DNA of 64,000 nt from Ginglymostoma cirratum (taxonomy: Eukaryota): assembly GCA_024137785.1 (NCBI GenBank), contig JAHRHZ010000111.1:34669830-34733829 (forward strand). The letters are read 5' to 3'. This document shows, in pieces, positions 1 through 64,000 of this stretch. The position numbers and the translations under genes are program-made. The stretch's first letter is position 1, and the number at the start of each line of letters is the position of its first letter. The notes beneath the pieces are model-generated. The model saw only the letters and a program-made list of their open reading frames with translations. It was not told the origin of the DNA and did not search any database.

Positions 1-668
1 GGAAGGCAGGTTGCAATTGTGATACAGTTTACAGAGGAATATTGATAGGTTAAGTAGGTGGTTGGCAATGGATTATAAAGTGTGAAAATACAAAATTGTT
101 CATTTTGGAAGGGAAGACAGAAGAACAAAATATTATTTAAATGAAGAAAAACTGCAGAAAGCTGCAACACAATAGGACATGACAGTTCAGAGAATGTTCA
201 CATGGATGATCTCTGGTGTGGAGATATTTTCTTATGAGCAAAGATTAAGCAGCTTAGGACTCTACTCACTGGAATTTAGAAGAATGAGAAAACGTATGGG
301 GTTCTTAAGGGTTTGACAGCACTAACTCTGAGAACATGTTTCCCCCAATGGGAGAGTCTAGGACCAGAGGGCATAGTCTCAGAATTAAGGGGTGCCAATT
401 TAAGTCTGAGATGAGGAGAAATTTATCTCAGAGTGCTGTGAGTCATTGGGACTTTTTGCCTCAGAGAGCAGTGGACCAGAATCCCTGTGCATATTTAAGG
501 CTGAGATTGATAGATTATTGATTAGTCAGGGTATCAAGGGTTACAGGGAAAGGACAGGAGAGCACTTGTTAGGAGCGTTGAATCAACCATGATTGTATTG
601 AATGGCAAAGCAGGCTCGAAGGGCCTATTCCTGTTCCTATATCTTACGGCCTTATCATCTTACGGTCC
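1..668 (+). mobile_element. CR1 LINE 3' fragment (decayed, internal deletion near 180)
   Basis: ORF 336-521 MFPPMGESRTRGHSLRIKG matches the CR1 ORF2 C-terminus; ends in a CTTAYGGYC/CTTATCAT-type tail like the copy at 50985-51772. Confidence 0.9.
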
Positions 669-2820
669 CTGATTTACAAAGTCATCTGAAGCACTTTTTA
701 AGTCTGTGTTGCATTCAGTAATAAACTTTGGAGCTGTAATGTGCATCACTGAAATTGTGAGCTGGTGATGGTTGAGCTACTGTGAGAGGTATCATGTACA
801 ATGGTCTCAGCTGGTGGCCTTGTTCACCTTGAGCCAAACTTGCATTCTTTTGTCTAGTTCAGATAAAAGTGACTTTGCGGATTGCCCAGGGGCTGCTGTT
901 GGACTCCTGGGCATTGCCGTGCATCTTCCAAACTGATGGTCGTGTGGTAAAAGCTAATGCTGTTATGAACATGATGGACAGAAGGATGTGTTGTCACATG
1001 GTTGGATCAATTAAGCCTGGAGGGTAGCATGCCAATTGGTAAAAATGTGGATCCCTCTCCTGCTACTGCTGCAGGTGGTCCATGGAAAATATAGTGAACT
1101 GGTTTGTTCCTGCAGACACCAGCAATCATTCTCTTTGTGCACTTGTGTGTACACTCTGACTAATGTTACTGCCACTCTCTCTGAAAACCTGGGAAAGAAA
1201 ATTCTTGAAGCAAAGACAAAGTTGCAGGCAAAAACAACTTTGCATGCTCACAGTCGAGGTCAGGATGCAACATGCAGCACAAAGTCATCATAGCCCATTG
1301 TGTGAATCAATGTCGAAAAGGTTAAAATTTCTCAGCAAATTGAGTTAGCCCCCTTCTCTCACTCTGGTAGAACAATTTAAAAAAATGAAATGTTGAAAAG
1401 GGCAGAGTTGCCAGAGTACTGATACATTTGGAGGGTTACGGGACTGCAGGAGGTACAGAGATATGGGACTTTGCGTGTGATTTTCAAAGGGTGTGCTGAG
1501 AAGTCAGGCTTTCACTGGAATTAAGGAATGCATCAGACTAGTAATGCATTAAACACAACTTTACATTAATTGCATAAATATCAGATTTGTGTTAAATTTT
1601 ACTTACAATTATGGTATTTCCTAAAAGCAGAATAAATCTGTCAAAAAAGTCGGAAAATTATGAGAGACTGGGCGATGTGGCCTATGACGAGATTTGAGGT
1701 AGGATCAGATGAGAAATCCTGCAAGGCCTATCTCGATGTGGGAGCATCTTGCTCTGCCTTTTATGATTTTCCCAAGAAGTACGATGAGGCAGCAGCCCCA
1801 AATAAGGGAGATTATAACTTGTTAAACACCTTGTTGATGGCACAACTATTTATATGAACCTCTGATGTGATGTGTCTTGTCATTAAAAATCTTCCTCTGG
1901 TGCTGCCTATTCCTTCAGATCGCTTTAACCTGGGCTGCAATCTGGGACCAGGCGGAAAATGGTGGCATGGCCTGGTGACCACTTCTGGTCCTAGGAGAAG
2001 AGGAAGGCCCACTTCCGCACTGCCCCATCCAGCAGGTCCTTCCCCACATCTGAGGCAAATGTCACGACCCATGCAGGGCAGCTCTAGGCTGACAGAGTTT
2101 GTCAGGGTGCATAAAAGGTCTTTGGAAATGGCTTGGGTGCAAAGGGTGCTGGTGAATTCCAGCATATCGGTTGAGTTGCAAGTTGCTCTGGGAATAGTAC
2201 TGGTAAGATGGGGTCAAATTTGGATGTGAAGGCTGCCGTAGATGAGGGCCAGTTGGTAAATGAGGTGAGATTGGCAGGACACGGTGAGAAAATCTGCTAG
2301 GCCTCGAGGAGAGAAACCCTTCAAAAGAATTAACACAGCTGGTGCTTAGCCAAAGAAAAGGTAAGATTCCGCCCATGGACTTACTAAACAGTATTGTACC
2401 TGTAATACAACATCCTGCAGAATTAACCGAGACTAGATTTAGGAAAGAGACTATACTCATCTTGTTGAACGGGAGTAATTTCTTAATACTTTAGCTGCGC
2501 TGAAATAATTTATACTGATAATCAAATTTTCAAGGCACCCACTAGAATTCCTCAGAGCCCTTTAAGGGATTTGTAGGTAAATTAACCAGTTGGAGGGCAC
2601 AAGTGATTTATTGGTGGTGGTTAACAGAGGAATAAGAAACAATGGCTAATTTAGCCATGGGAACAAAACAAAACATTCAACTGTGTGTAAGAGCACTTCT
2701 GGATATATATAAAAAGGAATAGAATTTCTCAGACTCTCTTAATATTCAGGTAAAAGATGAAGTGTCAACTGTAGGAAGTTCTGTCAAAATCTGTCATTAT
2801 AACTGCAACTATTACACATA

Positions 2821-3858
2821 TTCAGGCTGGAGGCCTGTGACCAGGGGTGTGTCACAAGGATTGGAGCTGGGTCAACTGCTTTTCATCATTTATATAAATG
2901 ATTTGGATGTAAACATGGGGGTATGGTTAGTAAGTTTACAGATGACATCAAAATTGGAGGCTTGATAGACAGTGGGGAGGGTTACCTCAGAGTACAATGG
3001 GACCTTGATCAGATGGGCCAGTGGGCTGGGGATTGGCAAATGAAGGTTAATTTAGATAAATGTGAAGTGCTGCATTTCGGAAAGGCAAATCAGAGCAGGA
3101 CTTATATAATTAATGTTAAGGTCGTGGAGAGTATTGCTGAACAAAAAGACCTTGGAGTTCAGATTCATATTGCCTTGAAAGTGGAGTCACAGGTAGATAA
3201 GTTAGTGAAGAAAGCGTTTGGTACGCTTGCTTTTCTTGGCCAGTGCATTGAGTAAAGGAGTTGAGAGGTCATGTTGCACCTGTACAGGACATTGTTTAGG
3301 CCACAACTAGAACACTGCATGCAATTCTGATCTCCCTCCTATAGAAAGGATGTTGTGAAACTTAAAAGGGTTCAGAAAAGATTTACTAGGATGTTGCCAG
3401 GATTGGACGGTTTGAGCTGTAGGATGAGGTTGAATAGGCTGGGGCTATTTTCTGTGGGGTGTCAGAAGCTGAGGGGTGACCTTGTAGAGGGTTATAAAAT
3501 CATGAGGGGCATGGATAGGGTGAATAGCCAAGGTCTTTTCCCTGAGGTGGGGAGTCTAAAACTGGAGGCCGTAGGTTTAAGGTGAGAGGGGGAAGATCTA
3601 AAAGGGATCTAAGGAGCAATGTTTTCATGCTGAGGGTGGTGTGTGAATGGAATGAGCTGCCAGAGGAATTGGTGGATGCTGGTACAATTACAACATTTGA
3701 AAGGCATCTGGATGGGTATATGAATAGGAAGGGTTTAGAGGGATTATGGGCCAAATGCTGGCAAACGGAACTAGATTAATTTAGGATATCTGGTCAGCAT
3801 GGACGAGTTGCGCCGAAGGGTCTGCTTCCCTTCTACATCTCTATGACTCTATGATTCT
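2821..3858 (+). mobile_element. CR1 LINE, 5'-truncated (RT to 3' end)
   Basis: WRPVTRGVSQGLELG, IYINDLD, SKFTDDIKIGG (FADD motif), KCEVLHFG, VQKRFTRMLPG; CTATGACT tail. Confidence 0.95.
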
Positions 3859-4599
3859 GTATGTCCTAAAGTTTTGAATTAGTTTTTAGTTGTAAATATT
3901 ATCATTTCTGATGGTGACATTCATGGAAGTTGTTCAACATGCTAAATCTTAATAAGGTTGTTGTCATCACTAACCTCATGCTTAAAGATATTGTTTTCTA
4001 TTATAACACAATTCAGTACATTCTAAAAATATGCTCTGTGACAATGGCTTAATGCTGAGTCTCAAGGTCTCAGATTGTAGAAATTTGGAAATACAGCACA
4101 TACCCACAAAATTTTCAGGTTTTGAAACTCTAAATGTTTTGTCAAAAAGTAAGCAGTCGATGTTTTGTGTAAATAACAGCTTGGATGAAGTGAAATTTAT
4201 TCTCTCTCGTCATCTCATTATTATAGTGTTGCCTGGTTGGAAACTGTATCCACCAACTCCTCCCTCAAAGCTAGCACAAAAGGAGCCTATAGTATTTTTA
4301 CTTGTGATATTTTATTTATAAAATAATTATATTCTTAGAGATAAGTATTAATTTCTGTAAATTCATTGAAAATAAAAGCTATTTTTACAAAAGTATGCAA
4401 GTTCACTTATTTTTGTTCACTGTACAGGAAAGCGTACTACTTAGCAATTAACATCCACTGAAAGTGTATTAAAATCAATCAAAATCACCCTCCTCCTTGT
4501 CTTCAGACCCACTAACATGTCCCAAACTCTTTCTTGAAAGGCGTCATCATATAGAACATTACATCATCTACATCAGGAACCGTGTCAACATCAGCCATG

Positions 4600-5135
4600 T
4601 CACTTCATAACAAAAACTTCTGTCCTGTCAAATGGTTTTAATAATCCACGTTTCTTGAATGGTTTCATCACAGGCTCTATTCTGATTTCATCCCAGGCTC
4701 TGACAAAACTTTAAACAGGATTGTGAATGTCAAAGCTTGTATAATGCCTCCATTGGTGAATGTCTTATCTCTTCTGATCATTCTGTCATTCTACTTTTTT
4801 ATCATACGACCCTTGCTGTTTCGTTTAGATATTTGAGGTTAAATAATTGAACAAGGCTGGTTAGACCACCAGGAATCACTGCAGTATTAATGTTTTGCTG
4901 TCTACGTTCAACAATGTCATTGACATGGTGTGGTCTGAATATGTTTCAGATGAGAAAACCTTTTCTCTTTATATCATCCTCCAAACTTTCCTTAGTCACA
5001 TTTTCAGGCCATCTTCACGCATCCATTCTTTATCCTGTAGATGGATGATTACTCCTTTTGGGACTTGCTGTTTTGGAACGAATTGACTTTAGAATATCAC
5101 CATTGGCTTATTGCCATTTAGGAGACATGACATCA
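4600..5135 (-). mobile_element. pogo/Tigger-type (Tc1-mariner superfamily, DDE_1) transposase fossil
   Basis: Manual minus-strand translation across stops and frameshifts: KPMVIF..VPKGVIIHLQDKEWMREDGLK..RKVW..NTAVIPGGLTSLVQ..FTNGG..RAWDEI..KPFKKRG, colinear with POGK-like DDE_1 domains. Confidence 0.8.
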
Positions 5136-6211
5136 GTGAGGATTTCAGCAGATTCCTCTCCCGAGTGCTCAATCAGAGCATGATCACGGGTTCCTCTACT
5201 TGCCTTTGTGCCTTTGTCAGCTCATGAATGGCCATTCCAGAGGCTCATCATGTGTCAGCAGAGGCCTGTTCTCCATTCTTCAAGTGTCAGAGATCTTCAT
5301 TGTTTCTTTCTGCTCTAACTCCCATGCTAGTGTTGTGTTCACCAGGATGTGACCGCAAGCCTTCTGTAGATAGTTTACCCACAGTGTTAGGTTTCTCCTT
5401 CGCTGGCTTAAGGTGTGGAAGAAAACATTCTGGATGTAATCTCTAAGGTTCACAACTGCTCCTCTTCCGAGGTGAGATTTGAGGGCTGCTCGTGTTGGGT
5501 CTGGGGATAGTGATTTCCCTTTTTATTTGTTCTGACTTGGGAGTTAGAGAGAAACACAAATATGTGTTCATGGTGGAACCCCACGTCCGTTACTTAAGAT
5601 TTCATCGAGACTGTGGTGCTTGCTGTGCAGCTGGAGGTAGCAGATAGGGGACTGTCTCAGTCGATGACTGCAGTTATCCAATCTCCAATTCAGCACAGTC
5701 ATGTTCTCTCTTGCTGTCCTCCTGGCTCAAGAGCCTTTTGTCAGACATTCCAAACTGTCCCATGCCATGATGGGAGCGCATGTGGACTTGCACGTTCCTC
5801 GCTTACAGATGGAGAGAAACTTTAGGAAACACTAAAATAGAGACATGAGCACTATGCCTGCATTAACAGATGCAGATAGAGATGCCAGTCTCCAGAGCTC
5901 TGAATATCTGTGTGCGTTATCAGTGAGCACATGCTGATACGAGGAAAGTTAGGTTTGAAAGGGTTCCAAATGAAAAATGTTGGCAAAAAACTCCACTTGA
6001 TGAAAATCAATAAAGCAAAAATAATCAATATGATGTGTCCATCTAAAAGACCTGCAAGGTGTTCTTCCTGATTTTCTCATTTTTGTAGTTGTATTCTTGT
6101 CCCCTGCAAGTTTTTTTGATGGAAAGTTATCAGATGGGTATGTTCTCCTAGTTGTGCTGAAAGGTCAGTGAAATAATGGTACACGAGCTTCTGGGTGTTG
6201 CAACTCATTTT

Positions 6212-8396
6212 ATAAGAACATAGGAAATAGGAGCAGCATCTGGCCTGTTGAGCCTGCTCCATCATTCAGTAAGATCATGGCTGATCTTTTCGGGGACTCA
6301 GCTTCACTTACCCACCCTCTCACCACAACCCTTAATCACTTTACTGTGCAAAAATCTATTTAGCTTTATCTTAAAAACATTCAATGAAGTAGCCTCAACA
6401 GCTTCACTGGGTAGGGAATTCCACAAATTGACAATCCTTTGGGTGAAGAATTTCCTCCTCAACTCAGTCCTAAGTTTGTAAGCCCTTATTCTGAGATAAT
6501 GTTCCCTATTTCTCGTTTCACCTGCAAGTGGAAACAACCTCCCTGCTTCTATCTTATCTATTCCCTTCATAATTATATGTTTCTATAATATCCTCACCAT
6601 TCTTCTAAATCCACTTAGTCCCAGTCCAGTCAATCTCTCCTCATAAGCCAACCCTCTCAACTCTGGAGTCAACCTATTGAATCTCCCCTGCACACCCTCC
6701 AGAGCAAGTACATCCTTTCTCATGTAAGGACACCAAAACTGTTCTCATGTGTGGCCTCATCAGCTCCATATACAGCTGCAGCATAACCTCCCTGTTTTTA
6801 AACTCCATCTCTCTAGCAATGAAGGATAATATTCTATTTGCCTTCTTAATTAACTGCTGCACCTGCAAACCAACTTTTTGTGATTCATGTACAAGGACAC
6901 CCAGGTCCCTCTGTACAGCAGCATGTTGCAATTTTTCATCATTTAAGTAGCAGTCCATTTTGTTGCTATTCTGACCAAAATTATGACCTCTTTAGCTGAC
7001 TACTGCCTGGCTAACTTGGCCAAACAGCAAGGGATGTTGGGTACACTCGCCAAGTAAAATTCTGAATTCACAAAACCCACCCACCAAACACGCTGTAAAC
7101 GCAGGACCCAGGTGCTAATGACTCTAGCAAGATGTAAAAGGCAACAGTTATTCTGGACCAACATATCCCAATAATTTAACTACTAAACAAAGGAAATCCC
7201 AGACAGAAAGGCACGGGGTCCTGCGACACAAAGTAACTAACGGTAACATGCCATCTAAATGATTGACTCACGTTTCAAACTATTAAATGTATCCCCCTGG
7301 TTGGCCAGAACTATAAGAACTTCCAGAAAACCATCTAAAAGTTATAAAAGCAGGATTCACCTGCAGACATCTCTCTTGGAATCATCTAAGGTCTTCCAAG
7401 GAGAACAGCATGGCAAGAGGCAGAGACCAGCTGACCATACAGAGAAAGATACAAGGAGAAAGCAGCTTTGCAGACCCAGAGACAGGGCTACCGAGAGCGT
7501 GATTGCATAAATTAACAAGAAACTTGGGAATTATTGTGATCATAAGAGGCCAAATAGGATTAGGGATAATATGTTTAGTATTAAAGATTATTATAATTTT
7601 GCTCCTAATAAAGTGGGAATGTTTTGCTTTGGTACTGGCTTGTATTCTTATTGATTTGACCGCTTTGGTATTGTGGGACACCTGGGCATATTCATTCATA
7701 ACATTCTTGTCAGAGTTGTCCATAAGTTGTTTAAAGATAAAGTAGACAACCATCACATTTACCAACATTTTACTATTTCTTCCAGGCCTTTGTACCCTCA
7801 CTTACCTATATCCCTCTGCAGACTTTCAGCTTCCTCTGTTTACTTTGGTCTACCACTCATTTTAGTGTCATCTGTGAACTTTGACACATTACTTTTGGTC
7901 CCCAACTCTAAGTCATATATGTAAGTTGTAAACATTTACGGTCCCAACACTGATCCCTGAGGCATACCACTAGTCACTAATCTCCAATCAGAAAAACACT
8001 CACTTATCCCCACTGTTTGCTTTCTGTTAGTTAACCAATCTTCTATCCATGTTAATACATTACCTGTAACGCTGCGCACGTTTATCTTATGCACCAGCCT
8101 TTTGTGCAGCACCTTCTGGAAATCCAGATACACCACATCCACTGGTTCCCCATTGACCACTTCGCTCATATTTATAGAATTTAACTTCAATTGTTTTGTA
8201 ATATCCTCAAAGAATTCCAGTGAATTAGTTAATCATGACCCACCTTTCATGAACCCATACTGCTTCTGTCCGATGAGAAAATTTCTATCCAGGTGTCTTT
8301 CTATTTCTTCCTTGACGATATATTCAAGCATTTTCCCTTCTACAGAAGTTGAGCCAGTGGGAGTATAGTTGCCCACCTTTCATTTACTTCCTTTAT
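6212..8396 (-). mobile_element. CR1 LINE split by an LTR-like insertion at 6991-7757
   Basis: ORFs 6304-6570, 6674-6958 and 7936-8190 (VDVVYLDFQK, SGMPQGSVLGP) are CR1 ORF2; the plus-strand sequence rejoins as ...ATGACCTC|ACATTTACCAACATT across the insert; ATAAGAAC tail at the left end. Confidence 0.92.
6991..7757 (+). mobile_element. LTR-like interspersed repeat, copy A1 (putative solo LTR)
   Basis: Interrupts a CR1 cleanly; colinear reverse-complement copy at 50454-53822; TATAAAA 7343-7349, AATAAA 7607-7612, ends ...CA. Confidence 0.7.
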
Positions 8397-8594
8397 TATT
8401 GGCATATGTGCCCTGGCAGATGACTGAGAGGCAGTAACACTGTGTTTAATGGTGTTGGTAACTGCAATTGGTAGCTGCAATAAAGTGATATACAATGTTT
8501 GCACACGAGACAGCTGTTGGAAATGCATGGCGCCCAGTCTTGTGTGTGACAGTCCTGTAAAATGCTGTGCTACAGTTAAAACAGTAGACAGTAG

Positions 8595-8860
8595 TATGTG
8601 ACCTGGCAGAGTAGAAAGGATCATTCTGGCACTGGCGCCAGGATCTCTTGAGTCACAGCATGCACTAACCTCCTCAGCCACTTTTCCCTTTGTCTTTTGG
8701 GATGGCCTTGTGTTGCTCTGCTGGGCAGTCTTCAGGACAACCTCTCACTGGGGTGTGCCATCACTTTTTCTGACTTTTCGGACACCTCCAGGGGTGGGTG
8801 GGCATGATGAATGGTTGTTGAGTGATGCTTCCGTGTTGCAGAAAGTGAAGTGCAGTCTGG
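8595..8860 (-). mobile_element. Myb/SANT-like domain remnant, probably a Harbinger-type DNA transposon ORF
   Basis: Minus strand reads EASL...REVVL...TK..VAEEVSA and, after a frameshift, RSWRQCQND..SAR, resembling the W.EVA..VS...R.W.QC.K..ND Myb/SANT pattern. Confidence 0.5.
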
Positions 8861-9719
8861 GTACTTTTCAAGTACGGAGTCTGGAGGCTGGACACTGGAA
8901 GGTCCAACTGGAGACCAGAGATTTCTGCTTACCTACCCAAAAGAATTGGTGTTTTAGTCATGCATGCATAAAGTGATGAGATGAGAAGAAAGTTTTCACC
9001 AATGAAAACCCACCCCATCCCCAAGCGGTCATATCATACATTTATTCGTCCACCAGACTCTGCTGGACTTCTCTGTGGATTTAAGCCAATAAATTCAAGC
9101 ATGGAACAAAGTTAGTATTTATGGATTTTTACTTCAATTGTTTTGATGATTTCTTTTGCTTTGAGATTACGTCTTTTTGTTTTGTAACTTTGAATACATT
9201 TTAATGGCAACAGAAAGTGTTGAATAGAAATTTAAAAACTCCTTTAATTACACTTTCTCGAAAAGGCTGTACTTATAAATAATGGCTTAATGATTTCAAG
9301 CTTTAATTTTCTTTAACGAAGAAGCAGGTAAAATAGAAGTTTGGCATGCAATCTGCATTGCCTTAAGCCTCAATTTTCCACACTGATTTCCATTGGTTTT
9401 TACATCCTGGTGCATGTGGCACAATGATTTTTGCTTTGAATATCAATCAGCAAGATTGAAATTAGAAACCAGCATGTCTTTTGATCTATTTGAAACCATA
9501 GAATGTTAGGTCCGAAAATTGGTTTTATGAGTCCAAGAGTGACCCTAAGGGTCAATGCTCTGTAAAATGCTACACTTTTGAAGTCTCCAGAGGTGGATTC
9601 ATCACCAGGAAAAGCGCCATTCCTTTTCTTAACCGCTTATTCATGTTGAAATAGAACATGTTAAATATTGACCTAGTGGTGAGTTTCATACCCATGTATG
9701 TACATGTTGGCCATCAAGA

Positions 9720-10290
9720 CTGCTTATTTCCATCTTGATGTGTCCACTTGCCTATCCAACTCTGGATTTCTATCGGTGAAGTCCTTACTCAAGCTTTAGT
9801 CACCTTTCTCCTTAATGATTTTTAGCCAGGATCCTATATTCCACCCTCCAAAAATTTCAGCTGGTTAAAAATTCAGCCCTCCTCTTTCCTGTCCCACATA
9901 ATAACTTTCATGCCAATCCATGCCGACTTGCATTGGTTCCCCGTCCACCAATAATAATCTTCAAATCTCTCTATGATCTTGTTTCACCTTAACTCAAACA
10001 TCTCTTGCACCTTGTATCCTTTCCTCTTGCTTCCATCATCTGCTTCAGGTACTTCAATCTCCTACTCAAACATCCACATTAAACTTTCAGCTGCTTCAGC
10101 CCAAATCTTTGGAGGCTGCACCATAAACATCTCCATTTCTCTCTTCCCATTTAAAAAAACACCTTCACACAACTTCTACCAAACTTTCAGCCACTGTTGT
10201 TGAATTCTCTTTCCATGGTAAACCATCAAATCCCCCTTAATAACAGTTTGTGAAGCATAATGAGGCACTCTTTTTTCATGAAACACAGGC
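9720..10290 (+). mobile_element. L2 LINE 3' fragment (old)
   Basis: Decayed LTQALVT, TLQKFQLVKNSA and PIHADLHWFPVHQ match the L2 LQL.QNSAAR...LHWLPV motifs. Confidence 0.75.
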
Positions 10291-11489
10291 TACAATACAA
10301 ATGACGCAAAGTAAAACAGATATTGCAGTTATTTTTCCTGCACTTTTCGAGGAAATTGCTTTACTGTCAGGAAAACTCTACACTTCCTGCGAGAGGGCAC
10401 ATTAATATCTTATTTGGCCATTTATGTATAATATTGTGATCCATTTTATCTTGATTCCCAGGAATGAAATGCTCACTTATATTGAGGATCAGGACATGTT
10501 TATTATGCAATGCGGGAGAGAACTCAGCATGAATTTAAAATGTACTGAATTCTGATCCAGCAAATTTCATACTATTTTTGGCTATAACTAAAAGTAGATT
10601 TCAATCTTGGAGAATGGTAGCAAGTGCAGTTAATTGCTTTAGAATTCCATTATATATAATTGCAAATGGACATCGTGATGGCTAGTTCTCACTGCTTCAC
10701 TTGCTGTTCTATAAATTTTTGCATAAATAATGTAATGATAACTACCAGTCTCACAATTGAATGACCTGTTTAAAAATCTCCACAGATGACAGGTCACGCG
10801 TTAGGAAATTTCTCTTTTCACTTGAAGTATTAACTTTACCACTTTTTGCTTGGCTGAAATTTAATTTAAGACAAAATTGTTCATTTATTCTTTTTAAAAA
10901 TCTGTTACGCTTTAAAGCAATTACAATTTTTCATAATACATTTGGACCTTGTCTTGTTGAGGAAAATCAAAATTTTACAAGATTAATATTTAACATTAGT
11001 ATTCAATGCCCCAGTTTGACCATGATTGAAAATGTCAAGATTTGTTAACTGGATGTTTTCAGTATATCCTTGGGAGCAACAATCTCTCTTATTATGGTAT
11101 TTGAGTAGGAGTGATTAATAAGAGCTGTTCGAATTCTTGTTGAATTTTAAAATTTCAAGCATCTCAAACTATACTTAACTTGTCAAAGACAGACATGTCT
11201 GCGCTTTAACAATGAAGAAATAAAACATTTTAGTATGTTAAGCTCAATGGATGAAAGCAGAGGAATGGAAATTAATATCAATCGGCAATGTGACTTACAC
11301 CAACAATAGAGCAATCATACCTAAGCTTGTCCTAGTTTGCACTTCTGCTGAAAAGAAATACGTATTTTAAAGTACAAAATAAATTATTACCTTGATAATG
11401 GAACTTTATCAGAAGTGGTTCACTGGAAATATATGTGGCTATCCTATTTGATGGTGTACCCTTTGAAAGTTTGTCCTCATGCACTTGGG

Positions 11490-12010
11490 ATCCTACAATT
11501 AACATGCTGACTCCTCAAAGACTGCTTATTCTCTACAAGGCACAAGTCAGGACTGAGATGGAATAATCTGCAATTGCGCCAAAACACCCAGGAAGCTTGA
11601 CACCGTCCAGGACAAAGCAGCCCGCTTGACTGGTACAACATTTGCAAACATCTATTCCCTCCAGCATCAATGCTCAGGATCAGCAAAGTGTACCATCTAC
11701 AAGATGTTCTGCAGAAATTCACCAAGACTTCTTAGACATCTTCCAGACACATGGCCACTGCCATTGAGAAAAGCAAAGGCAGCAGACACCTGGAAAAACC
11801 ATGACCTACGAGTTCCCCTCTAAGCCATTCACTAATTTGGAATGTCATCATAATTCCTCCAGTATCACTGGTTTAAAAAACTGAAGCTGCCTCCCTAACA
11901 GCCTTGTGCATATGCCTATACCAAATAGCCTTAGCTGTGCAGGAAGGCAGCTCACCAATAAATACCAGGCCAGCCAGTGACGCACACATCCAAGTAATGG
12001 ATAATAAAAA
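11490..12010 (+). mobile_element. CR1/L2-group LINE 3' fragment (second LINE family)
   Basis: YKAQV..KLDTVQDKAARL; tail GCCAGCCAGTGACGCACACATCC..AAAAAA shared with 45050-45115 and 46085-46158. Confidence 0.8.
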
Positions 12011-13661
12011 ATGTTCACTTTGTTTCACAGGTTGTGTCAGCAAATATCTGTCTAGTTGCAAATTTAAGGTTTAGGGCCTAGCCATCCTTCACAGTAGATG
12101 AGCTTTCCCAATCTAATGTGTGAAGCAAATACCACCTGCATCATGTGCCAGCTATGGAAACGTCGAAGGACTTGGCAGCTAAGATTAATTTTTCCATTGC
12201 AACAAAACAACGATTGTGCACCACAGCCAATTAGAGCATACAATATTACTGGCATTGATTCTATCTAAATCATCATGTTCCCACTTTACTGAGTAAACTT
12301 GGTAGACCTGGTAGTCCACCGTCCCCCATGGAAGCCAGATTGCTGCTGACTATTGATGACCCCTGCCCACACTGCCATGTTCCCCTTTGATGCTGTACCA
12401 TCTCCACACATTCATATATTGAGTTGTTACCCTTTACATTTGTAATCCATTTTGCAACCCAGCATATTACCTCCAATATCCACAATTAAGTGCCCCAAAT
12501 TCTCTCCAGCAGGAGCGGGCCTTTATAACCCCAGCCCCCTCGACTGACACAGGACTGACTGTGGCCCATTCCCTTGAATGTCTTACGAGAACATTTCTAT
12601 GCAATGAGTGACTGGGTTGCTCACTGATATCCCCAACTGACTTCCTGAGATTGCCCCTACTGCCCCCATAGTGCTGGCCATGACCATTCTCCAGACTGCA
12701 GAGGATCCCCTGACTGTGGCTGGCTGGCTGACTGTTCTAAAGCCCTGAACTGAAATCAGAGGTTGCCCTTAATGGACTGTCTTGGGACTCCCTCCCTGAA
12801 GAGTATCTCCCTTGACTTGACTGATGACTACTCCTTCAGATTTTGAGGCATGGCCAGTTCCTTGGAGCATATGTGCTTGGCTGACACATGATCCAGATGT
12901 GAAACTGACACTGCAAGATGACATGCAGCCACATGTGCACTCCTTCTGTGATCACTGCTGTCATGCATCTGCACTAAACAACAAAGCAAGACCGAAGTAC
13001 TGTGAGTGTTTCAGCTCTCGTCGACATGCAAAACACAAATAAGCAAGTGATGGCAAAGCATGGCAGAGATGCCGTGAGTTTTGAAGTAGACTCAAAGTGA
13101 AAGGCAGCAAGCGAAGATCCCTGAGACATAGCCAAAGGTCCAATGCTTGAGTTGGGTGCCTGTCCCTGTGTGCACTGTTCCCTGGCAGCAACTTTTCAAT
13201 GATAGCTGTCAGTGCATTCCAAAGTGCTGCATTAAAATACAGAGATGTTCCATGATGGTGTGGTGAGGCTACTATGTGGTCTGTGCCAGTGTCTATGGAT
13301 GGTGGGTGCATTCAGTTACTGCCCATGGAATGTGCCTGAGATGTTGGTGCTGGGTGTTCAAGACGGAGATCTAGAGGACCAACAGTGAGTTGGAGCCACC
13401 AGGTAACTGTACTGACTTCCATCTTGGCAATTCTCGGCATCCAGTTTCAACCTGTCGGCTGGGAGAATGGGAAGCTGCTGATTAATGAACTGAGATTACA
13501 TGTTAATATATGCAGATACCCCTCTCACAATGCACTGGCAAGAATCCCATCTTCTGTTTAATACTTGATTGGAAAATGGGACTTTTTGCTCTTTACGTTA
13601 AGAAGCTCCTCAGTAGGCCCACAACTTTCACGGGTTCGGAATATTCCACCAAATGTGTCAA

Positions 13662-14914
13662 GTTAGATGTGATTCTATGGTTAGTCGACATTTGTTGAAC
13701 AATCCCAAGTATGCTAAGAATTATTCTAAGTAAAAATGTGCTTTTTTCCTTTATTCATTGATGGGATGAGGGCGTCGCTGGCTAGGCAGCATTTATTGCC
13801 CATCCCTAATTTCCCAGAGGGCAGTTCAGAGTCAACCACATTGCTGTGGGTCTGGAGTCACATGTAGGCCAGACCAGATAAGGATGGCAGTTTCCTTCCC
13901 TAAAGGACATTAGTGAACCAGATGGGTTTTCCCATCAATCAACAATGGATGCATGGTCATCATTAGATTCTTAATTCCAGATGTGTTATTGAATTCAAAT
14001 TCCACCATTTCCTGTGACAGTGATTCGAACCCAAGTCCCCAGAACATTGTCTGGGTCTCCGGATTAACAGTCCGGCAATAATATCACAGGCCATCGCCTC
14101 CCCCATATCATGTTAGATGTGATTCTATGATTGGTCAACATTTGTTGAACAATCCCAAGTATGCCAAGGATTGCCCTAAGAGCAAATTAAACATAATAAT
14201 CAGACTAGCAATGCAACTCACTTGCACTTCCTAGAAACTGTATGCATTTATACGCAGTGACCTGCCCTCTTGAATCAAATCTCAGCATTAAAATTAGCTG
14301 CTTTAATCAGTGAGCAGAATTGTCATACCAGGACATATTTCTGTTCAAGCTCCCTTATTTGGACGTTTGTGAAGAGCCATAGAAACACCGCGAAAAAAAA
14401 AAATTGCATAAGCTTCCCAGCAAATTAACCAATCTAGTTTATTGTGGGTCTGTGAGATTTGGCAGTAAAAATGTTAGAAGTTACCTCCTAGATTTGATAT
14501 CCTGAATTCAATCTAAACAGGCACCAGTGTGTAAAATAACAATGCACCATTGTGGTTTGGTTTAGTCACATCTGTTCTGATCATATCTTGTATCTATCTA
14601 ATTTAGCATGTTAATAATGCCACAAAACATGATGGAGAGTAGTCTGCACAAGGACTGTGCAGTGGTCACCCTCACTAATACTGTCACAAACATATATATG
14701 AACCACAGGTAGATGTTTAAGGATGATACCAATTTGGTTTGGCCCTCAACCTGGGTTTCCTATCGCCTGCTGCCAGCCCATCACTGAAAGCAATGTCATT
14801 TATGGGTCATGTTAGATGTGATTCTGTGATTGGTCAAGATTTGTTGAACAATCTTAAATGCTAAGAATTACTCAAAGAACAAATTAAAGACAATAATCAG
14901 ACCAGCAATGCAGC
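13662..14914 (+). repeat. Three dispersed direct copies of a 70-105 bp unit (13662-13730, 14112-14217, 14811-14914)
   Basis: GTTAGATGTGATTCT.TG.TT.GTC.A.ATTTGTTGAACAATC read directly three times. Confidence 0.9.
13745..14104 (-). mobile_element. tRNA-headed SINE carrying the 3' tail of the second LINE family
   Basis: B-box-like GGTTCGAATC on minus; core CCTTCCCTAAAGGACATTAGTGAACCAGA; reverse complement of 42926-43256. Confidence 0.88.
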
Positions 14915-15964
14915 TAGTCACTGTGATACTTTTAAGCAACTCTTGGTGAGGGACTTTTTTTGTGTATGAGGTCTAACTTTAATTAATCTTCCAAAGGCCT
15001 ACTTCTTGAGATCATGGTCCTCTTTGTAAGAACTCTTTATTTACAACTTAGTGGATGCACATTTTCTCTCAAGACACTTGTAAAGCTTTTACTATACACT
15101 GGTTAAGCTCCTGCTCCATTCTAGTCCTCTCTACATATTCATAAAAGCATCGTAATTACAGAAGTATAGATTATCATCACTGTACATTCAGCTGATGTCT
15201 CATTGTTCAACAAGTGTCGAAGTTCCCTTTACATGCCCATAATTCTTTAACTGTTTCATTTGTAAGAAAAAGCTGAATTCACATTTTAAACATGACGTGG
15301 GATTTGAACTAACATTTGTTTGATGAATAGGTGAGCTGTCTGCACACTTAATCATCAAATGCCATTCCAGATGTTGCTTTAAATTCATAGTACACATCAT
15401 AAAGCTTCTGATTACGAAACTTAAATCTCTGATAACAGTGAATTATCAAACCAGTTTTTAAAATGATTTTCTGCCTGTGGGATCGTCAGGGTACTGCTTC
15501 ATTGTCTTTTCTGTATTACAGGCAGAAACAAAATGTGCTATTTTGGTTTTTAATTGGCTTGAGAGCTTCAAAATGTTGCTTCACTGATTATCACCACAAG
15601 AATTCTTTCTCACAGTCAGGCTGTTAGCACACTTAAATTGGTTAATAAACTAGTAACCATGGAGTTTACAGCGATACATTGACTCATTACCATGAATTAA
15701 CAAAATGCTAATAGTGACACTAAACAGGAACAGTATGTGGCATAGCGAGTGATTAGCAATATGGGAAAAATATTTTGTTTCCATTTTCCGAAATGTTGGT
15801 TTTAATGTCGTGTTTGGGGGTTTGGCATGATGATAAATAAATGCATGTTGTAATTATTTTCAATTCTGATGAAACTTCTGAAGTGGACATCATTGTCAGT
15901 CAAACAAGCTCTGTTTGTCAACTTGGACTGTCTAGCATCAAATAATGCTGATCTTGCTAATGTT

Positions 15965-16122
15965 GATCTTATCTAGCGCACACCCTGTGCAATGTAACCT
16001 GTATGCCTCTGTCTAAATCTTTTTGATCTGTTCATCCTTGCTTTCTGTGATCTGCCAGTACTGCTCATAAACGAAGCATTTCACGGTACTTTGGTACGCA
16101 CCATAATCAACCAATCAATCAA
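15965..16122 (+). mobile_element. 3' end of a non-LTR retroelement with an (ATCA)n tail
   Basis: Ends TTTCACGGTACTTTGGTACG...ATCAACCAATCAATCAA: small stem-loop plus microsatellite tail; clade not assignable. Confidence 0.45.
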
Positions 16123-16494
16123 AAACATAGTGGAAGACACAAGGATAAGCAGGAGACGTTTAAATTTGTCAATGACTTCAATGAGTAGTAGCTTTGACTT
16201 GACCCTTCCTAAAATAACAGTGTAATCAATTATAATTATTTTTACAGGTAAAATTGCACATAGATCTTCCATCAGTGCTGATTGTAATTCTGTGAAAATC
16301 ATGCTTCTTAGTACCAGACTTAATAATTAAAAACAGGGGCTAGAAAATGGAGAACAAAAAAAATTGTATTGCAGCTTATTTGCAACAAGGAGTGTTCAAT
16401 AGAATCATGTGTTAGATGGTACAAAAACTAAAGAGAAATATTTACTCCTTTAAATGTGTACCCCTGTTGTAAACGTGGTTTCACATGGCGCTTT

Positions 16495-17560
16495 TATAAG
16501 ACCATAAAGGTATAAGAAATAAGAGTGGGAGTAGGCCATTCAATAAATCTGACTGATCTTCTAACACGGCTGCATCTTCACACACCATCCAAACATCTAG
16601 AACTCCCTTTCAAACAAAAATCTATTGATTTATATTTTGAAATTACACAACATTTAGTTATACACAGCCACTTGTAATGAAAGATTCCAATGATTTACAG
16701 GTCTTTGAATGAAGAAATTTACCTTCATCCCCGTCCTAAGGTCAGTACCTTATTCAGATACCTCTTCCCCTCATTTTAGATGCCAAGTCAAAAAAAAAAA
16801 TACCTATTATAGAAAGTTCTAATTTACGTATCCCTGCTTCCTATTTTCTATTCATTAACCAATCTCTACTCCATTTTGGCCCAATCCATGAGAATTTTCT
16901 ATAATAGCCTCTTATTTGGAACCGTATAAACGCTTTTGAGAATCAAAACACATTCAATAGATTGGTTCCCCCCTAACTATCCTACTAGCTCCAACTTCTA
17001 AAAATTCCAACAGAATTGTCAAATGCAATTTCCCTTTCATAAATCTGTGTTGACTCTGCCTATCCATGCTGTAAAATTCCAAGAGCTGTATTACCACATC
17101 TATAATAGTAGATTCCAGTATTTTCTCTACCACTTGACATCCTGCTAACTTTATTTTCTCCATCCCTATTTTCTTCATGTGTGTCACGTTTGCTAGCTTC
17201 TAATGCATAGGGATGTTATAATACTGAGGGTATTCTGGAAGATAAAAAATCACTATCTGTAGTGATTGAAACCATGGCCAGGCCAATCTCAGTGAGTATG
17301 AGATCCCTGATTAGGATTGTTAACCTCGTCCAATCAGGGAACAGGAGTCTCAGAGATTCTCACTATTTTAGGGACTCTGAGCTGGCTGGTCAGAGTTCAT
17401 GTAGTGTGCATGTGTACACAAAGGGTGACTTGGTGATGGGATACCAGCCTCATTGGATTGATTTTACTGTCTCTGTAGGTTACCTCTTTTCAAAGTTTTA
17501 GATGTAGACCATCAAGCATAGGAAATTTGATAGCTTTTAATTCCACATATTTCTATTTCC
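16495..17560 (-). mobile_element. Old CR1 LINE fragment with a solo LTR inserted
   Basis: ORF 16954-17187 (KILESTI..RQSQHRFMKGK..LLEFLE) is CR1 RT; ATAAG-type tail at about 16500. Confidence 0.8.
17258..17466 (+). mobile_element. Short solo LTR (~209 bp)
   Basis: Starts TGTAGTG, ends ..TTTTA (decayed CA), contains CCAAT; flanked by 5-bp CTATC/CTGTC; host CR1 rejoins as CACTATC|TCTGTAG. Confidence 0.7.
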
Positions 17561-19029
17561 CAAAAGCAATTGATAAATTTTTGATACCATGAAAGTCTGT
17601 AGTCGAGCCTTCCAAAAGGAGAGAGAAGTAAAGAAATTGAAAGACGCAGTACGCATGACCACTGTCAGAGCATCATAATCAACATTGTGAGGTTATTGGT
17701 GATACGGGCACATTTGCTTACAACATTGGGACTTGATCACCTTCAATAAATTACATTTTATGAGGTAAATGAAACATTTGGTTTCTTTTGCCTTCTTATC
17801 TTTCCTCTGAAAGACATTTTCCTTCATTACAACTTGATCCAGTATTTGATAGACATGCCCCCAATGGCACCTGGGGTCTTTGTTCTGTTCAGGTGGCTGC
17901 CCAAATGCCTTAGCAGATTTTCCTCTGGGTCTTCTTTCCCTGTGGTGCATGAGGTATGGTTAAATCACATAAGGAACCTCAACCCTAACCCAATCTCAGC
18001 TGCATCTGCTAGAACTCCATTGTAACCACGATGGATCTTAAGGCCTTCCAAATAACATGCCCTGGAAAGAGATGGCAACGATTATGATATATAAATGAGG
18101 TTCTAATCTTAGTAATTTGGCAGGATGCTGCAGTCAACACCTCCTACAAGGATTTCTCAGTTCATGGGAAACCCAGAATTAGAGAGAATAGAATCATTCA
18201 ACGTACAACTGATGTGATGGGGAGCGCAGAGGGTTCTGCCATAATACGTGTTCCAGCAATACTAATTGGCTATAACTCAATTGACCAATAGGGGAATGCC
18301 AATTCTAAGATGTGAACTTATGTTCACTATAGCACGATTCCATTGAGTATGTGATGACATCGCAGGCTTTGTCAAAGGAAAATTTCTTTTCTTCGATCCT
18401 TGCAGATGGTGTTCAGAGTAAATGTTCAGAGTAAATCACAATGAGCACATTTCAAAAAGGTAATTGGATTGTATGCCATAAACCTCAAATATAATACCAC
18501 ACAGAAAACAACCATCTTATTAGGAAAATATCTGAAGCCTTAGTTTGAAGAGTTTATGGTGAATACATTAAATGCAAAATAATGAAACATAGTTTAAAAT
18601 AATATGAGTGCTGTTAAAACATGCACCTTTGTGAGTTGTATTTTTGCCTAGATTTTGTTACATATTTAATGTGTAAGAACTTTTGAACTTGCTCATGTAG
18701 ATAATTTATACCAAAATTTGTCTGTGTTCTTTTCCAGCACTATTTTGAATACTGTATATCATTATCAGAATTGAGTTGATAGGTAAACACATAAGTGATA
18801 AACATCCATCACGTTAATGGCACTTTTTTTGCTAAAACTTTAATGACTTGTCAAGCATTTTGTAAAGACAGTGACATAGTAAGGAGCAGGGCCAGAAGTT
18901 ACAATTCCCAACTCTGAGAATTCCCATGCTTCTGATCTCCCAGGATTCAAATGTGCCAATGATGGAGATGCATGTGGCGAGACCAGAAATACAAGGCTGT
19001 AATTTGAAGGAGACACAAAGTACTTTTCA

Positions 19030-19125
19030 GAGATAACAAGGTGTAGAGCTGGATGAACACAGCAGGCCAAGCAGCATCAGAGGAGCAGGAAAGCTGACAT
19101 TTCAGGTCTGGACCCTTCTTCAGAA
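19030..19125 (-). mobile_element. PLE terminal-repeat (pLTR) fragment with hammerhead core
   Basis: Same family as 54130-54261 and 51781-51867; minus strand CTGAAGA-A-GGGTC-CA-GACCT-GAAA-TGTC at 19096-19123. Confidence 0.75.
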
Positions 19126-19949
19126 GAAGAGCTTGACGACCATAGATATTCAGACCTGTAATTAGACGTAAAAGAACATTATTAGTAATTTTTAGAGACT
19201 TAGAATTTAAGTTCACAAGTTTAAAATGGTTATAAGTAATGGTAGAGTTAGATCTGCTGCGGGAGCTCGCAAAGAGTCGTCTGATGTTGGCGCCGTCTTA
19301 CATCATAGATTCCAGTTTTAATGGCTCTGGTTGCATTTGCTTAGCTGACCTGACAAGAAGGCAATTAGTGTGCACAATATCATGATCGTGATTACTCCAG
19401 GATATAATTCCTAAAATGCATTCTTAGCCAATCAATGCCTTGCCAATGAAGACCAAATTGCATCCAGATGGGTGACATTACTATGGAGGCATGATGCAAT
19501 TGCCCTTAGCAGGGCTTCCAATTCCATTGACTTGTGTTGTTCACTTTCCTCAGAACTGCATTGACCTACACCCACCACCAACAACCCCCACTCCAGCCCA
19601 CCCCACACCCTGCCCCGATAGGATGACTGACCATTATTGAAACAAACCTCCAGGATTGACTGTGGATCACCTCCTCAGTCTGATGTGGCAGGATAATCCT
19701 GACTGACCATGGCTGATCTCACATATTCATTTCTGATTAACCTTCTGCTTGACCTGTAGAATGACCTGGATTCTGGTTCTGATGCTTGACTGACTATGGT
19801 CAACCCTCTGGACTGGAATCGGCCCCTTGATTCACTGTGGCATTCCCCCTAACTGCGTGTGGTCCACTTAAACTGAACTAAGGTCCACTCCCCTTTAAAT
19901 TAGAAAAAAAAAGACGAAGGGAAGTCTGAGTATGTAGTATTTGTGAAGA

Positions 19950-22642
19950 ACCAAATTGCATTTGTTTCAGTGCAAGGGGTCTTACAGGTAAGGCTGATGA
20001 ACACAAGGCATGTTTAAGAACATAGGATTGGGACATCATTGCTATTACAGAAACTTTGTTGAGAGATGGTTACTCAATGTTCCGGGTTTTAGGTGCTATA
20101 GGATGGATAGGAAAGGAGGCAAGAAAGGGGCATGGAGGTTAGCATTTTTGATTAAGGAATACATTCCTGCTGTAACTAGAGAAGATATTTCTGAAAAAAA
20201 ATTGTCCAGTGAAAATATATGAATAGAAATTAGAAATAAGAAAGGAATGATCATTTTGATGGGATTGTACTATAGGCTTCCCAATATTAAGGGGGAAATT
20301 GAGAAACAATTGAGAAACAATCTGAGGGAGGTCAGATATATGTAAGCATAATAAGGGTATAATAATGGGGGATTTTAATTTTCCAAACATTGACTGGGGC
20401 TGCTGTGGTGTTAAAGGTTTTGACAGTGAAGAATTTGTCAGGTGTATTCAAGTACTTTTTATTTATCAATGTGTGAATGCTCCTGCTAGAGAAGAAGCAT
20501 AAGCAGACCTTCTTTTGGGCAATAATGCAGGGCAGGTGACTGGAGTAAAAGTGGGGGAACACTTTGGGTCTAGTGATCATAATTTTATTAGTTTCAAAAT
20601 GTTTATGGAAAAGGATAAGCCTTCCATAAAAGTTAAAGATTTTAATTGAAGTAAGGCAAATTTTAATGGTATGAGACAAGAACTTCCAAAAGTTGATTGT
20701 TTGCAGGTAAAAGGATTCCTGACAAGTGGGAGGTATTTATGAATGTGATGATGAGTGTTCAAAGGCATTATGTTCCTGTTAGAGTGAAGGGTAAGGCTGG
20801 TAAGGTTAAGGAACATTGGATGAATAAAGATATTGCGGTTCTAGTCAAGAATAAAAGAGAATTGTATTTTAGTATAGACAACTTGTTTCAATTGAATCTC
20901 TTAATCAATATAAAGAGTGTAGGGGCATTCTTAAGAAAGAAACCAGGAGGGTAAAAGAGGGATATAAGATAACAATGGCACATAAGGTTAAGGAGTAGCT
21001 AAGGAATGCAGAGAAATAAACTTTGATGTTTTAAAAATAGTTCACATTACAGAAGAGGGAGTTTGGGAGCTCTTAGAGAATATAAAGGTGGATAAATTTC
21101 CAGGACCTGATCTAAAGTATCCCAGAACATTATGGAAAGTAAGGGAGGAAATTGCAAGACTCCTTGCAGAAATATTTGTATCATCTACAACTATAGGTGA
21201 AGTGCCTGATGACTGGAAGGTGGCTAATGTTGTACCTTTGCTTAAGAAAGATTGTAAGGAGAAACCGAAAACTATAGTCGTGTGAGTCTGACTTCAACTG
21301 TGGGTAAATTGTTGGAGGTGTTTATAAAAGATAGGTTTTATGGACATTTAGAGAGGCAAAAATTGATTAGGGATAGTCAGCATGGTTTTGTGCGAGGCAA
21401 ATCGCGTGTCACAAACTTGATTGAGTTTTTTGAGGAAGTTATCAAAATGTTTGATGATGGCAGACCAGTAAACATTGTTTATTTGGATTTTAGTAAAGCC
21501 TTTGACAAGGTTCCACGTGGTAGACTAAGTAGTAATGTTAGGCCATTCAGGATGAGCTTGCCAATTAGACACATAATTGGCTTGAAGCCAGGAGACAGAG
21601 GGTGATGGTGAAGGTTTCTTTTCGGACTGTCACCAGCAATGTTCCACAGGGATCGTTAATGGGTCCTCTTTTGTTTGTCATTTATATTAATGATTTAGAT
21701 GAGAATATAAAAGGCTTGGTTAGTAAGTTTGTGGACAACACCAAGATTGGAGGCATAGTAGACAGTGAAAAAGATTTTCTAAGATTACAAAGGGATCTTG
21801 ATCAAATGGGACAATGGGCTGAAAAATGGCAGATGGAGTTCAATGTGAATAAATGTGAGGTACTGTATTTTGGTACAACAAACAAGGGTAGCACTTGGAC
21901 AATTAATGGTAGGACCTTGGGTAGTGTCGTAGAACAGAGAGACCTAGAGGTGCAGGTACATAATTGTTTGAAGTGTGCACCACATATAGACAGGATGGTT
22001 AAAAAGGTATTTGGTATGCTTGTCTTCATTGCTCAGTCCTTTGAGTATCGGTTTGGGCTATCATGTTGAGGTTGTACAGGACATTGGTGAGGCCTCTTCT
22101 GGAATATTGCGTCCAGTTCTGGTCGTCCATTTAGGAATGATATTATTAAGCTGCAGTACATTCAGAAGAGATTTATCTGGATGTTGCTGGGTATGGAAGG
22201 TTTAAGTTGTAAAGAAAGGATGGATAAGCTAGGACTTTTTTCACTGGAGCGTAGGAGGTTGGGAGATGACCTGATTGCAGTTTACAAAATCATGAGAAGT
22301 ATAGATAGAGTTAGTGGAAGTTGTCTTTGTCTTAGGATGGATGATTTCAAGACGAGGGGGCACATTTTTAAGGTGAGAGGAGAGAGATCTATAAAAGACA
22401 TGTGAGGCAAATTTTTTACACAGGGGGTGGTTCTCATGTGGAATGAACCACCTGAGGAAGTGATGGATGCGGGTACAATTACAATGTTTAAAAGGCATTT
22501 GGGTACATGAATAGGAAAGGTTTGGAGGGATATGGGCCAGGAGCAGGCAGGTCAGTCTAGTTTAGTTTGTAATTATGTTCTGCATGGACTGGTTGGACTG
22601 AAAGGTCTGTCTCTGTGCTGTATGACTTCTATGACTCTGTGA
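19950..22642 (+). mobile_element. CR1 LINE, nearly full ORF2 (APE endonuclease + RT), pseudogenised
   Basis: EN motifs GLYYR.PN, MGDFNFPNIDW, SDHN; RT motifs PGPD..YPR, VPDDWKVANVVPL, SQHGF, YLDFSKAFDKVP, PQGS, YINDLD; many stops, deletion near 21000; CTATGACT tail. Confidence 0.96.
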
Positions 22643-24194
22643 CTTTCACAATGACCAATGTGCTTGAAGCACATGCAGATTGTGTTTGCCATGCAAATGC
22701 CTGGCACATGCTGGAGATGTGCTGTTGTCAGCACAGTGCTGCACAGTGACATGCCCATCTCCTTGCTCGTTCAATCCTCCCACACCGTGACAAATTACCT
22801 ACCTCTCCTCCTTCAATGCAGGCCACAAAGGCTGGCAACCTATAACTGAGCAATGATAGAAAGCAACCTGAACCACACAGAGGCTGCCAGTCCATGCTGA
22901 AACCAGTGGGTGTGCTCAAAAAAAAGCAATATGAAGCAGACAGAGGCTGGAAGTCTCCAAGTAAGTGGAAGGTGAGTGAGCAACAAGAAAACAAGATAAG
23001 AGCCATTGGATGTATTCTGTGCAAATGCTGAGTGTTACTGTGTGCAAAATGTGCCGGCAGAAGCATGCAGGTTGTGGGTGTCCCTGAGCTGCAAGGTAAG
23101 GTGTTGAAGTGCTGTCTGTGTTGGTCTGAGAGTGGGCAGGGTGATGGGGCAAGGCTGGTGGTTTACTGTAGAGGGAAGTTTGAGGTGGATGTTGGCCGTG
23201 GAGCGTGAAGGACGTTGTGATGAAGGCACAGTCAGGTGATGCCTGGGACAAATAAAGAATAAGTCACAGCTGCCAGATAGCCGTTCTGATCTACATGTTG
23301 GAAATTAGTGCTCTCTTTCTCGGTGGATGGGAGGAGAATTGGAAGTGGAAGAAAAATGAGACAAACTGAGGTATTAATGAGATGAAAATACATGGAATAA
23401 AGTGGTCATTGCTTAATAGTAAGAGTTTGAAGTTGCTGTTTAAACCTTAAAGGGAAATTGGAAATGTCAAGATTTTGATTTTCGTCTTTCGGTCTATATT
23501 TTCCCATCTTTAAGGTCACTGCTTACACCATACCACAGACAGAAAAGTGTCTATCTATAATAGGGTGGAGAGCTGGACTATTAAACTGGACTATCTCAAA
23601 GTGTCTATCTACCTGGTTTGCATCGTGAATGCAAAGTTAAATCCCTCACCACCCACTGTCTTAAAAAAATTAGAGCTCAGAGAATCAGGGAGGAATTGCA
23701 GCCAAGGATGAATGAGTCAAGAAAAGGTGGGGAGGTAGCATTTTAGAGTTTAAGATTGTGAATGCAAACAAGTTCTGATGGATTCATTTCCAGAAATCTA
23801 ATGGGCATTCTTAATGTTGATGAGATATTGTATTTGGAGTTGCAATTAACATTTTCAGGATACAGTAATGTGATATTTGCAGATTTGTTTTTAACCAGGC
23901 TCCAAATTTTACTTCTGTGCATGGCTTTCCCATGGTTTAGACAAATGGCCAGGGAAATGAAGGCGCATTTGAGCAGTCATTCAATGAGGTATTTAAACTT
24001 GTCAATGTCCCATTGGAATAAAAGCTCGCTTATTGCAGCTGATGCCTCCATTCCCTCTGGTAAACATTTGGCAGCGTGCTTGGGTGCATGCAATTATTTT
24101 CTACCTTGGAACTTTTCAAACTGCAAGAATGGAAAGAATTGGCACACATCAGGTATAAATTCATGACAGGCTGAAATGAGATCAATATTTTCAT

Positions 24195-24306
24195 TAGGAG
24201 GGAGATGCACCAGAGGGAGATGTATAAGGAGGCAAGTGGACAGGAAAAGAGGTACACAGGGCAGAAATGGACATGGGAAGAGGTACACAGGGTGAAGATG
24301 CACAGG
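24195..24306 (+). repeat. Degenerate purine-rich minisatellite (~15 bp unit)
   Basis: Recurrent GGGAGATGCAC / AAGAGGTACACAGGG / GAAGATGCACAGG. Confidence 0.7.
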
Positions 24307-25444
24307 TCAAAGCAGCCTTGGTTACAAGTAGCAACCTTCACATTTTAGAATAAAATCTTGCAGTCTGCTCAAAGCACAGGACCGTCCTTCACCCTCTGTG
24401 CCCAATGGACCTATTATATGTCAATATTTGTTGACAAACAACTGAAAGGGTGAGTTGACAACTTGGGATGTAAATATGGGCAAGATGTTGAGATGGTTCT
24501 AATCGATACATTTTACATTGCAATAATAGAAGAAGGAAATTGACAATACAAGATTTTGTCATACAACCCTGTCCGTATCCCTTGGTGAATTGAAATGTCT
24601 TTAATTACCTTTTGGTTCCCTATGACACATATTGTTTGTCTTCAGCAGAGATAGAAGCCCATGCTTTGAATGCTCAGTTATTGTCAGGGCTATATTTCGA
24701 GGTTTTGAAGCCTCTGAGGACCTCACCAAAGACTGACCACTTGTACCATTGCAGGGCAGACTCGGCCATCAGGAGAGCAGCTAGCTTGGCTGAGGGTTGG
24801 TGAGGGAGCAAGGGAAACTGGCAATAATTGGAAACGTTTGGAGTATGGCCCCTTTCTCAAATATTCTTCTTTGGGACCAGCACTATTTGAGTATGATAGG
24901 GAGGGTTCATAAACTTTCAATCCAGTCACCAGAGGGTTTCAGCCAGATGGCCTTTATTTACCTGAGAATGCAATAGAATGTCTTTTGAGCTGAGCTATGC
25001 TACACCCAACTACCCTGCAGCGAGCCAAACGATGACTTCTGACATCAAAGATACATTCCCAGCACACCCCAGGTCTCATCTGGACATTCATTAAATCCTA
25101 TAACTACAACTTCCCTCAAATATATTTTGAGATCCCAACATAACTTACTAAAAGTATTTTTTTTTATCATCATTAACCAAAACATTTAGGTATAACATGT
25201 TCTTATTTAACTATAAATGCTATCCAATCCCACCATCTCCCCCAAAGACTCAAGATCTGTGGGTCCACATAATCCCTGGTCATATCAATCAGAGTGATGT
25301 AGGTGGGTTATGGCCTGGGGGCTGAGTGGATGAGACAGGCAGCGTATGGACAAGAACATCACCCTACATGTGAAAAATCTGTGGATCACCTGTGGACGAG
25401 GGCAGTGGAGTCAGAGTTATCATGTTACTGTGAAAGAGACCAAG

Positions 25445-26495
25445 CAGAGTATAGATAGTGTAAATAGGAAGGTAGATTATTATTTGAATGGCTGTAAATT
25501 GAGAGAGTGGGGTGTTTGATGTAACTGGGGTCTCTCGTGCTGAAAGTAAGCATGCAGGTGCGGCAGGCAGTAAAGAAGCCAAAATGTATGTTGACCTTTG
25601 CAGTGAGAGAATTCCAGTACAGGAACAAGGATGACTTGCTGCAAATATACAGGGCACTAGTGAGGCTGCACTTGGAATATTGTGTGCAGTTTTGGGTTCC
25701 TTATCTGAGGAAGGATGTTCTTGTGGTGAAATGTAGCGAAGGTTGAAGAAATTAATTCCTGGGATGGCAGCACTGGCGTATGAGGAGAGATTGAGTCAGA
25801 TTGTATTTAGAAGAATGAGGGAGTATCTCACAGAAACCTGCAGAATTCTAACACAACTGAACAGGTTAGATGCAGAAAGTATCTTTCCCATGGTGGGGGA
25901 GTCCAGAATCAAGGATCATGGTTTAAGGATCAGAGTTGAACCTTTTAGAGCTGAGATGAGGAGCAATGTCTTCACCCAGTGTGGTGAGCCTGCTAAATTG
26001 TTTACCACAGAAAGTGGTCGAGGCCAAAACATTGTGTTTTTTAGAGGAGGTAGCAATAGCTGCTGTGGCTAAAGAACTTACTTCTCTCAGGGCAGTGACT
26101 TGAAAGAAATTCAGGGATTTACATGTACATATTAATCAATCAAAACATTCTAACCGATTAAAGATTTATCAGTATCTTAGGTTTGTTTAATACATCCTCA
26201 TCAGTTGTGTAACCCTTTGACCTTTTATGTACAAATTCTGTGTTCTGTGTACTTCTTTCTCACTTCACCTGGTGAAGGGGCTAGGCTCTGAAAGCTTGTG
26301 TTTTCAAATCAACCTGTTGGACTATAACCTGGTGTCATTTGATTTTTGACCGTGACTAAAGAAATCAAGGTATATCAGGGGAGGGCAGAACTAGGGCACT
26401 GAGCTCAAAGATCATCCATGATCATATAGAATGGCAGAGCATGCCTGAGTGGTTGAATAGCCCACTCCTGCTCCTACCTTCTATGTTTTTATGTT
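25445..26495 (+). mobile_element. CR1 LINE 3' fragment with a PLE insertion
   Basis: ORFs 25537-25746 (ALVRLHLEYCVQFW.PYLRKD) and 25743-26072; TTCTATG tail. Confidence 0.92.
26077..26351 (+). mobile_element. PLE pLTR fragment with 12-bp TSD and a mutated hammerhead
   Basis: Flanks GTGGCTAAAGAA (26065-76) and GTGACTAAAGAA (26352-63); reverse complement of parts of 58153-58545. Confidence 0.8.
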
Positions 26496-26654
26496 AAGAA
26501 CATGGCTGGGCTATCCTGCGAAGAATTCTATGTGGGGTTTCCAGGTACTATCTAAGACAGTGCACTCCGTCTTCTAGTATTGTCCATCAGCAACCATGAG
26601 GCCATTTTGTGAAGGAGCATGTTGGTAGGTGGGTAGTGCTACGAGCCAATCAAC

Positions 26655-26975
26655 AGTTACAGAAACAGAATTATTACAGCACAGAAGGTGGTGATTTGGT
26701 CCATTCTGCCTGCATCAGTTCTTTAATAAGGCATCATTACCTCATCATACAATGCCCTTTTCAAATGCTTCCACTACATTTCATGGCAGTCCTTTCCAAA
26801 CCCTAACTAAATGTCATGTGAACAAGTTTTTTCTCAATCCCCCCTTGCTTCTTTCTCGGATGACTTTAAATCTAAGCCTCCTGAGTTCCTGTTTGTTTTA
26901 TGGACAGGAACAGCTTCTCCCTATCTATTCTGGCGAACCTGCTCATGATTTTGAAAATTCTTGGTCATCAACATC
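26655..26975 (-). mobile_element. Old CR1 3' fragment
   Basis: Reverse complement of the CR1 3' end (GGCAGTCCTTTCCAAACCCTAAC, CTCATGATTTTGAA). Confidence 0.65.
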
Positions 26976-27129
26976 ATGAACATCTCAAGCACATCCTCAT
27001 TCTTCCCATTGCCTTGAGAATGGAGTGGAAAGCTCATGACACGATAAAACTGAAAGGAAGCAACAAATTCCCTGAAGGGTTCATTTATGAAACGCAATCT
27101 GTTATTTGAGACAATCTCTGAATGTGGAA

Positions 27130-28068
27130 GTTATGGTTATTAAGTTTGCAGATGATACCAAAATTGGAGGTGTAGTGGACAGTGAAGAAGGTTACCTCAG
27201 ATTACAATGGGATCTTGATCAGATGGGCCAATGGGCTGAGGAGTGGCAGATGGAGTTTAATTTAGATAAATGAGAGGTACTGCGTTTTGGAAAGGCAAAT
27301 CAGGGCAGGACTTATACACTTAATGGTAAGGTCCTAGGGAGTGTTACTGAACAAAGGGACCTTGGAATGCAAGTTCTTAGTTTCTTGGAAGTGGAGTTCC
27401 AGGTAGACAGGATAGTGAAGAAGGCATTTGGTACGCTTGCTTTTATTAGTCAGGGCATTGAGTGTAAGAGCTGGGAGGTCATGTTGCGGCTGTACAGGAC
27501 ATTGGTTAGGTCACTTTTGGAATATTGTGTTCAATCTGGTCTCCCTGCTGTAGGAAGGATGTTGTGAAACTTGAAAGAGTTTGGAAAAGATTTACAACCA
27601 TGTTGCCAGAGTTGGAGCGTTTGAGGTATAGGGAGAGGCTGAATGGGCTGGGGATACTTTTCCTCAAGCATCGGAGTCTAAGGGGTGACCTTATAGAGGT
27701 TTATAAAATCACGAAGGGCTTAGATAGGGCGAATAGATGAGGTCTTTTCACTAGAGTGAGACAGTCCAAAACTAGAGGCCATAGGTTAAAGTTGACAGGG
27801 GAAAGATTTACAAGGGACCTGAGGGGTAACTTTTTCATGCAGAAAATGGTGCTTGTAAGGAATGAGCTGCCAGAGGAAGTGGTAGAGGCTGGTACAATTA
27901 CAGCATTTAAAAGGCATCTGGAAGGTTATATGAATAGGAAGGGTTTAGAGGGATATGGGCCAAATGCTGGTAAATAGGACTAGATTAATTTAGGATATCT
28001 AGCGAGCATGGATGAGTTGGACAAAGGGTCTGTTTCCATGTTGTACAGTTGTATGACTCTATGACTCT
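27130..28068 (+). mobile_element. CR1 LINE, 5'-truncated
   Basis: KFADDTKIGG start; ORFs 27367, 27525, 27756; same subfamily as 2821-3858; CTATGACT tail. Confidence 0.95.
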
Positions 28069-28537
28069 TCAGGAATTCTGAGTAGAAAAAAAACTATTGT
28101 TTCAAATTTTAAAGGCTACCTCATAGTTGTGGTATTGAGAAGATGACCTCAGTCTATTGAAAGTGGCAGTCAGAACGTCTTGAGCATTTTCTTTGAATTT
28201 CAAAGGTCCATCCCCGACCATTGTTACAACTGAGGTGGATGGTACCAATGGCTCTGCTGGGGTCTGACTATGGATAGCAGAAATAAGACAAGAAGAGACC
28301 AAGTCTACAATAGAATTAGAAATGATCAGCCAGCATGACGATTGTTGGGCCCAGGGTCTACACTTGGTGATGCTAAGGTGATCTGCATGAAGCCGTGGCT
28401 GAAGAATCTTATCCTTTACATATGTTGTAGAATTGAATTGAGGTTATTGATCCTTGCGCAGTTGATTTCCACACATCCCCAGACACTTGCAGCTGCTCCT
28501 ATTGCAACCTCCCCACCACCCAGTCCACCACTGCATG

Positions 28538-29332
28538 ATAGAACCATAGAATCATATAGCATGGAAACAGACCATGCTGAACATAATCCCAAACTAAACT
28601 AGCCTCACCTGCCTGCTCCTGGCCCATAATTCCTCCAAACCTTTCCTACTTATGTGCTTATGTCAGCGTCTTTTAAACGTTGTAACTGTACCCACATCCA
28701 CCAGTTCCTCAGGAGGTTCATTCCACAAGTTGTGTAAAACGTTTGCCCCTCATGTCTTTTTAAAATCTCTTTCCTCTTACCTTAAAAATATGCCTCCTGA
28801 TCTTGAAGTCACCCATCGTAGGGAAAAGACACCTCATTAACCCCATTTATACCTTTCATGATTTTTTAAACCTTTATAAGGTCGCCCCTCAACCTCCAAC
28901 ATGCCAGTGAAAATTGTCCCAGCCTACACAACCTTTCTTTATAACTCAAACCTTCTATACCTGGTAACATCATGGTAAATCTCTTCTGAACCCTTTTCAG
29001 CTTAATAATATCCTTCCTATAACATGAACTGTATGCTGCTCCAGAAGAGGTCTCACCAATGTCTTGCACAACCTCAATATGACTTTCCAACTCCTATATT
29101 CAAAGGAATGAGCAATGAAGGCAAGCATGCTAAATGCCTTCTTAATGACCTTGAAATACATGTGACACAAACTTCAAAGAATTATGTGCCTGTGCCCCTC
29201 TGTTCTACAACACTGTCTGAGGCCCTACCATTAATTGTCTGAGTCCTGCCGTTGCTTGTTGTGCAATACCTTTCATGTATCCAAATCGAACTCCATCTGC
29301 CATTTTTCAGCCCAGTGACCCATTTCTTGATC
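28538..29332 (-). mobile_element. CR1 LINE 3' fragment
   Basis: ORF 28866-29090 KRVQKRFTMMLPG..RLRGDLI; ATAGAA-type tail at left. Confidence 0.92.
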
Positions 29333-30344
29333 TTGGAATCTGACTTCATATTAACATTAGGATTAAAGGTAGGAAACTCAAACGTCATTTGAGATTGGAG
29401 GAACATTTTATGCAGAAAATGCTTTGGTTTTTTTAAGGTAGTCAGTGTGCTTTGGATACAAAACCAAGTGTGAGGCAATGCCCGAATGTGTGTGACAAGT
29501 GAGAATGCAATAGGCATGTGTAATGCAGTTACCTACAGTGAAAGAGACAATATCTAGAAGCAGAGGATAATATAGAACTAGTCTGTGGAAAGGTTAACAT
29601 TTCACAAAGTCTGACTGATTTCATACTCAAGAATAACACACTGAGGAATGTAACATATTTGATAAAAATGGATAAGTACAATGGTTAAAAATCAACCACA
29701 GAGCCTCAATAATTATAGGATTGCGGCCAGGTGAGCAAATCATCATATCAAAGTATGAGTGAGCCAGAAACAGAGACCCATACGAATCAGCTAATATTTT
29801 CAGAGCATTGGAAGAAAATAAGGACATTTATGCACTAGTGGTAATGCTGCGTTTAAATTTTGCAGAAATGTCACGGCACAGATCTTGTTAATCAATAACA
29901 GATTATATAATAATAATTGTCGCGCTGGATCGTATGAGAAGAAGAAATGGGCAAACATGTATAGGAACAAAAACAGAAACAAAATGCTTTGCTTAGGTTT
30001 GACAACCTTAAGCAAAATTGCTCCTGTCAAATAAAGAATGATAAAGGAAGTTGACAAAACGAGAGCACAGACTGAGAGTGAAAGTGAGAGTGTGTTTAGG
30101 AAATATTGTTAGAAAGACAGTTGTATTCAGGATAAATAACAATAATTTCAAGGGAGGTGCAGGATGTCAATACTAAACAAGTTTATTACAAATTTGGTGG
30201 TGACAATACCAATTAAATAGCAAAATCAAGGATGGAGGGAGTTGGAATTCCTTTGTAGTCCATGTTCAAGAAAGGCCTCAAATGGGAAGATCCTTGCAGT
30301 TGGGGTGGGATAGGGCTGGGAGGTGGGGTGGCAAGGACTGAAAT

Positions 30345-30432
30345 AAATATGGTCAATGCTGGAAATACTCAGAACACCAGGCAACATGTGGGAGAGAATC
30401 AGAGTTAATATTTCAAGAGGTTTCCTTGAGAA
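30345..30432 (-). mobile_element. Decayed PLE pLTR fragment
   Basis: ATGCTGGAAATACTCAG..GGCAACATGTGGGAGAGAATCAGAGTTAAT resembles 49966-50093 and 63068-63195. Confidence 0.55.
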
Positions 30433-30779
30433 CACTTTGGGAATTTTTGTTCCTCCTGGACTATTCTATGAGAAAATTTTAAAGACTTTTCATTCTAAAT
30501 TGAAAACAATTAACCAAAAATTACATGATTAGTGCACGTCACAGTTTACAACTGCATTTCTCCAAACACTCCCCAACTTCATCAAAAAATGCAAAAGAAA
30601 AATGTTATCACTGTAATTTGCAGCTACAATAACACGAGTGGTTCTTAAAGAAAAGGATTACTCGTGATCAAAGACAGTTTGTTCATTGCAGTCCGTCCCA
30701 CTTTAATCAATCTCATCTATGAAGACTCATTAAATACAGAATCTTTAGAGTATTCAGGTCTTCCTGAATATTGCATATT

Positions 30780-32930
30780 GTTGGGTGTTCATTTGATTTC
30801 AGTTAGCCCCTGGGCTGCTGTTACTTCTTCAGGAAGGTCACTCGTGTAGTGAATGTTGCTGCTGCAGTAATCGCTGACACTGATCCAGTGTCCTTGTTGA
30901 GAAATGGTGTATACCTAGGACTAATGATCACGCTGTTCTCTGTGCATTTGGTGATATTAAATTTTTCTTATCAGCTGTCTGCAGTGAAACAGCATCTGCT
31001 TCATGTGTGCATATGTAACTGTGCCTGTGACAATGTCACTCATTGCTCATGTTCATCATGTACAATTAGAACATAAGAACATAAGAACTAGGAGCAGGAG
31101 TAGGCCGTCTGGCCCTTCGATAAGATCAGGGCTGATCTTTTCATGGACTCAGATCCACTTACCCGCGCTCTCACCGTATCCCTTAATTCCTTTATTGTTC
31201 AAAAAAAATCTACCTTAGTTTTAAAAATGTTTACTGAACTAGCGTCAACTACTTCACTGGGCAAGGAATTCCATAGATAACAACCCTCTGGGTGAAGAAT
31301 TTCCTTCTCAATTCAGTCCTAAATCTGCTCCCTCTAATCTGGAGGCTATGCCCTCTTGTCCTAGCTTCACCTGCCAGTGGGAACATCCTCTCTACTTCTA
31401 TCATCTATTCCCTTCATAAATTTATATGTTTCTATAAGATCCCCCCTCAATCTTCGGAATTCCAATGAATATAATCCCAATCTACTCAGTCTCTCCTCAT
31501 AAGCCAAACCCCTCAACTCCAGAATCAACCTAGTGAACCTTTTCTGTACCCCCTCCAGTGCCAGTATATCCTTTCTCAAGTAAGGAGACCAAAACAGCGC
31601 ACAGTACTCCAGGTGTGGCCTCACCAGCACCTTGTACAGCTGCAACATAACCTCTCTGCTTTTAAACTCAATCCCTTTAACAATTAAGGACAAAATTTCA
31701 TTTGCCTTCCTAATTATTTGTTGTGCCTGCAGACCAACCTTCTGTGATTCACGCACAAGGACACCCAGGTCCCTCTGCATAGCAGCATGCTGCAACTTTT
31801 TACCATTCAAGTAATAATCCTTTTTACTATTACTCCTACCAAAATGTACTACTTCACATTTATTTACATTGTATTCCATCTTGAGATGATAACTTTACAA
31901 CACAGGTCCCCAGTTGCCAAGAGATCTGATTTTTTTGGGCGTGTTGAATGTTTGTACTCTGACTGCTCTTCAATGCTAAACTCTGGCAATAATTTGACAG
32001 TTTTATCAAAGAAAACTTTGGATTTCTGACAATTCACTCTGATTTTATCGCATATTCCTGCATACTCTCTTGCCTCAGTAGCGCGTTAGTCTTTGGGAGA
32101 ATAGCTTGGTGCAGTTTGACATTAGTCACTGGACTGGGCTACTTTCTGTGCCTTCAGTAGACGTGATGTTTCGCCATTTGAGGACTGCCTTGCAAATGTC
32201 TGTGCTGGATCTACTCAATTTTTTCATGATCTCCCTGTCAACGGTCACTGCTTCCTCAGCCTTTCTGTTTGGTTGGGGAAAGTGTGGAGATGATGTGTGA
32301 GACTGACCATCCCAATCATTGATGAAGTACCTAAATTCTTCAAGTGAATTGAGGGCCACTTTCGTCATCACAGTGTCTGGAATGCTATAGCAGCTGATGT
32401 GTAATTTCAGACATTCCACAGTCTTACTGTTAGTCGTTGAGATCAATTGTCTAACCACCAGTAGTCAGAATACTAGTAATGGTGTCAAAATAATCCATTC
32501 CTATGAAAGCAATGTGATCCACTTCCAGCTTCATCCATGGTTGCTCTGGGAATTCAAATCATTGGTGGATGTTTAGCTTGATATTTGCTACAAGTGCTAT
32601 ATTGGCTGATGTGTGGTCCTTAATCTCATTGATCTTGCTCGGTAGTAAATTACTTCTCTTGTCTTCCTCATATTCCTGGTTGTGCTTCAGCAAATCCATT
32701 CTCATCTCCTTATGGAGAATGGGTCTCCTTTCATTGCATAAGGTGTAGTTTGGATTATCATTTCATCTCTGTGTGCCCATCTGTCAAACTGATGTCTGTG
32801 ACAGTTTCAGGGCATCCTTTCATTACTACTTCCTGCAACACTTGTTGAGCGACACCACATTGAATAGTTTGCTTGATTTGAACAAAACACTTGCCTTTCA
32901 GATTGTGGCTGGGATCTTTAAGGGCTCTGA
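30780..32930 (-). mobile_element. Ty3/Gypsy pol (integrase) fossil, split by a CR1
   Basis: Minus strand: WAHRDEM, EMRMDLLKH, STCSKYQ, PEQPWMKLEVD, SIPDTVMT, HTSSPHFPQPNRKAE, WRN..TEG.ESSPVQ, LPEF; appears to continue left of the CR1. Confidence 0.85.
31067..31880 (-). mobile_element. Relatively young CR1 3' fragment nested in the Gypsy fossil
   Basis: Uninterrupted 170-aa ORF 31367-31879 (VRPHLEYCALFWSPYLRKD); (CATAAGAA)n tail. Confidence 0.96.
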
Positions 32931-35665
32931 GTCACATGGGCTATGGCAAAAATTGTGACAGAATCAGGTGAGAAGTCAGGCAGGGCTTATCTTGATTCCA
33001 GGAGCCTTAGTAATGGCCCAACTTGCTTCATTAATATTCAATTTCCTATCTTACTAAAAGTTTTAAAGCAGCTAGACATCACAAATACGCAATGTGGAAA
33101 TTAAATCAGGTACATAACAATGGAACTCCCTGCATGTTCTGAAACTCTGCCATGATGCAGTGGAGGAGAAAGCATCTCATTGCATGATCCACTGGCACCA
33201 ACTGCATGAATCCGACATCCACAAATATTGGCATCTGACATTTGCCAACCCCTCGCGACCACCATTATACCTCTCCAATCCATTTGAAGGCTGCTGAGGA
33301 AACACAAACTTGCATTGCAGGGTGCACGGATAACAAGTATTGAAAGCTGCAACTGGGAGACTTTGCACTTTGTACAGTCAGGGACCTGGCTCGCAGATTA
33401 GACTGGACCATATCTCAGCGCTACTCGCTTGCTCTCTTAGTGTTTGCTTACTTAGCACCAACCTGCACACTCACACCATCTCGGCCTTCCTCCCCTTCGC
33501 CTTGCCGATTAGCACAGTCAAACAGCAAGACAGCTTCCGCGTTAGCCTACAGTCCTGAGTAAAGGGAAAGGATATCCTGCTGCCCGGCAGCAATCTTACA
33601 CTGGAACCTTTTGCCCAGAGCTTATGCAACAAACACTGCCTGTGCAGCAAACATGCAGTCATGTTTTGAAGTCTTAGGAGAGTAGTCTTCACCAAAGTCC
33701 ATGGAGGCACAGTATACCAGCCCAGGGGATGTGCCAGGGATCAGGCATCTTAAGCATGTTCCCTCATTCAATCAGAGCATGGCTGATTTGTGACTGAATT
33801 CCATATACCTGCCTTTGGCCCACGTCCATCAATACTTTTGGTTCACAAACATTTATCTATCTCAGATTTAAAACTAACAACTTTCCTTGCATCAGCTGTC
33901 ATTTGTGGAAGAAAGAGGAAAATATTTCAGTGAATATCTTGCAAAGTGATCGGGTGAGGTGGCTGTCATGGATGAATATATCTGCAAGTGTGTATGTGAA
34001 ACTTGAAACAGTCTGAATTGTGTGAAGGATTGAGTAATAATTGAAAACATTGTTGCTTGGTTGGTAGTGGGTATGTTATGCTTTGAGTTGTGGATATGAT
34101 GGTGGTGCAATGAGGATTTGTTATGCTACACCATTAGAAGATTAAACTCACTCACCTTGAGAATTGGGGGTCAGATGATGAAATTTCTTCCTGCATTACC
34201 TGAAAAGCCTTAGAACTTCCTGTGGTGGTGATATAGTGGTAATGTCTCTGGACTAGTTGTGCAGAACTCCAGAACCTGCTAGGGCAGGGTCCCTGACAAC
34301 GGGTCACTGGACTCAAAATGTTAACTCTGCTTTTCTGTCTACAGAGCCTCACTTTCTTTTCCTGCCTATGTACCAAATTATTCAGTGGATATTTTATATT
34401 TGAATATTCAATTATTTTTCAAGCTTTCACAACATAAGATTTTATATACAATTAATGCCATAAATAGACTATGTCTTCAAAGATTTATTCAATTTTGACC
34501 CCAAAGGCTGTGGTGTTGTGCATAAGTATTCCTCATGTGTAAATCAATCACATGGTTAAACTGATAGCTCTCGTATGGGTGGCAAAATGCATTCCATGGA
34601 GCATTCATTGCCTGGAAGTGGGATTCCATTTATCACTCAGATGGAAGCTTCACTTCAAAAAGCTGCCAGCCAATCAGATTGTCCAGCTGCTCAATAGTCT
34701 AAGCTGCACCAATGGCAGCTGTGGCCAAAGCAGCTCCTTGATATTAAATGCCAGATCCTAGACCAGGTAAATGTAGGGGTAGTGGTGAGTTTAGGTGATG
34801 TCAGAGAGAATTGATTGGAGGGGGTAGGGGTGGCAGGAGCAAGGGAGCATCCACAGGGAACAATTTTGGGATTTGTGAGCTGCCCAATGTAGCTCCTCAC
34901 TTCAGCTTGAGGCCTAAGCAAGGGGACCTCAATTTCTCCCATCTTCCTCAAGTTTGAGGCTGGATTAGAAGTTTTCTAGAAACTGGGAACACAAACCTGG
35001 GGTGTGGCCATCCACATAATATTGCAGCCCAGTTGGGGATAGATGGGAAAGCAAAGGATAGACCACCTGTGAAATTCTCTGTCCACTTGCACCAGCAATT
35101 TCCCCAGTGGAGACTCTAAATCTTTATCTGAAGAATGCAGATGGCGAATGCAGTTGTAGGCTTCAAAGTGAAGAACTGATTAATATCTGAAGGATGGCAA
35201 AACACGATGGAGCTTCAGTCAATGTTTCTGTCCTCCAGTCAACAAGTTATATTTCCCCAATGTATTTTTCTAGGTTATCCACATCTTAATATTTTTCCTA
35301 CTTAGAAGTAGCTCAATTAATTAGAATGCCATGTATAACTAGTCATTTGGTAGTAGAGAACTTGCTAGAAAAAGTATTCTTCTTTTGGAGTTTGATATCT
35401 TGCGCTCATCAGAGCAAACAGCAGAATTTAAAATTTTAAAGGCAGCGATAATTTATGTATTAGGAGAAAAGGGTGCTGATTAGTTGGTGAACTGATTCTG
35501 ACTGAGGCATTACTATGGAGAAGAAAGCCAGGAGCTATCATCTCCTGTGTTTGTTTAATTAAAAAAAAGACAGAATGCTTGGATGTACATCTTTTTCCTA
35601 CAGAGAACATGTCCCTTGACATGAATATACACAACTTCTAGCCAGCAAAAGTGAGAACATTGAGA

Positions 35666-35750
35666 CCGAAAGAACTGTGGATGCTGTAAATTAGGAACAA
35701 GAACAGAAGTTGCTGAGATGAGCTTTTCCAGCAACTTCTGTTCTTGCCCC
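35666..35750. mobile_element. 85-bp fold-back PLE terminus insertion with a perfect 14-bp TSD
   Basis: TGAGAACATTGAGA at 35652-65 and 35751-64; perfect 18-bp inverted arms 35698-35715 and 35729-35746. Confidence 0.88.
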
Positions 35751-36867
35751 TGAGAACATTGAGAACCTGACTGATAATCTTCAATTGTCATTACTGTAAT
35801 TCCTAGCACATTCTGAATCATTTAGCATTTGCTGTCTGATTACAGAATCACATCTAGTGTGAGACATTATATTCTGAGTTTTGCAGCCAGGGACTGATTA
35901 AATATGTTCAGGACTGTATCCAAAATCAGTAGCCAAAGGATGTTCTATTTGATATAATCTACTGTTCGGTGGGAACTAAAGCCGAAGTACCATGTTACAT
36001 GTTTGTGTGCTTGAAGACTGTCTCTTTGGCTTGATGGGAACATACCACTGAGAATACCACTCTCATTGAAACAGCTAGCTTCGGCAATTGCAAGGCTTGG
36101 ACCTGAATAGACTTGCCAATCATCAGCATCCTTACCTTATACAGTATAAATTGTTGCTCTCAGTGAAATTTATCATTCTTGTGCCAGCCCTGGTAAGTGC
36201 TAGAGGTAAAGCCTTGACACCCAAACTTTTTTCAGCTACCTTTAGCATTTTCATTTTGAGCAGAAATCAGGTAAATTTCAAAAGAACACGGTGATCTTTA
36301 CTGCTGCTTTCAAGACTTAGGTATCATTTAACTGTTCCATTACTGTTTCTTTCATTTATAGTGTACATTTTACAAATGTTTCTGTTCAAGACAGATTGCA
36401 TGTCTTTTACTGGATGACAGATCATAGGAGACATACACTTCAGTGCGCAAAATGTTGTCCTAGCAGCTTCGAAAATGAGAAGTTACTCAGTTTCTATGGC
36501 TTTGCTACCTTTTTCACGAAATAGTTTGTTCAGACTTCTGAATGTGAAGCTCCTCTATTATTGGAAATTGAGCTCTGCCTTGCCATCACTCTGTGTTTTT
36601 AAGCATTAAGACAGTTCAATAAAGCTCACTTTGATGTTACTGCACAAGTTTCAGAAATAGAAGTTATTTTATCTAAAGTTTAAGAAGACTAATTGCTTTG
36701 GCAATGGAAACATGACTGAAAAGAATGACTTCACAGTGTGGGAAATGTGCTTGGCCTTGGTACAGGTGGCTGAACACATTTGTTGGTGTCATTGCAGATG
36801 CAATTTATCTTCAAACCCAATCGAATCTTATGCGCTGGTTGCAGAAATTCCGAATGTTTGTACTTTG

Positions 36868-37262
36868 CACATCGAAGACTGAGGAGTGACCTTGTAGAGG
36901 TTTATAAAATCATGACGGCCATTGATAGGTTGAATAGCCAAGTACTTTTCCTCACGGTAGCAGAGTCCAGAACTAGAGGGCATAGGTTTAAGGTGAGAGT
37001 GGAAAGATTTAAAAGGGACTTAAGGGGCAATTTATTTCACTGACAGGGTGGTAGGTATATGGAATGCGCTGGCAGTGGGAGTCGTGGAAACTGGTACAAT
37101 TACAATATTTGAAAGGCACCTGGATAGTTAAATGAATAAGGAAGGCTTTAGAAGGATATGGGCCAAATGCTCCTAATAAGACTAATTTAGGGTATCTGGT
37201 CAGCATGGACAAGTTGGACCAAAGGCTCTGTTTCCATGCTATTCATCTCTATGACTCTATGT
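36868..37262 (+). mobile_element. CR1 3' fragment
   Basis: RRLRSDLVEVYKIM..SRTRGHRFKV; CTATGACTCTATG tail. Confidence 0.93.
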
Positions 37263-38045
37263 TTAAATGAAATGAAAAATAATCGTGCCACATTTTATGG
37301 CGAGGGGAGCACATTTTCTTCAATCTGTTGCATGGAGGGATCCTGCTGGTTGCCCTGACATATTTTCCTTGAACGAAGCATGTTAAAGATGCAGGGGTGG
37401 GCCTGTTGAGGCATCTCTGCCAGACATAGGGAGCAAAAGACAGAACAACGACACAAGGGCCATTGTTACAGGGGGAGGATATTCATGGAAGATCCTGAAG
37501 CGTTAATATTAAAACCAAGCCTTCAATTATTCCAAATTGATATGGTGGCCATCAAATGAGAGAACTGACAATACAAGGCTCTTTCTCTCCAGTCAACAGT
37601 AAACTGTCACATGTTACTGCTCCTTCTCTTCTGGACGCTGGAATGAGTCGTAGAGCAGTGAATCGACAGGGAATGTTATTTTCTTCTATTTGACAAGAAC
37701 ATACCAATCATATGACAAGAATTAGTAATATAATAAAGTGGATTCTTTATTTGCAGGTAAGACAAAATCCATGTTTATTGGAAGGCTACGTATAAATGTC
37801 TGATCTCTATCCCCGCTGCTGTAGATTGCATTTACAGTCATGGGACTAATCCATCATATTCTTTCTTGCAGTTACTGACACCAGTTTAAAATATGTTCCC
37901 TTAATGGTACATGTACCTCGTACCACAACATCCCTATTTTATACTAAATTTAAAATGTATCCTTCTGTGGCCTTCTAATTGAGTATTGGAGAGCTTAAGG
38001 CCATTCTATGACTTATTGTGGAATTAGCAAGAATCTATGATCTTG

Positions 38046-38405
38046 GTTGGCACATTGGCACAGCGGTTAGCATTGCTGCCTCACAGCGCCAGGGACCCAG
38101 TTTCAATTTCAGCCTTGGGTGACTGTTTGTTTGAAGTTTGCAGGTCCTCCCTGTATCTGTGTGGGTTTCCACCAGGTGCTCTGGTTTCCTACCACAGTCC
38201 AGGAATGTGCTTGTTAGGTTGATTTGCTAAGTTAAAAATTGCCTCGTAGTGTGCAGGGATGAGTAGGCTAGGTGGATTAACCATGATAAATATGGGGTTA
38301 TGGGGCCAGGGGAAGGGTCTGGGTGCGATGCTGTTTGGAGGACCAGTGCAGATTTGATGGGCCAAATGACCTCTTTCTGCTCTGTGTGGATTTTATGATT
38401 CTATA
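38046..38405 (+). mobile_element. HE1-like tRNA-derived SINE
   Basis: A-box-like TGGCACAGCGGTTAGC, GCCTCACAGCGCCAGGGACCC, V-SINE-like core GGGTTTCC..GGTGCTC.GGTTTCCT, CR1-type tail. Confidence 0.85.
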
Positions 38406-40472
38406 AGGATTAGGACATTCGGGTTCTTCTTCAGTTGTACTATCTTTAGTGGCCACAGTCTCATTGTACATTGTAGCTTGTGAAAAATAAATGCAGGGCT
38501 TGAAAAAACCAAAAGTGTGAAAGTGTGAAATAAAAATGCTCTTTGTCAGCGTTCCTTTAATGGTTAAAAGTTATTAGGAGCCTTTACTGGATAGACTCTT
38601 CTTCCCCAGCCCAACCTGCAGGATTTTAAGTGACAGGAGGTGGCAGTAATATGTTCTCTCGTAGTGGAGTTCTTTTTAAAGCTAAACTCTCCGCAGTCAG
38701 TCATTAATCTCAGCTCCTGCACAAACACTGCAGCAGGTGATCCTGTACTGAGGGAGCACAGGGCTGATGGGTGAGTTACAGTACGGTTTGTGCAAGCAGT
38801 AGTTTATGGTGGGAACTACATCAAGAACAGCAGCTGGCCTGAAGAATTCAAGATGTGTTTTGAAAACTTCTAAGTCAGCAGTATGAGTGAAAGGTTACTT
38901 GTAGATAAATTATTGCATTATGAATTACTCCTGGATTAAATCTCAAACCTAATTGAAAATGCAGTCTAAATGTCTATATTCAGATATTGTAGAATGTTTG
39001 GAAACGTATGAAGCAATAAGCTGTAAGAATGTGCAATATATGAGAATGTGTAAGAAATTGATCATAACTTGTGCTCCTATTCTGAAAAGTGATATATGGA
39101 GATACATGTGAGTAGATTTATGCTTTAGACACATCATATGCAAAAATCTGCATATCAGCCAAGGTTCTTTTTCCATCTAAATTATCATTTCAAATCCCCT
39201 TCTTTTGACCATGATGGGTTAACCTCTTCCAGCAAATAAACAATGAGCAGATGGCCTCCATGGAGTAGTAAGTTTCCAATTTGAATGAGGAACATATGTT
39301 ATAAGTTGCCATTAATACTCAATACCAAATGAGAGCAGCAAACTAGAATATAGCTGAAGGGGGTCATTTTGGAGAAATCAGATTCAAAGTGACTGCTGTG
39401 CAATTAAGACGAGTCAATTCAAAAGACTGGTTTTAGTCCACAGTTTGGGGGTAATTACTGATTATCATGATTTAAATGTGTTTGGTGTCATGATGGATCA
39501 AGGAAGATACTCGTAGCCCTGGTGGGGTATATACCCACTAGCGATAGGGAGACCACAGAGGTACATAATGCACAGGTGTAGACAGGGTATCAAAGAGAAT
39601 CCTTCCCAGTTCATCACTCCAGGTTCTGAGTAACAAGATCCATCTCCCACAGAAACCAGAAGGGAAATCCTTAACTGAAGGTAAAGGAAGATACAGAAGG
39701 GGAGAGCAAGGTACACATTGCACTAGTTACCATTATTATCACAGGCATCAGCTCAGAAACTGACAACATGTGCAACTTTGAGGCTAGAGTAGATTGCATA
39801 TCTTCAGATGGGGAAGCACTGATGGGCAGCAGTCTTCCTGGGTGGAAGAGACATCACAGATGCCATTTCATAGAGGGCAAGATCTCCTATTAAAGTAATA
39901 TTGCCTTAGAGGAATGTGCTTTGGATCTCACAGGGCCAAGCTGTACATAAAGGTTGGTCTAAGATAAATCAAATACATCATGCAGTGATCTGAAGTCCCA
40001 AAGGCCATGGCTGGGTGCTGGAGCATGTTGCCTCTACTTTGGCCTATGGTTTAATGCAGAGGCTGGAATCCATCCTTTCCAGTGGGAAGTGACTGGTTAA
40101 TTCCAACCAACAACCTGTACTGACTCAGCTCAAAAAACATGAGGTTCTACAGCTGTCATTACAATTTCCATTGAATGACTTCCAGCCGCCATGAATGTCA
40201 AGTATCTCGCACAGTGATTCAGTGGAGACAGAGACAGCTGCAGTGTTTGCTTTGGGGTCCTCTTTGAAACGGGCAGCTACCCAGAGTTCTGTACTCCAGC
40301 ACATCATTGAGCTGGTGGAATTGTTGCCCTGTCCAGTCGGCGGCATTCCCATCAGACCAACTTTGTACACTCTGCAATTACCTGTCAGGCAGGTGGCCCA
40401 GTCTATGATGGTATAGTCTGAGCTGGAGCCTTCATGGCTCACAACCTCTCAAAACTATTCTGAGAGGACATT

Positions 40473-41100
40473 TGAAGTGCTCTGCTGTCCACGCTTTGGA
40501 CACTTAAAACAGTTTAATGAGTTAAAAACCCTTTATCCAAATGTTCTTGCCAGCAAGATGGAATTCAGTTTACAGTTTAAGTCAATTTTATTAACAAAAT
40601 ATTTCTTATTAAAATACCACATGAACCTTTCGCAAATTCCCACAATATTTACTCACTATCTAGCTCTATCCATCTGAGGGAGGATAATACACACATGATC
40701 CACATGTTTGAGCTGGGCACAAGAATCTCCTACCTCTCAGAGGTAGGGCCGGCTTTGACCCACAAAAGTGGATCTTGTAGGCCAGGGTGGATCTTCTCCT
40801 TGATCTTATTGGGTTGCTGCATAGTCCCCTGCCATGAGTCTTGCTGTGAGTCTTTGCTGAGGGGCTGCCTTCCAGCTGTGTGTTTTTATCCCCTTCACCC
40901 CAGATCTTCCAGAATGTTCTGTACCTTTGGGATCATTAAGGAGATTCAAATCATCCAATGGGGTCACCACAATACCTTTTGCTGTTGACACGATGGGAAC
41001 TTGAAGAGTGTACAAACTCAGATACTGTCAATTAATCAAGGCCCCAGAAAGTCTGATCAATACTTTTCCAATTACCAACCCTCAGGCTGGTTGTAACTGG
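40473..41100 (-). mobile_element. Candidate solo LTR of a second family (5' boundary uncertain)
   Basis: Minus-strand order: reverse CCAAT, HSE, GATAAAA, AATAAA (40587-92), ...CACTTCA end; single copy in the window, so inferred from layout only. Confidence 0.35.
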
Positions 41101-42925
41101 ATCCCTGAACTTTTGTGACCTTTTTGACCTTGGTTTCCACTGTTCTCTCTAGCCGACAGCTGTTTGCTGCTATTTCATTTTCTCGATTTTTCCAGCTATG
41201 GGTCAATTTAGGATGGTCCAATTTTCGGCCCATGTTTGCTTGATCACAACTTTCTTCAGATCCTTACAAAAGCCCACATTGCCTTTTGCTGTTCTTGGGA
41301 TTGCACTTTGTGGCAATACCAGAGTTGGCAAGAGCAATTTCAGGGCTGACACCAAGGGTAAACACTAATGTGAACAGTTTAGCACCTGAATGTTGTGTTA
41401 TGTTTCAATCTTAGGTCATCTTTGTTCCAGAGACAGGCTGATTATGGCTATTAGATTGAGCTGGAATTGCTGGCCTTTCTCATTGTGACGGTCATGGTTT
41501 GAAAGGATTCAATGCAGATTGTGGGCATGTTAATAGATCCTTAGATCAAGAAGTTAAGGCATGTGTAATAAGCTGGTGTTAGCTACAGGGTAGATCTCTC
41601 TCCTGATGTGTTATTCCTGTTATCAGGGGGCCACAATTTTCCTGGGATCCTGGATCAATGACTTTTTCTAGATGAGACAGCACCCAATCTTAAGGCCCCT
41701 CATGGTATTTTTTTCATCCTTTTTATACTGATGAGGTGTGGGCACCTTCATTGAGAGTCATTGAGTTGTACAGAATGGAAATGGACCCTGTAGTTCAACT
41801 TGTCCGTGCCAACCAGATATTCCACATTAATCTATTCCCATTTGGCCCATATCCCATATTTTTAAGCACTTCCTACATTCTCTTCAGCAGCAGTCCTTTT
41901 TCAATGGAGCTACCATCCAGACAATACTGCACGCACTCCTATTGGAACTCCTATTTCCTGGGTCTTTCCTGCCATGTTTAATTGGGTGCAGAACAACATG
42001 TAGAGTTTCTCCTGGGGATGTACAGTGACCACATATGGGTCTGAAAGCTGCTTATGGTCCTTACACTGGGGTTCCAATACTGGGCAAGTTGGTTTCCCTC
42101 TGGTCTCCGTCTCTAAGACTAACTCTTTGAGCTGCTGTCAAAGTAAATAATATATTTTCTGTCTCAAGGCAACCTATGTCATGTGACAATAGTATCAAAG
42201 CTTTCAATTGCTCACACAATGCTTGGATTGTAGTTGTCACGCAATGTGACATGAATAACAGAATCATACTGACTTGTGATAAAGTGGTCCTTCATATCCC
42301 TCTTATTAAATTTCACATTTTCAGACACTATGTTTGGATAACTGTCGTGTTTGAGTTTCTGTCAATATCAGGACAACAGTAACTGTAAATTATACAAGTG
42401 ATCTTTCATCGTGATAGCTCTTCAATGGATAGTCCTCCATCAGGACATTTTTGTTTTGATGGGTTTCCAAAAGCATGATCAGGCACGAGTTAACATTTTG
42501 TCCACATCAAAATCACAAAATCACCTGCCTCTCTATCCATATTCCATGCTAACTTTTTAAAGTAAAGTGTGCATCTTCTGAAAATATTTTATGGGTGTAT
42601 GATGCAATTATAATAAATCCAATATCCAACTCAAAAGACCAAAAGAAATAGAGAAGGGAGGAGGCTATTCTACCCATCAGTTCTCCTCTGTCATTCAGTG
42701 ATCTGAATCTCGATATGACATGATATTTAAAAGGAATTTTTGATTTGGTAGTAGGATACAGTTGCCAGCAACTATCACAAAATGGAAGTGTAAGGTGACA
42801 AACACAAATATACAGAACCACAATCACTGTTAGGTCATTGCTCTAATTAGTCCTTCTACTTTTACTGGGCCATATTTCTCCAATAGAAACTGAACAAATG
42901 GACATGCGACAGGTGAGGTAAAGTG

Positions 42926-43256
42926 GGAGGTGATGGCCTTATGGTATTACTGCTGGAATGTCAGAGAACCAGGTAATGTTCTGGTGACCTAGGTTCAAAT
43001 CCTGCTATGGCAGACTGTGCAATTTGAATAAAAAATCTGGAATTAAGTGTTGTCTAATGATGACCATTAATTGATTGTTGGGAAGAAGAAGTGATCTGGT
43101 TCACTCATGTCCTTTAGGGAAGGAAACTGCCATCCTGGCCTACATGTGACTCCAGACCCACAACAATGTGGTTGACTCTAAAATGTCCCCTGGGCAATTA
43201 GGGATGGGAAATAAATGCTGCCTAGCCAGTGACACTATCATCTTGTGAATGAAAAA
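42926..43256 (+). mobile_element. tRNA-headed SINE (same family as 13745-14104)
   Basis: GGTTCAAATCC B-box; CCTTTAGGGAAGGAAACTGCC core; GGCAATTAGGGATGGG..AATAAATGC tail. Confidence 0.88.
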
Positions 43257-43959
43257 ATGTTTTTAAATATTAAGTAACAAATATCAGGGGACATGATGCT
43301 CAGAGGACCAGTCTGGTGGGAATCTATTTTCAATAGTGAGAGTGGCAGTGACCTTGACTACTGTCCCTAGTTGGAAGTGTCCTTGCAGCAGATGGCACAG
43401 AGGTACAACAGGCTCCATGCACACCTGCAGCCTCTGAAGTCAATTTCCAAGGTCCTTGCCAAAGCAATGTGCTTGAGCCCACAGATAAAGTTGGTGGGTG
43501 GGAACAGTCTGGTTATGAGACCTGCTGTTTTCACTGGCATACCTTTTTTTTCTGTGGCACTTCAGCAAATGAGCTGGGAAACTCAAAACTGAACCTCACT
43601 ACTAACTTTCAGATGGTATGCAAGCAATGCAGAACTCAGCACCATACAATTAAATAGAAATGGGGACGAGCCGTGCTGTGAGCAAAGTGAAGAGGAGTGG
43701 GAGTAATTAGACGGCCTTTTAAAATGTTGACACAGATACAATGTGCGACCTTCCTCTGCATGCCACGATTTTATGAGCTGAACTGAAGATTTGTATTGCA
43801 ATAGTTCTTTTTTATACTTTGCTTGCATTTCGAAAAGAAAATTTCAGTGAAAACTAGCACAACAGCAAAAATTAAAACCCTATTATGAATAATCACTAAA
43901 AGAAATTGAGAAACATCTGAATCAATAAGGGCTATTTTATACATTATATTTCTCATTAT

Positions 43960-45115
43960 CGACAGTGCTACTAAGCAGCACATGCTGAGCAATAACCTGC
44001 TCACTGACACCCAGTTTGGGTTACGCCAGGGCCTTTCAGTGCCTGACCTCATTACAGCCCTCGTTGAACCATGAACAAAAGAGCAGATTTCCAGAGCTGA
44101 GGGGAGACTGACTGCCCCCATGTGGCAACGAGGACTTCTAGCATTACTGGAGTCAATGGGAATCAAGGGGAAATCTCTTCGTTGTTTGGAGTCATACCTG
44201 GCGCAAAGGAAGATGGTTATGGTAGTTGGAAGTCAGTCACCTCAGCACCAGGACATCTCCGGGAAGAATTCCTCCAAACATTGCTCCAACATAAGATGAG
44301 AGGTGGGGATGTTCACTAATGACATGCTTAATGTTCAGCACCATTCACGTTTCCTCAGAAATTGAGGCAGTCCAAATGCAGCAATACCTGGACATATCTA
44401 GGCTTGGGCTGACAAATGGCGAATAAATTTGTTATAAGTCCTTCCCCAAAAAGAGAAAATTTAACCATTTCCCATTGACCTTCAATGGTAATATCATCAC
44501 TGGATTCCCCACTATCAGCACCCAGGGTGTTACCATTGACTGGGCACACTGTATCAATAAAGTGACTATAAGAGCTGTTCAGAAGCTCGAATCCTCCTGA
44601 TTCCCCAAAGCCTGTCCATCAGCTATAAGGCATGAGTCAGGAATGTGATGGAACACTCTCCACTTGCTTGGATGAGTGCAGCACCGACAGCACTCGTGTA
44701 GTTTGATACTATCCATGCTAACACAGCACCACATCTACAAACGTCCACTCCCTCCATCACCAATATTCAATATGGTAAAAATTCACCACAGCTTCTCAGA
44801 AAGCACCTTCCAAACACTTAGCCACTAACATCTAGAAGGACACGGACAGCAGATTCATGGGAACACCATCACCTGAAAATTCCCCTTCAAGCCCTTCACC
44901 ATCCTGACTTGGAAATATATCGATATTCCCTTAGGGTTGCTGGGTCAAAATCCCAGAACTCCCTCCTTAACAGCATTGTGAGTCTATTTATGGCATGTGG
45001 ATTGCAGTGTTTCAAGAAGCAGCTCACTACTTCCTTCTCAACACATGCAATGAGAGAAGGGCAGTAAATTTTGGCCAGCCAGCTATGCTCACATTCCATG
45101 ACCAAATAAAAAAAA
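43960..45115 (+). mobile_element. CR1/L2-group LINE fragment (second family), RT to 3' end
   Basis: LLTDTQFGLRQGLSVPDLITAL; later RNVMEHSPLAWMSAAPTAL; shared tail. Confidence 0.85.
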
Positions 45116-45469
45116 TTATGCTCACTCCCAATTATGGGAGAGGAAGGCTTAGGGTTTGGGGGTGGCAGGGGAAGGAAGAGAAGTACGGGCAACTTCTGAG
45201 CCTATCAAAGGCTATGAAAAATCACCAAATTCTAAATTACAACCGCTTTAGGGCACCTCACAAAGTCTGATTATAACCCCACAAGGCCTAATGTTTTCAT
45301 CCTCACCGCTAAAACACACAGAGTATATACACTTGATGTGTTTAAACAACTACCTCATGCTAATATGTCATAGGCTGAAAAATTGTCAGTTGTTTCATTA
45401 ATGATCTTTCTTCCATCATAAAGTCAGAAATGTAGCAAGTAACACCTGTACCATACAGGCACCAAACAG

Positions 45470-46158
45470 TTACCATTTTGAACAAGAGAAATCCTGGCCA
45501 TTGCCCTTTGACTTCAAAGTCATCACCATCACTGAATCCCCAGCCTCAAATTTCTGGGAATGACCATTAATAAAAAAACTGAACTGGATCAACCATATAA
45601 ATACTGTGGCTACAAGAACAGGTCAGAGATGAGGAATCCTGTGGTGAGTAACTCACCACCTGCCTCCCCATTACTTATCTACCATCTATGAGACAGAAGT
45701 TGGGAGAGTAAAGGAATACTCACTACTTGCCTGGACGGGTTCAGCTCTATCAACACTGAAGATGTATGCAAGATGACTGTATGCAAGACAAAGCAGTGAA
45801 ATCATTTGGCAGCCCATCTACCACATTCATCATTCACTTCCTGCACCACAGGTACAAAATGGCAGTAACACCCTTCCCAACTTGCAACCATTACCATCAG
45901 ATGGACAAGGGCATCCGATCCATGGGATAACTACCACCGGCAAGGTACCTTCCAAGGTACACACAATCCTCACATGGAACACACAATGTTCCTTCAATGT
46001 CAATGTGCCAAAATCCTGAAACTCTCTTCCTATGGTGTGCTAAGGACTGCTGCCGTTCAAGGCACCAACTCATTACCACTTTCTCAGGGCAATTAGGGAT
46101 ATGTAATAAATGCTAGCCCAGCCAGAAACATTCATTTCCCATGAATGAATAAAAAAAA
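45470..46158 (+). mobile_element. CR1/L2-group LINE 3' fragment (second family)
   Basis: KKLNWINHINTVATRTGQR; tail GGCAATTAGGGAT..ATGAATGAATAAAAAAAA. Confidence 0.85.
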
Positions 46159-46371
46159 GTGAAGTTTCTTCTTGTTGCTTGGTACAAGCCAATAGTAAAG
46201 TGTTTTTAAATGACGAGTTTTGGCCCAAAGGATGAAGCAGCAAGATTTAACTTTAACTATGTCAATATCTTTATTCTGTTCGCTGTTTTCTATTTGGGTG
46301 CTGGTGAACCTTGGCATTTCAGATATTTAAAATTTGTATCACAAATTCATTCAATCTGAGCATGAGTTGCT

Positions 46372-47003
46372 CACATCCTTCATTGTTAGAGAGATGGATT
46401 TTAAAAACAGGGAGGTTATGCTGCAACTGTATAGGGTGCTGTTGAGGCCACACCTGGAGTACTGTGTACAGTTTTGGTCTCTTTACTTGAGAAAGGACCC
46501 ACTGGCACTGGAGGGGGTGTAGAGGACGTTCACTGGGTTGGTTCCAGAATTAAGAGGGTTGGCTTATGAGGTGAGATTGAGTAGACTGGGACTATATTCA
46601 TTGGAATTTAGAAGAATGATGGGAGATTTTATAGAAACGTATAAAATTAAGATGAGAATAGATAGGATAGAAGCAGGGAGGTTGTTTCCAATTCCAAACT
46701 AGAATTGGGGGGCATGGCCTCAAAATAAAAGGGAGAAGATTTAGGACTGAGTTAGGGAGGAACTTCTTCACCCAAAGGGCTGTGATTCTATGGAATCCCC
46801 TGCCCAAGAAGCAGTTGAGGCTACCCATTTGAGTGTTTTTATAACAATAATAGATAAATTTTTGAACAGTAAAGGAATTAAGGGTTATGGTGAGCGGATG
46901 GGAAAGTGGAGCTGAATCCACAAAAAGATCAGCCGTGATCTTATTGAATGGTGGAGCAGGCTCGATGGGACGGTCTACTCTTGCTTCTATTTCTTATGTT
47001 CTT
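46372..47003 (+). mobile_element. CR1 3' fragment
   Basis: LRPHLEYCVQFWSLYLRKD; TTCTTATG tail; same subfamily as 6212-6990 and 31067-31880. Confidence 0.93.
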
Positions 47004-47649
47004 ATACCAGATCCTGCTGTGGAATATGACACATTATTCTTGTTCCAGCAGAGAATACATTTGAGGTCGCAATGGGCAAATTCCGAGTCTCTCAGTAAAT
47101 CAAAAGCTGTGGTAAGTAGGCAGAAAAGTGGAGTTGAAGTGCAAGGTGAGTCATGATTGTGTTGCACAACGGAGCAGACTTAATGGACTGTCTCGTCTAC
47201 TCCTGTTCCTCTTTCTTCCATTTTCATGCAGCGTCGTCTTCCTGAAGCTGAGGAATCTGGGTGAAGATATAAAAATACAGCAACATGCAATGAACTCCAT
47301 TTTAGGCAGAACATTGCCCTGCTTTATCCACAACTAAAACTAGTTCTTGATGCCAGTAGCACAGATAGAACAACTAAGAAGATTTTTTTAATGAAATTGA
47401 ATTGTTGTACACAACAGGGCAGGAAGAATTCCAAGAATCTTCCAAGGCCCATCTCCTCCTTTTCCTAACTTCTTAACAGCTAATATTTTTAATAGCATAC
47501 ATTTAAAAACAAACCGTACACTGAATATTACATAATCAAGATATGTCCTCTACTGCATTGCACTTAAAATGAAGAACACAAAAGGAAGATTGGAAACATA
47601 TTACCGGGAATTATTGTGATGCTAAATAAAACAATGGAAGTATGCTGTA

Positions 47650-47952
47650 GGGCAGCACAGTGGCTCAGTGGTGAACACAGCTACCTCACAGCACCAGCGA
47701 CCCGGGTTCAATTCAAGCCTTGAGCGACTGTCTGTGTGGAGTTTGCACATTCTCCCAGTGTCTGTAGGGTTTCCTCCGGGTGCTCCGGTTTCCTCCCACA
47801 ATCCAAAGATGTGCAGGTTAGGGTTGATTGGCCATGGAAAGTGCAGGGTTACAAGGAAAGTGTAGGGGGTGAGTCTGGGTGGGATGTCTCTTAGAGAGTC
47901 AGTGTGGACTTGTTGGGTTGAATGGCCTGTTTCCACTCTGTAGGGATTCTAC
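47650..47952 (+). mobile_element. HE1-like tRNA-derived SINE
   Basis: GGGCAGCACAGTGGCTCAGTGG (A box), GGTTCAATTC (B box), conserved core, GGGATTCTA tail. Confidence 0.9.
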
Positions 47953-48077
47953 AGTACATTGCATGCTGGTCATCTTCTCAGATAGCATATAACATTGAAT
48001 CACCAAAATCGGAAATTATCTTGAAGAGAATCATTTCTGTCTTCAACAGGAATAATCTTCCCTTTAGATTGTTTTAG

Positions 48078-48535
48078 TTTTGCTGCTAGTTGATGTTCAT
48101 GTATTCTGATGGCTAATTTCCTTCTTGTCTGTCCAGCAACAAAGCAGCACGACAAGCTCTCCTTAATATTGGTACGCTCAGACAATGAAGGCCATAAGTT
48201 TACCTGGGACAAGGTAACCATAGTAACCCAAACATAGACACGCACGGGAATTCCTAGAAGCATGCTTCTCCACCCATAATGCAATCAACAAACATATAGA
48301 ATTGGACCCCATACACAAACCTATACAGATCAAAACCGGAAATGACACTGCTCACCATAACAAACCAGACAGTATAACTTCCAAGCAGAGTAGAATAGCA
48401 TCGCTTCATCAGAGGCTCCACTGATGATGTCACCTAGCATGGTGACGAAACGTCAGAACGAGAACAAACCAGCTCGGTGAGCAAGTCAACAACCTCACCC
48501 ACAACCCGAGCTACAGATCTTTGCCAAAACTTTAA
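48078..48535 (+). mobile_element. Penelope-like element 3' end (GIY-YIG C-terminus + pLTR) with an inverted 5' piece
   Basis: Minus 48078-48134 GQTRRKLAIRIHEHQLAAK; plus from 48135 ATKQHDKLSLI..GHKFTWDKV..REFLEA..AINKHIELDPI; hammerhead core downstream. Confidence 0.88.
48421..48454 (+). ncRNA. Minimal type I hammerhead ribozyme core (PLE-associated)
   Basis: CTGATGA-T-GTCACC-TAGCAT-GGTGAC-GAAA-CGTC: canonical core, 6-bp stem II, GUC triplet; stem I poorly paired in this copy. Confidence 0.75.
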
Positions 48536-49965
48536 AATAGTCACCTGTTTACATATGCAGATTTGTGCATTAGAATAAGCATTAAGTTGAGGGTTCAGTT
48601 CAACAATATAGGCAGTTGAAAAATATTAGACAAAAATGTGTCTTGCATTATGTTTGACATTATCATTACAACATGTTTGGCACATTATTTAATAACATGC
48701 ATTGTTTCAATAACTAATCTAACAGGCAAATGTCCAATAGTTGAACAGTTTTGAATACAGGCCAGGGAAACAGGAACATCATGACTTAAATGGAAATATA
48801 ATAGGACTTTAGTGTTGTGATCAGAAAGATTTCTCATTTCTGTTGACTACCCACAGGAGTGAAAGGTAACTTTTTACATGGGACAACAATATCGAACTCC
48901 AGCTTTTAATTAGTTGATGGATATAAGCTGCAAAATAAACATAGATTCATTTTTACTTATTCAGTAAAATAGTTTAGATCTTTGTTTATTATGGATTCTG
49001 ATTAATATAGGAGAGTGAACACCAGAATTTGCCATGAAGAATGTACGCAACATACTGTGTAGCATCTGCTATGTGTTTGGCTGGTTCTGAGCTTTCCCAG
49101 CTTGGTCATTAACAACCAGAATGGAACAATATGCTAATCTGCAGGATTTTTTGCGGAACTGTTTGCTGATGAGTACAATGGATCATGCCAGCTCACTGGA
49201 TTCATGCTAAGAATGGAGATCCAAAATGGGAATCCTTAAAGAGAAGGGGACAATCATATTAAATGTTAAATATCTCTTCCAAGGTAAGAATATTTTTAGT
49301 TGTTTTAAATCATGTAGCCAGGAAGAATTCTTGACAAAGACATGTTGAGAAAGTGAAACTCTATCAATTATCTCCTCATGTTGCTGTGATTTCTATTATC
49401 TTGAATCAAAGTGTATTGAAAACAGCATATAAAAATTGATCAATAACAGGACAGATGTAATATCAAGCTTGGGCAGCAGATAACTGCACTAGAGAGGCAT
49501 TAAAACTCTGCATATAATTGTTGGTGATAGGTTTATACTTTCACATTTGTGGAAACTGCGGGTCTCTAGGATTCAAAGAGCTCATTTGACGACTGAGCCT
49601 TTCAAATGTTAATGTTAACGTGCGGGATAGCAGAATTATTCTTCACTAATGCAAAACGAGTAAGCAATTTCCATACTAAGCTTGGAAACACATTGTTTAG
49701 AGAATAAATGTAGCCCAGAAAACACCATAATTAAAAACCGACATGGCTGACCTCAGAAAATCTGCTGAAACAAACTTACAGTGCTTTTTGTAATAACAAG
49801 AACGTACCCTTCAACAATAGAATACAATCTTTGCAGTTGTGTGATGGGAATACGTGGTTACTGAATGTTTACCATGCATTGCCACCCTGCTCCACAACAT
49901 GCATGTACATTCTACATTCACCAGCTGTGTAAGTTACACTTTGCACAACAAGAAACATTGCGGAA

Positions 49966-50093
49966 TAAAAAAAAACGAAAGAACTGCGGATGCTGTAAAC
50001 CAGGAAACAAAACAGAAATTGCTGGAAAAGCTCAGCATCTGTGAAGGAAAAGACAGAGTTAATGTTTCAGGTCTGGTGACCCTTCCTCAGAAC
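49966..50093 (-). mobile_element. PLE pLTR fragment with hammerhead core
   Basis: Minus strand GTT-CTGAGGA-A-GGGTC-ACCA-GACCT-GAAA-CATT-AAC; degenerate 13-bp flanks AACATTGCGGAAT and AACGTTTCAGAAT. Confidence 0.8.
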
Positions 50094-50654
50094 GTTTCAG
50101 AATGCTCAATATCTCTCACAACAAACTGAGGAATGCATAGGGGAGGGAAGGGTAGGGTGTGGGGCAGGGGTTACAATATCAGGTGAGAGAGCCAGAAATA
50201 AACCTTTTAGCACATTGGAGCTGTGTAAGTTAACACAACAATCTAATTACTACAAATATTGCTTTTGGGTTCATTATCCTGAAAAACCCTGCATGATGTG
50301 ACCTAAACTTGAGTAATCGAAAGGTGGAAATAGTCAAATTAAGAGTTGAACAAATACAAGGAGAAGTTTAATTATGCTTCACGAGGATCAAAACAGTGTT
50401 TTATTTCTTGATCCCTTGCTCAGTCATTGACACATTTATGCAATTAAAGTCTCTGTAAAGTGTTGTCTTGTTTCTCTTTAAACAAGTTGCAGACAACTCT
50501 GACCAGAATGTTATGGATAAATATGCCCAGGCATTCCGCATATCAAAGCGGTCAAATTAGTATGTACATAAGCCAATACCGAAGCAAAACATTCCCATTT
50601 TATTAGGAGCAAAATTACAATAATCTTTAATACTAAACATGTTATCCTTAATCC

Positions 50655-50870
50655 TAAATAAAACTGAAAGAACTGCGGATGCTGTAAATCAGGAACAAAA
50701 ACAAAGTTGCTGGAAAAGCTCAGCAGGTCCGGCAGCATCTGTGAAGGAAAAAACAGAGTTAACGTTTCGGGTCTGGTTCTGAGGAAGGGTCACCGGACCT
50801 GGAACGTTAACTCTGCTTTTTCCTTCATAGATGCTGCCAGACTTGCTGAGATTTTCCAGCAACTTTGTTT
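50655..50870. mobile_element. Fold-back PLE pLTR insertion (~215 bp) with 13-bp TSD
   Basis: ~80-bp inverted arms around CTGAGGAAGGGTCA; flanks TTATCCTTAATCC and TTATCCCCAATCC. Confidence 0.85.
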
Positions 50871-50984
50871 TTATCCCCAATCCGATTTGGCTTCTTACGG
50901 TTGCAATACTTCCCAAGCCCCTTATAATTTTACGCAGTCACTCTGTCTGTGGCTCTGTCTCTTGGTCTGCAAAGCTGTAAGGTA

Positions 50985-51772
50985 AGAAGAATAAAAGCAT
51001 GGACTATTTTCTAAATGGGGAGAAAATTCAGGAGTCTGAAGTGCAAAGAGACTTGGAAGTTCTAGTCCAGGATTCTCTCAAGGTAAACTTGCAGGTTGAG
51101 TCAGTAGTTAGGAAGGCAAATGTAATGTTGGCATTTATTTTGAGAGGACTTGAAAATAAAAGCAGGGAAATACTTCTGAGTTTCTATAAGGCTCTGGTCA
51201 GGCCACATTTGGAGTGTGGTGCACAGTTTTGGGCCCCATATCTCAGGAAAGATGTACTGGCCCTGGAGCGGGTTCAGAGGAGGTTCACGAGAATGGTCCC
51301 AGGAATGGAAAGCTTAACATATGAGGAACGTTTGATGACTCTGAGTCTATACTCGACGGAGTTGAGAAGGATGAGGGGGGATCTAATTGAAACTTACGGA
51401 ACACTGAATGGCCTGGACAGAGTGGATGTTAGGAAGATATTTCCATTGTTGGGAGAGACTAGGACCCAAGGGCACAGTCTTAGGGTAAAGGGAAATCTTT
51501 TAAAATGGAGATAAGGAGAAACTTCTTTAGCCAGAGAGTGGTGAATCAATAGAATTCATTGCCATTGAAGGCTGTAGAGGCCAGGTCATTGAGTACATTT
51601 AAGATGGAGATAGATAGGTTCTTGATAGTCAAGGGGATCAAGGGTTACAGGGAGAAAGCGGGAGAATGGGGTTCAGAAACTTATCAGTCATGATTGAATG
51701 GCAGAGTAAACACAATGGGCTGAATGGCCTAATTTCTGCCCCTATGTCTTATGGCCTTATGATCTTATGATC
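50985..51772 (+). mobile_element. CR1 3' fragment nested in LTR copy A2
   Basis: 171-aa ORF 50999-51514 (ALVRPHLECGAQFWAPYLRKD); (CTTATGAT)n tail. Confidence 0.96.
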
Positions 51773-51780
51773 TCCCTCTG

Positions 51781-53368
51781 AGATAGCAAGAGCTGCAGAT
51801 GCTGGAGTCAGAGACAACGCAGTGTGGAGCTGGTGGTACACAACAGGCCAGGCAGCATCAGAGGAGCCCTCAGGTCGGAAGGGTGACCATGGGTACCCAC
51901 ATGGCCCCCAGTTATGCCTATCTCTTCGTAGGGTCTGAGAAACATTACTTATTCCAGCACTAATCCAGCCCACACCCACGATTCTTTCACCAATATATTG
52001 ATGATGTCATCAGTACTGCTTCCCTCTCTCAAATGGAATTGGAAAAGTTCATTGATTTCGCTTCCAAATTCCATCCTGCCCTCACTTTCACCTGGTCTAT
52101 CTCTGACTTCTCCCTTCCCATCCTCAACATCTCTGTTTCCATTTCTGAGGATAGACTGGACACTAATATCCACTATAAACTTACTGACTCCCACACGTAC
52201 CTGGACCATTCACCCTCACACCCAGCTACCTGTAAAGACTCTATCCCATTCTCTCAGTTGCTCCGTCTCTGTAGCATACGTTCAGATGAGGCCAGCTTTG
52301 ACAAGGGAGCCTCCGAAATGTCCACCTTTTTCCTCAACCGAGGATTCACCATCTCTGCTGTTGAGAGGGCCGTCAACCAGGTCCGACCCAAATCCTGCTC
52401 TTCCGCCCTCACCCCTTCTCTTCCCTCCTGCAACAGCAATCGAGTTCCCTTTATCCTCACCTACTATCCCACCAGCATCCACATCCAGAAGATCATCATA
52501 CTCCGTTTCCACCACCTCCAGCGAGATGCCACCACCAGACACATATTCCCCTCCCTTCCCTTGTCCGCCTTCCGTAGGGACCATTCACTCTGGGACATCC
52601 TGTCCACTCTTCCTTCACCCCCAACACATCCCCACAGCCCAATGGCACCTTCCCCTGTAACCAGTGAAGGTGCCATACTTGCCCATTTACCTCCTCCCTC
52701 CGCATTATCCAAGGGCCCAAACATACCTTCCAGGCGAGCAACACTTCACCTGCACTTCCCAGAATCTAGTCTATTGAATTCGCTGCTCACAATGTCGTCG
52801 CCTCCACACTGGGGAAACAAAGCTTGGACTGGTTGACCTCTTTGCAGAACACCTACGTTCTGCTCGCACATACCTGTTGCCTGCCACTTTAGCACACCAC
52901 CCTGTTCCCTGGCCAACATCTCTGTCTCTGGTTTGCTGCAGTGTTCCAGTAAAGCTTAATGCAAGCTGGGACCCTGCAGCCCTCCGACTCAATACCGAGT
53001 TCAATAATTTTAGGGCCTGAACTCTCCCATGCTCTAGCCCCCTTCCCCACACACCAGGCCTTGTTATCACATGGCCTGTCAGTGCACACTACCTACTGTT
53101 AACCTCTAACAGTCCCCATTAACAACTATTCACCCTCCCAGCTGGATTATTATCAACTTCTTTGTCTATCCAGCTGATCTTCTCTCCCTTCAAGCTCTAT
53201 CTTATCATTTACTTGCTACCCCAACCCTCTCCCTATTTTCTGCATTTAAGCCAATGTTTTCCCAGCTAGCATCAATTCTGAGGAAGGGTCACCAGACCCG
53301 AAACATTAGCTATGACCTTTTTCTTCACAGATGCTGCCAGACCTGCTGAACTTTTCCAGCAACTTCTG
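51781..53368 (+). mobile_element. Penelope-like element, 5'-truncated RT + GIY-YIG + pLTR, pseudogenised
   Basis: MGTHMAPSYAYLFVG, YIDD at 51994-52005, YKLTDSHTYL..SHP..CKDSIPFSQLLRL (ORF 52033-52836), Cys-rich linker, NLVY.IRCSQC..GETK..EHLRS; hammerhead core 53278-53308; inverted pLTR piece 51781-51867. Confidence 0.93.
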
Positions 53369-53449
53369 CCTCTTGCCATGCTAGTCTCCTCAAAAGGCCT
53401 CATACGATTCAAAGAGAGGTTCCAAGAGAGCAGTCTGCAGATGAACTGT

Positions 53450-53499
53450 TTTTATACCTTTTAGATGGTCTTCTGGAACTTTCTGTTGTTCTGACCAAT
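53450..53499 (-). promoter_or_regulatory. Putative LTR promoter: reverse CCAAT, heat-shock element, TATA
   Basis: Minus strand aGAAa-gTTCc-aGAAg (53470-84), 13 bp, TATAAAA (53450-56); CCAAT 53495-99. Confidence 0.5.
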
Positions 53500-54129
53500 T
53501 GGGGAGATACACTTAATCGTTTGAAACAAGAGTCAGGCACTTAGATGGCATGATACTGTCAAGTTTCTTTGTGTAGCAGGACCCAGTGCTTTTCTGTCTG
53601 GGCTGCCCTTTATTTAGTGGATAAATTGTTGGGGGTATCTGTGCAAATTAACAGTTGTGTTTTACATTATGCTCATGCCATTAGCGCCTAGCTCCTGTGT
53701 TTGCACTGTATCTGGTGTGTGGGTTTTGTGACTTCAGAGTTTCACTTGGCCAATGTACCCAGCATCCCTTGCTGATGGGCAAGGTGGCAACCTGTGTTTT
53801 TGGAGGCTGCTATTAATGTACAGTAAGGTGCAGTGAGGACTTTGAGAAAGATATATTCCCTGGGAATATGGATTGAGAAACCTGTGACAATGATAATGAA
53901 GGTGTGGCCAGAGGTGATGTGCAGGAGAGGGGTAGCTGAATTCGGAACCCTATACATCTTTCCTGACCCAGTTATTTCATTGACAGACATCTGGAAATGA
54001 ACCCGTGGTGTGACACAATGCTCCTGCTGCAGACCTCCTCAGTTCAATGAAATATTGAAATTGCTAGCCCACTCCTCTCAAAAGAGGATAATGTTTATGC
54101 AGCCAAACATGCCTGAGTTAAAACTGTAT

Positions 54130-54261
54130 CAGAGATAATAGGAACTGCAGATTCTGGAGAATCCAAGATAACAAGGTGTGGAGCTGGATGAACACAGCAG
54201 GCCAAGCAGCATCATAGGAGCAGGAAAGCTTGAAGTTTCGGGCCTAGACCCTTCATCAGAA
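54130..54261 (-). mobile_element. PLE pLTR fragment with hammerhead core
   Basis: Minus strand CTGATGA-A-GGGT-CTAG-GCCC-GAAA-CTTC at 54232-54259; same family as 19030-19125. Confidence 0.8.
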
Positions 54262-55029
54262 AACTGTTGGATTTTCCCCTTTACAAACTGACATTTAGCC
54301 ATGTTTAATCTCTCTCCAGAAATAACTCCCACATTTTCCTCAATCATTTAAATTCCTCCCAACCCACAAATCATTATCAAGTAATAGAGCTTCTTGATTC
54401 ATGCTAATTGCTCACAACCACAATGCACTGGGTAACGGGCAGATCTATGTCACTGTCTGTACTACCTATCCTTATACAAGCTCAGAAATGCTTGCTTGAT
54501 AAACAACATGGGCTCATAGTAGAAGGGAGCAGACAAAAGATAGGGAAGTGGCAAAACACTTCAGGCCGATAGAACAGAGTTGAGTGCTGCACTCTACACA
54601 TTGTATATCTTTGCATTGAGAGTGAGTGCACAATGTGAAGCTCGCATTTCCTGCTCGATGTTGGGTTATTGGAATTATGCTCTACATTTTGATCCAGCCA
54701 TTATACAGAGTCATGCAGTAAATTTCAATCATATTTCACTGAGTGTTTTGCTACATAAGGAGTCATCCCTGGTACTTTTATAAGGAAACATTACCACATA
54801 CATTGCCCCTATCAGTGAGTCTGAAACAATATTCATAGCCAGGCATGTACCGAACAGCACCTCGCATTAGTCTCCCCACTGGTGCAGCTGTAAACAAACA
54901 TATCTAGTGAGCTGAGTGTGAAAGTATGGTCCCTATTGATCCCCATGCCTCCAATTCCTGACATACGTGTCCCAATGCATGACATTTTACACCTGGAACA
55001 TAAACACTGAACATCTTCTCTCCACTCAT

Positions 55030-55815
55030 TCTGTGGTCCCTCGGCCCATTGACTCTGCGCTACTCCCATTTTCCAGCACTTGGCCCAGGGTATTGAATGT
55101 TATGATATTTGAAGTGCTCATTCAAGTACTTTTTAAAAGTTGTGAGGTTTCCTGCCCCTACTGCCCTCCCAGGCAGAACATTCCAGATTACTTCCACCCT
55201 CTGGGTGCAACACTCTTTCTCAAATCCCCTCAAAATTATGCCCCCTTGATTTTGACCCTTCAACTGAAGGGGAAAATCTGCTTCCTATCCACCCTATCCT
55301 TCTCCCTCATAATCTTATACACCTGAATCCATCCCAGCCTTCTCTGCTCTAAAGAAAACAACCTGAGCCTATTCAGTCTCTCTTTATCGCTGAAATGCTC
55401 CATCCCAGGCAACATCCTGGTGAATATCTCTTGCATCCCATCCAAAACAATCATTTCCTTCCATCATACACACATCTTCAAAATGAACTCATTTGTCTTA
55501 TAATCTGTGCCACAACTGGTACAAACAAATGCCCCATATGCCTTCTTAACTACCCTATTACCTGTCCTGGAATCTGTGAACAAGCATGCCAAGGCCTATA
55601 CTCCTCTGAACTTCCTACGGTCCTGCCAATAATTGAGTATTCCTTGTTTTGTTACTTATTCCAAAGTGTATTACTTCACACTTGTCATGGCTAAAATCCA
55701 TATGCCACAGATCTGCCCATCTGACCAACCTGGCCATTTCTTCCTATAAGCGGAGACCTTCCGGTCTTACCCAACCAAGCTTCATGTCATCCACAAGGTT
55801 AATTATCATCCCCCC
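55030..55815 (-). mobile_element. Old CR1 3' fragment
   Basis: ORFs 55260-55454 (FTRMLPGM..ERLNRLRLFSLEQRRL) and 55060-55263. Confidence 0.85.
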
Positions 55816-56093
55816 TTACGTTCTCATCTGTATGATCTACATATTTATCCCAGCTGAACAGACAGTTTTTCCATCTTCAAACCTTCCCACATCCCACTTG
55901 GTGGTGTGGGGAAATTAAATTCCATATGTTATCATTATTCAACTCTCGTAAGCAGAAATTCAAGCTTCAGTTATTCTTAAGCAATTAGGTGACAAGAGTT
56001 CATTGAGGGGTAACACATTAACTGCTGTAAATTGTCTTAATCTGCCCAAGGTCACAGAGGAGTGGAGGTAGTTACCTCCATGAAACGGTGTAA

Positions 56094-56398
56094 TGGTGGC
56101 TCAGTGGTTCGCGCTACTACCTCTCAGCACCAGGGAAGTGCGATCAATTCCATCCCTGGGCAAATGTCTGTATGGAGTTTGCACATTCTCCCCATGTGTA
56201 TATGGGTTTCCTTTGGGTATCATGGTTTCCTCCCAGAGTCCAAAGATGTGCAGGTTAGGTGGATTGGCCATGCTAAATTGCCTCTATTGTTCAGGGATAT
56301 GCAGGCCAGATAGATTAGCCATGGGAAATGTAGGATTACAGGGGAGGTGGGGTGGGTCTGGGTGGTAAGTTCTTCGGACAGCTGGTGTGGACTCTATG
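56094..56398 (+). mobile_element. HE1-like tRNA-derived SINE
   Basis: GGTGGCTCAGTGGTT head; GGAGTTTGCACATTCTCCCC..CCAAAGATGTGCAGGTTAGG core. Confidence 0.88.
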
Positions 56399-58449
56399 AA
56401 ATTTGCATACATGGAATATAAACCACCCCCATGAAATTGATAGGCACCCTGTTTGGGTGCAGGACTTTTATTTCCAAGATTATCCACTATTTCATAGTGA
56501 CGAAGAATCTTTCTATTGTGAAAATCCAAGCCTTAATTTTTGAGCAAAATTAATATACTAGCTAGTTCATAGCAAACAGATTTGAGATGCATCACCCAGA
56601 CTATGCATCACCCAGCACCACAGCTCTAAATTTCAACCACTGATTATCAAGCACTTTGAGAATTGAAAGGTTGTTACAGAACTCCAATTTTCCTTTTCAT
56701 TCGGCTAAAAGTGAAATGTACTTCCAATAGTATTTTGGAGTCTTGAATCACGAATCTTAATGCTTATGTTGTCATGTACAATGCCTGAGGATAATGCCAT
56801 CATGTATAATGCCTGAAGATTATGACAGTTTGTTCCGTAGTGTAGCAACCACTAGGAGCATGACTGCGCAGGATGCTGCTAAGATGTCTCGATAAGATTT
56901 GTACAGGGAGTCAAGGATATGTCTGTTGTTGACAAGCTAATATTACCAGGAGCCAGCAGCTTCAGAAAATAATTACATCATGGTTTAACTGGGTATCAAC
57001 CTTGTTCACTGTTGAAATATTCTGAAGGCATTCGGTAACTGTCATGTCTCCTGATGTTGCCCTGCAGCTTACAATAAGATGCATGTCCTCTGATGGATTT
57101 TGCTATATTTACATTATTTAAATGGTTGTTCAATGAACAGGGATTTGGGGTCAGCAGAAATTATTCATTCGATCAAGGCCTGTAAGTACTTCTTGAGCTC
57201 AGCCTTTCACTGGCTGCAGAAGCTTAAACAAAATCATGTCGGCAGCTCAGAGCCATCACTTAGAGCTAGTTACACACTGACCTCTGTCGAATATTAATTC
57301 CCCTTAAGGCTGGATGCTCACTGTAAAATGTGTGTGACTCCAAGTCCAGAAGAATGGATAGACTCAGGAATAGATCTCCATGATATGTGACAGGGCAACC
57401 CCCTCAGCCACCCATTCGCGAAATTCATCATGACTGAAGGAATTCGGACCATGTTGCCTGTGCATATTTGACTTCACTGGATAGGATTACGTATGACCAG
57501 TGCAGACTTGATGGGCTGAATGTCCTTTATCTGTGCTGTAGCCCTCTATGATTCTATGCCATTTGCTTCCCAATAACCGGCAGCGCACTTATGTGGTAGA
57601 ATGTTATACTTTCACCCAGATTGTTAATGAGGATGTAACCATTTTACTGTTTGGGAGAGTCAAAGATGTGTATTTTAACTCAATGTGCTGAAGTATATAT
57701 GATGACAACTGCGGAGATCCAAGTTTGTGTGAAAGGTGCTCCCCACACAATATTTTTAGTATGTAGAATTAACTCATATATGTTGTCATGTGCCCTTCTC
57801 TTCAGGTTTTCTTTGGCTTCACGTGCATATAATTCCTAGCCTAAGTGTTACTATAGATTAGTGACATATTCACTATGGTTTGAGGACTACTGGAGGAAGT
57901 GGCCTGCATCCCACTACAAAGTACCCTGAAGACCTGATGGCAATCTGATGGTATAGGGGTGGCATTCAGCTGAGAGACAGTGAGAAAAAACAAGTTCTGA
58001 TAATGCACCTATTTGAGATGAAAAGTGTCTTCTGACGTTAGACTAGCTGCCATCATCTTCTCTGGCACTGCAGCTACACAAACCCCTTTCAGCTAATGAT
58101 GAACCAAAGTCAACATCAGACATATTCTTGACTCCTTGTGCACAACATATCAAGGTCAGAAATCACATGACACCAGGGTATAGTCCAACAGGTTTATTTG
58201 AAGGCACAAGCTTTCAGAGCCTCACTCCTCCTTGAGATATTAGTGAAGTGGTATCGGACACAGAATTCATAAGTAAAAGGTCAAAAGGTCACACCATCCA
58301 TGAGGATATATTAAACAAACCTAAGATGCTGTTAAATCTTTAATCAGTTAAAAGATTTTAATTGTGGTGTACAGGTGCCAGTGTTGGACGGGAGTGGACA
58401 AGGTCAGAAATCACATGACACCAGGTTATAATCCAACAGGTTTATTTGA

Positions 58450-58490
58450 AAACACAAGCTTTCGGAGCCTCGCTCCTTCTTCAGGTGTTT
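58450..58490 (-). ncRNA. Apparently complete minimal type I hammerhead ribozyme
   Basis: Minus strand AAACAC-CTGAAGA-A-GGAGC-GAG-GCTCC-GAAA-GCTT-GTGTTT: 6-bp stem I, 5-bp stem II, palindromic AGCT stem III, CUU triplet. Confidence 0.78.
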
Positions 58491-58734
58491 AATATGTATA
58501 TGTAAACCTCAAATTCCTTTCAAGTCACTGTCCTGAGAGAACTATAGGTCTTATAAGTGTAAAGAAGAGGTAATATTTTAGGTCAGAGAATGCACTTTAG
58601 GTGTGAGGCCTTGTTTAGAATTGGTTTGGAGTCAGACTGGATTTATTTCTAAAGTAGGAATTTATAAAACACTATATTGACTGACTGTTTACAAATTGTG
58701 TGCTTCTTGAACAAAATAGAACTTATCTGCAAAT

Positions 58735-58894
58735 NNNNNNNNNNNNNNNNNNNNNNNNNNNNNNNNNNNNNNNNNNNNNNNNNNNNNNNNNNNNNNNNNN
58801 NNNNNNNNNNNNNNNNNNNNNNNNNNNNNNNNNNNNNNNNNNNNNNNNNNNNNNNNNNNNNNNNNNNNNNNNNNNNNNNNNNNNNNNNNNNNNN
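58735..58894. other. Assembly gap (160 N)
   Basis: Run of N. Confidence 1.
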
Positions 58895-59122
58895 TGCATG
58901 TGTTTGTGAATGCATGTGTTTGTGTGTGAGTGTGTGTGTGTGTTTGTGAATGTGTGTGTGTATGAATGTGTGTCTGTGTATGTGAATGTGTGTGTGAATG
59001 TGATTGTGTGTGAGTGTGAATGTGTTTGTGTGATTGTGAATGTGTTTGTATGTGTGTGAATGTGTCCGTGTGTGAATGTGTCCGTGTGTGTGTCCGTGTG
59101 TGTGTGTGCATGCGTGTGCGCG
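58895..59122 (+). repeat. Imperfect (TG)n/(TGTGAA)n microsatellite
   Basis: Read directly; mirrored by the shorter (CA)n tract at about 59335-59400. Confidence 0.97.
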
Positions 59123-60544
59123 TTTGATGAGGAGGAATGCGATGGACACCTGAAGTTCTTAAAGGACGTCTTCATAGGGACAGGATACAATGCTCAATTC
59201 ATCGATCACTAAGGCAGACTTTGGGATATGGAACAACGCACCAAGCAGAGGCTGGTAGCCAAGTTTCGTCCCCATGAGGACGGCCTCAACTGGGATCTTG
59301 GGTTTATGTCACACTACAGGTGACCCCACTGCACTATACACTCTCACATACACACACGCACACGCACACTCTCTCTCTCCCTTACATATGCACACACACA
59401 TGAATCTTTAGGGTGAATTTGTATTTGCAGATACATTCTATTATGTTCAAAATCACACAATTTATCAGTCAGTGAATGTGGCATTTTATAAGTTCCTACT
59501 TTAGAAATAAAACCAGTCTGACACCAAAACACAAACAGATTCTAAACAAGGCCTTACACTTAACATACATTGTCTGACCTACACCTCTTCTTTACACTGA
59601 TAAAACCATCTCCACATCACATCTTATCAAGATCTTAGCATCCTGCACAGTCATGCTCCTTGTGGCTGTTGTACTACAGAACAAACTGTAATGATGAACC
59701 AATTGTGTAGAGCAACTCCAGTGAAGTTAACAGGCTTGAGACTGAAAGATGCACCTTTCATAGACGTATACAAGTATCTCACTATAATAATAGCAATCAA
59801 TACCTGCCATTGACATTTGGGTCACCTCCATCTATGCGGGAGCACAGATAGGCCTTTTTTGAAGAGTAACTTGCGAATAAATCAGAAGCTGGTGAACAAG
59901 CGTTATGTCAATAAGAATAGATACAAGCCTATCTCTGAGTTACACTGTCCTTTGTGTTCCTGTGATAATATACTCAATTGTTGATGTGAAGCTAATTCAT
60001 CTACTTTTGGATGTTTTGATAGCCTAAGCATTAATGAAATGAATTGTTAATGTCACAATCCTCTGTGGGCTGTGCCACCCATTAATGGATCAGTCAACTC
60101 CTCAAGGTATTAGTGTTCACAAACAAAAAGAAGCTAATCACCTAATAACTGCCTTTACAGTAAGTATACTGCCAGCAGGTCCCAATCCTACAATCAGTGG
60201 CAAAGGAGATTTGCAGACACTGGAAATTTATATCTTGTGTGCTCTACTGGCATGTTACAAAGTTAAGAAGGGGTGAAAAGGGCTGACAGCTGTGGGGATG
60301 AGGACATTTCCGCAGAGGTAATTACTTGCTTCCAGGGTAATTGAACAGTTAGCCCATGCATACAACATTGGCTCACATCGTGCCCTGAAAGGCATTCACT
60401 ACTTGTTTAGCTTCTGGCTTGCGGTATTGGTGATTGGAAGGTTTATCGTGAGTTCAATGCAATGCCAACACCTGTGTTTCCTTCCACTGTTCATCTTCCT
60501 ATTAAAAAGAACAAAGCTGTCACGGTCATACTGTCTTGTTCAAA

Positions 60545-60701
60545 AATGACAATTGGTGGTGACTTTAACCTGGGGGTCACCGCATCTCAGACAAGGGACA
60601 AGGTGGAGAAAGCAGGACCATCATGATGACCTGAGCCTGCATAGGAATTGAACCTGCACTCTTGGCATTACTCTGCTTTGGAATTAGTCATCCAACCAAC
60701 C
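60545..60701 (-). mobile_element. tRNA-headed SINE fragment (third family)
   Basis: Minus strand GGTTGGTTGGATG..GGTTCAATTCC (B box) followed by a non-HE1 body. Confidence 0.6.
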
Positions 60702-60727
60702 CTCTTCCAATTGTCAAAGACAACTAG

Positions 60728-61053
60728 AATCATAAAATGCCCACAGCATGGAAGCAGGCCAATTTATCCTCAAGTTCACATCAACTCTCTGAAGAGCATC
60801 CCATCCACACTCACCCTATAACCCCACATTTCCCATGCTAACCTACTTATCCTGCTCATCCCTGACCACTAGGGGCAATTTAGCATTGTCAACCCTAACT
60901 GCACATCTTTGGACTGTGGGAGGAAACCAGAGCACCCAGAGAAAACCCACACTGACAAGGGGAGAACATGCAAACAGTTGCCTGCAGCTGGAGTCGAACC
61001 TGGGTCCCTGACAGCGTGAAGCAGCAGTGCTAACCACTGAGCCATCATGCCAC
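60728..61053 (-). mobile_element. HE1-like tRNA-derived SINE
   Basis: Minus strand GGTGGCATGATGGCTCAGTGGTTAGCACTGCTGC..GGTTCGACTCC; ATGATTCTA tail. Confidence 0.9.
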
Positions 61054-61407
61054 CTAAGAACAACGGACTCCATGTGGTCTTGTGAAATAACCCTTTCACC
61101 TTCTGAATGTAGGAAGTAGACTTGTGGTCCAGAAAGTATTGCCTTCAGAGGCATTGTCCAAACTTGGAGAACCAGAAACAAAAATGAGAGGATGATTTGT
61201 AGACTGCACGGTATGGGAGACCACACAGCTTCAGTTGGTTCCTAGTTGTCCTCCTAGCCTCAAAGTCTTTTAGAGAGTGTGACTCGAGGTAATTTCAGTC
61301 CAGTGGCACCAGTAATTTTTCCGCCAAACTGCAGCAGTTTAAAAAAAGCAGATATAATTTCTGTGAGCAATTCTGTGTAATATGTCATTGCCTGCTGATC
61401 TGACATT

Positions 61408-61427
61408 ATTCCAGAACATTCCAGAAA
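61408..61427. promoter_or_regulatory. Perfect four-pentamer heat-shock element motif
   Basis: aTTCc-aGAAc-aTTCc-aGAAa; motif match only. Confidence 0.4.
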
Positions 61428-62357
61428 CCCTGTGGCTTTTGACGCTCTTGCATATGCGATGAGATAACCTCTATTCCCAAAAAAATCTCTTCCTAGTTTT
61501 ATAGCTGCCCCTCCTCCACTCCACTCCCCACCAAGTAATGTCCTCCCACCCCACACATCACTTGTGGACCAAGTCATGTTGCTTTTACTGATCAACTTCA
61601 AACCTCCTCAGGACCGATTTCACATAATTTCTTCACTCTCCAGTTTGAGTGGCAGTCACTCATGTTGCTTTCTAACCTTATGCATCAGTGCAGAAGTTCA
61701 CCTTTATCTTAATGGATGAAAATTTATCCATTTGTGCTCCCATCCAGCTTGTTCCAACTTCATCTGAAACTCCAAAACTGTGCAGTTTGCCCGACTATAT
61801 ATAGAAAAGTCTTTCAGTAGCTGGAGCTGGCTATTCATATCAATGACAATAATCATCATTTTCTGTCTGAATCAGTTTATGTGATTGTCACAAGAGCTGT
61901 ATGTCCAGAAATTCTATTCACTCTAGCAATACTACTCAGGTTGCCAGCATTCAAGGACAAAAACCAGCATGAAATGTACACTTCCCCTGTGTCCTGGCTG
62001 TTAGCCTGGTTCCTCTAGCCAAGCTGAATGCTGCAGTGACCTCTTTTGCAAACAATGCAGAGCCGGTGTACATGAACAGCCCGGCACATTGTGGTGTGTG
62101 TGAATGCTGGCTAGCAATCAAACAACTTCTGTCTCTAAATTGCACCCGGTAATGTTCGCTTTCCCCAAACCCTCAATGAAAAAAATGCCGCAGCAAATTA
62201 TCTGATAAATGAAGTGTGGGTGACTACAAGGCACCAGTTAATCAGATGTGGCGGAAAGGAGCCCCTGCAAAACGAAAGTCAGTGGGAATCAAGGGGAAAA
62301 CTTTTGCACCAGTGTCATATAGAGCATAAAAGGAAGATTGTTGTGGCTGTTCAAAGT

Positions 62358-62845
62358 TAGAGTCATTGAGTCATAGAGGTGTAGAGCACAGAAGCAGGGC
62401 CTGTGGTCCAACTTACCCATGCTGCCCTGCTTTCACAATTAAACTAGTCCCATTTGCTTGCGTTTGGTCCATATCTCTCCATACCCATCCCATACGATAC
62501 CTGTCTAAATGTTTCTTAAATGGCAAAATTGTGCTTGCTTCCACCACTACCTCTGGCAGCCCGTTCCAGACACTCACCACCCTCTGGGCTCTTTTGTACC
62601 TCTCTCCTCTCACATTAAACCTATACCCTCTAGTTTTAAAGTCCCCTATCACGGGGAAATGTTATTGGCTATCTATTGCCTCTCATGATTTTGTAGACCT
62701 CTATAAGGTCACCCCTCAACCTTCTACACTACAGAGAAAGAATTCCCAGCTTATCCAACGTCTCTTTATAACTCAAACCTTCCAAACCATGTTGCATTCA
62801 GTAAATCTTTTCGGCACTCTGTCTAGTTTAATAATATCCTTTCTA
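62358..62845 (-). mobile_element. CR1 3' fragment nested in the second-family LINE
   Basis: ORF 62413-62652 FKTRGYRFNVRGE..VWNGLPE; GAGTCATA-type tail. Confidence 0.92.
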
Positions 62846-63062
62846 ATCAACTTTTCCCCTGGATATCACTTCAGGAATTCCTCTTGGTATTACCCTAAGC
62901 CTTACCATCTTCGATTGCTTCATCAATGATCTTCCCCACCATCACAACATCAGAACTGGGGATGTCTACTGATAGTTGTACAATGTTCAGCTCCACCCCC
63001 AAATTGTTAGATACAGATATAATCCTGCTTGTCTACATACAGCAGGACAATATTTAAGCTTA

Positions 63063-63308
63063 TAATAAAAATCAAGATTCAGCAGAAGCTGGAAATCTGA
63101 AATAAAAATAGGACGTGCTGGAGAAACCGAGCAACACTGGCAGCATATGTGGAGAGAGAAATACGGTTTTACGTTGAGTTCGATCTGAGTCTTCTTCTGA
63201 CGAAGAGTCATATCAAATTAACATTAACTCAAAAACATTAACTCTCTTTCTCTTTTCATAGATGCTGCCAGACCTGCTAAGTTTCTACAATGCTGTTCTT
63301 TTTATTTG
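63063..63308. mobile_element. Decayed fold-back PLE pLTR insertion
   Basis: Inverted arms (CTGGCAGCATATGTGGAGAGAGAAA / TTTCTCTTTTCATAGATGCTGCCAG); flanks ATATTTAAGCTTA and ACATCCAAGCTTA. Confidence 0.75.
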
Positions 63309-64000
63309 ACATCCAAGCTTAGACTGATGTGCGGCAAGTAACATTCACACCACACAAATGCTAAGTGATGATCATCTCCAAGAACAATGAATCTAACCAC
63401 CATATCTTGACATTCAATGGAATACCATTATTGATTCCTCACGCTATCAAAATCCTGGGGTTTGCCATTGACCAGAAACTGAACTGGACCAGCCGCAAAA
63501 ATACTCTGGCTACAAGAGTTGTCAGAGGCCAGAAATTCTGCTGCAAGTTATCACTTCCTGTCTCCCCATTGCCTGTGCCCCATCTAAAAGGCAGAGCCAA
63601 GAGTGGGATGGAATACTTCCCACTTGCCTGGATCAGTGCGGCTCCAACAACACTCAAGAAGGTTGACACCATCCAGGAGAGAGCAGGCCACTTGATTGGC
63701 ACCACATCCATCACCTTGAATGTTCACTTCCTTCATCACCAACACTCAGTCACAGCAGGCAGTAACATCTAGAAAGTGGACTGCAGCAACTCATTCAGTA
63801 GAATTTTCCAAACAAGCACAAACTGTGGAGGGCAGCTGTGGGCTACCAGTGTTTGACTGGGTGAATGCTGGCCTTTAAAGATGATGCCAGCAAAAGGCAT
63901 TTCTCGAAACGACAATGGAAGAGTGGACCATTGGGATGCTGAATGTTCATTTCAGGTGCCTATAGAAGACAAGAGTATTGGCTAGTGCGCCGAGATACCC

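What the first reader, a model, noticed from the sequence alone, without database searches (positions are those of the whole stretch)
19096..58490. At least seven hammerhead-ribozyme cores from several Penelope families, with co-varying stems
Seen: CTGANGA-N-stem II-GAAA cores at 19096-19123(-), 26269-26298(+, one core mutation), 48421-48454(+), 50061-50090(-), 50779-50809(+, GAAA to GGAA), 53278-53308(+), 54232-54259(-) and 58456-58484(-), plus remnants near 34293, 58207 and 63197. Stem II differs by family but still pairs (GTCACC/GGTGAC, GGGTC/GACCC, GGAGC/GCTCC), and the loopless stem III is a 4-nt palindrome (ACGT or AGCT). Established: PLE terminal repeats carry minimal type I hammerheads thought to cleave as dimers. 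Inference: many short SINE-looking repeats here are ribozyme-bearing PLE termini scattered on both strands, able in principle to cut a host pre-mRNA.
Basis: partly seen in the sequence, partly recalled or inferred. Interest (0 to 1): 0.7.

Follow-up and report, generated by a model that had tools for sequence, protein, structure and literature searches.

The report
Decayed Penelope retrotransposon hammerhead ribozymes
These short repeats are end pieces of a known kind of jumping gene that carries a tiny self-cutting RNA motif; seven of the eight copies here are damaged and are predicted not to cut host RNA, but their ends suggest the jumping gene likely inserts from uncut RNA, sometimes from two RNA molecules at once.

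Summary
All eight listed motifs are real. They are minimal type I hammerheads in the terminal repeats (pLTRs) of four Penelope-like element (PLE) families, a class described in 2014. Family consensuses keep the core and co-vary: 34 of 36 helix cells pair against 20 shuffled. Single copies are decayed. The palindrome survives in 4 of 8, and only 58456 meets every criterion; its one tandem partner has a dead core. No host gene was found, so the pre-mRNA-cutting inference is unsupported. In a 950 kb sample, 5' ends pile up 0-8 nt before the core (97 of 276) and not at the cut site (13, background), so the inserted RNAs were likely uncut. Head-to-head insertions carry one long and one short arm (86 of 93). 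Rare chimeras between two families or subfamilies under one target duplication, probably including window 51780-53368, indicate that two RNAs can serve one insertion. A genome-wide A1/B junction search found none against about 300 A1/A1. [quoted passage not shown] This scan has reported the same repeats on other DNA of this genome at least eight times.

The parts
19027..19125 (-). Family A solo pLTR, short 3' end; hammerhead 19123-19096 with G-T closing pair and broken palindrome (ATGT)
26078..26354 (+). Family C 3' end (body plus pLTR, short end); hammerhead 26269-26297 with A6G and G-T closing pair
30338..30416 (-).
   Evidence: nhmmer E 4e-8
34293..34345 (+). Old B-type hammerhead remnant, core destroyed
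35669..35753 (.). Family B head-to-head stub; both arms truncated downstream of the hammerhead
48225..48535 (+). Family D 3' end (endonuclease C-terminus plus pLTR with tail; the body reaches further left); hammerhead 48421-48454 with intact core, 6-bp stem II and ACGT, but first helix I pair lost
49971..50093 (-). Family B solo pLTR with tail; hammerhead 50090-50061 with G-T closing pair and ACAT
50657..50870 (.). Family B head-to-head insertion (long minus arm starting at +13, short plus arm); hammerhead at 50779 has A13G; 15-bp target duplication 50642-50656 / 50871-50885, shown by the uninterrupted paralogous repeat near 7460-7670
51780..51867 (-). Inverted family A (A4-type) arm with tail, truncated downstream of the hammerhead, joined directly to the family B body; likely one arm of a two-family insertion
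51868..53368 (+). 5'-truncated, broken family B element (RT thumb, endonuclease, 3' pLTR, short end); hammerhead 53278-53307 with ACAT and weakened helix I; candidate 9-bp duplication (1 mismatch) at 51771 and 53365
54130..54262 (-). Young family A1 solo pLTR with tail; exact 8-bp duplication 54120-54127 / 54260-54267; hammerhead 54259-54232 with a rare ACTT change
58365..58489 (-). Upstream unit of a family C partial tandem; hammerhead 58484-58456 is the only copy meeting every criterion (6-bp helix I, 5-bp stem II, AGCT, UU)
58151..58364 (-). Downstream unit of the family C partial tandem; hammerhead 58236-58208 has a dead core (CTCAAGG) but keeps the substrate side
63080..63305 (.). Old head-to-head insertion of a B-related family; core at 63197 followed by a broken stem II

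Best explanation
These are the hammerhead-bearing terminal repeats of four Penelope-like retrotransposon families, left as insertion by-products that were likely copied from uncut element RNA and are predicted to be inactive relics at these sites. Shown: the sequences, the link of families A, B and D to endonuclease or RT-endonuclease ORFs, the end positions and the decay. Inferred mechanism: the element's RNA likely starts about 4 nt before the core in families A and B (Inr-like CATTT or CAGTT). The element's protein would nick both target strands and start reverse transcription at two sites 30-40 nt apart, as shown in vitro for Anolis Poseidon. Each cDNA runs towards the RNA 5' end, giving solo stubs, head-to-head pairs with one long and one short arm, or longer truncated bodies. 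The hammerhead appears constrained in replicating lineages and would act only as a dimer and probably with the element's protein. After insertion it decays, with CpG sites in the core mutating about as fast as CpG sites outside it.
For: PLE identity: RVT_1 and GIY-YIG in a family B ORF (both below the curated cut-offs); GIY-YIG above cut-off in a family A ORF; CX2-5CxxC linker in A and B, YIG motif in D. Covariation: 34 of 36 cells paired across four consensuses against 20.2 shuffled; helix I plus palindrome, which the clustering descriptor did not demand, 18 of 20 against 10.2, P 0.0003. 3' ends are bimodal in all four families. 5' ends: 97 of 276 at -8..0, 13 at the cut site +-3, 95 elsewhere in 1..60, binomial p 0.88. 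Head-to-head pairs: 86 of 93 have one long and one short arm, and 62 of 93 have a target duplication against 8 of 1835 controls. Decay: 35 of 164 hammerhead-covering copies keep core, stem II and palindrome; G12-to-A in 6 of 38 A and 8 of 28 B copies against 9 of 38 and 10 of 28 at CpGs outside the ribozyme. Papers: PMC4209133, PMC11167929, PMC3846280.
Against: Core positions are less altered than a matched downstream TGATG: 945 of 19,415 (4.9%) against 2,313 of 27,329 (8.5%) genome-wide, and 1.6% against 4.3% (A) and 6.7% against 13.6% (B) in the sample. I read this as constraint in source lineages, but host selection on some copies is not excluded, and the genome-wide figure is one site pair. 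Family D shows no pile-up at -8..0 (0 of 14). The transcription start is inferred, not mapped. Family C's link to an ORF rests on one broken frame with no Pfam hit. About two thirds of the sample is the local region, and about 60% of the spaced random stretches read N.
Confidence: 0.85

Rival explanations
1. Some intact copies cut host pre-mRNA, in cis as tandem dimers or in trans with element RNA, and so affect host genes.
For: The 58456 copy is intact and lies about 250 nt from a partner that keeps the substrate side. Intact copies are numerous: 3.7 per 100 kb in the sample. Domesticated intronic hammerheads exist in amniotes (PMC6155905, passages). Xenopus retrozymes are under-represented in introns (bioRxiv 10.64898/2026.07.22.740005).
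Against: No host gene found. The 58456/58207 active fold costs 11.3 kcal/mol over the best fold (tertiary contacts ignored). Cores are not more mutated than controls, so there is no sign of counter-selection. No clear strand difference between intact (9+, 17-) and broken (39+, 50-) copies in 664 kb. Eight of nine Xenopus dimers did not cleave in vitro (same preprint).
Confidence: 0.07
2. The short repeats are an independent non-autonomous family (SINE-like or retrozyme) that copies itself as a unit through self-cleaved circular RNA.
For: Shared 5' start, short length and target duplications. Non-LTR retrozymes derived from pLTRs are reported in one chondrichthyan genome (bioRxiv 10.64898/2026.07.22.740005).
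Against: Copies do not begin at the cut site. The window has no multimeric arrays, only one partial tandem. The stubs are colinear with the pLTRs of ORF-bearing elements and share their two 3' ends. Junctions of head-to-head pairs vary from locus to locus.
Confidence: 0.06
3. The core is conserved for another reason, such as a downstream promoter element or protein-binding site, and the ribozyme is not active in these families.
For: The core sits right at the inferred RNA start. Family A helix I is only 2-4 bp. Hammerhead mutants did not affect insertion in vitro (PMC11167929).
Against: Compensatory changes in helix I, stem II and the palindrome across families require RNA pairing. The Anolis motif cleaves with protein and is rescued by the C3G/G8C double change (PMC11167929).
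Confidence: 0.08

Closest known systems
[quoted passage not shown]
   Same: CUGANGA and GAAA boxes, unpaired base before stem II, G10.1-C11.1 pair, palindromic 15.2-16.2, no helix III loop, short helix I, mostly single dispersed copies in several consensus families.
   Different: No shark is named in the text read or in supplement file 2 (file 1 not searched). Copy number here is higher: at least 18,470 for one subfamily's first core half against about 4,000 and 9,000 for whole coelacanth and Xenopus genomes by a different descriptor.
Poseidon of Anolis carolinensis (Frangieh et al. 2024, PMC11167929)
   Same: Two 3' ends 30-40 nt apart (the tail); insertion from uncut RNA; no ends at the cut site.
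   Different: Here the evidence is fossil genomic ends, in Neptune-like families A and B as well as in C and D; no biochemistry was done.
Inverted-pLTR insertions of endonuclease-bearing PLEs (Arkhipova et al. 2013, PMC3846280; Craig et al. 2021, PMC8557442)
   Same: Head-to-head pLTRs, tail on one side only, target duplication, partial tandems, solo pLTRs.
   Different: The 2013 paper favours self-priming on one antisense template. Chimeric arms from two families under one duplication (L002) need two templates; I found no such case in searches.
Non-LTR retrozymes (bioRxiv 10.64898/2026.07.22.740005)
   Same: Type I hammerhead, pLTR-related sequence, non-coding.
   Different: Retrozymes are defined as tandem arrays with a ribozyme in each unit; the copies here are dispersed stubs and inverted pairs.

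Membership tests
Minimal type I hammerhead of PLEs | Catalytic boxes CUGANGA and GAAA-N-N-U-H | tested here: met
   All eight subfamily consensuses; 6 of 8 window copies
Minimal type I hammerhead of PLEs | Unpaired base after A9 and G10.1-C11.1 closing pair of a paired stem II | tested here: met
   8 of 8 consensuses (G10.1 and stem pairing were demanded by the clustering descriptor); 4 of 8 window copies
Minimal type I hammerhead of PLEs | Palindromic 15.1-16.1 without a loop | tested here: met
   7 of 8 consensuses; D2 (5 copies) reads CA; 88 of the first 100 A1 matches read ACGT; 4 of 8 window copies
Minimal type I hammerhead of PLEs | Short helix I with compensatory changes | tested here: met
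   14 of 16 helix I cells across four families; with the palindrome 18 of 20 against 10.2 shuffled
Minimal type I hammerhead of PLEs | Self-cleavage as a dimer at position 17 | not testable with these tools
   Needs in vitro cleavage; no raw RNA reads were listed
Endonuclease-bearing PLE | RT followed by C-terminal GIY-YIG endonuclease upstream of the pLTR | tested here: met
   Families A and B; D has the YIG motif, RT not examined; C rests on one broken frame
Endonuclease-bearing PLE | Partial tandems, inverted pLTRs, one-sided 30-40 nt tail, target duplication | tested here: met
Neptune clade (families A, B) | CX2-5CxxC zinc finger in the RT-endonuclease linker (PMC8557442) | tested here: met
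   CNRRKCYTC in A; CNTC with a frameshift just upstream in B
Neptune clade (families A, B) | RT phylogeny with reference PLEs | not tested
   No reference set was fetched; Nematis also has a linker finger
Penelope/Poseidon clade (family D) | No linker zinc finger; RT phylogeny | tested here: inconclusive
   Only the endonuclease end was read; the Poseidon label is recalled from motif likeness
Non-LTR retrozyme | Tandem array with a complete hammerhead in at least two consecutive units | tested here: not met
   The only close tandem in the window has a dead second core
Domesticated intronic hammerhead | Lies in an intron and is conserved across species | tested here: inconclusive
   No host gene found; no related genomes held

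The most novel reading that the evidence does not exclude
The minimal double hammerhead at the front of the element's RNA is the pairing surface that holds two RNAs in one dimeric particle, much as a retroviral dimer signal does (analogy recalled). The two RNAs are copied uncut from the two start sites into the two strands of one target cut, which makes the one-long-one-short head-to-head insertions and the rare two-family chimeras. Cleavage would be a later or separate step. This would give a role to a ribozyme whose function in PLEs is stated to be unclear (PMC8557442).
Probability: 0.12. Interest if true: 0.7.

Novelty: new member of a known kind. Interest (0 to 1): 0.3.

Why it matters
The value lies in numbers. 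This genome holds tens of thousands of young copies, so insertion ends can be read statistically. They support in vivo what was shown only in vitro for one lizard element (uncut template, two start sites) and suggest that one insertion can use two RNA molecules. That makes the open question of what the PLE hammerhead is for easier to test.

Tried and rejected
(1) A non-palindromic ACTT sub-lineage of family A: 14 of 29 top hits had it, but the query carried it. Of the first 100 of 19,520 exact matches, 88 read ACGT, 12 ACAT and none ACTT. Rejected as ranking bias. The shared AGTTTT 5' end in those top hits is likely the same bias; it overlaps the target duplication of the query copy.
(2) Copies starting at the cut site as a fossil of cleavage: not above background.
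(3) Frequent two-family insertions: the A1/B junction pattern gave 0 genome-wide against 299 forward and 299 reverse for A1/A1 (narrow geometry, and the families differ in age). 92 of 93 sampled pairs are one family, and family A arms disagree at 28 of 469 diagnostic sites against 30% shuffled. Most longer mixed units were nested or separate insertions.
(4) Host gene search: negative, with a crude exon score; 112 of the shorter unique window ORFs and 66 of the 145 listed candidates were not scanned in those lists.
(5) RNA: no RNA holder was listed. Two contig sets guessed to be RNA cover the pLTRs and body of these families, but contigs cannot show starts, strand or level, so this is not used as evidence.
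(6) Rfam: no hammerhead match; the MIR533 hit at 50712-50857 is the inverted repeat.
(7) MAFFT misaligned family D, so pairs were counted by structure anchoring in a script, not with the pair-count tool.
(8) The 58207 row of the folding table was out of register and is ignored.
(9) No solved-structure match for the window RT fragment, and no Pfam match for it alone.
Full report
Setting. The window lies in a 4.36 Gb animal genome. I take it to be a shark from its repeat landscape as recalled and from earlier notes; this was not tested. Positions below count from C3 of the hammerhead as 0.

Observation. All eight listed motifs are at the stated places. A descriptor of core plus stem II finds 8 window hits, 6 real and 2 chance, against 0.64 in 100 shuffles. 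In 949,671 non-N bases it finds 78 against 6-12 in 5 shuffles, and with palindrome, UH and helix I added, 34 against 0-1. Copy by copy the window set is decayed: core boxes intact in 6 of 8, G10.1-C11.1 in 4 of 8, palindrome in 4 of 8, everything in 1 of 8 (58456). Predicted helix I probability is 0.08 or less in all eight. Further remnants lie at 30338, 34293, 35669, 58207 and 63080. Rfam has no hammerhead match.

Identity. Four families (A-D) were defined from 29 genomic relatives each. Family B pLTRs lie downstream of RT-like ORFs in 18 of 19 loci examined; the other was fetched for family D. One B ORF matches RVT_1 and GIY-YIG below the curated cut-offs. An A ORF matches GIY-YIG above cut-off and is 51% identical to the window's B fragment. 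A and B have the linker zinc finger that marks Neptune and Nematis (PMC8557442). D has an endonuclease YIG motif and its end matches window 48227-48421 at 78%; the Poseidon label is recalled. C rests on one broken frame. Exact patterns give 19,520 and 18,470 matches for subfamily A1 alone, with 0 in reversed controls. The sample has 31 pLTR pieces per 100 kb, 17 covering the hammerhead and 3.7 with core, stem II and palindrome.

Covariation. In structure-anchored consensuses 34 of 36 cells pair across four families against 20.2 when partners are shuffled; whole-family permutation gives 1 in 24, the lowest possible. Across eight subfamilies 66 of 72 pair. Stem II pairing was demanded by the descriptor, so that part is circular. 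Helix I and the palindrome were not demanded: 18 of 20 against 10.2, P 0.0003. The families are related, so these P values overstate independence.

Selection. Four core positions are altered in 945 of 19,415 A1 copies (4.9%) against 2,313 of 27,329 (8.5%) for the same TGATG further downstream. The sample agrees: A 1.6% against 4.3%, B 6.7% against 13.6% (gaps counted, base make-up not matched). CpG decay hits G12 about as often as CpGs outside the ribozyme. The simplest reading is constraint in source lineages and neutral decay after insertion. There is no excess of core damage, which counter-selection by the host would give.

Insertion anatomy. 3' ends fall at two places 30-40 nt apart in all four families, matching the tail and the two start sites of Anolis Poseidon (PMC11167929). 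Of 295 pieces, 19 were dropped because the 5' end abuts N. Of the other 276, 97 begin at -8..0, 13 within 3 nt of the cut site and 95 elsewhere in 1..60; the remaining 71 begin further up or down. The cut site is at background (p 0.88). Family D lacks the pile-up (0 of 14). Alignment ends are imprecise by a few bases. So the templates were likely uncut RNAs starting just before the core; the start itself is inferred from Inr-like sequence.

Head-to-head pairs. One arm is long and one short in 47 of 49 pairs of the sample and in 86 of 93 when search loci are added. 62 of 93 have a target duplication, mostly 12-16 bp, against 8 of 1835 controls. In 18 of 93 both arms reach the front of the RNA, so the same segment was copied twice. 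Arms are nearly always one family (92 of 93) and one subfamily. There are three exceptions: L002:2448-2679 joins a long A arm to a short B arm under an exact 12-bp duplication; L154:2568-2793 joins two A subfamilies (5 of 15 sites differ) under a 14-bp duplication with one mismatch; and window 51780-53368 joins a long A4-type arm directly to a B body with a short end under a 9-bp duplication with one mismatch, which is below my own threshold. These indicate that two RNAs can serve one insertion. They are rare: 0 A1/B against about 300 A1/A1 junctions of one geometry.

Host cleavage. No host exon was found in 299 of 411 unique window ORFs or in 79 top candidates from 664 kb; the search was crude, so a large intron is not excluded. 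The only close same-strand pair, 58456 and 58207, could form one site with 58456 as enzyme, at a cost of 11.3 kcal/mol. Minimal hammerheads showed no monomer activity and low dimer activity (PMC4209133); the Anolis one needed protein, and no reads ended at its cut site (PMC11167929). RNA data here were uninformative.

Literature seen. PMC4209133: parts 1-2 of 4, plus a term search of two supplementary files; file 1 could not be searched and may list sharks. PMC11167929: parts 1-2 of 4. bioRxiv 10.64898/2026.07.22.740005: parts 1-3 of 5, supplements not seen; it includes one chondrichthyan. PMC8557442, PMC3846280 and PMC6155905: passages only. Searches found no paper on shark PLE hammerheads, and 74, 79 and 80 none on two-RNA or chimeric PLE insertions; only listings were seen for the other hits, and the library lacks most subscription papers.

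Verdict. A new member of a known kind; interest 0.3. Eight earlier notes of this scan describe the same repeats elsewhere in this genome.

Noticed in passing
L002:2448-2679: Head-to-head insertion with a family A long arm and a family B short arm under an exact 12-bp target duplication: one event, two different RNAs.
   Followed up: yes
L154:2568-2793: Head-to-head family A insertion whose arms differ at 5 of 15 subfamily-diagnostic sites, under a 14-bp duplication with one mismatch.
   Followed up: partly
window 7014-7671 and 50460-53785: An older repeat is present whole at the first place and interrupted at the second by the B fold-back, a CR1-like LINE and the A/B insertion; it serves as the empty site.
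   Followed up: partly
window 2922-3810, 21569-22622, 27132-28019, 31113-31894, 46375-46963, 50981-51770: Several 5'-truncated LINE copies, CR1-like by recall; one frame matches RVT_1.
   Followed up: no
window 14010-14090 and 13658-14886: Weak tRNA-like match (E 0.29) inside a three-copy repeat, probably a tRNA-derived SINE head.
   Followed up: no
L185:5274 minus strand: A solo copy has a duplicated piece of its own 5' end between the target duplication and its start, suggesting a repeated template jump at the RNA 5' end.
   Followed up: no
L153:8572 minus strand and window 63197: A further B-related family with stem II GAGTC/GACTC, a compensatory change from GGGTC/GACCC; too few copies to build a consensus.
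   Followed up: partly
L150:9266-9984: GC-rich unique stretch about 190 kb left of the window with long frames on both strands and no Pfam hit; possibly a CpG island.
   Followed up: partly
L271, L276, L277, L278: PLE end pieces are often found inserted inside other PLE copies.
   Followed up: no
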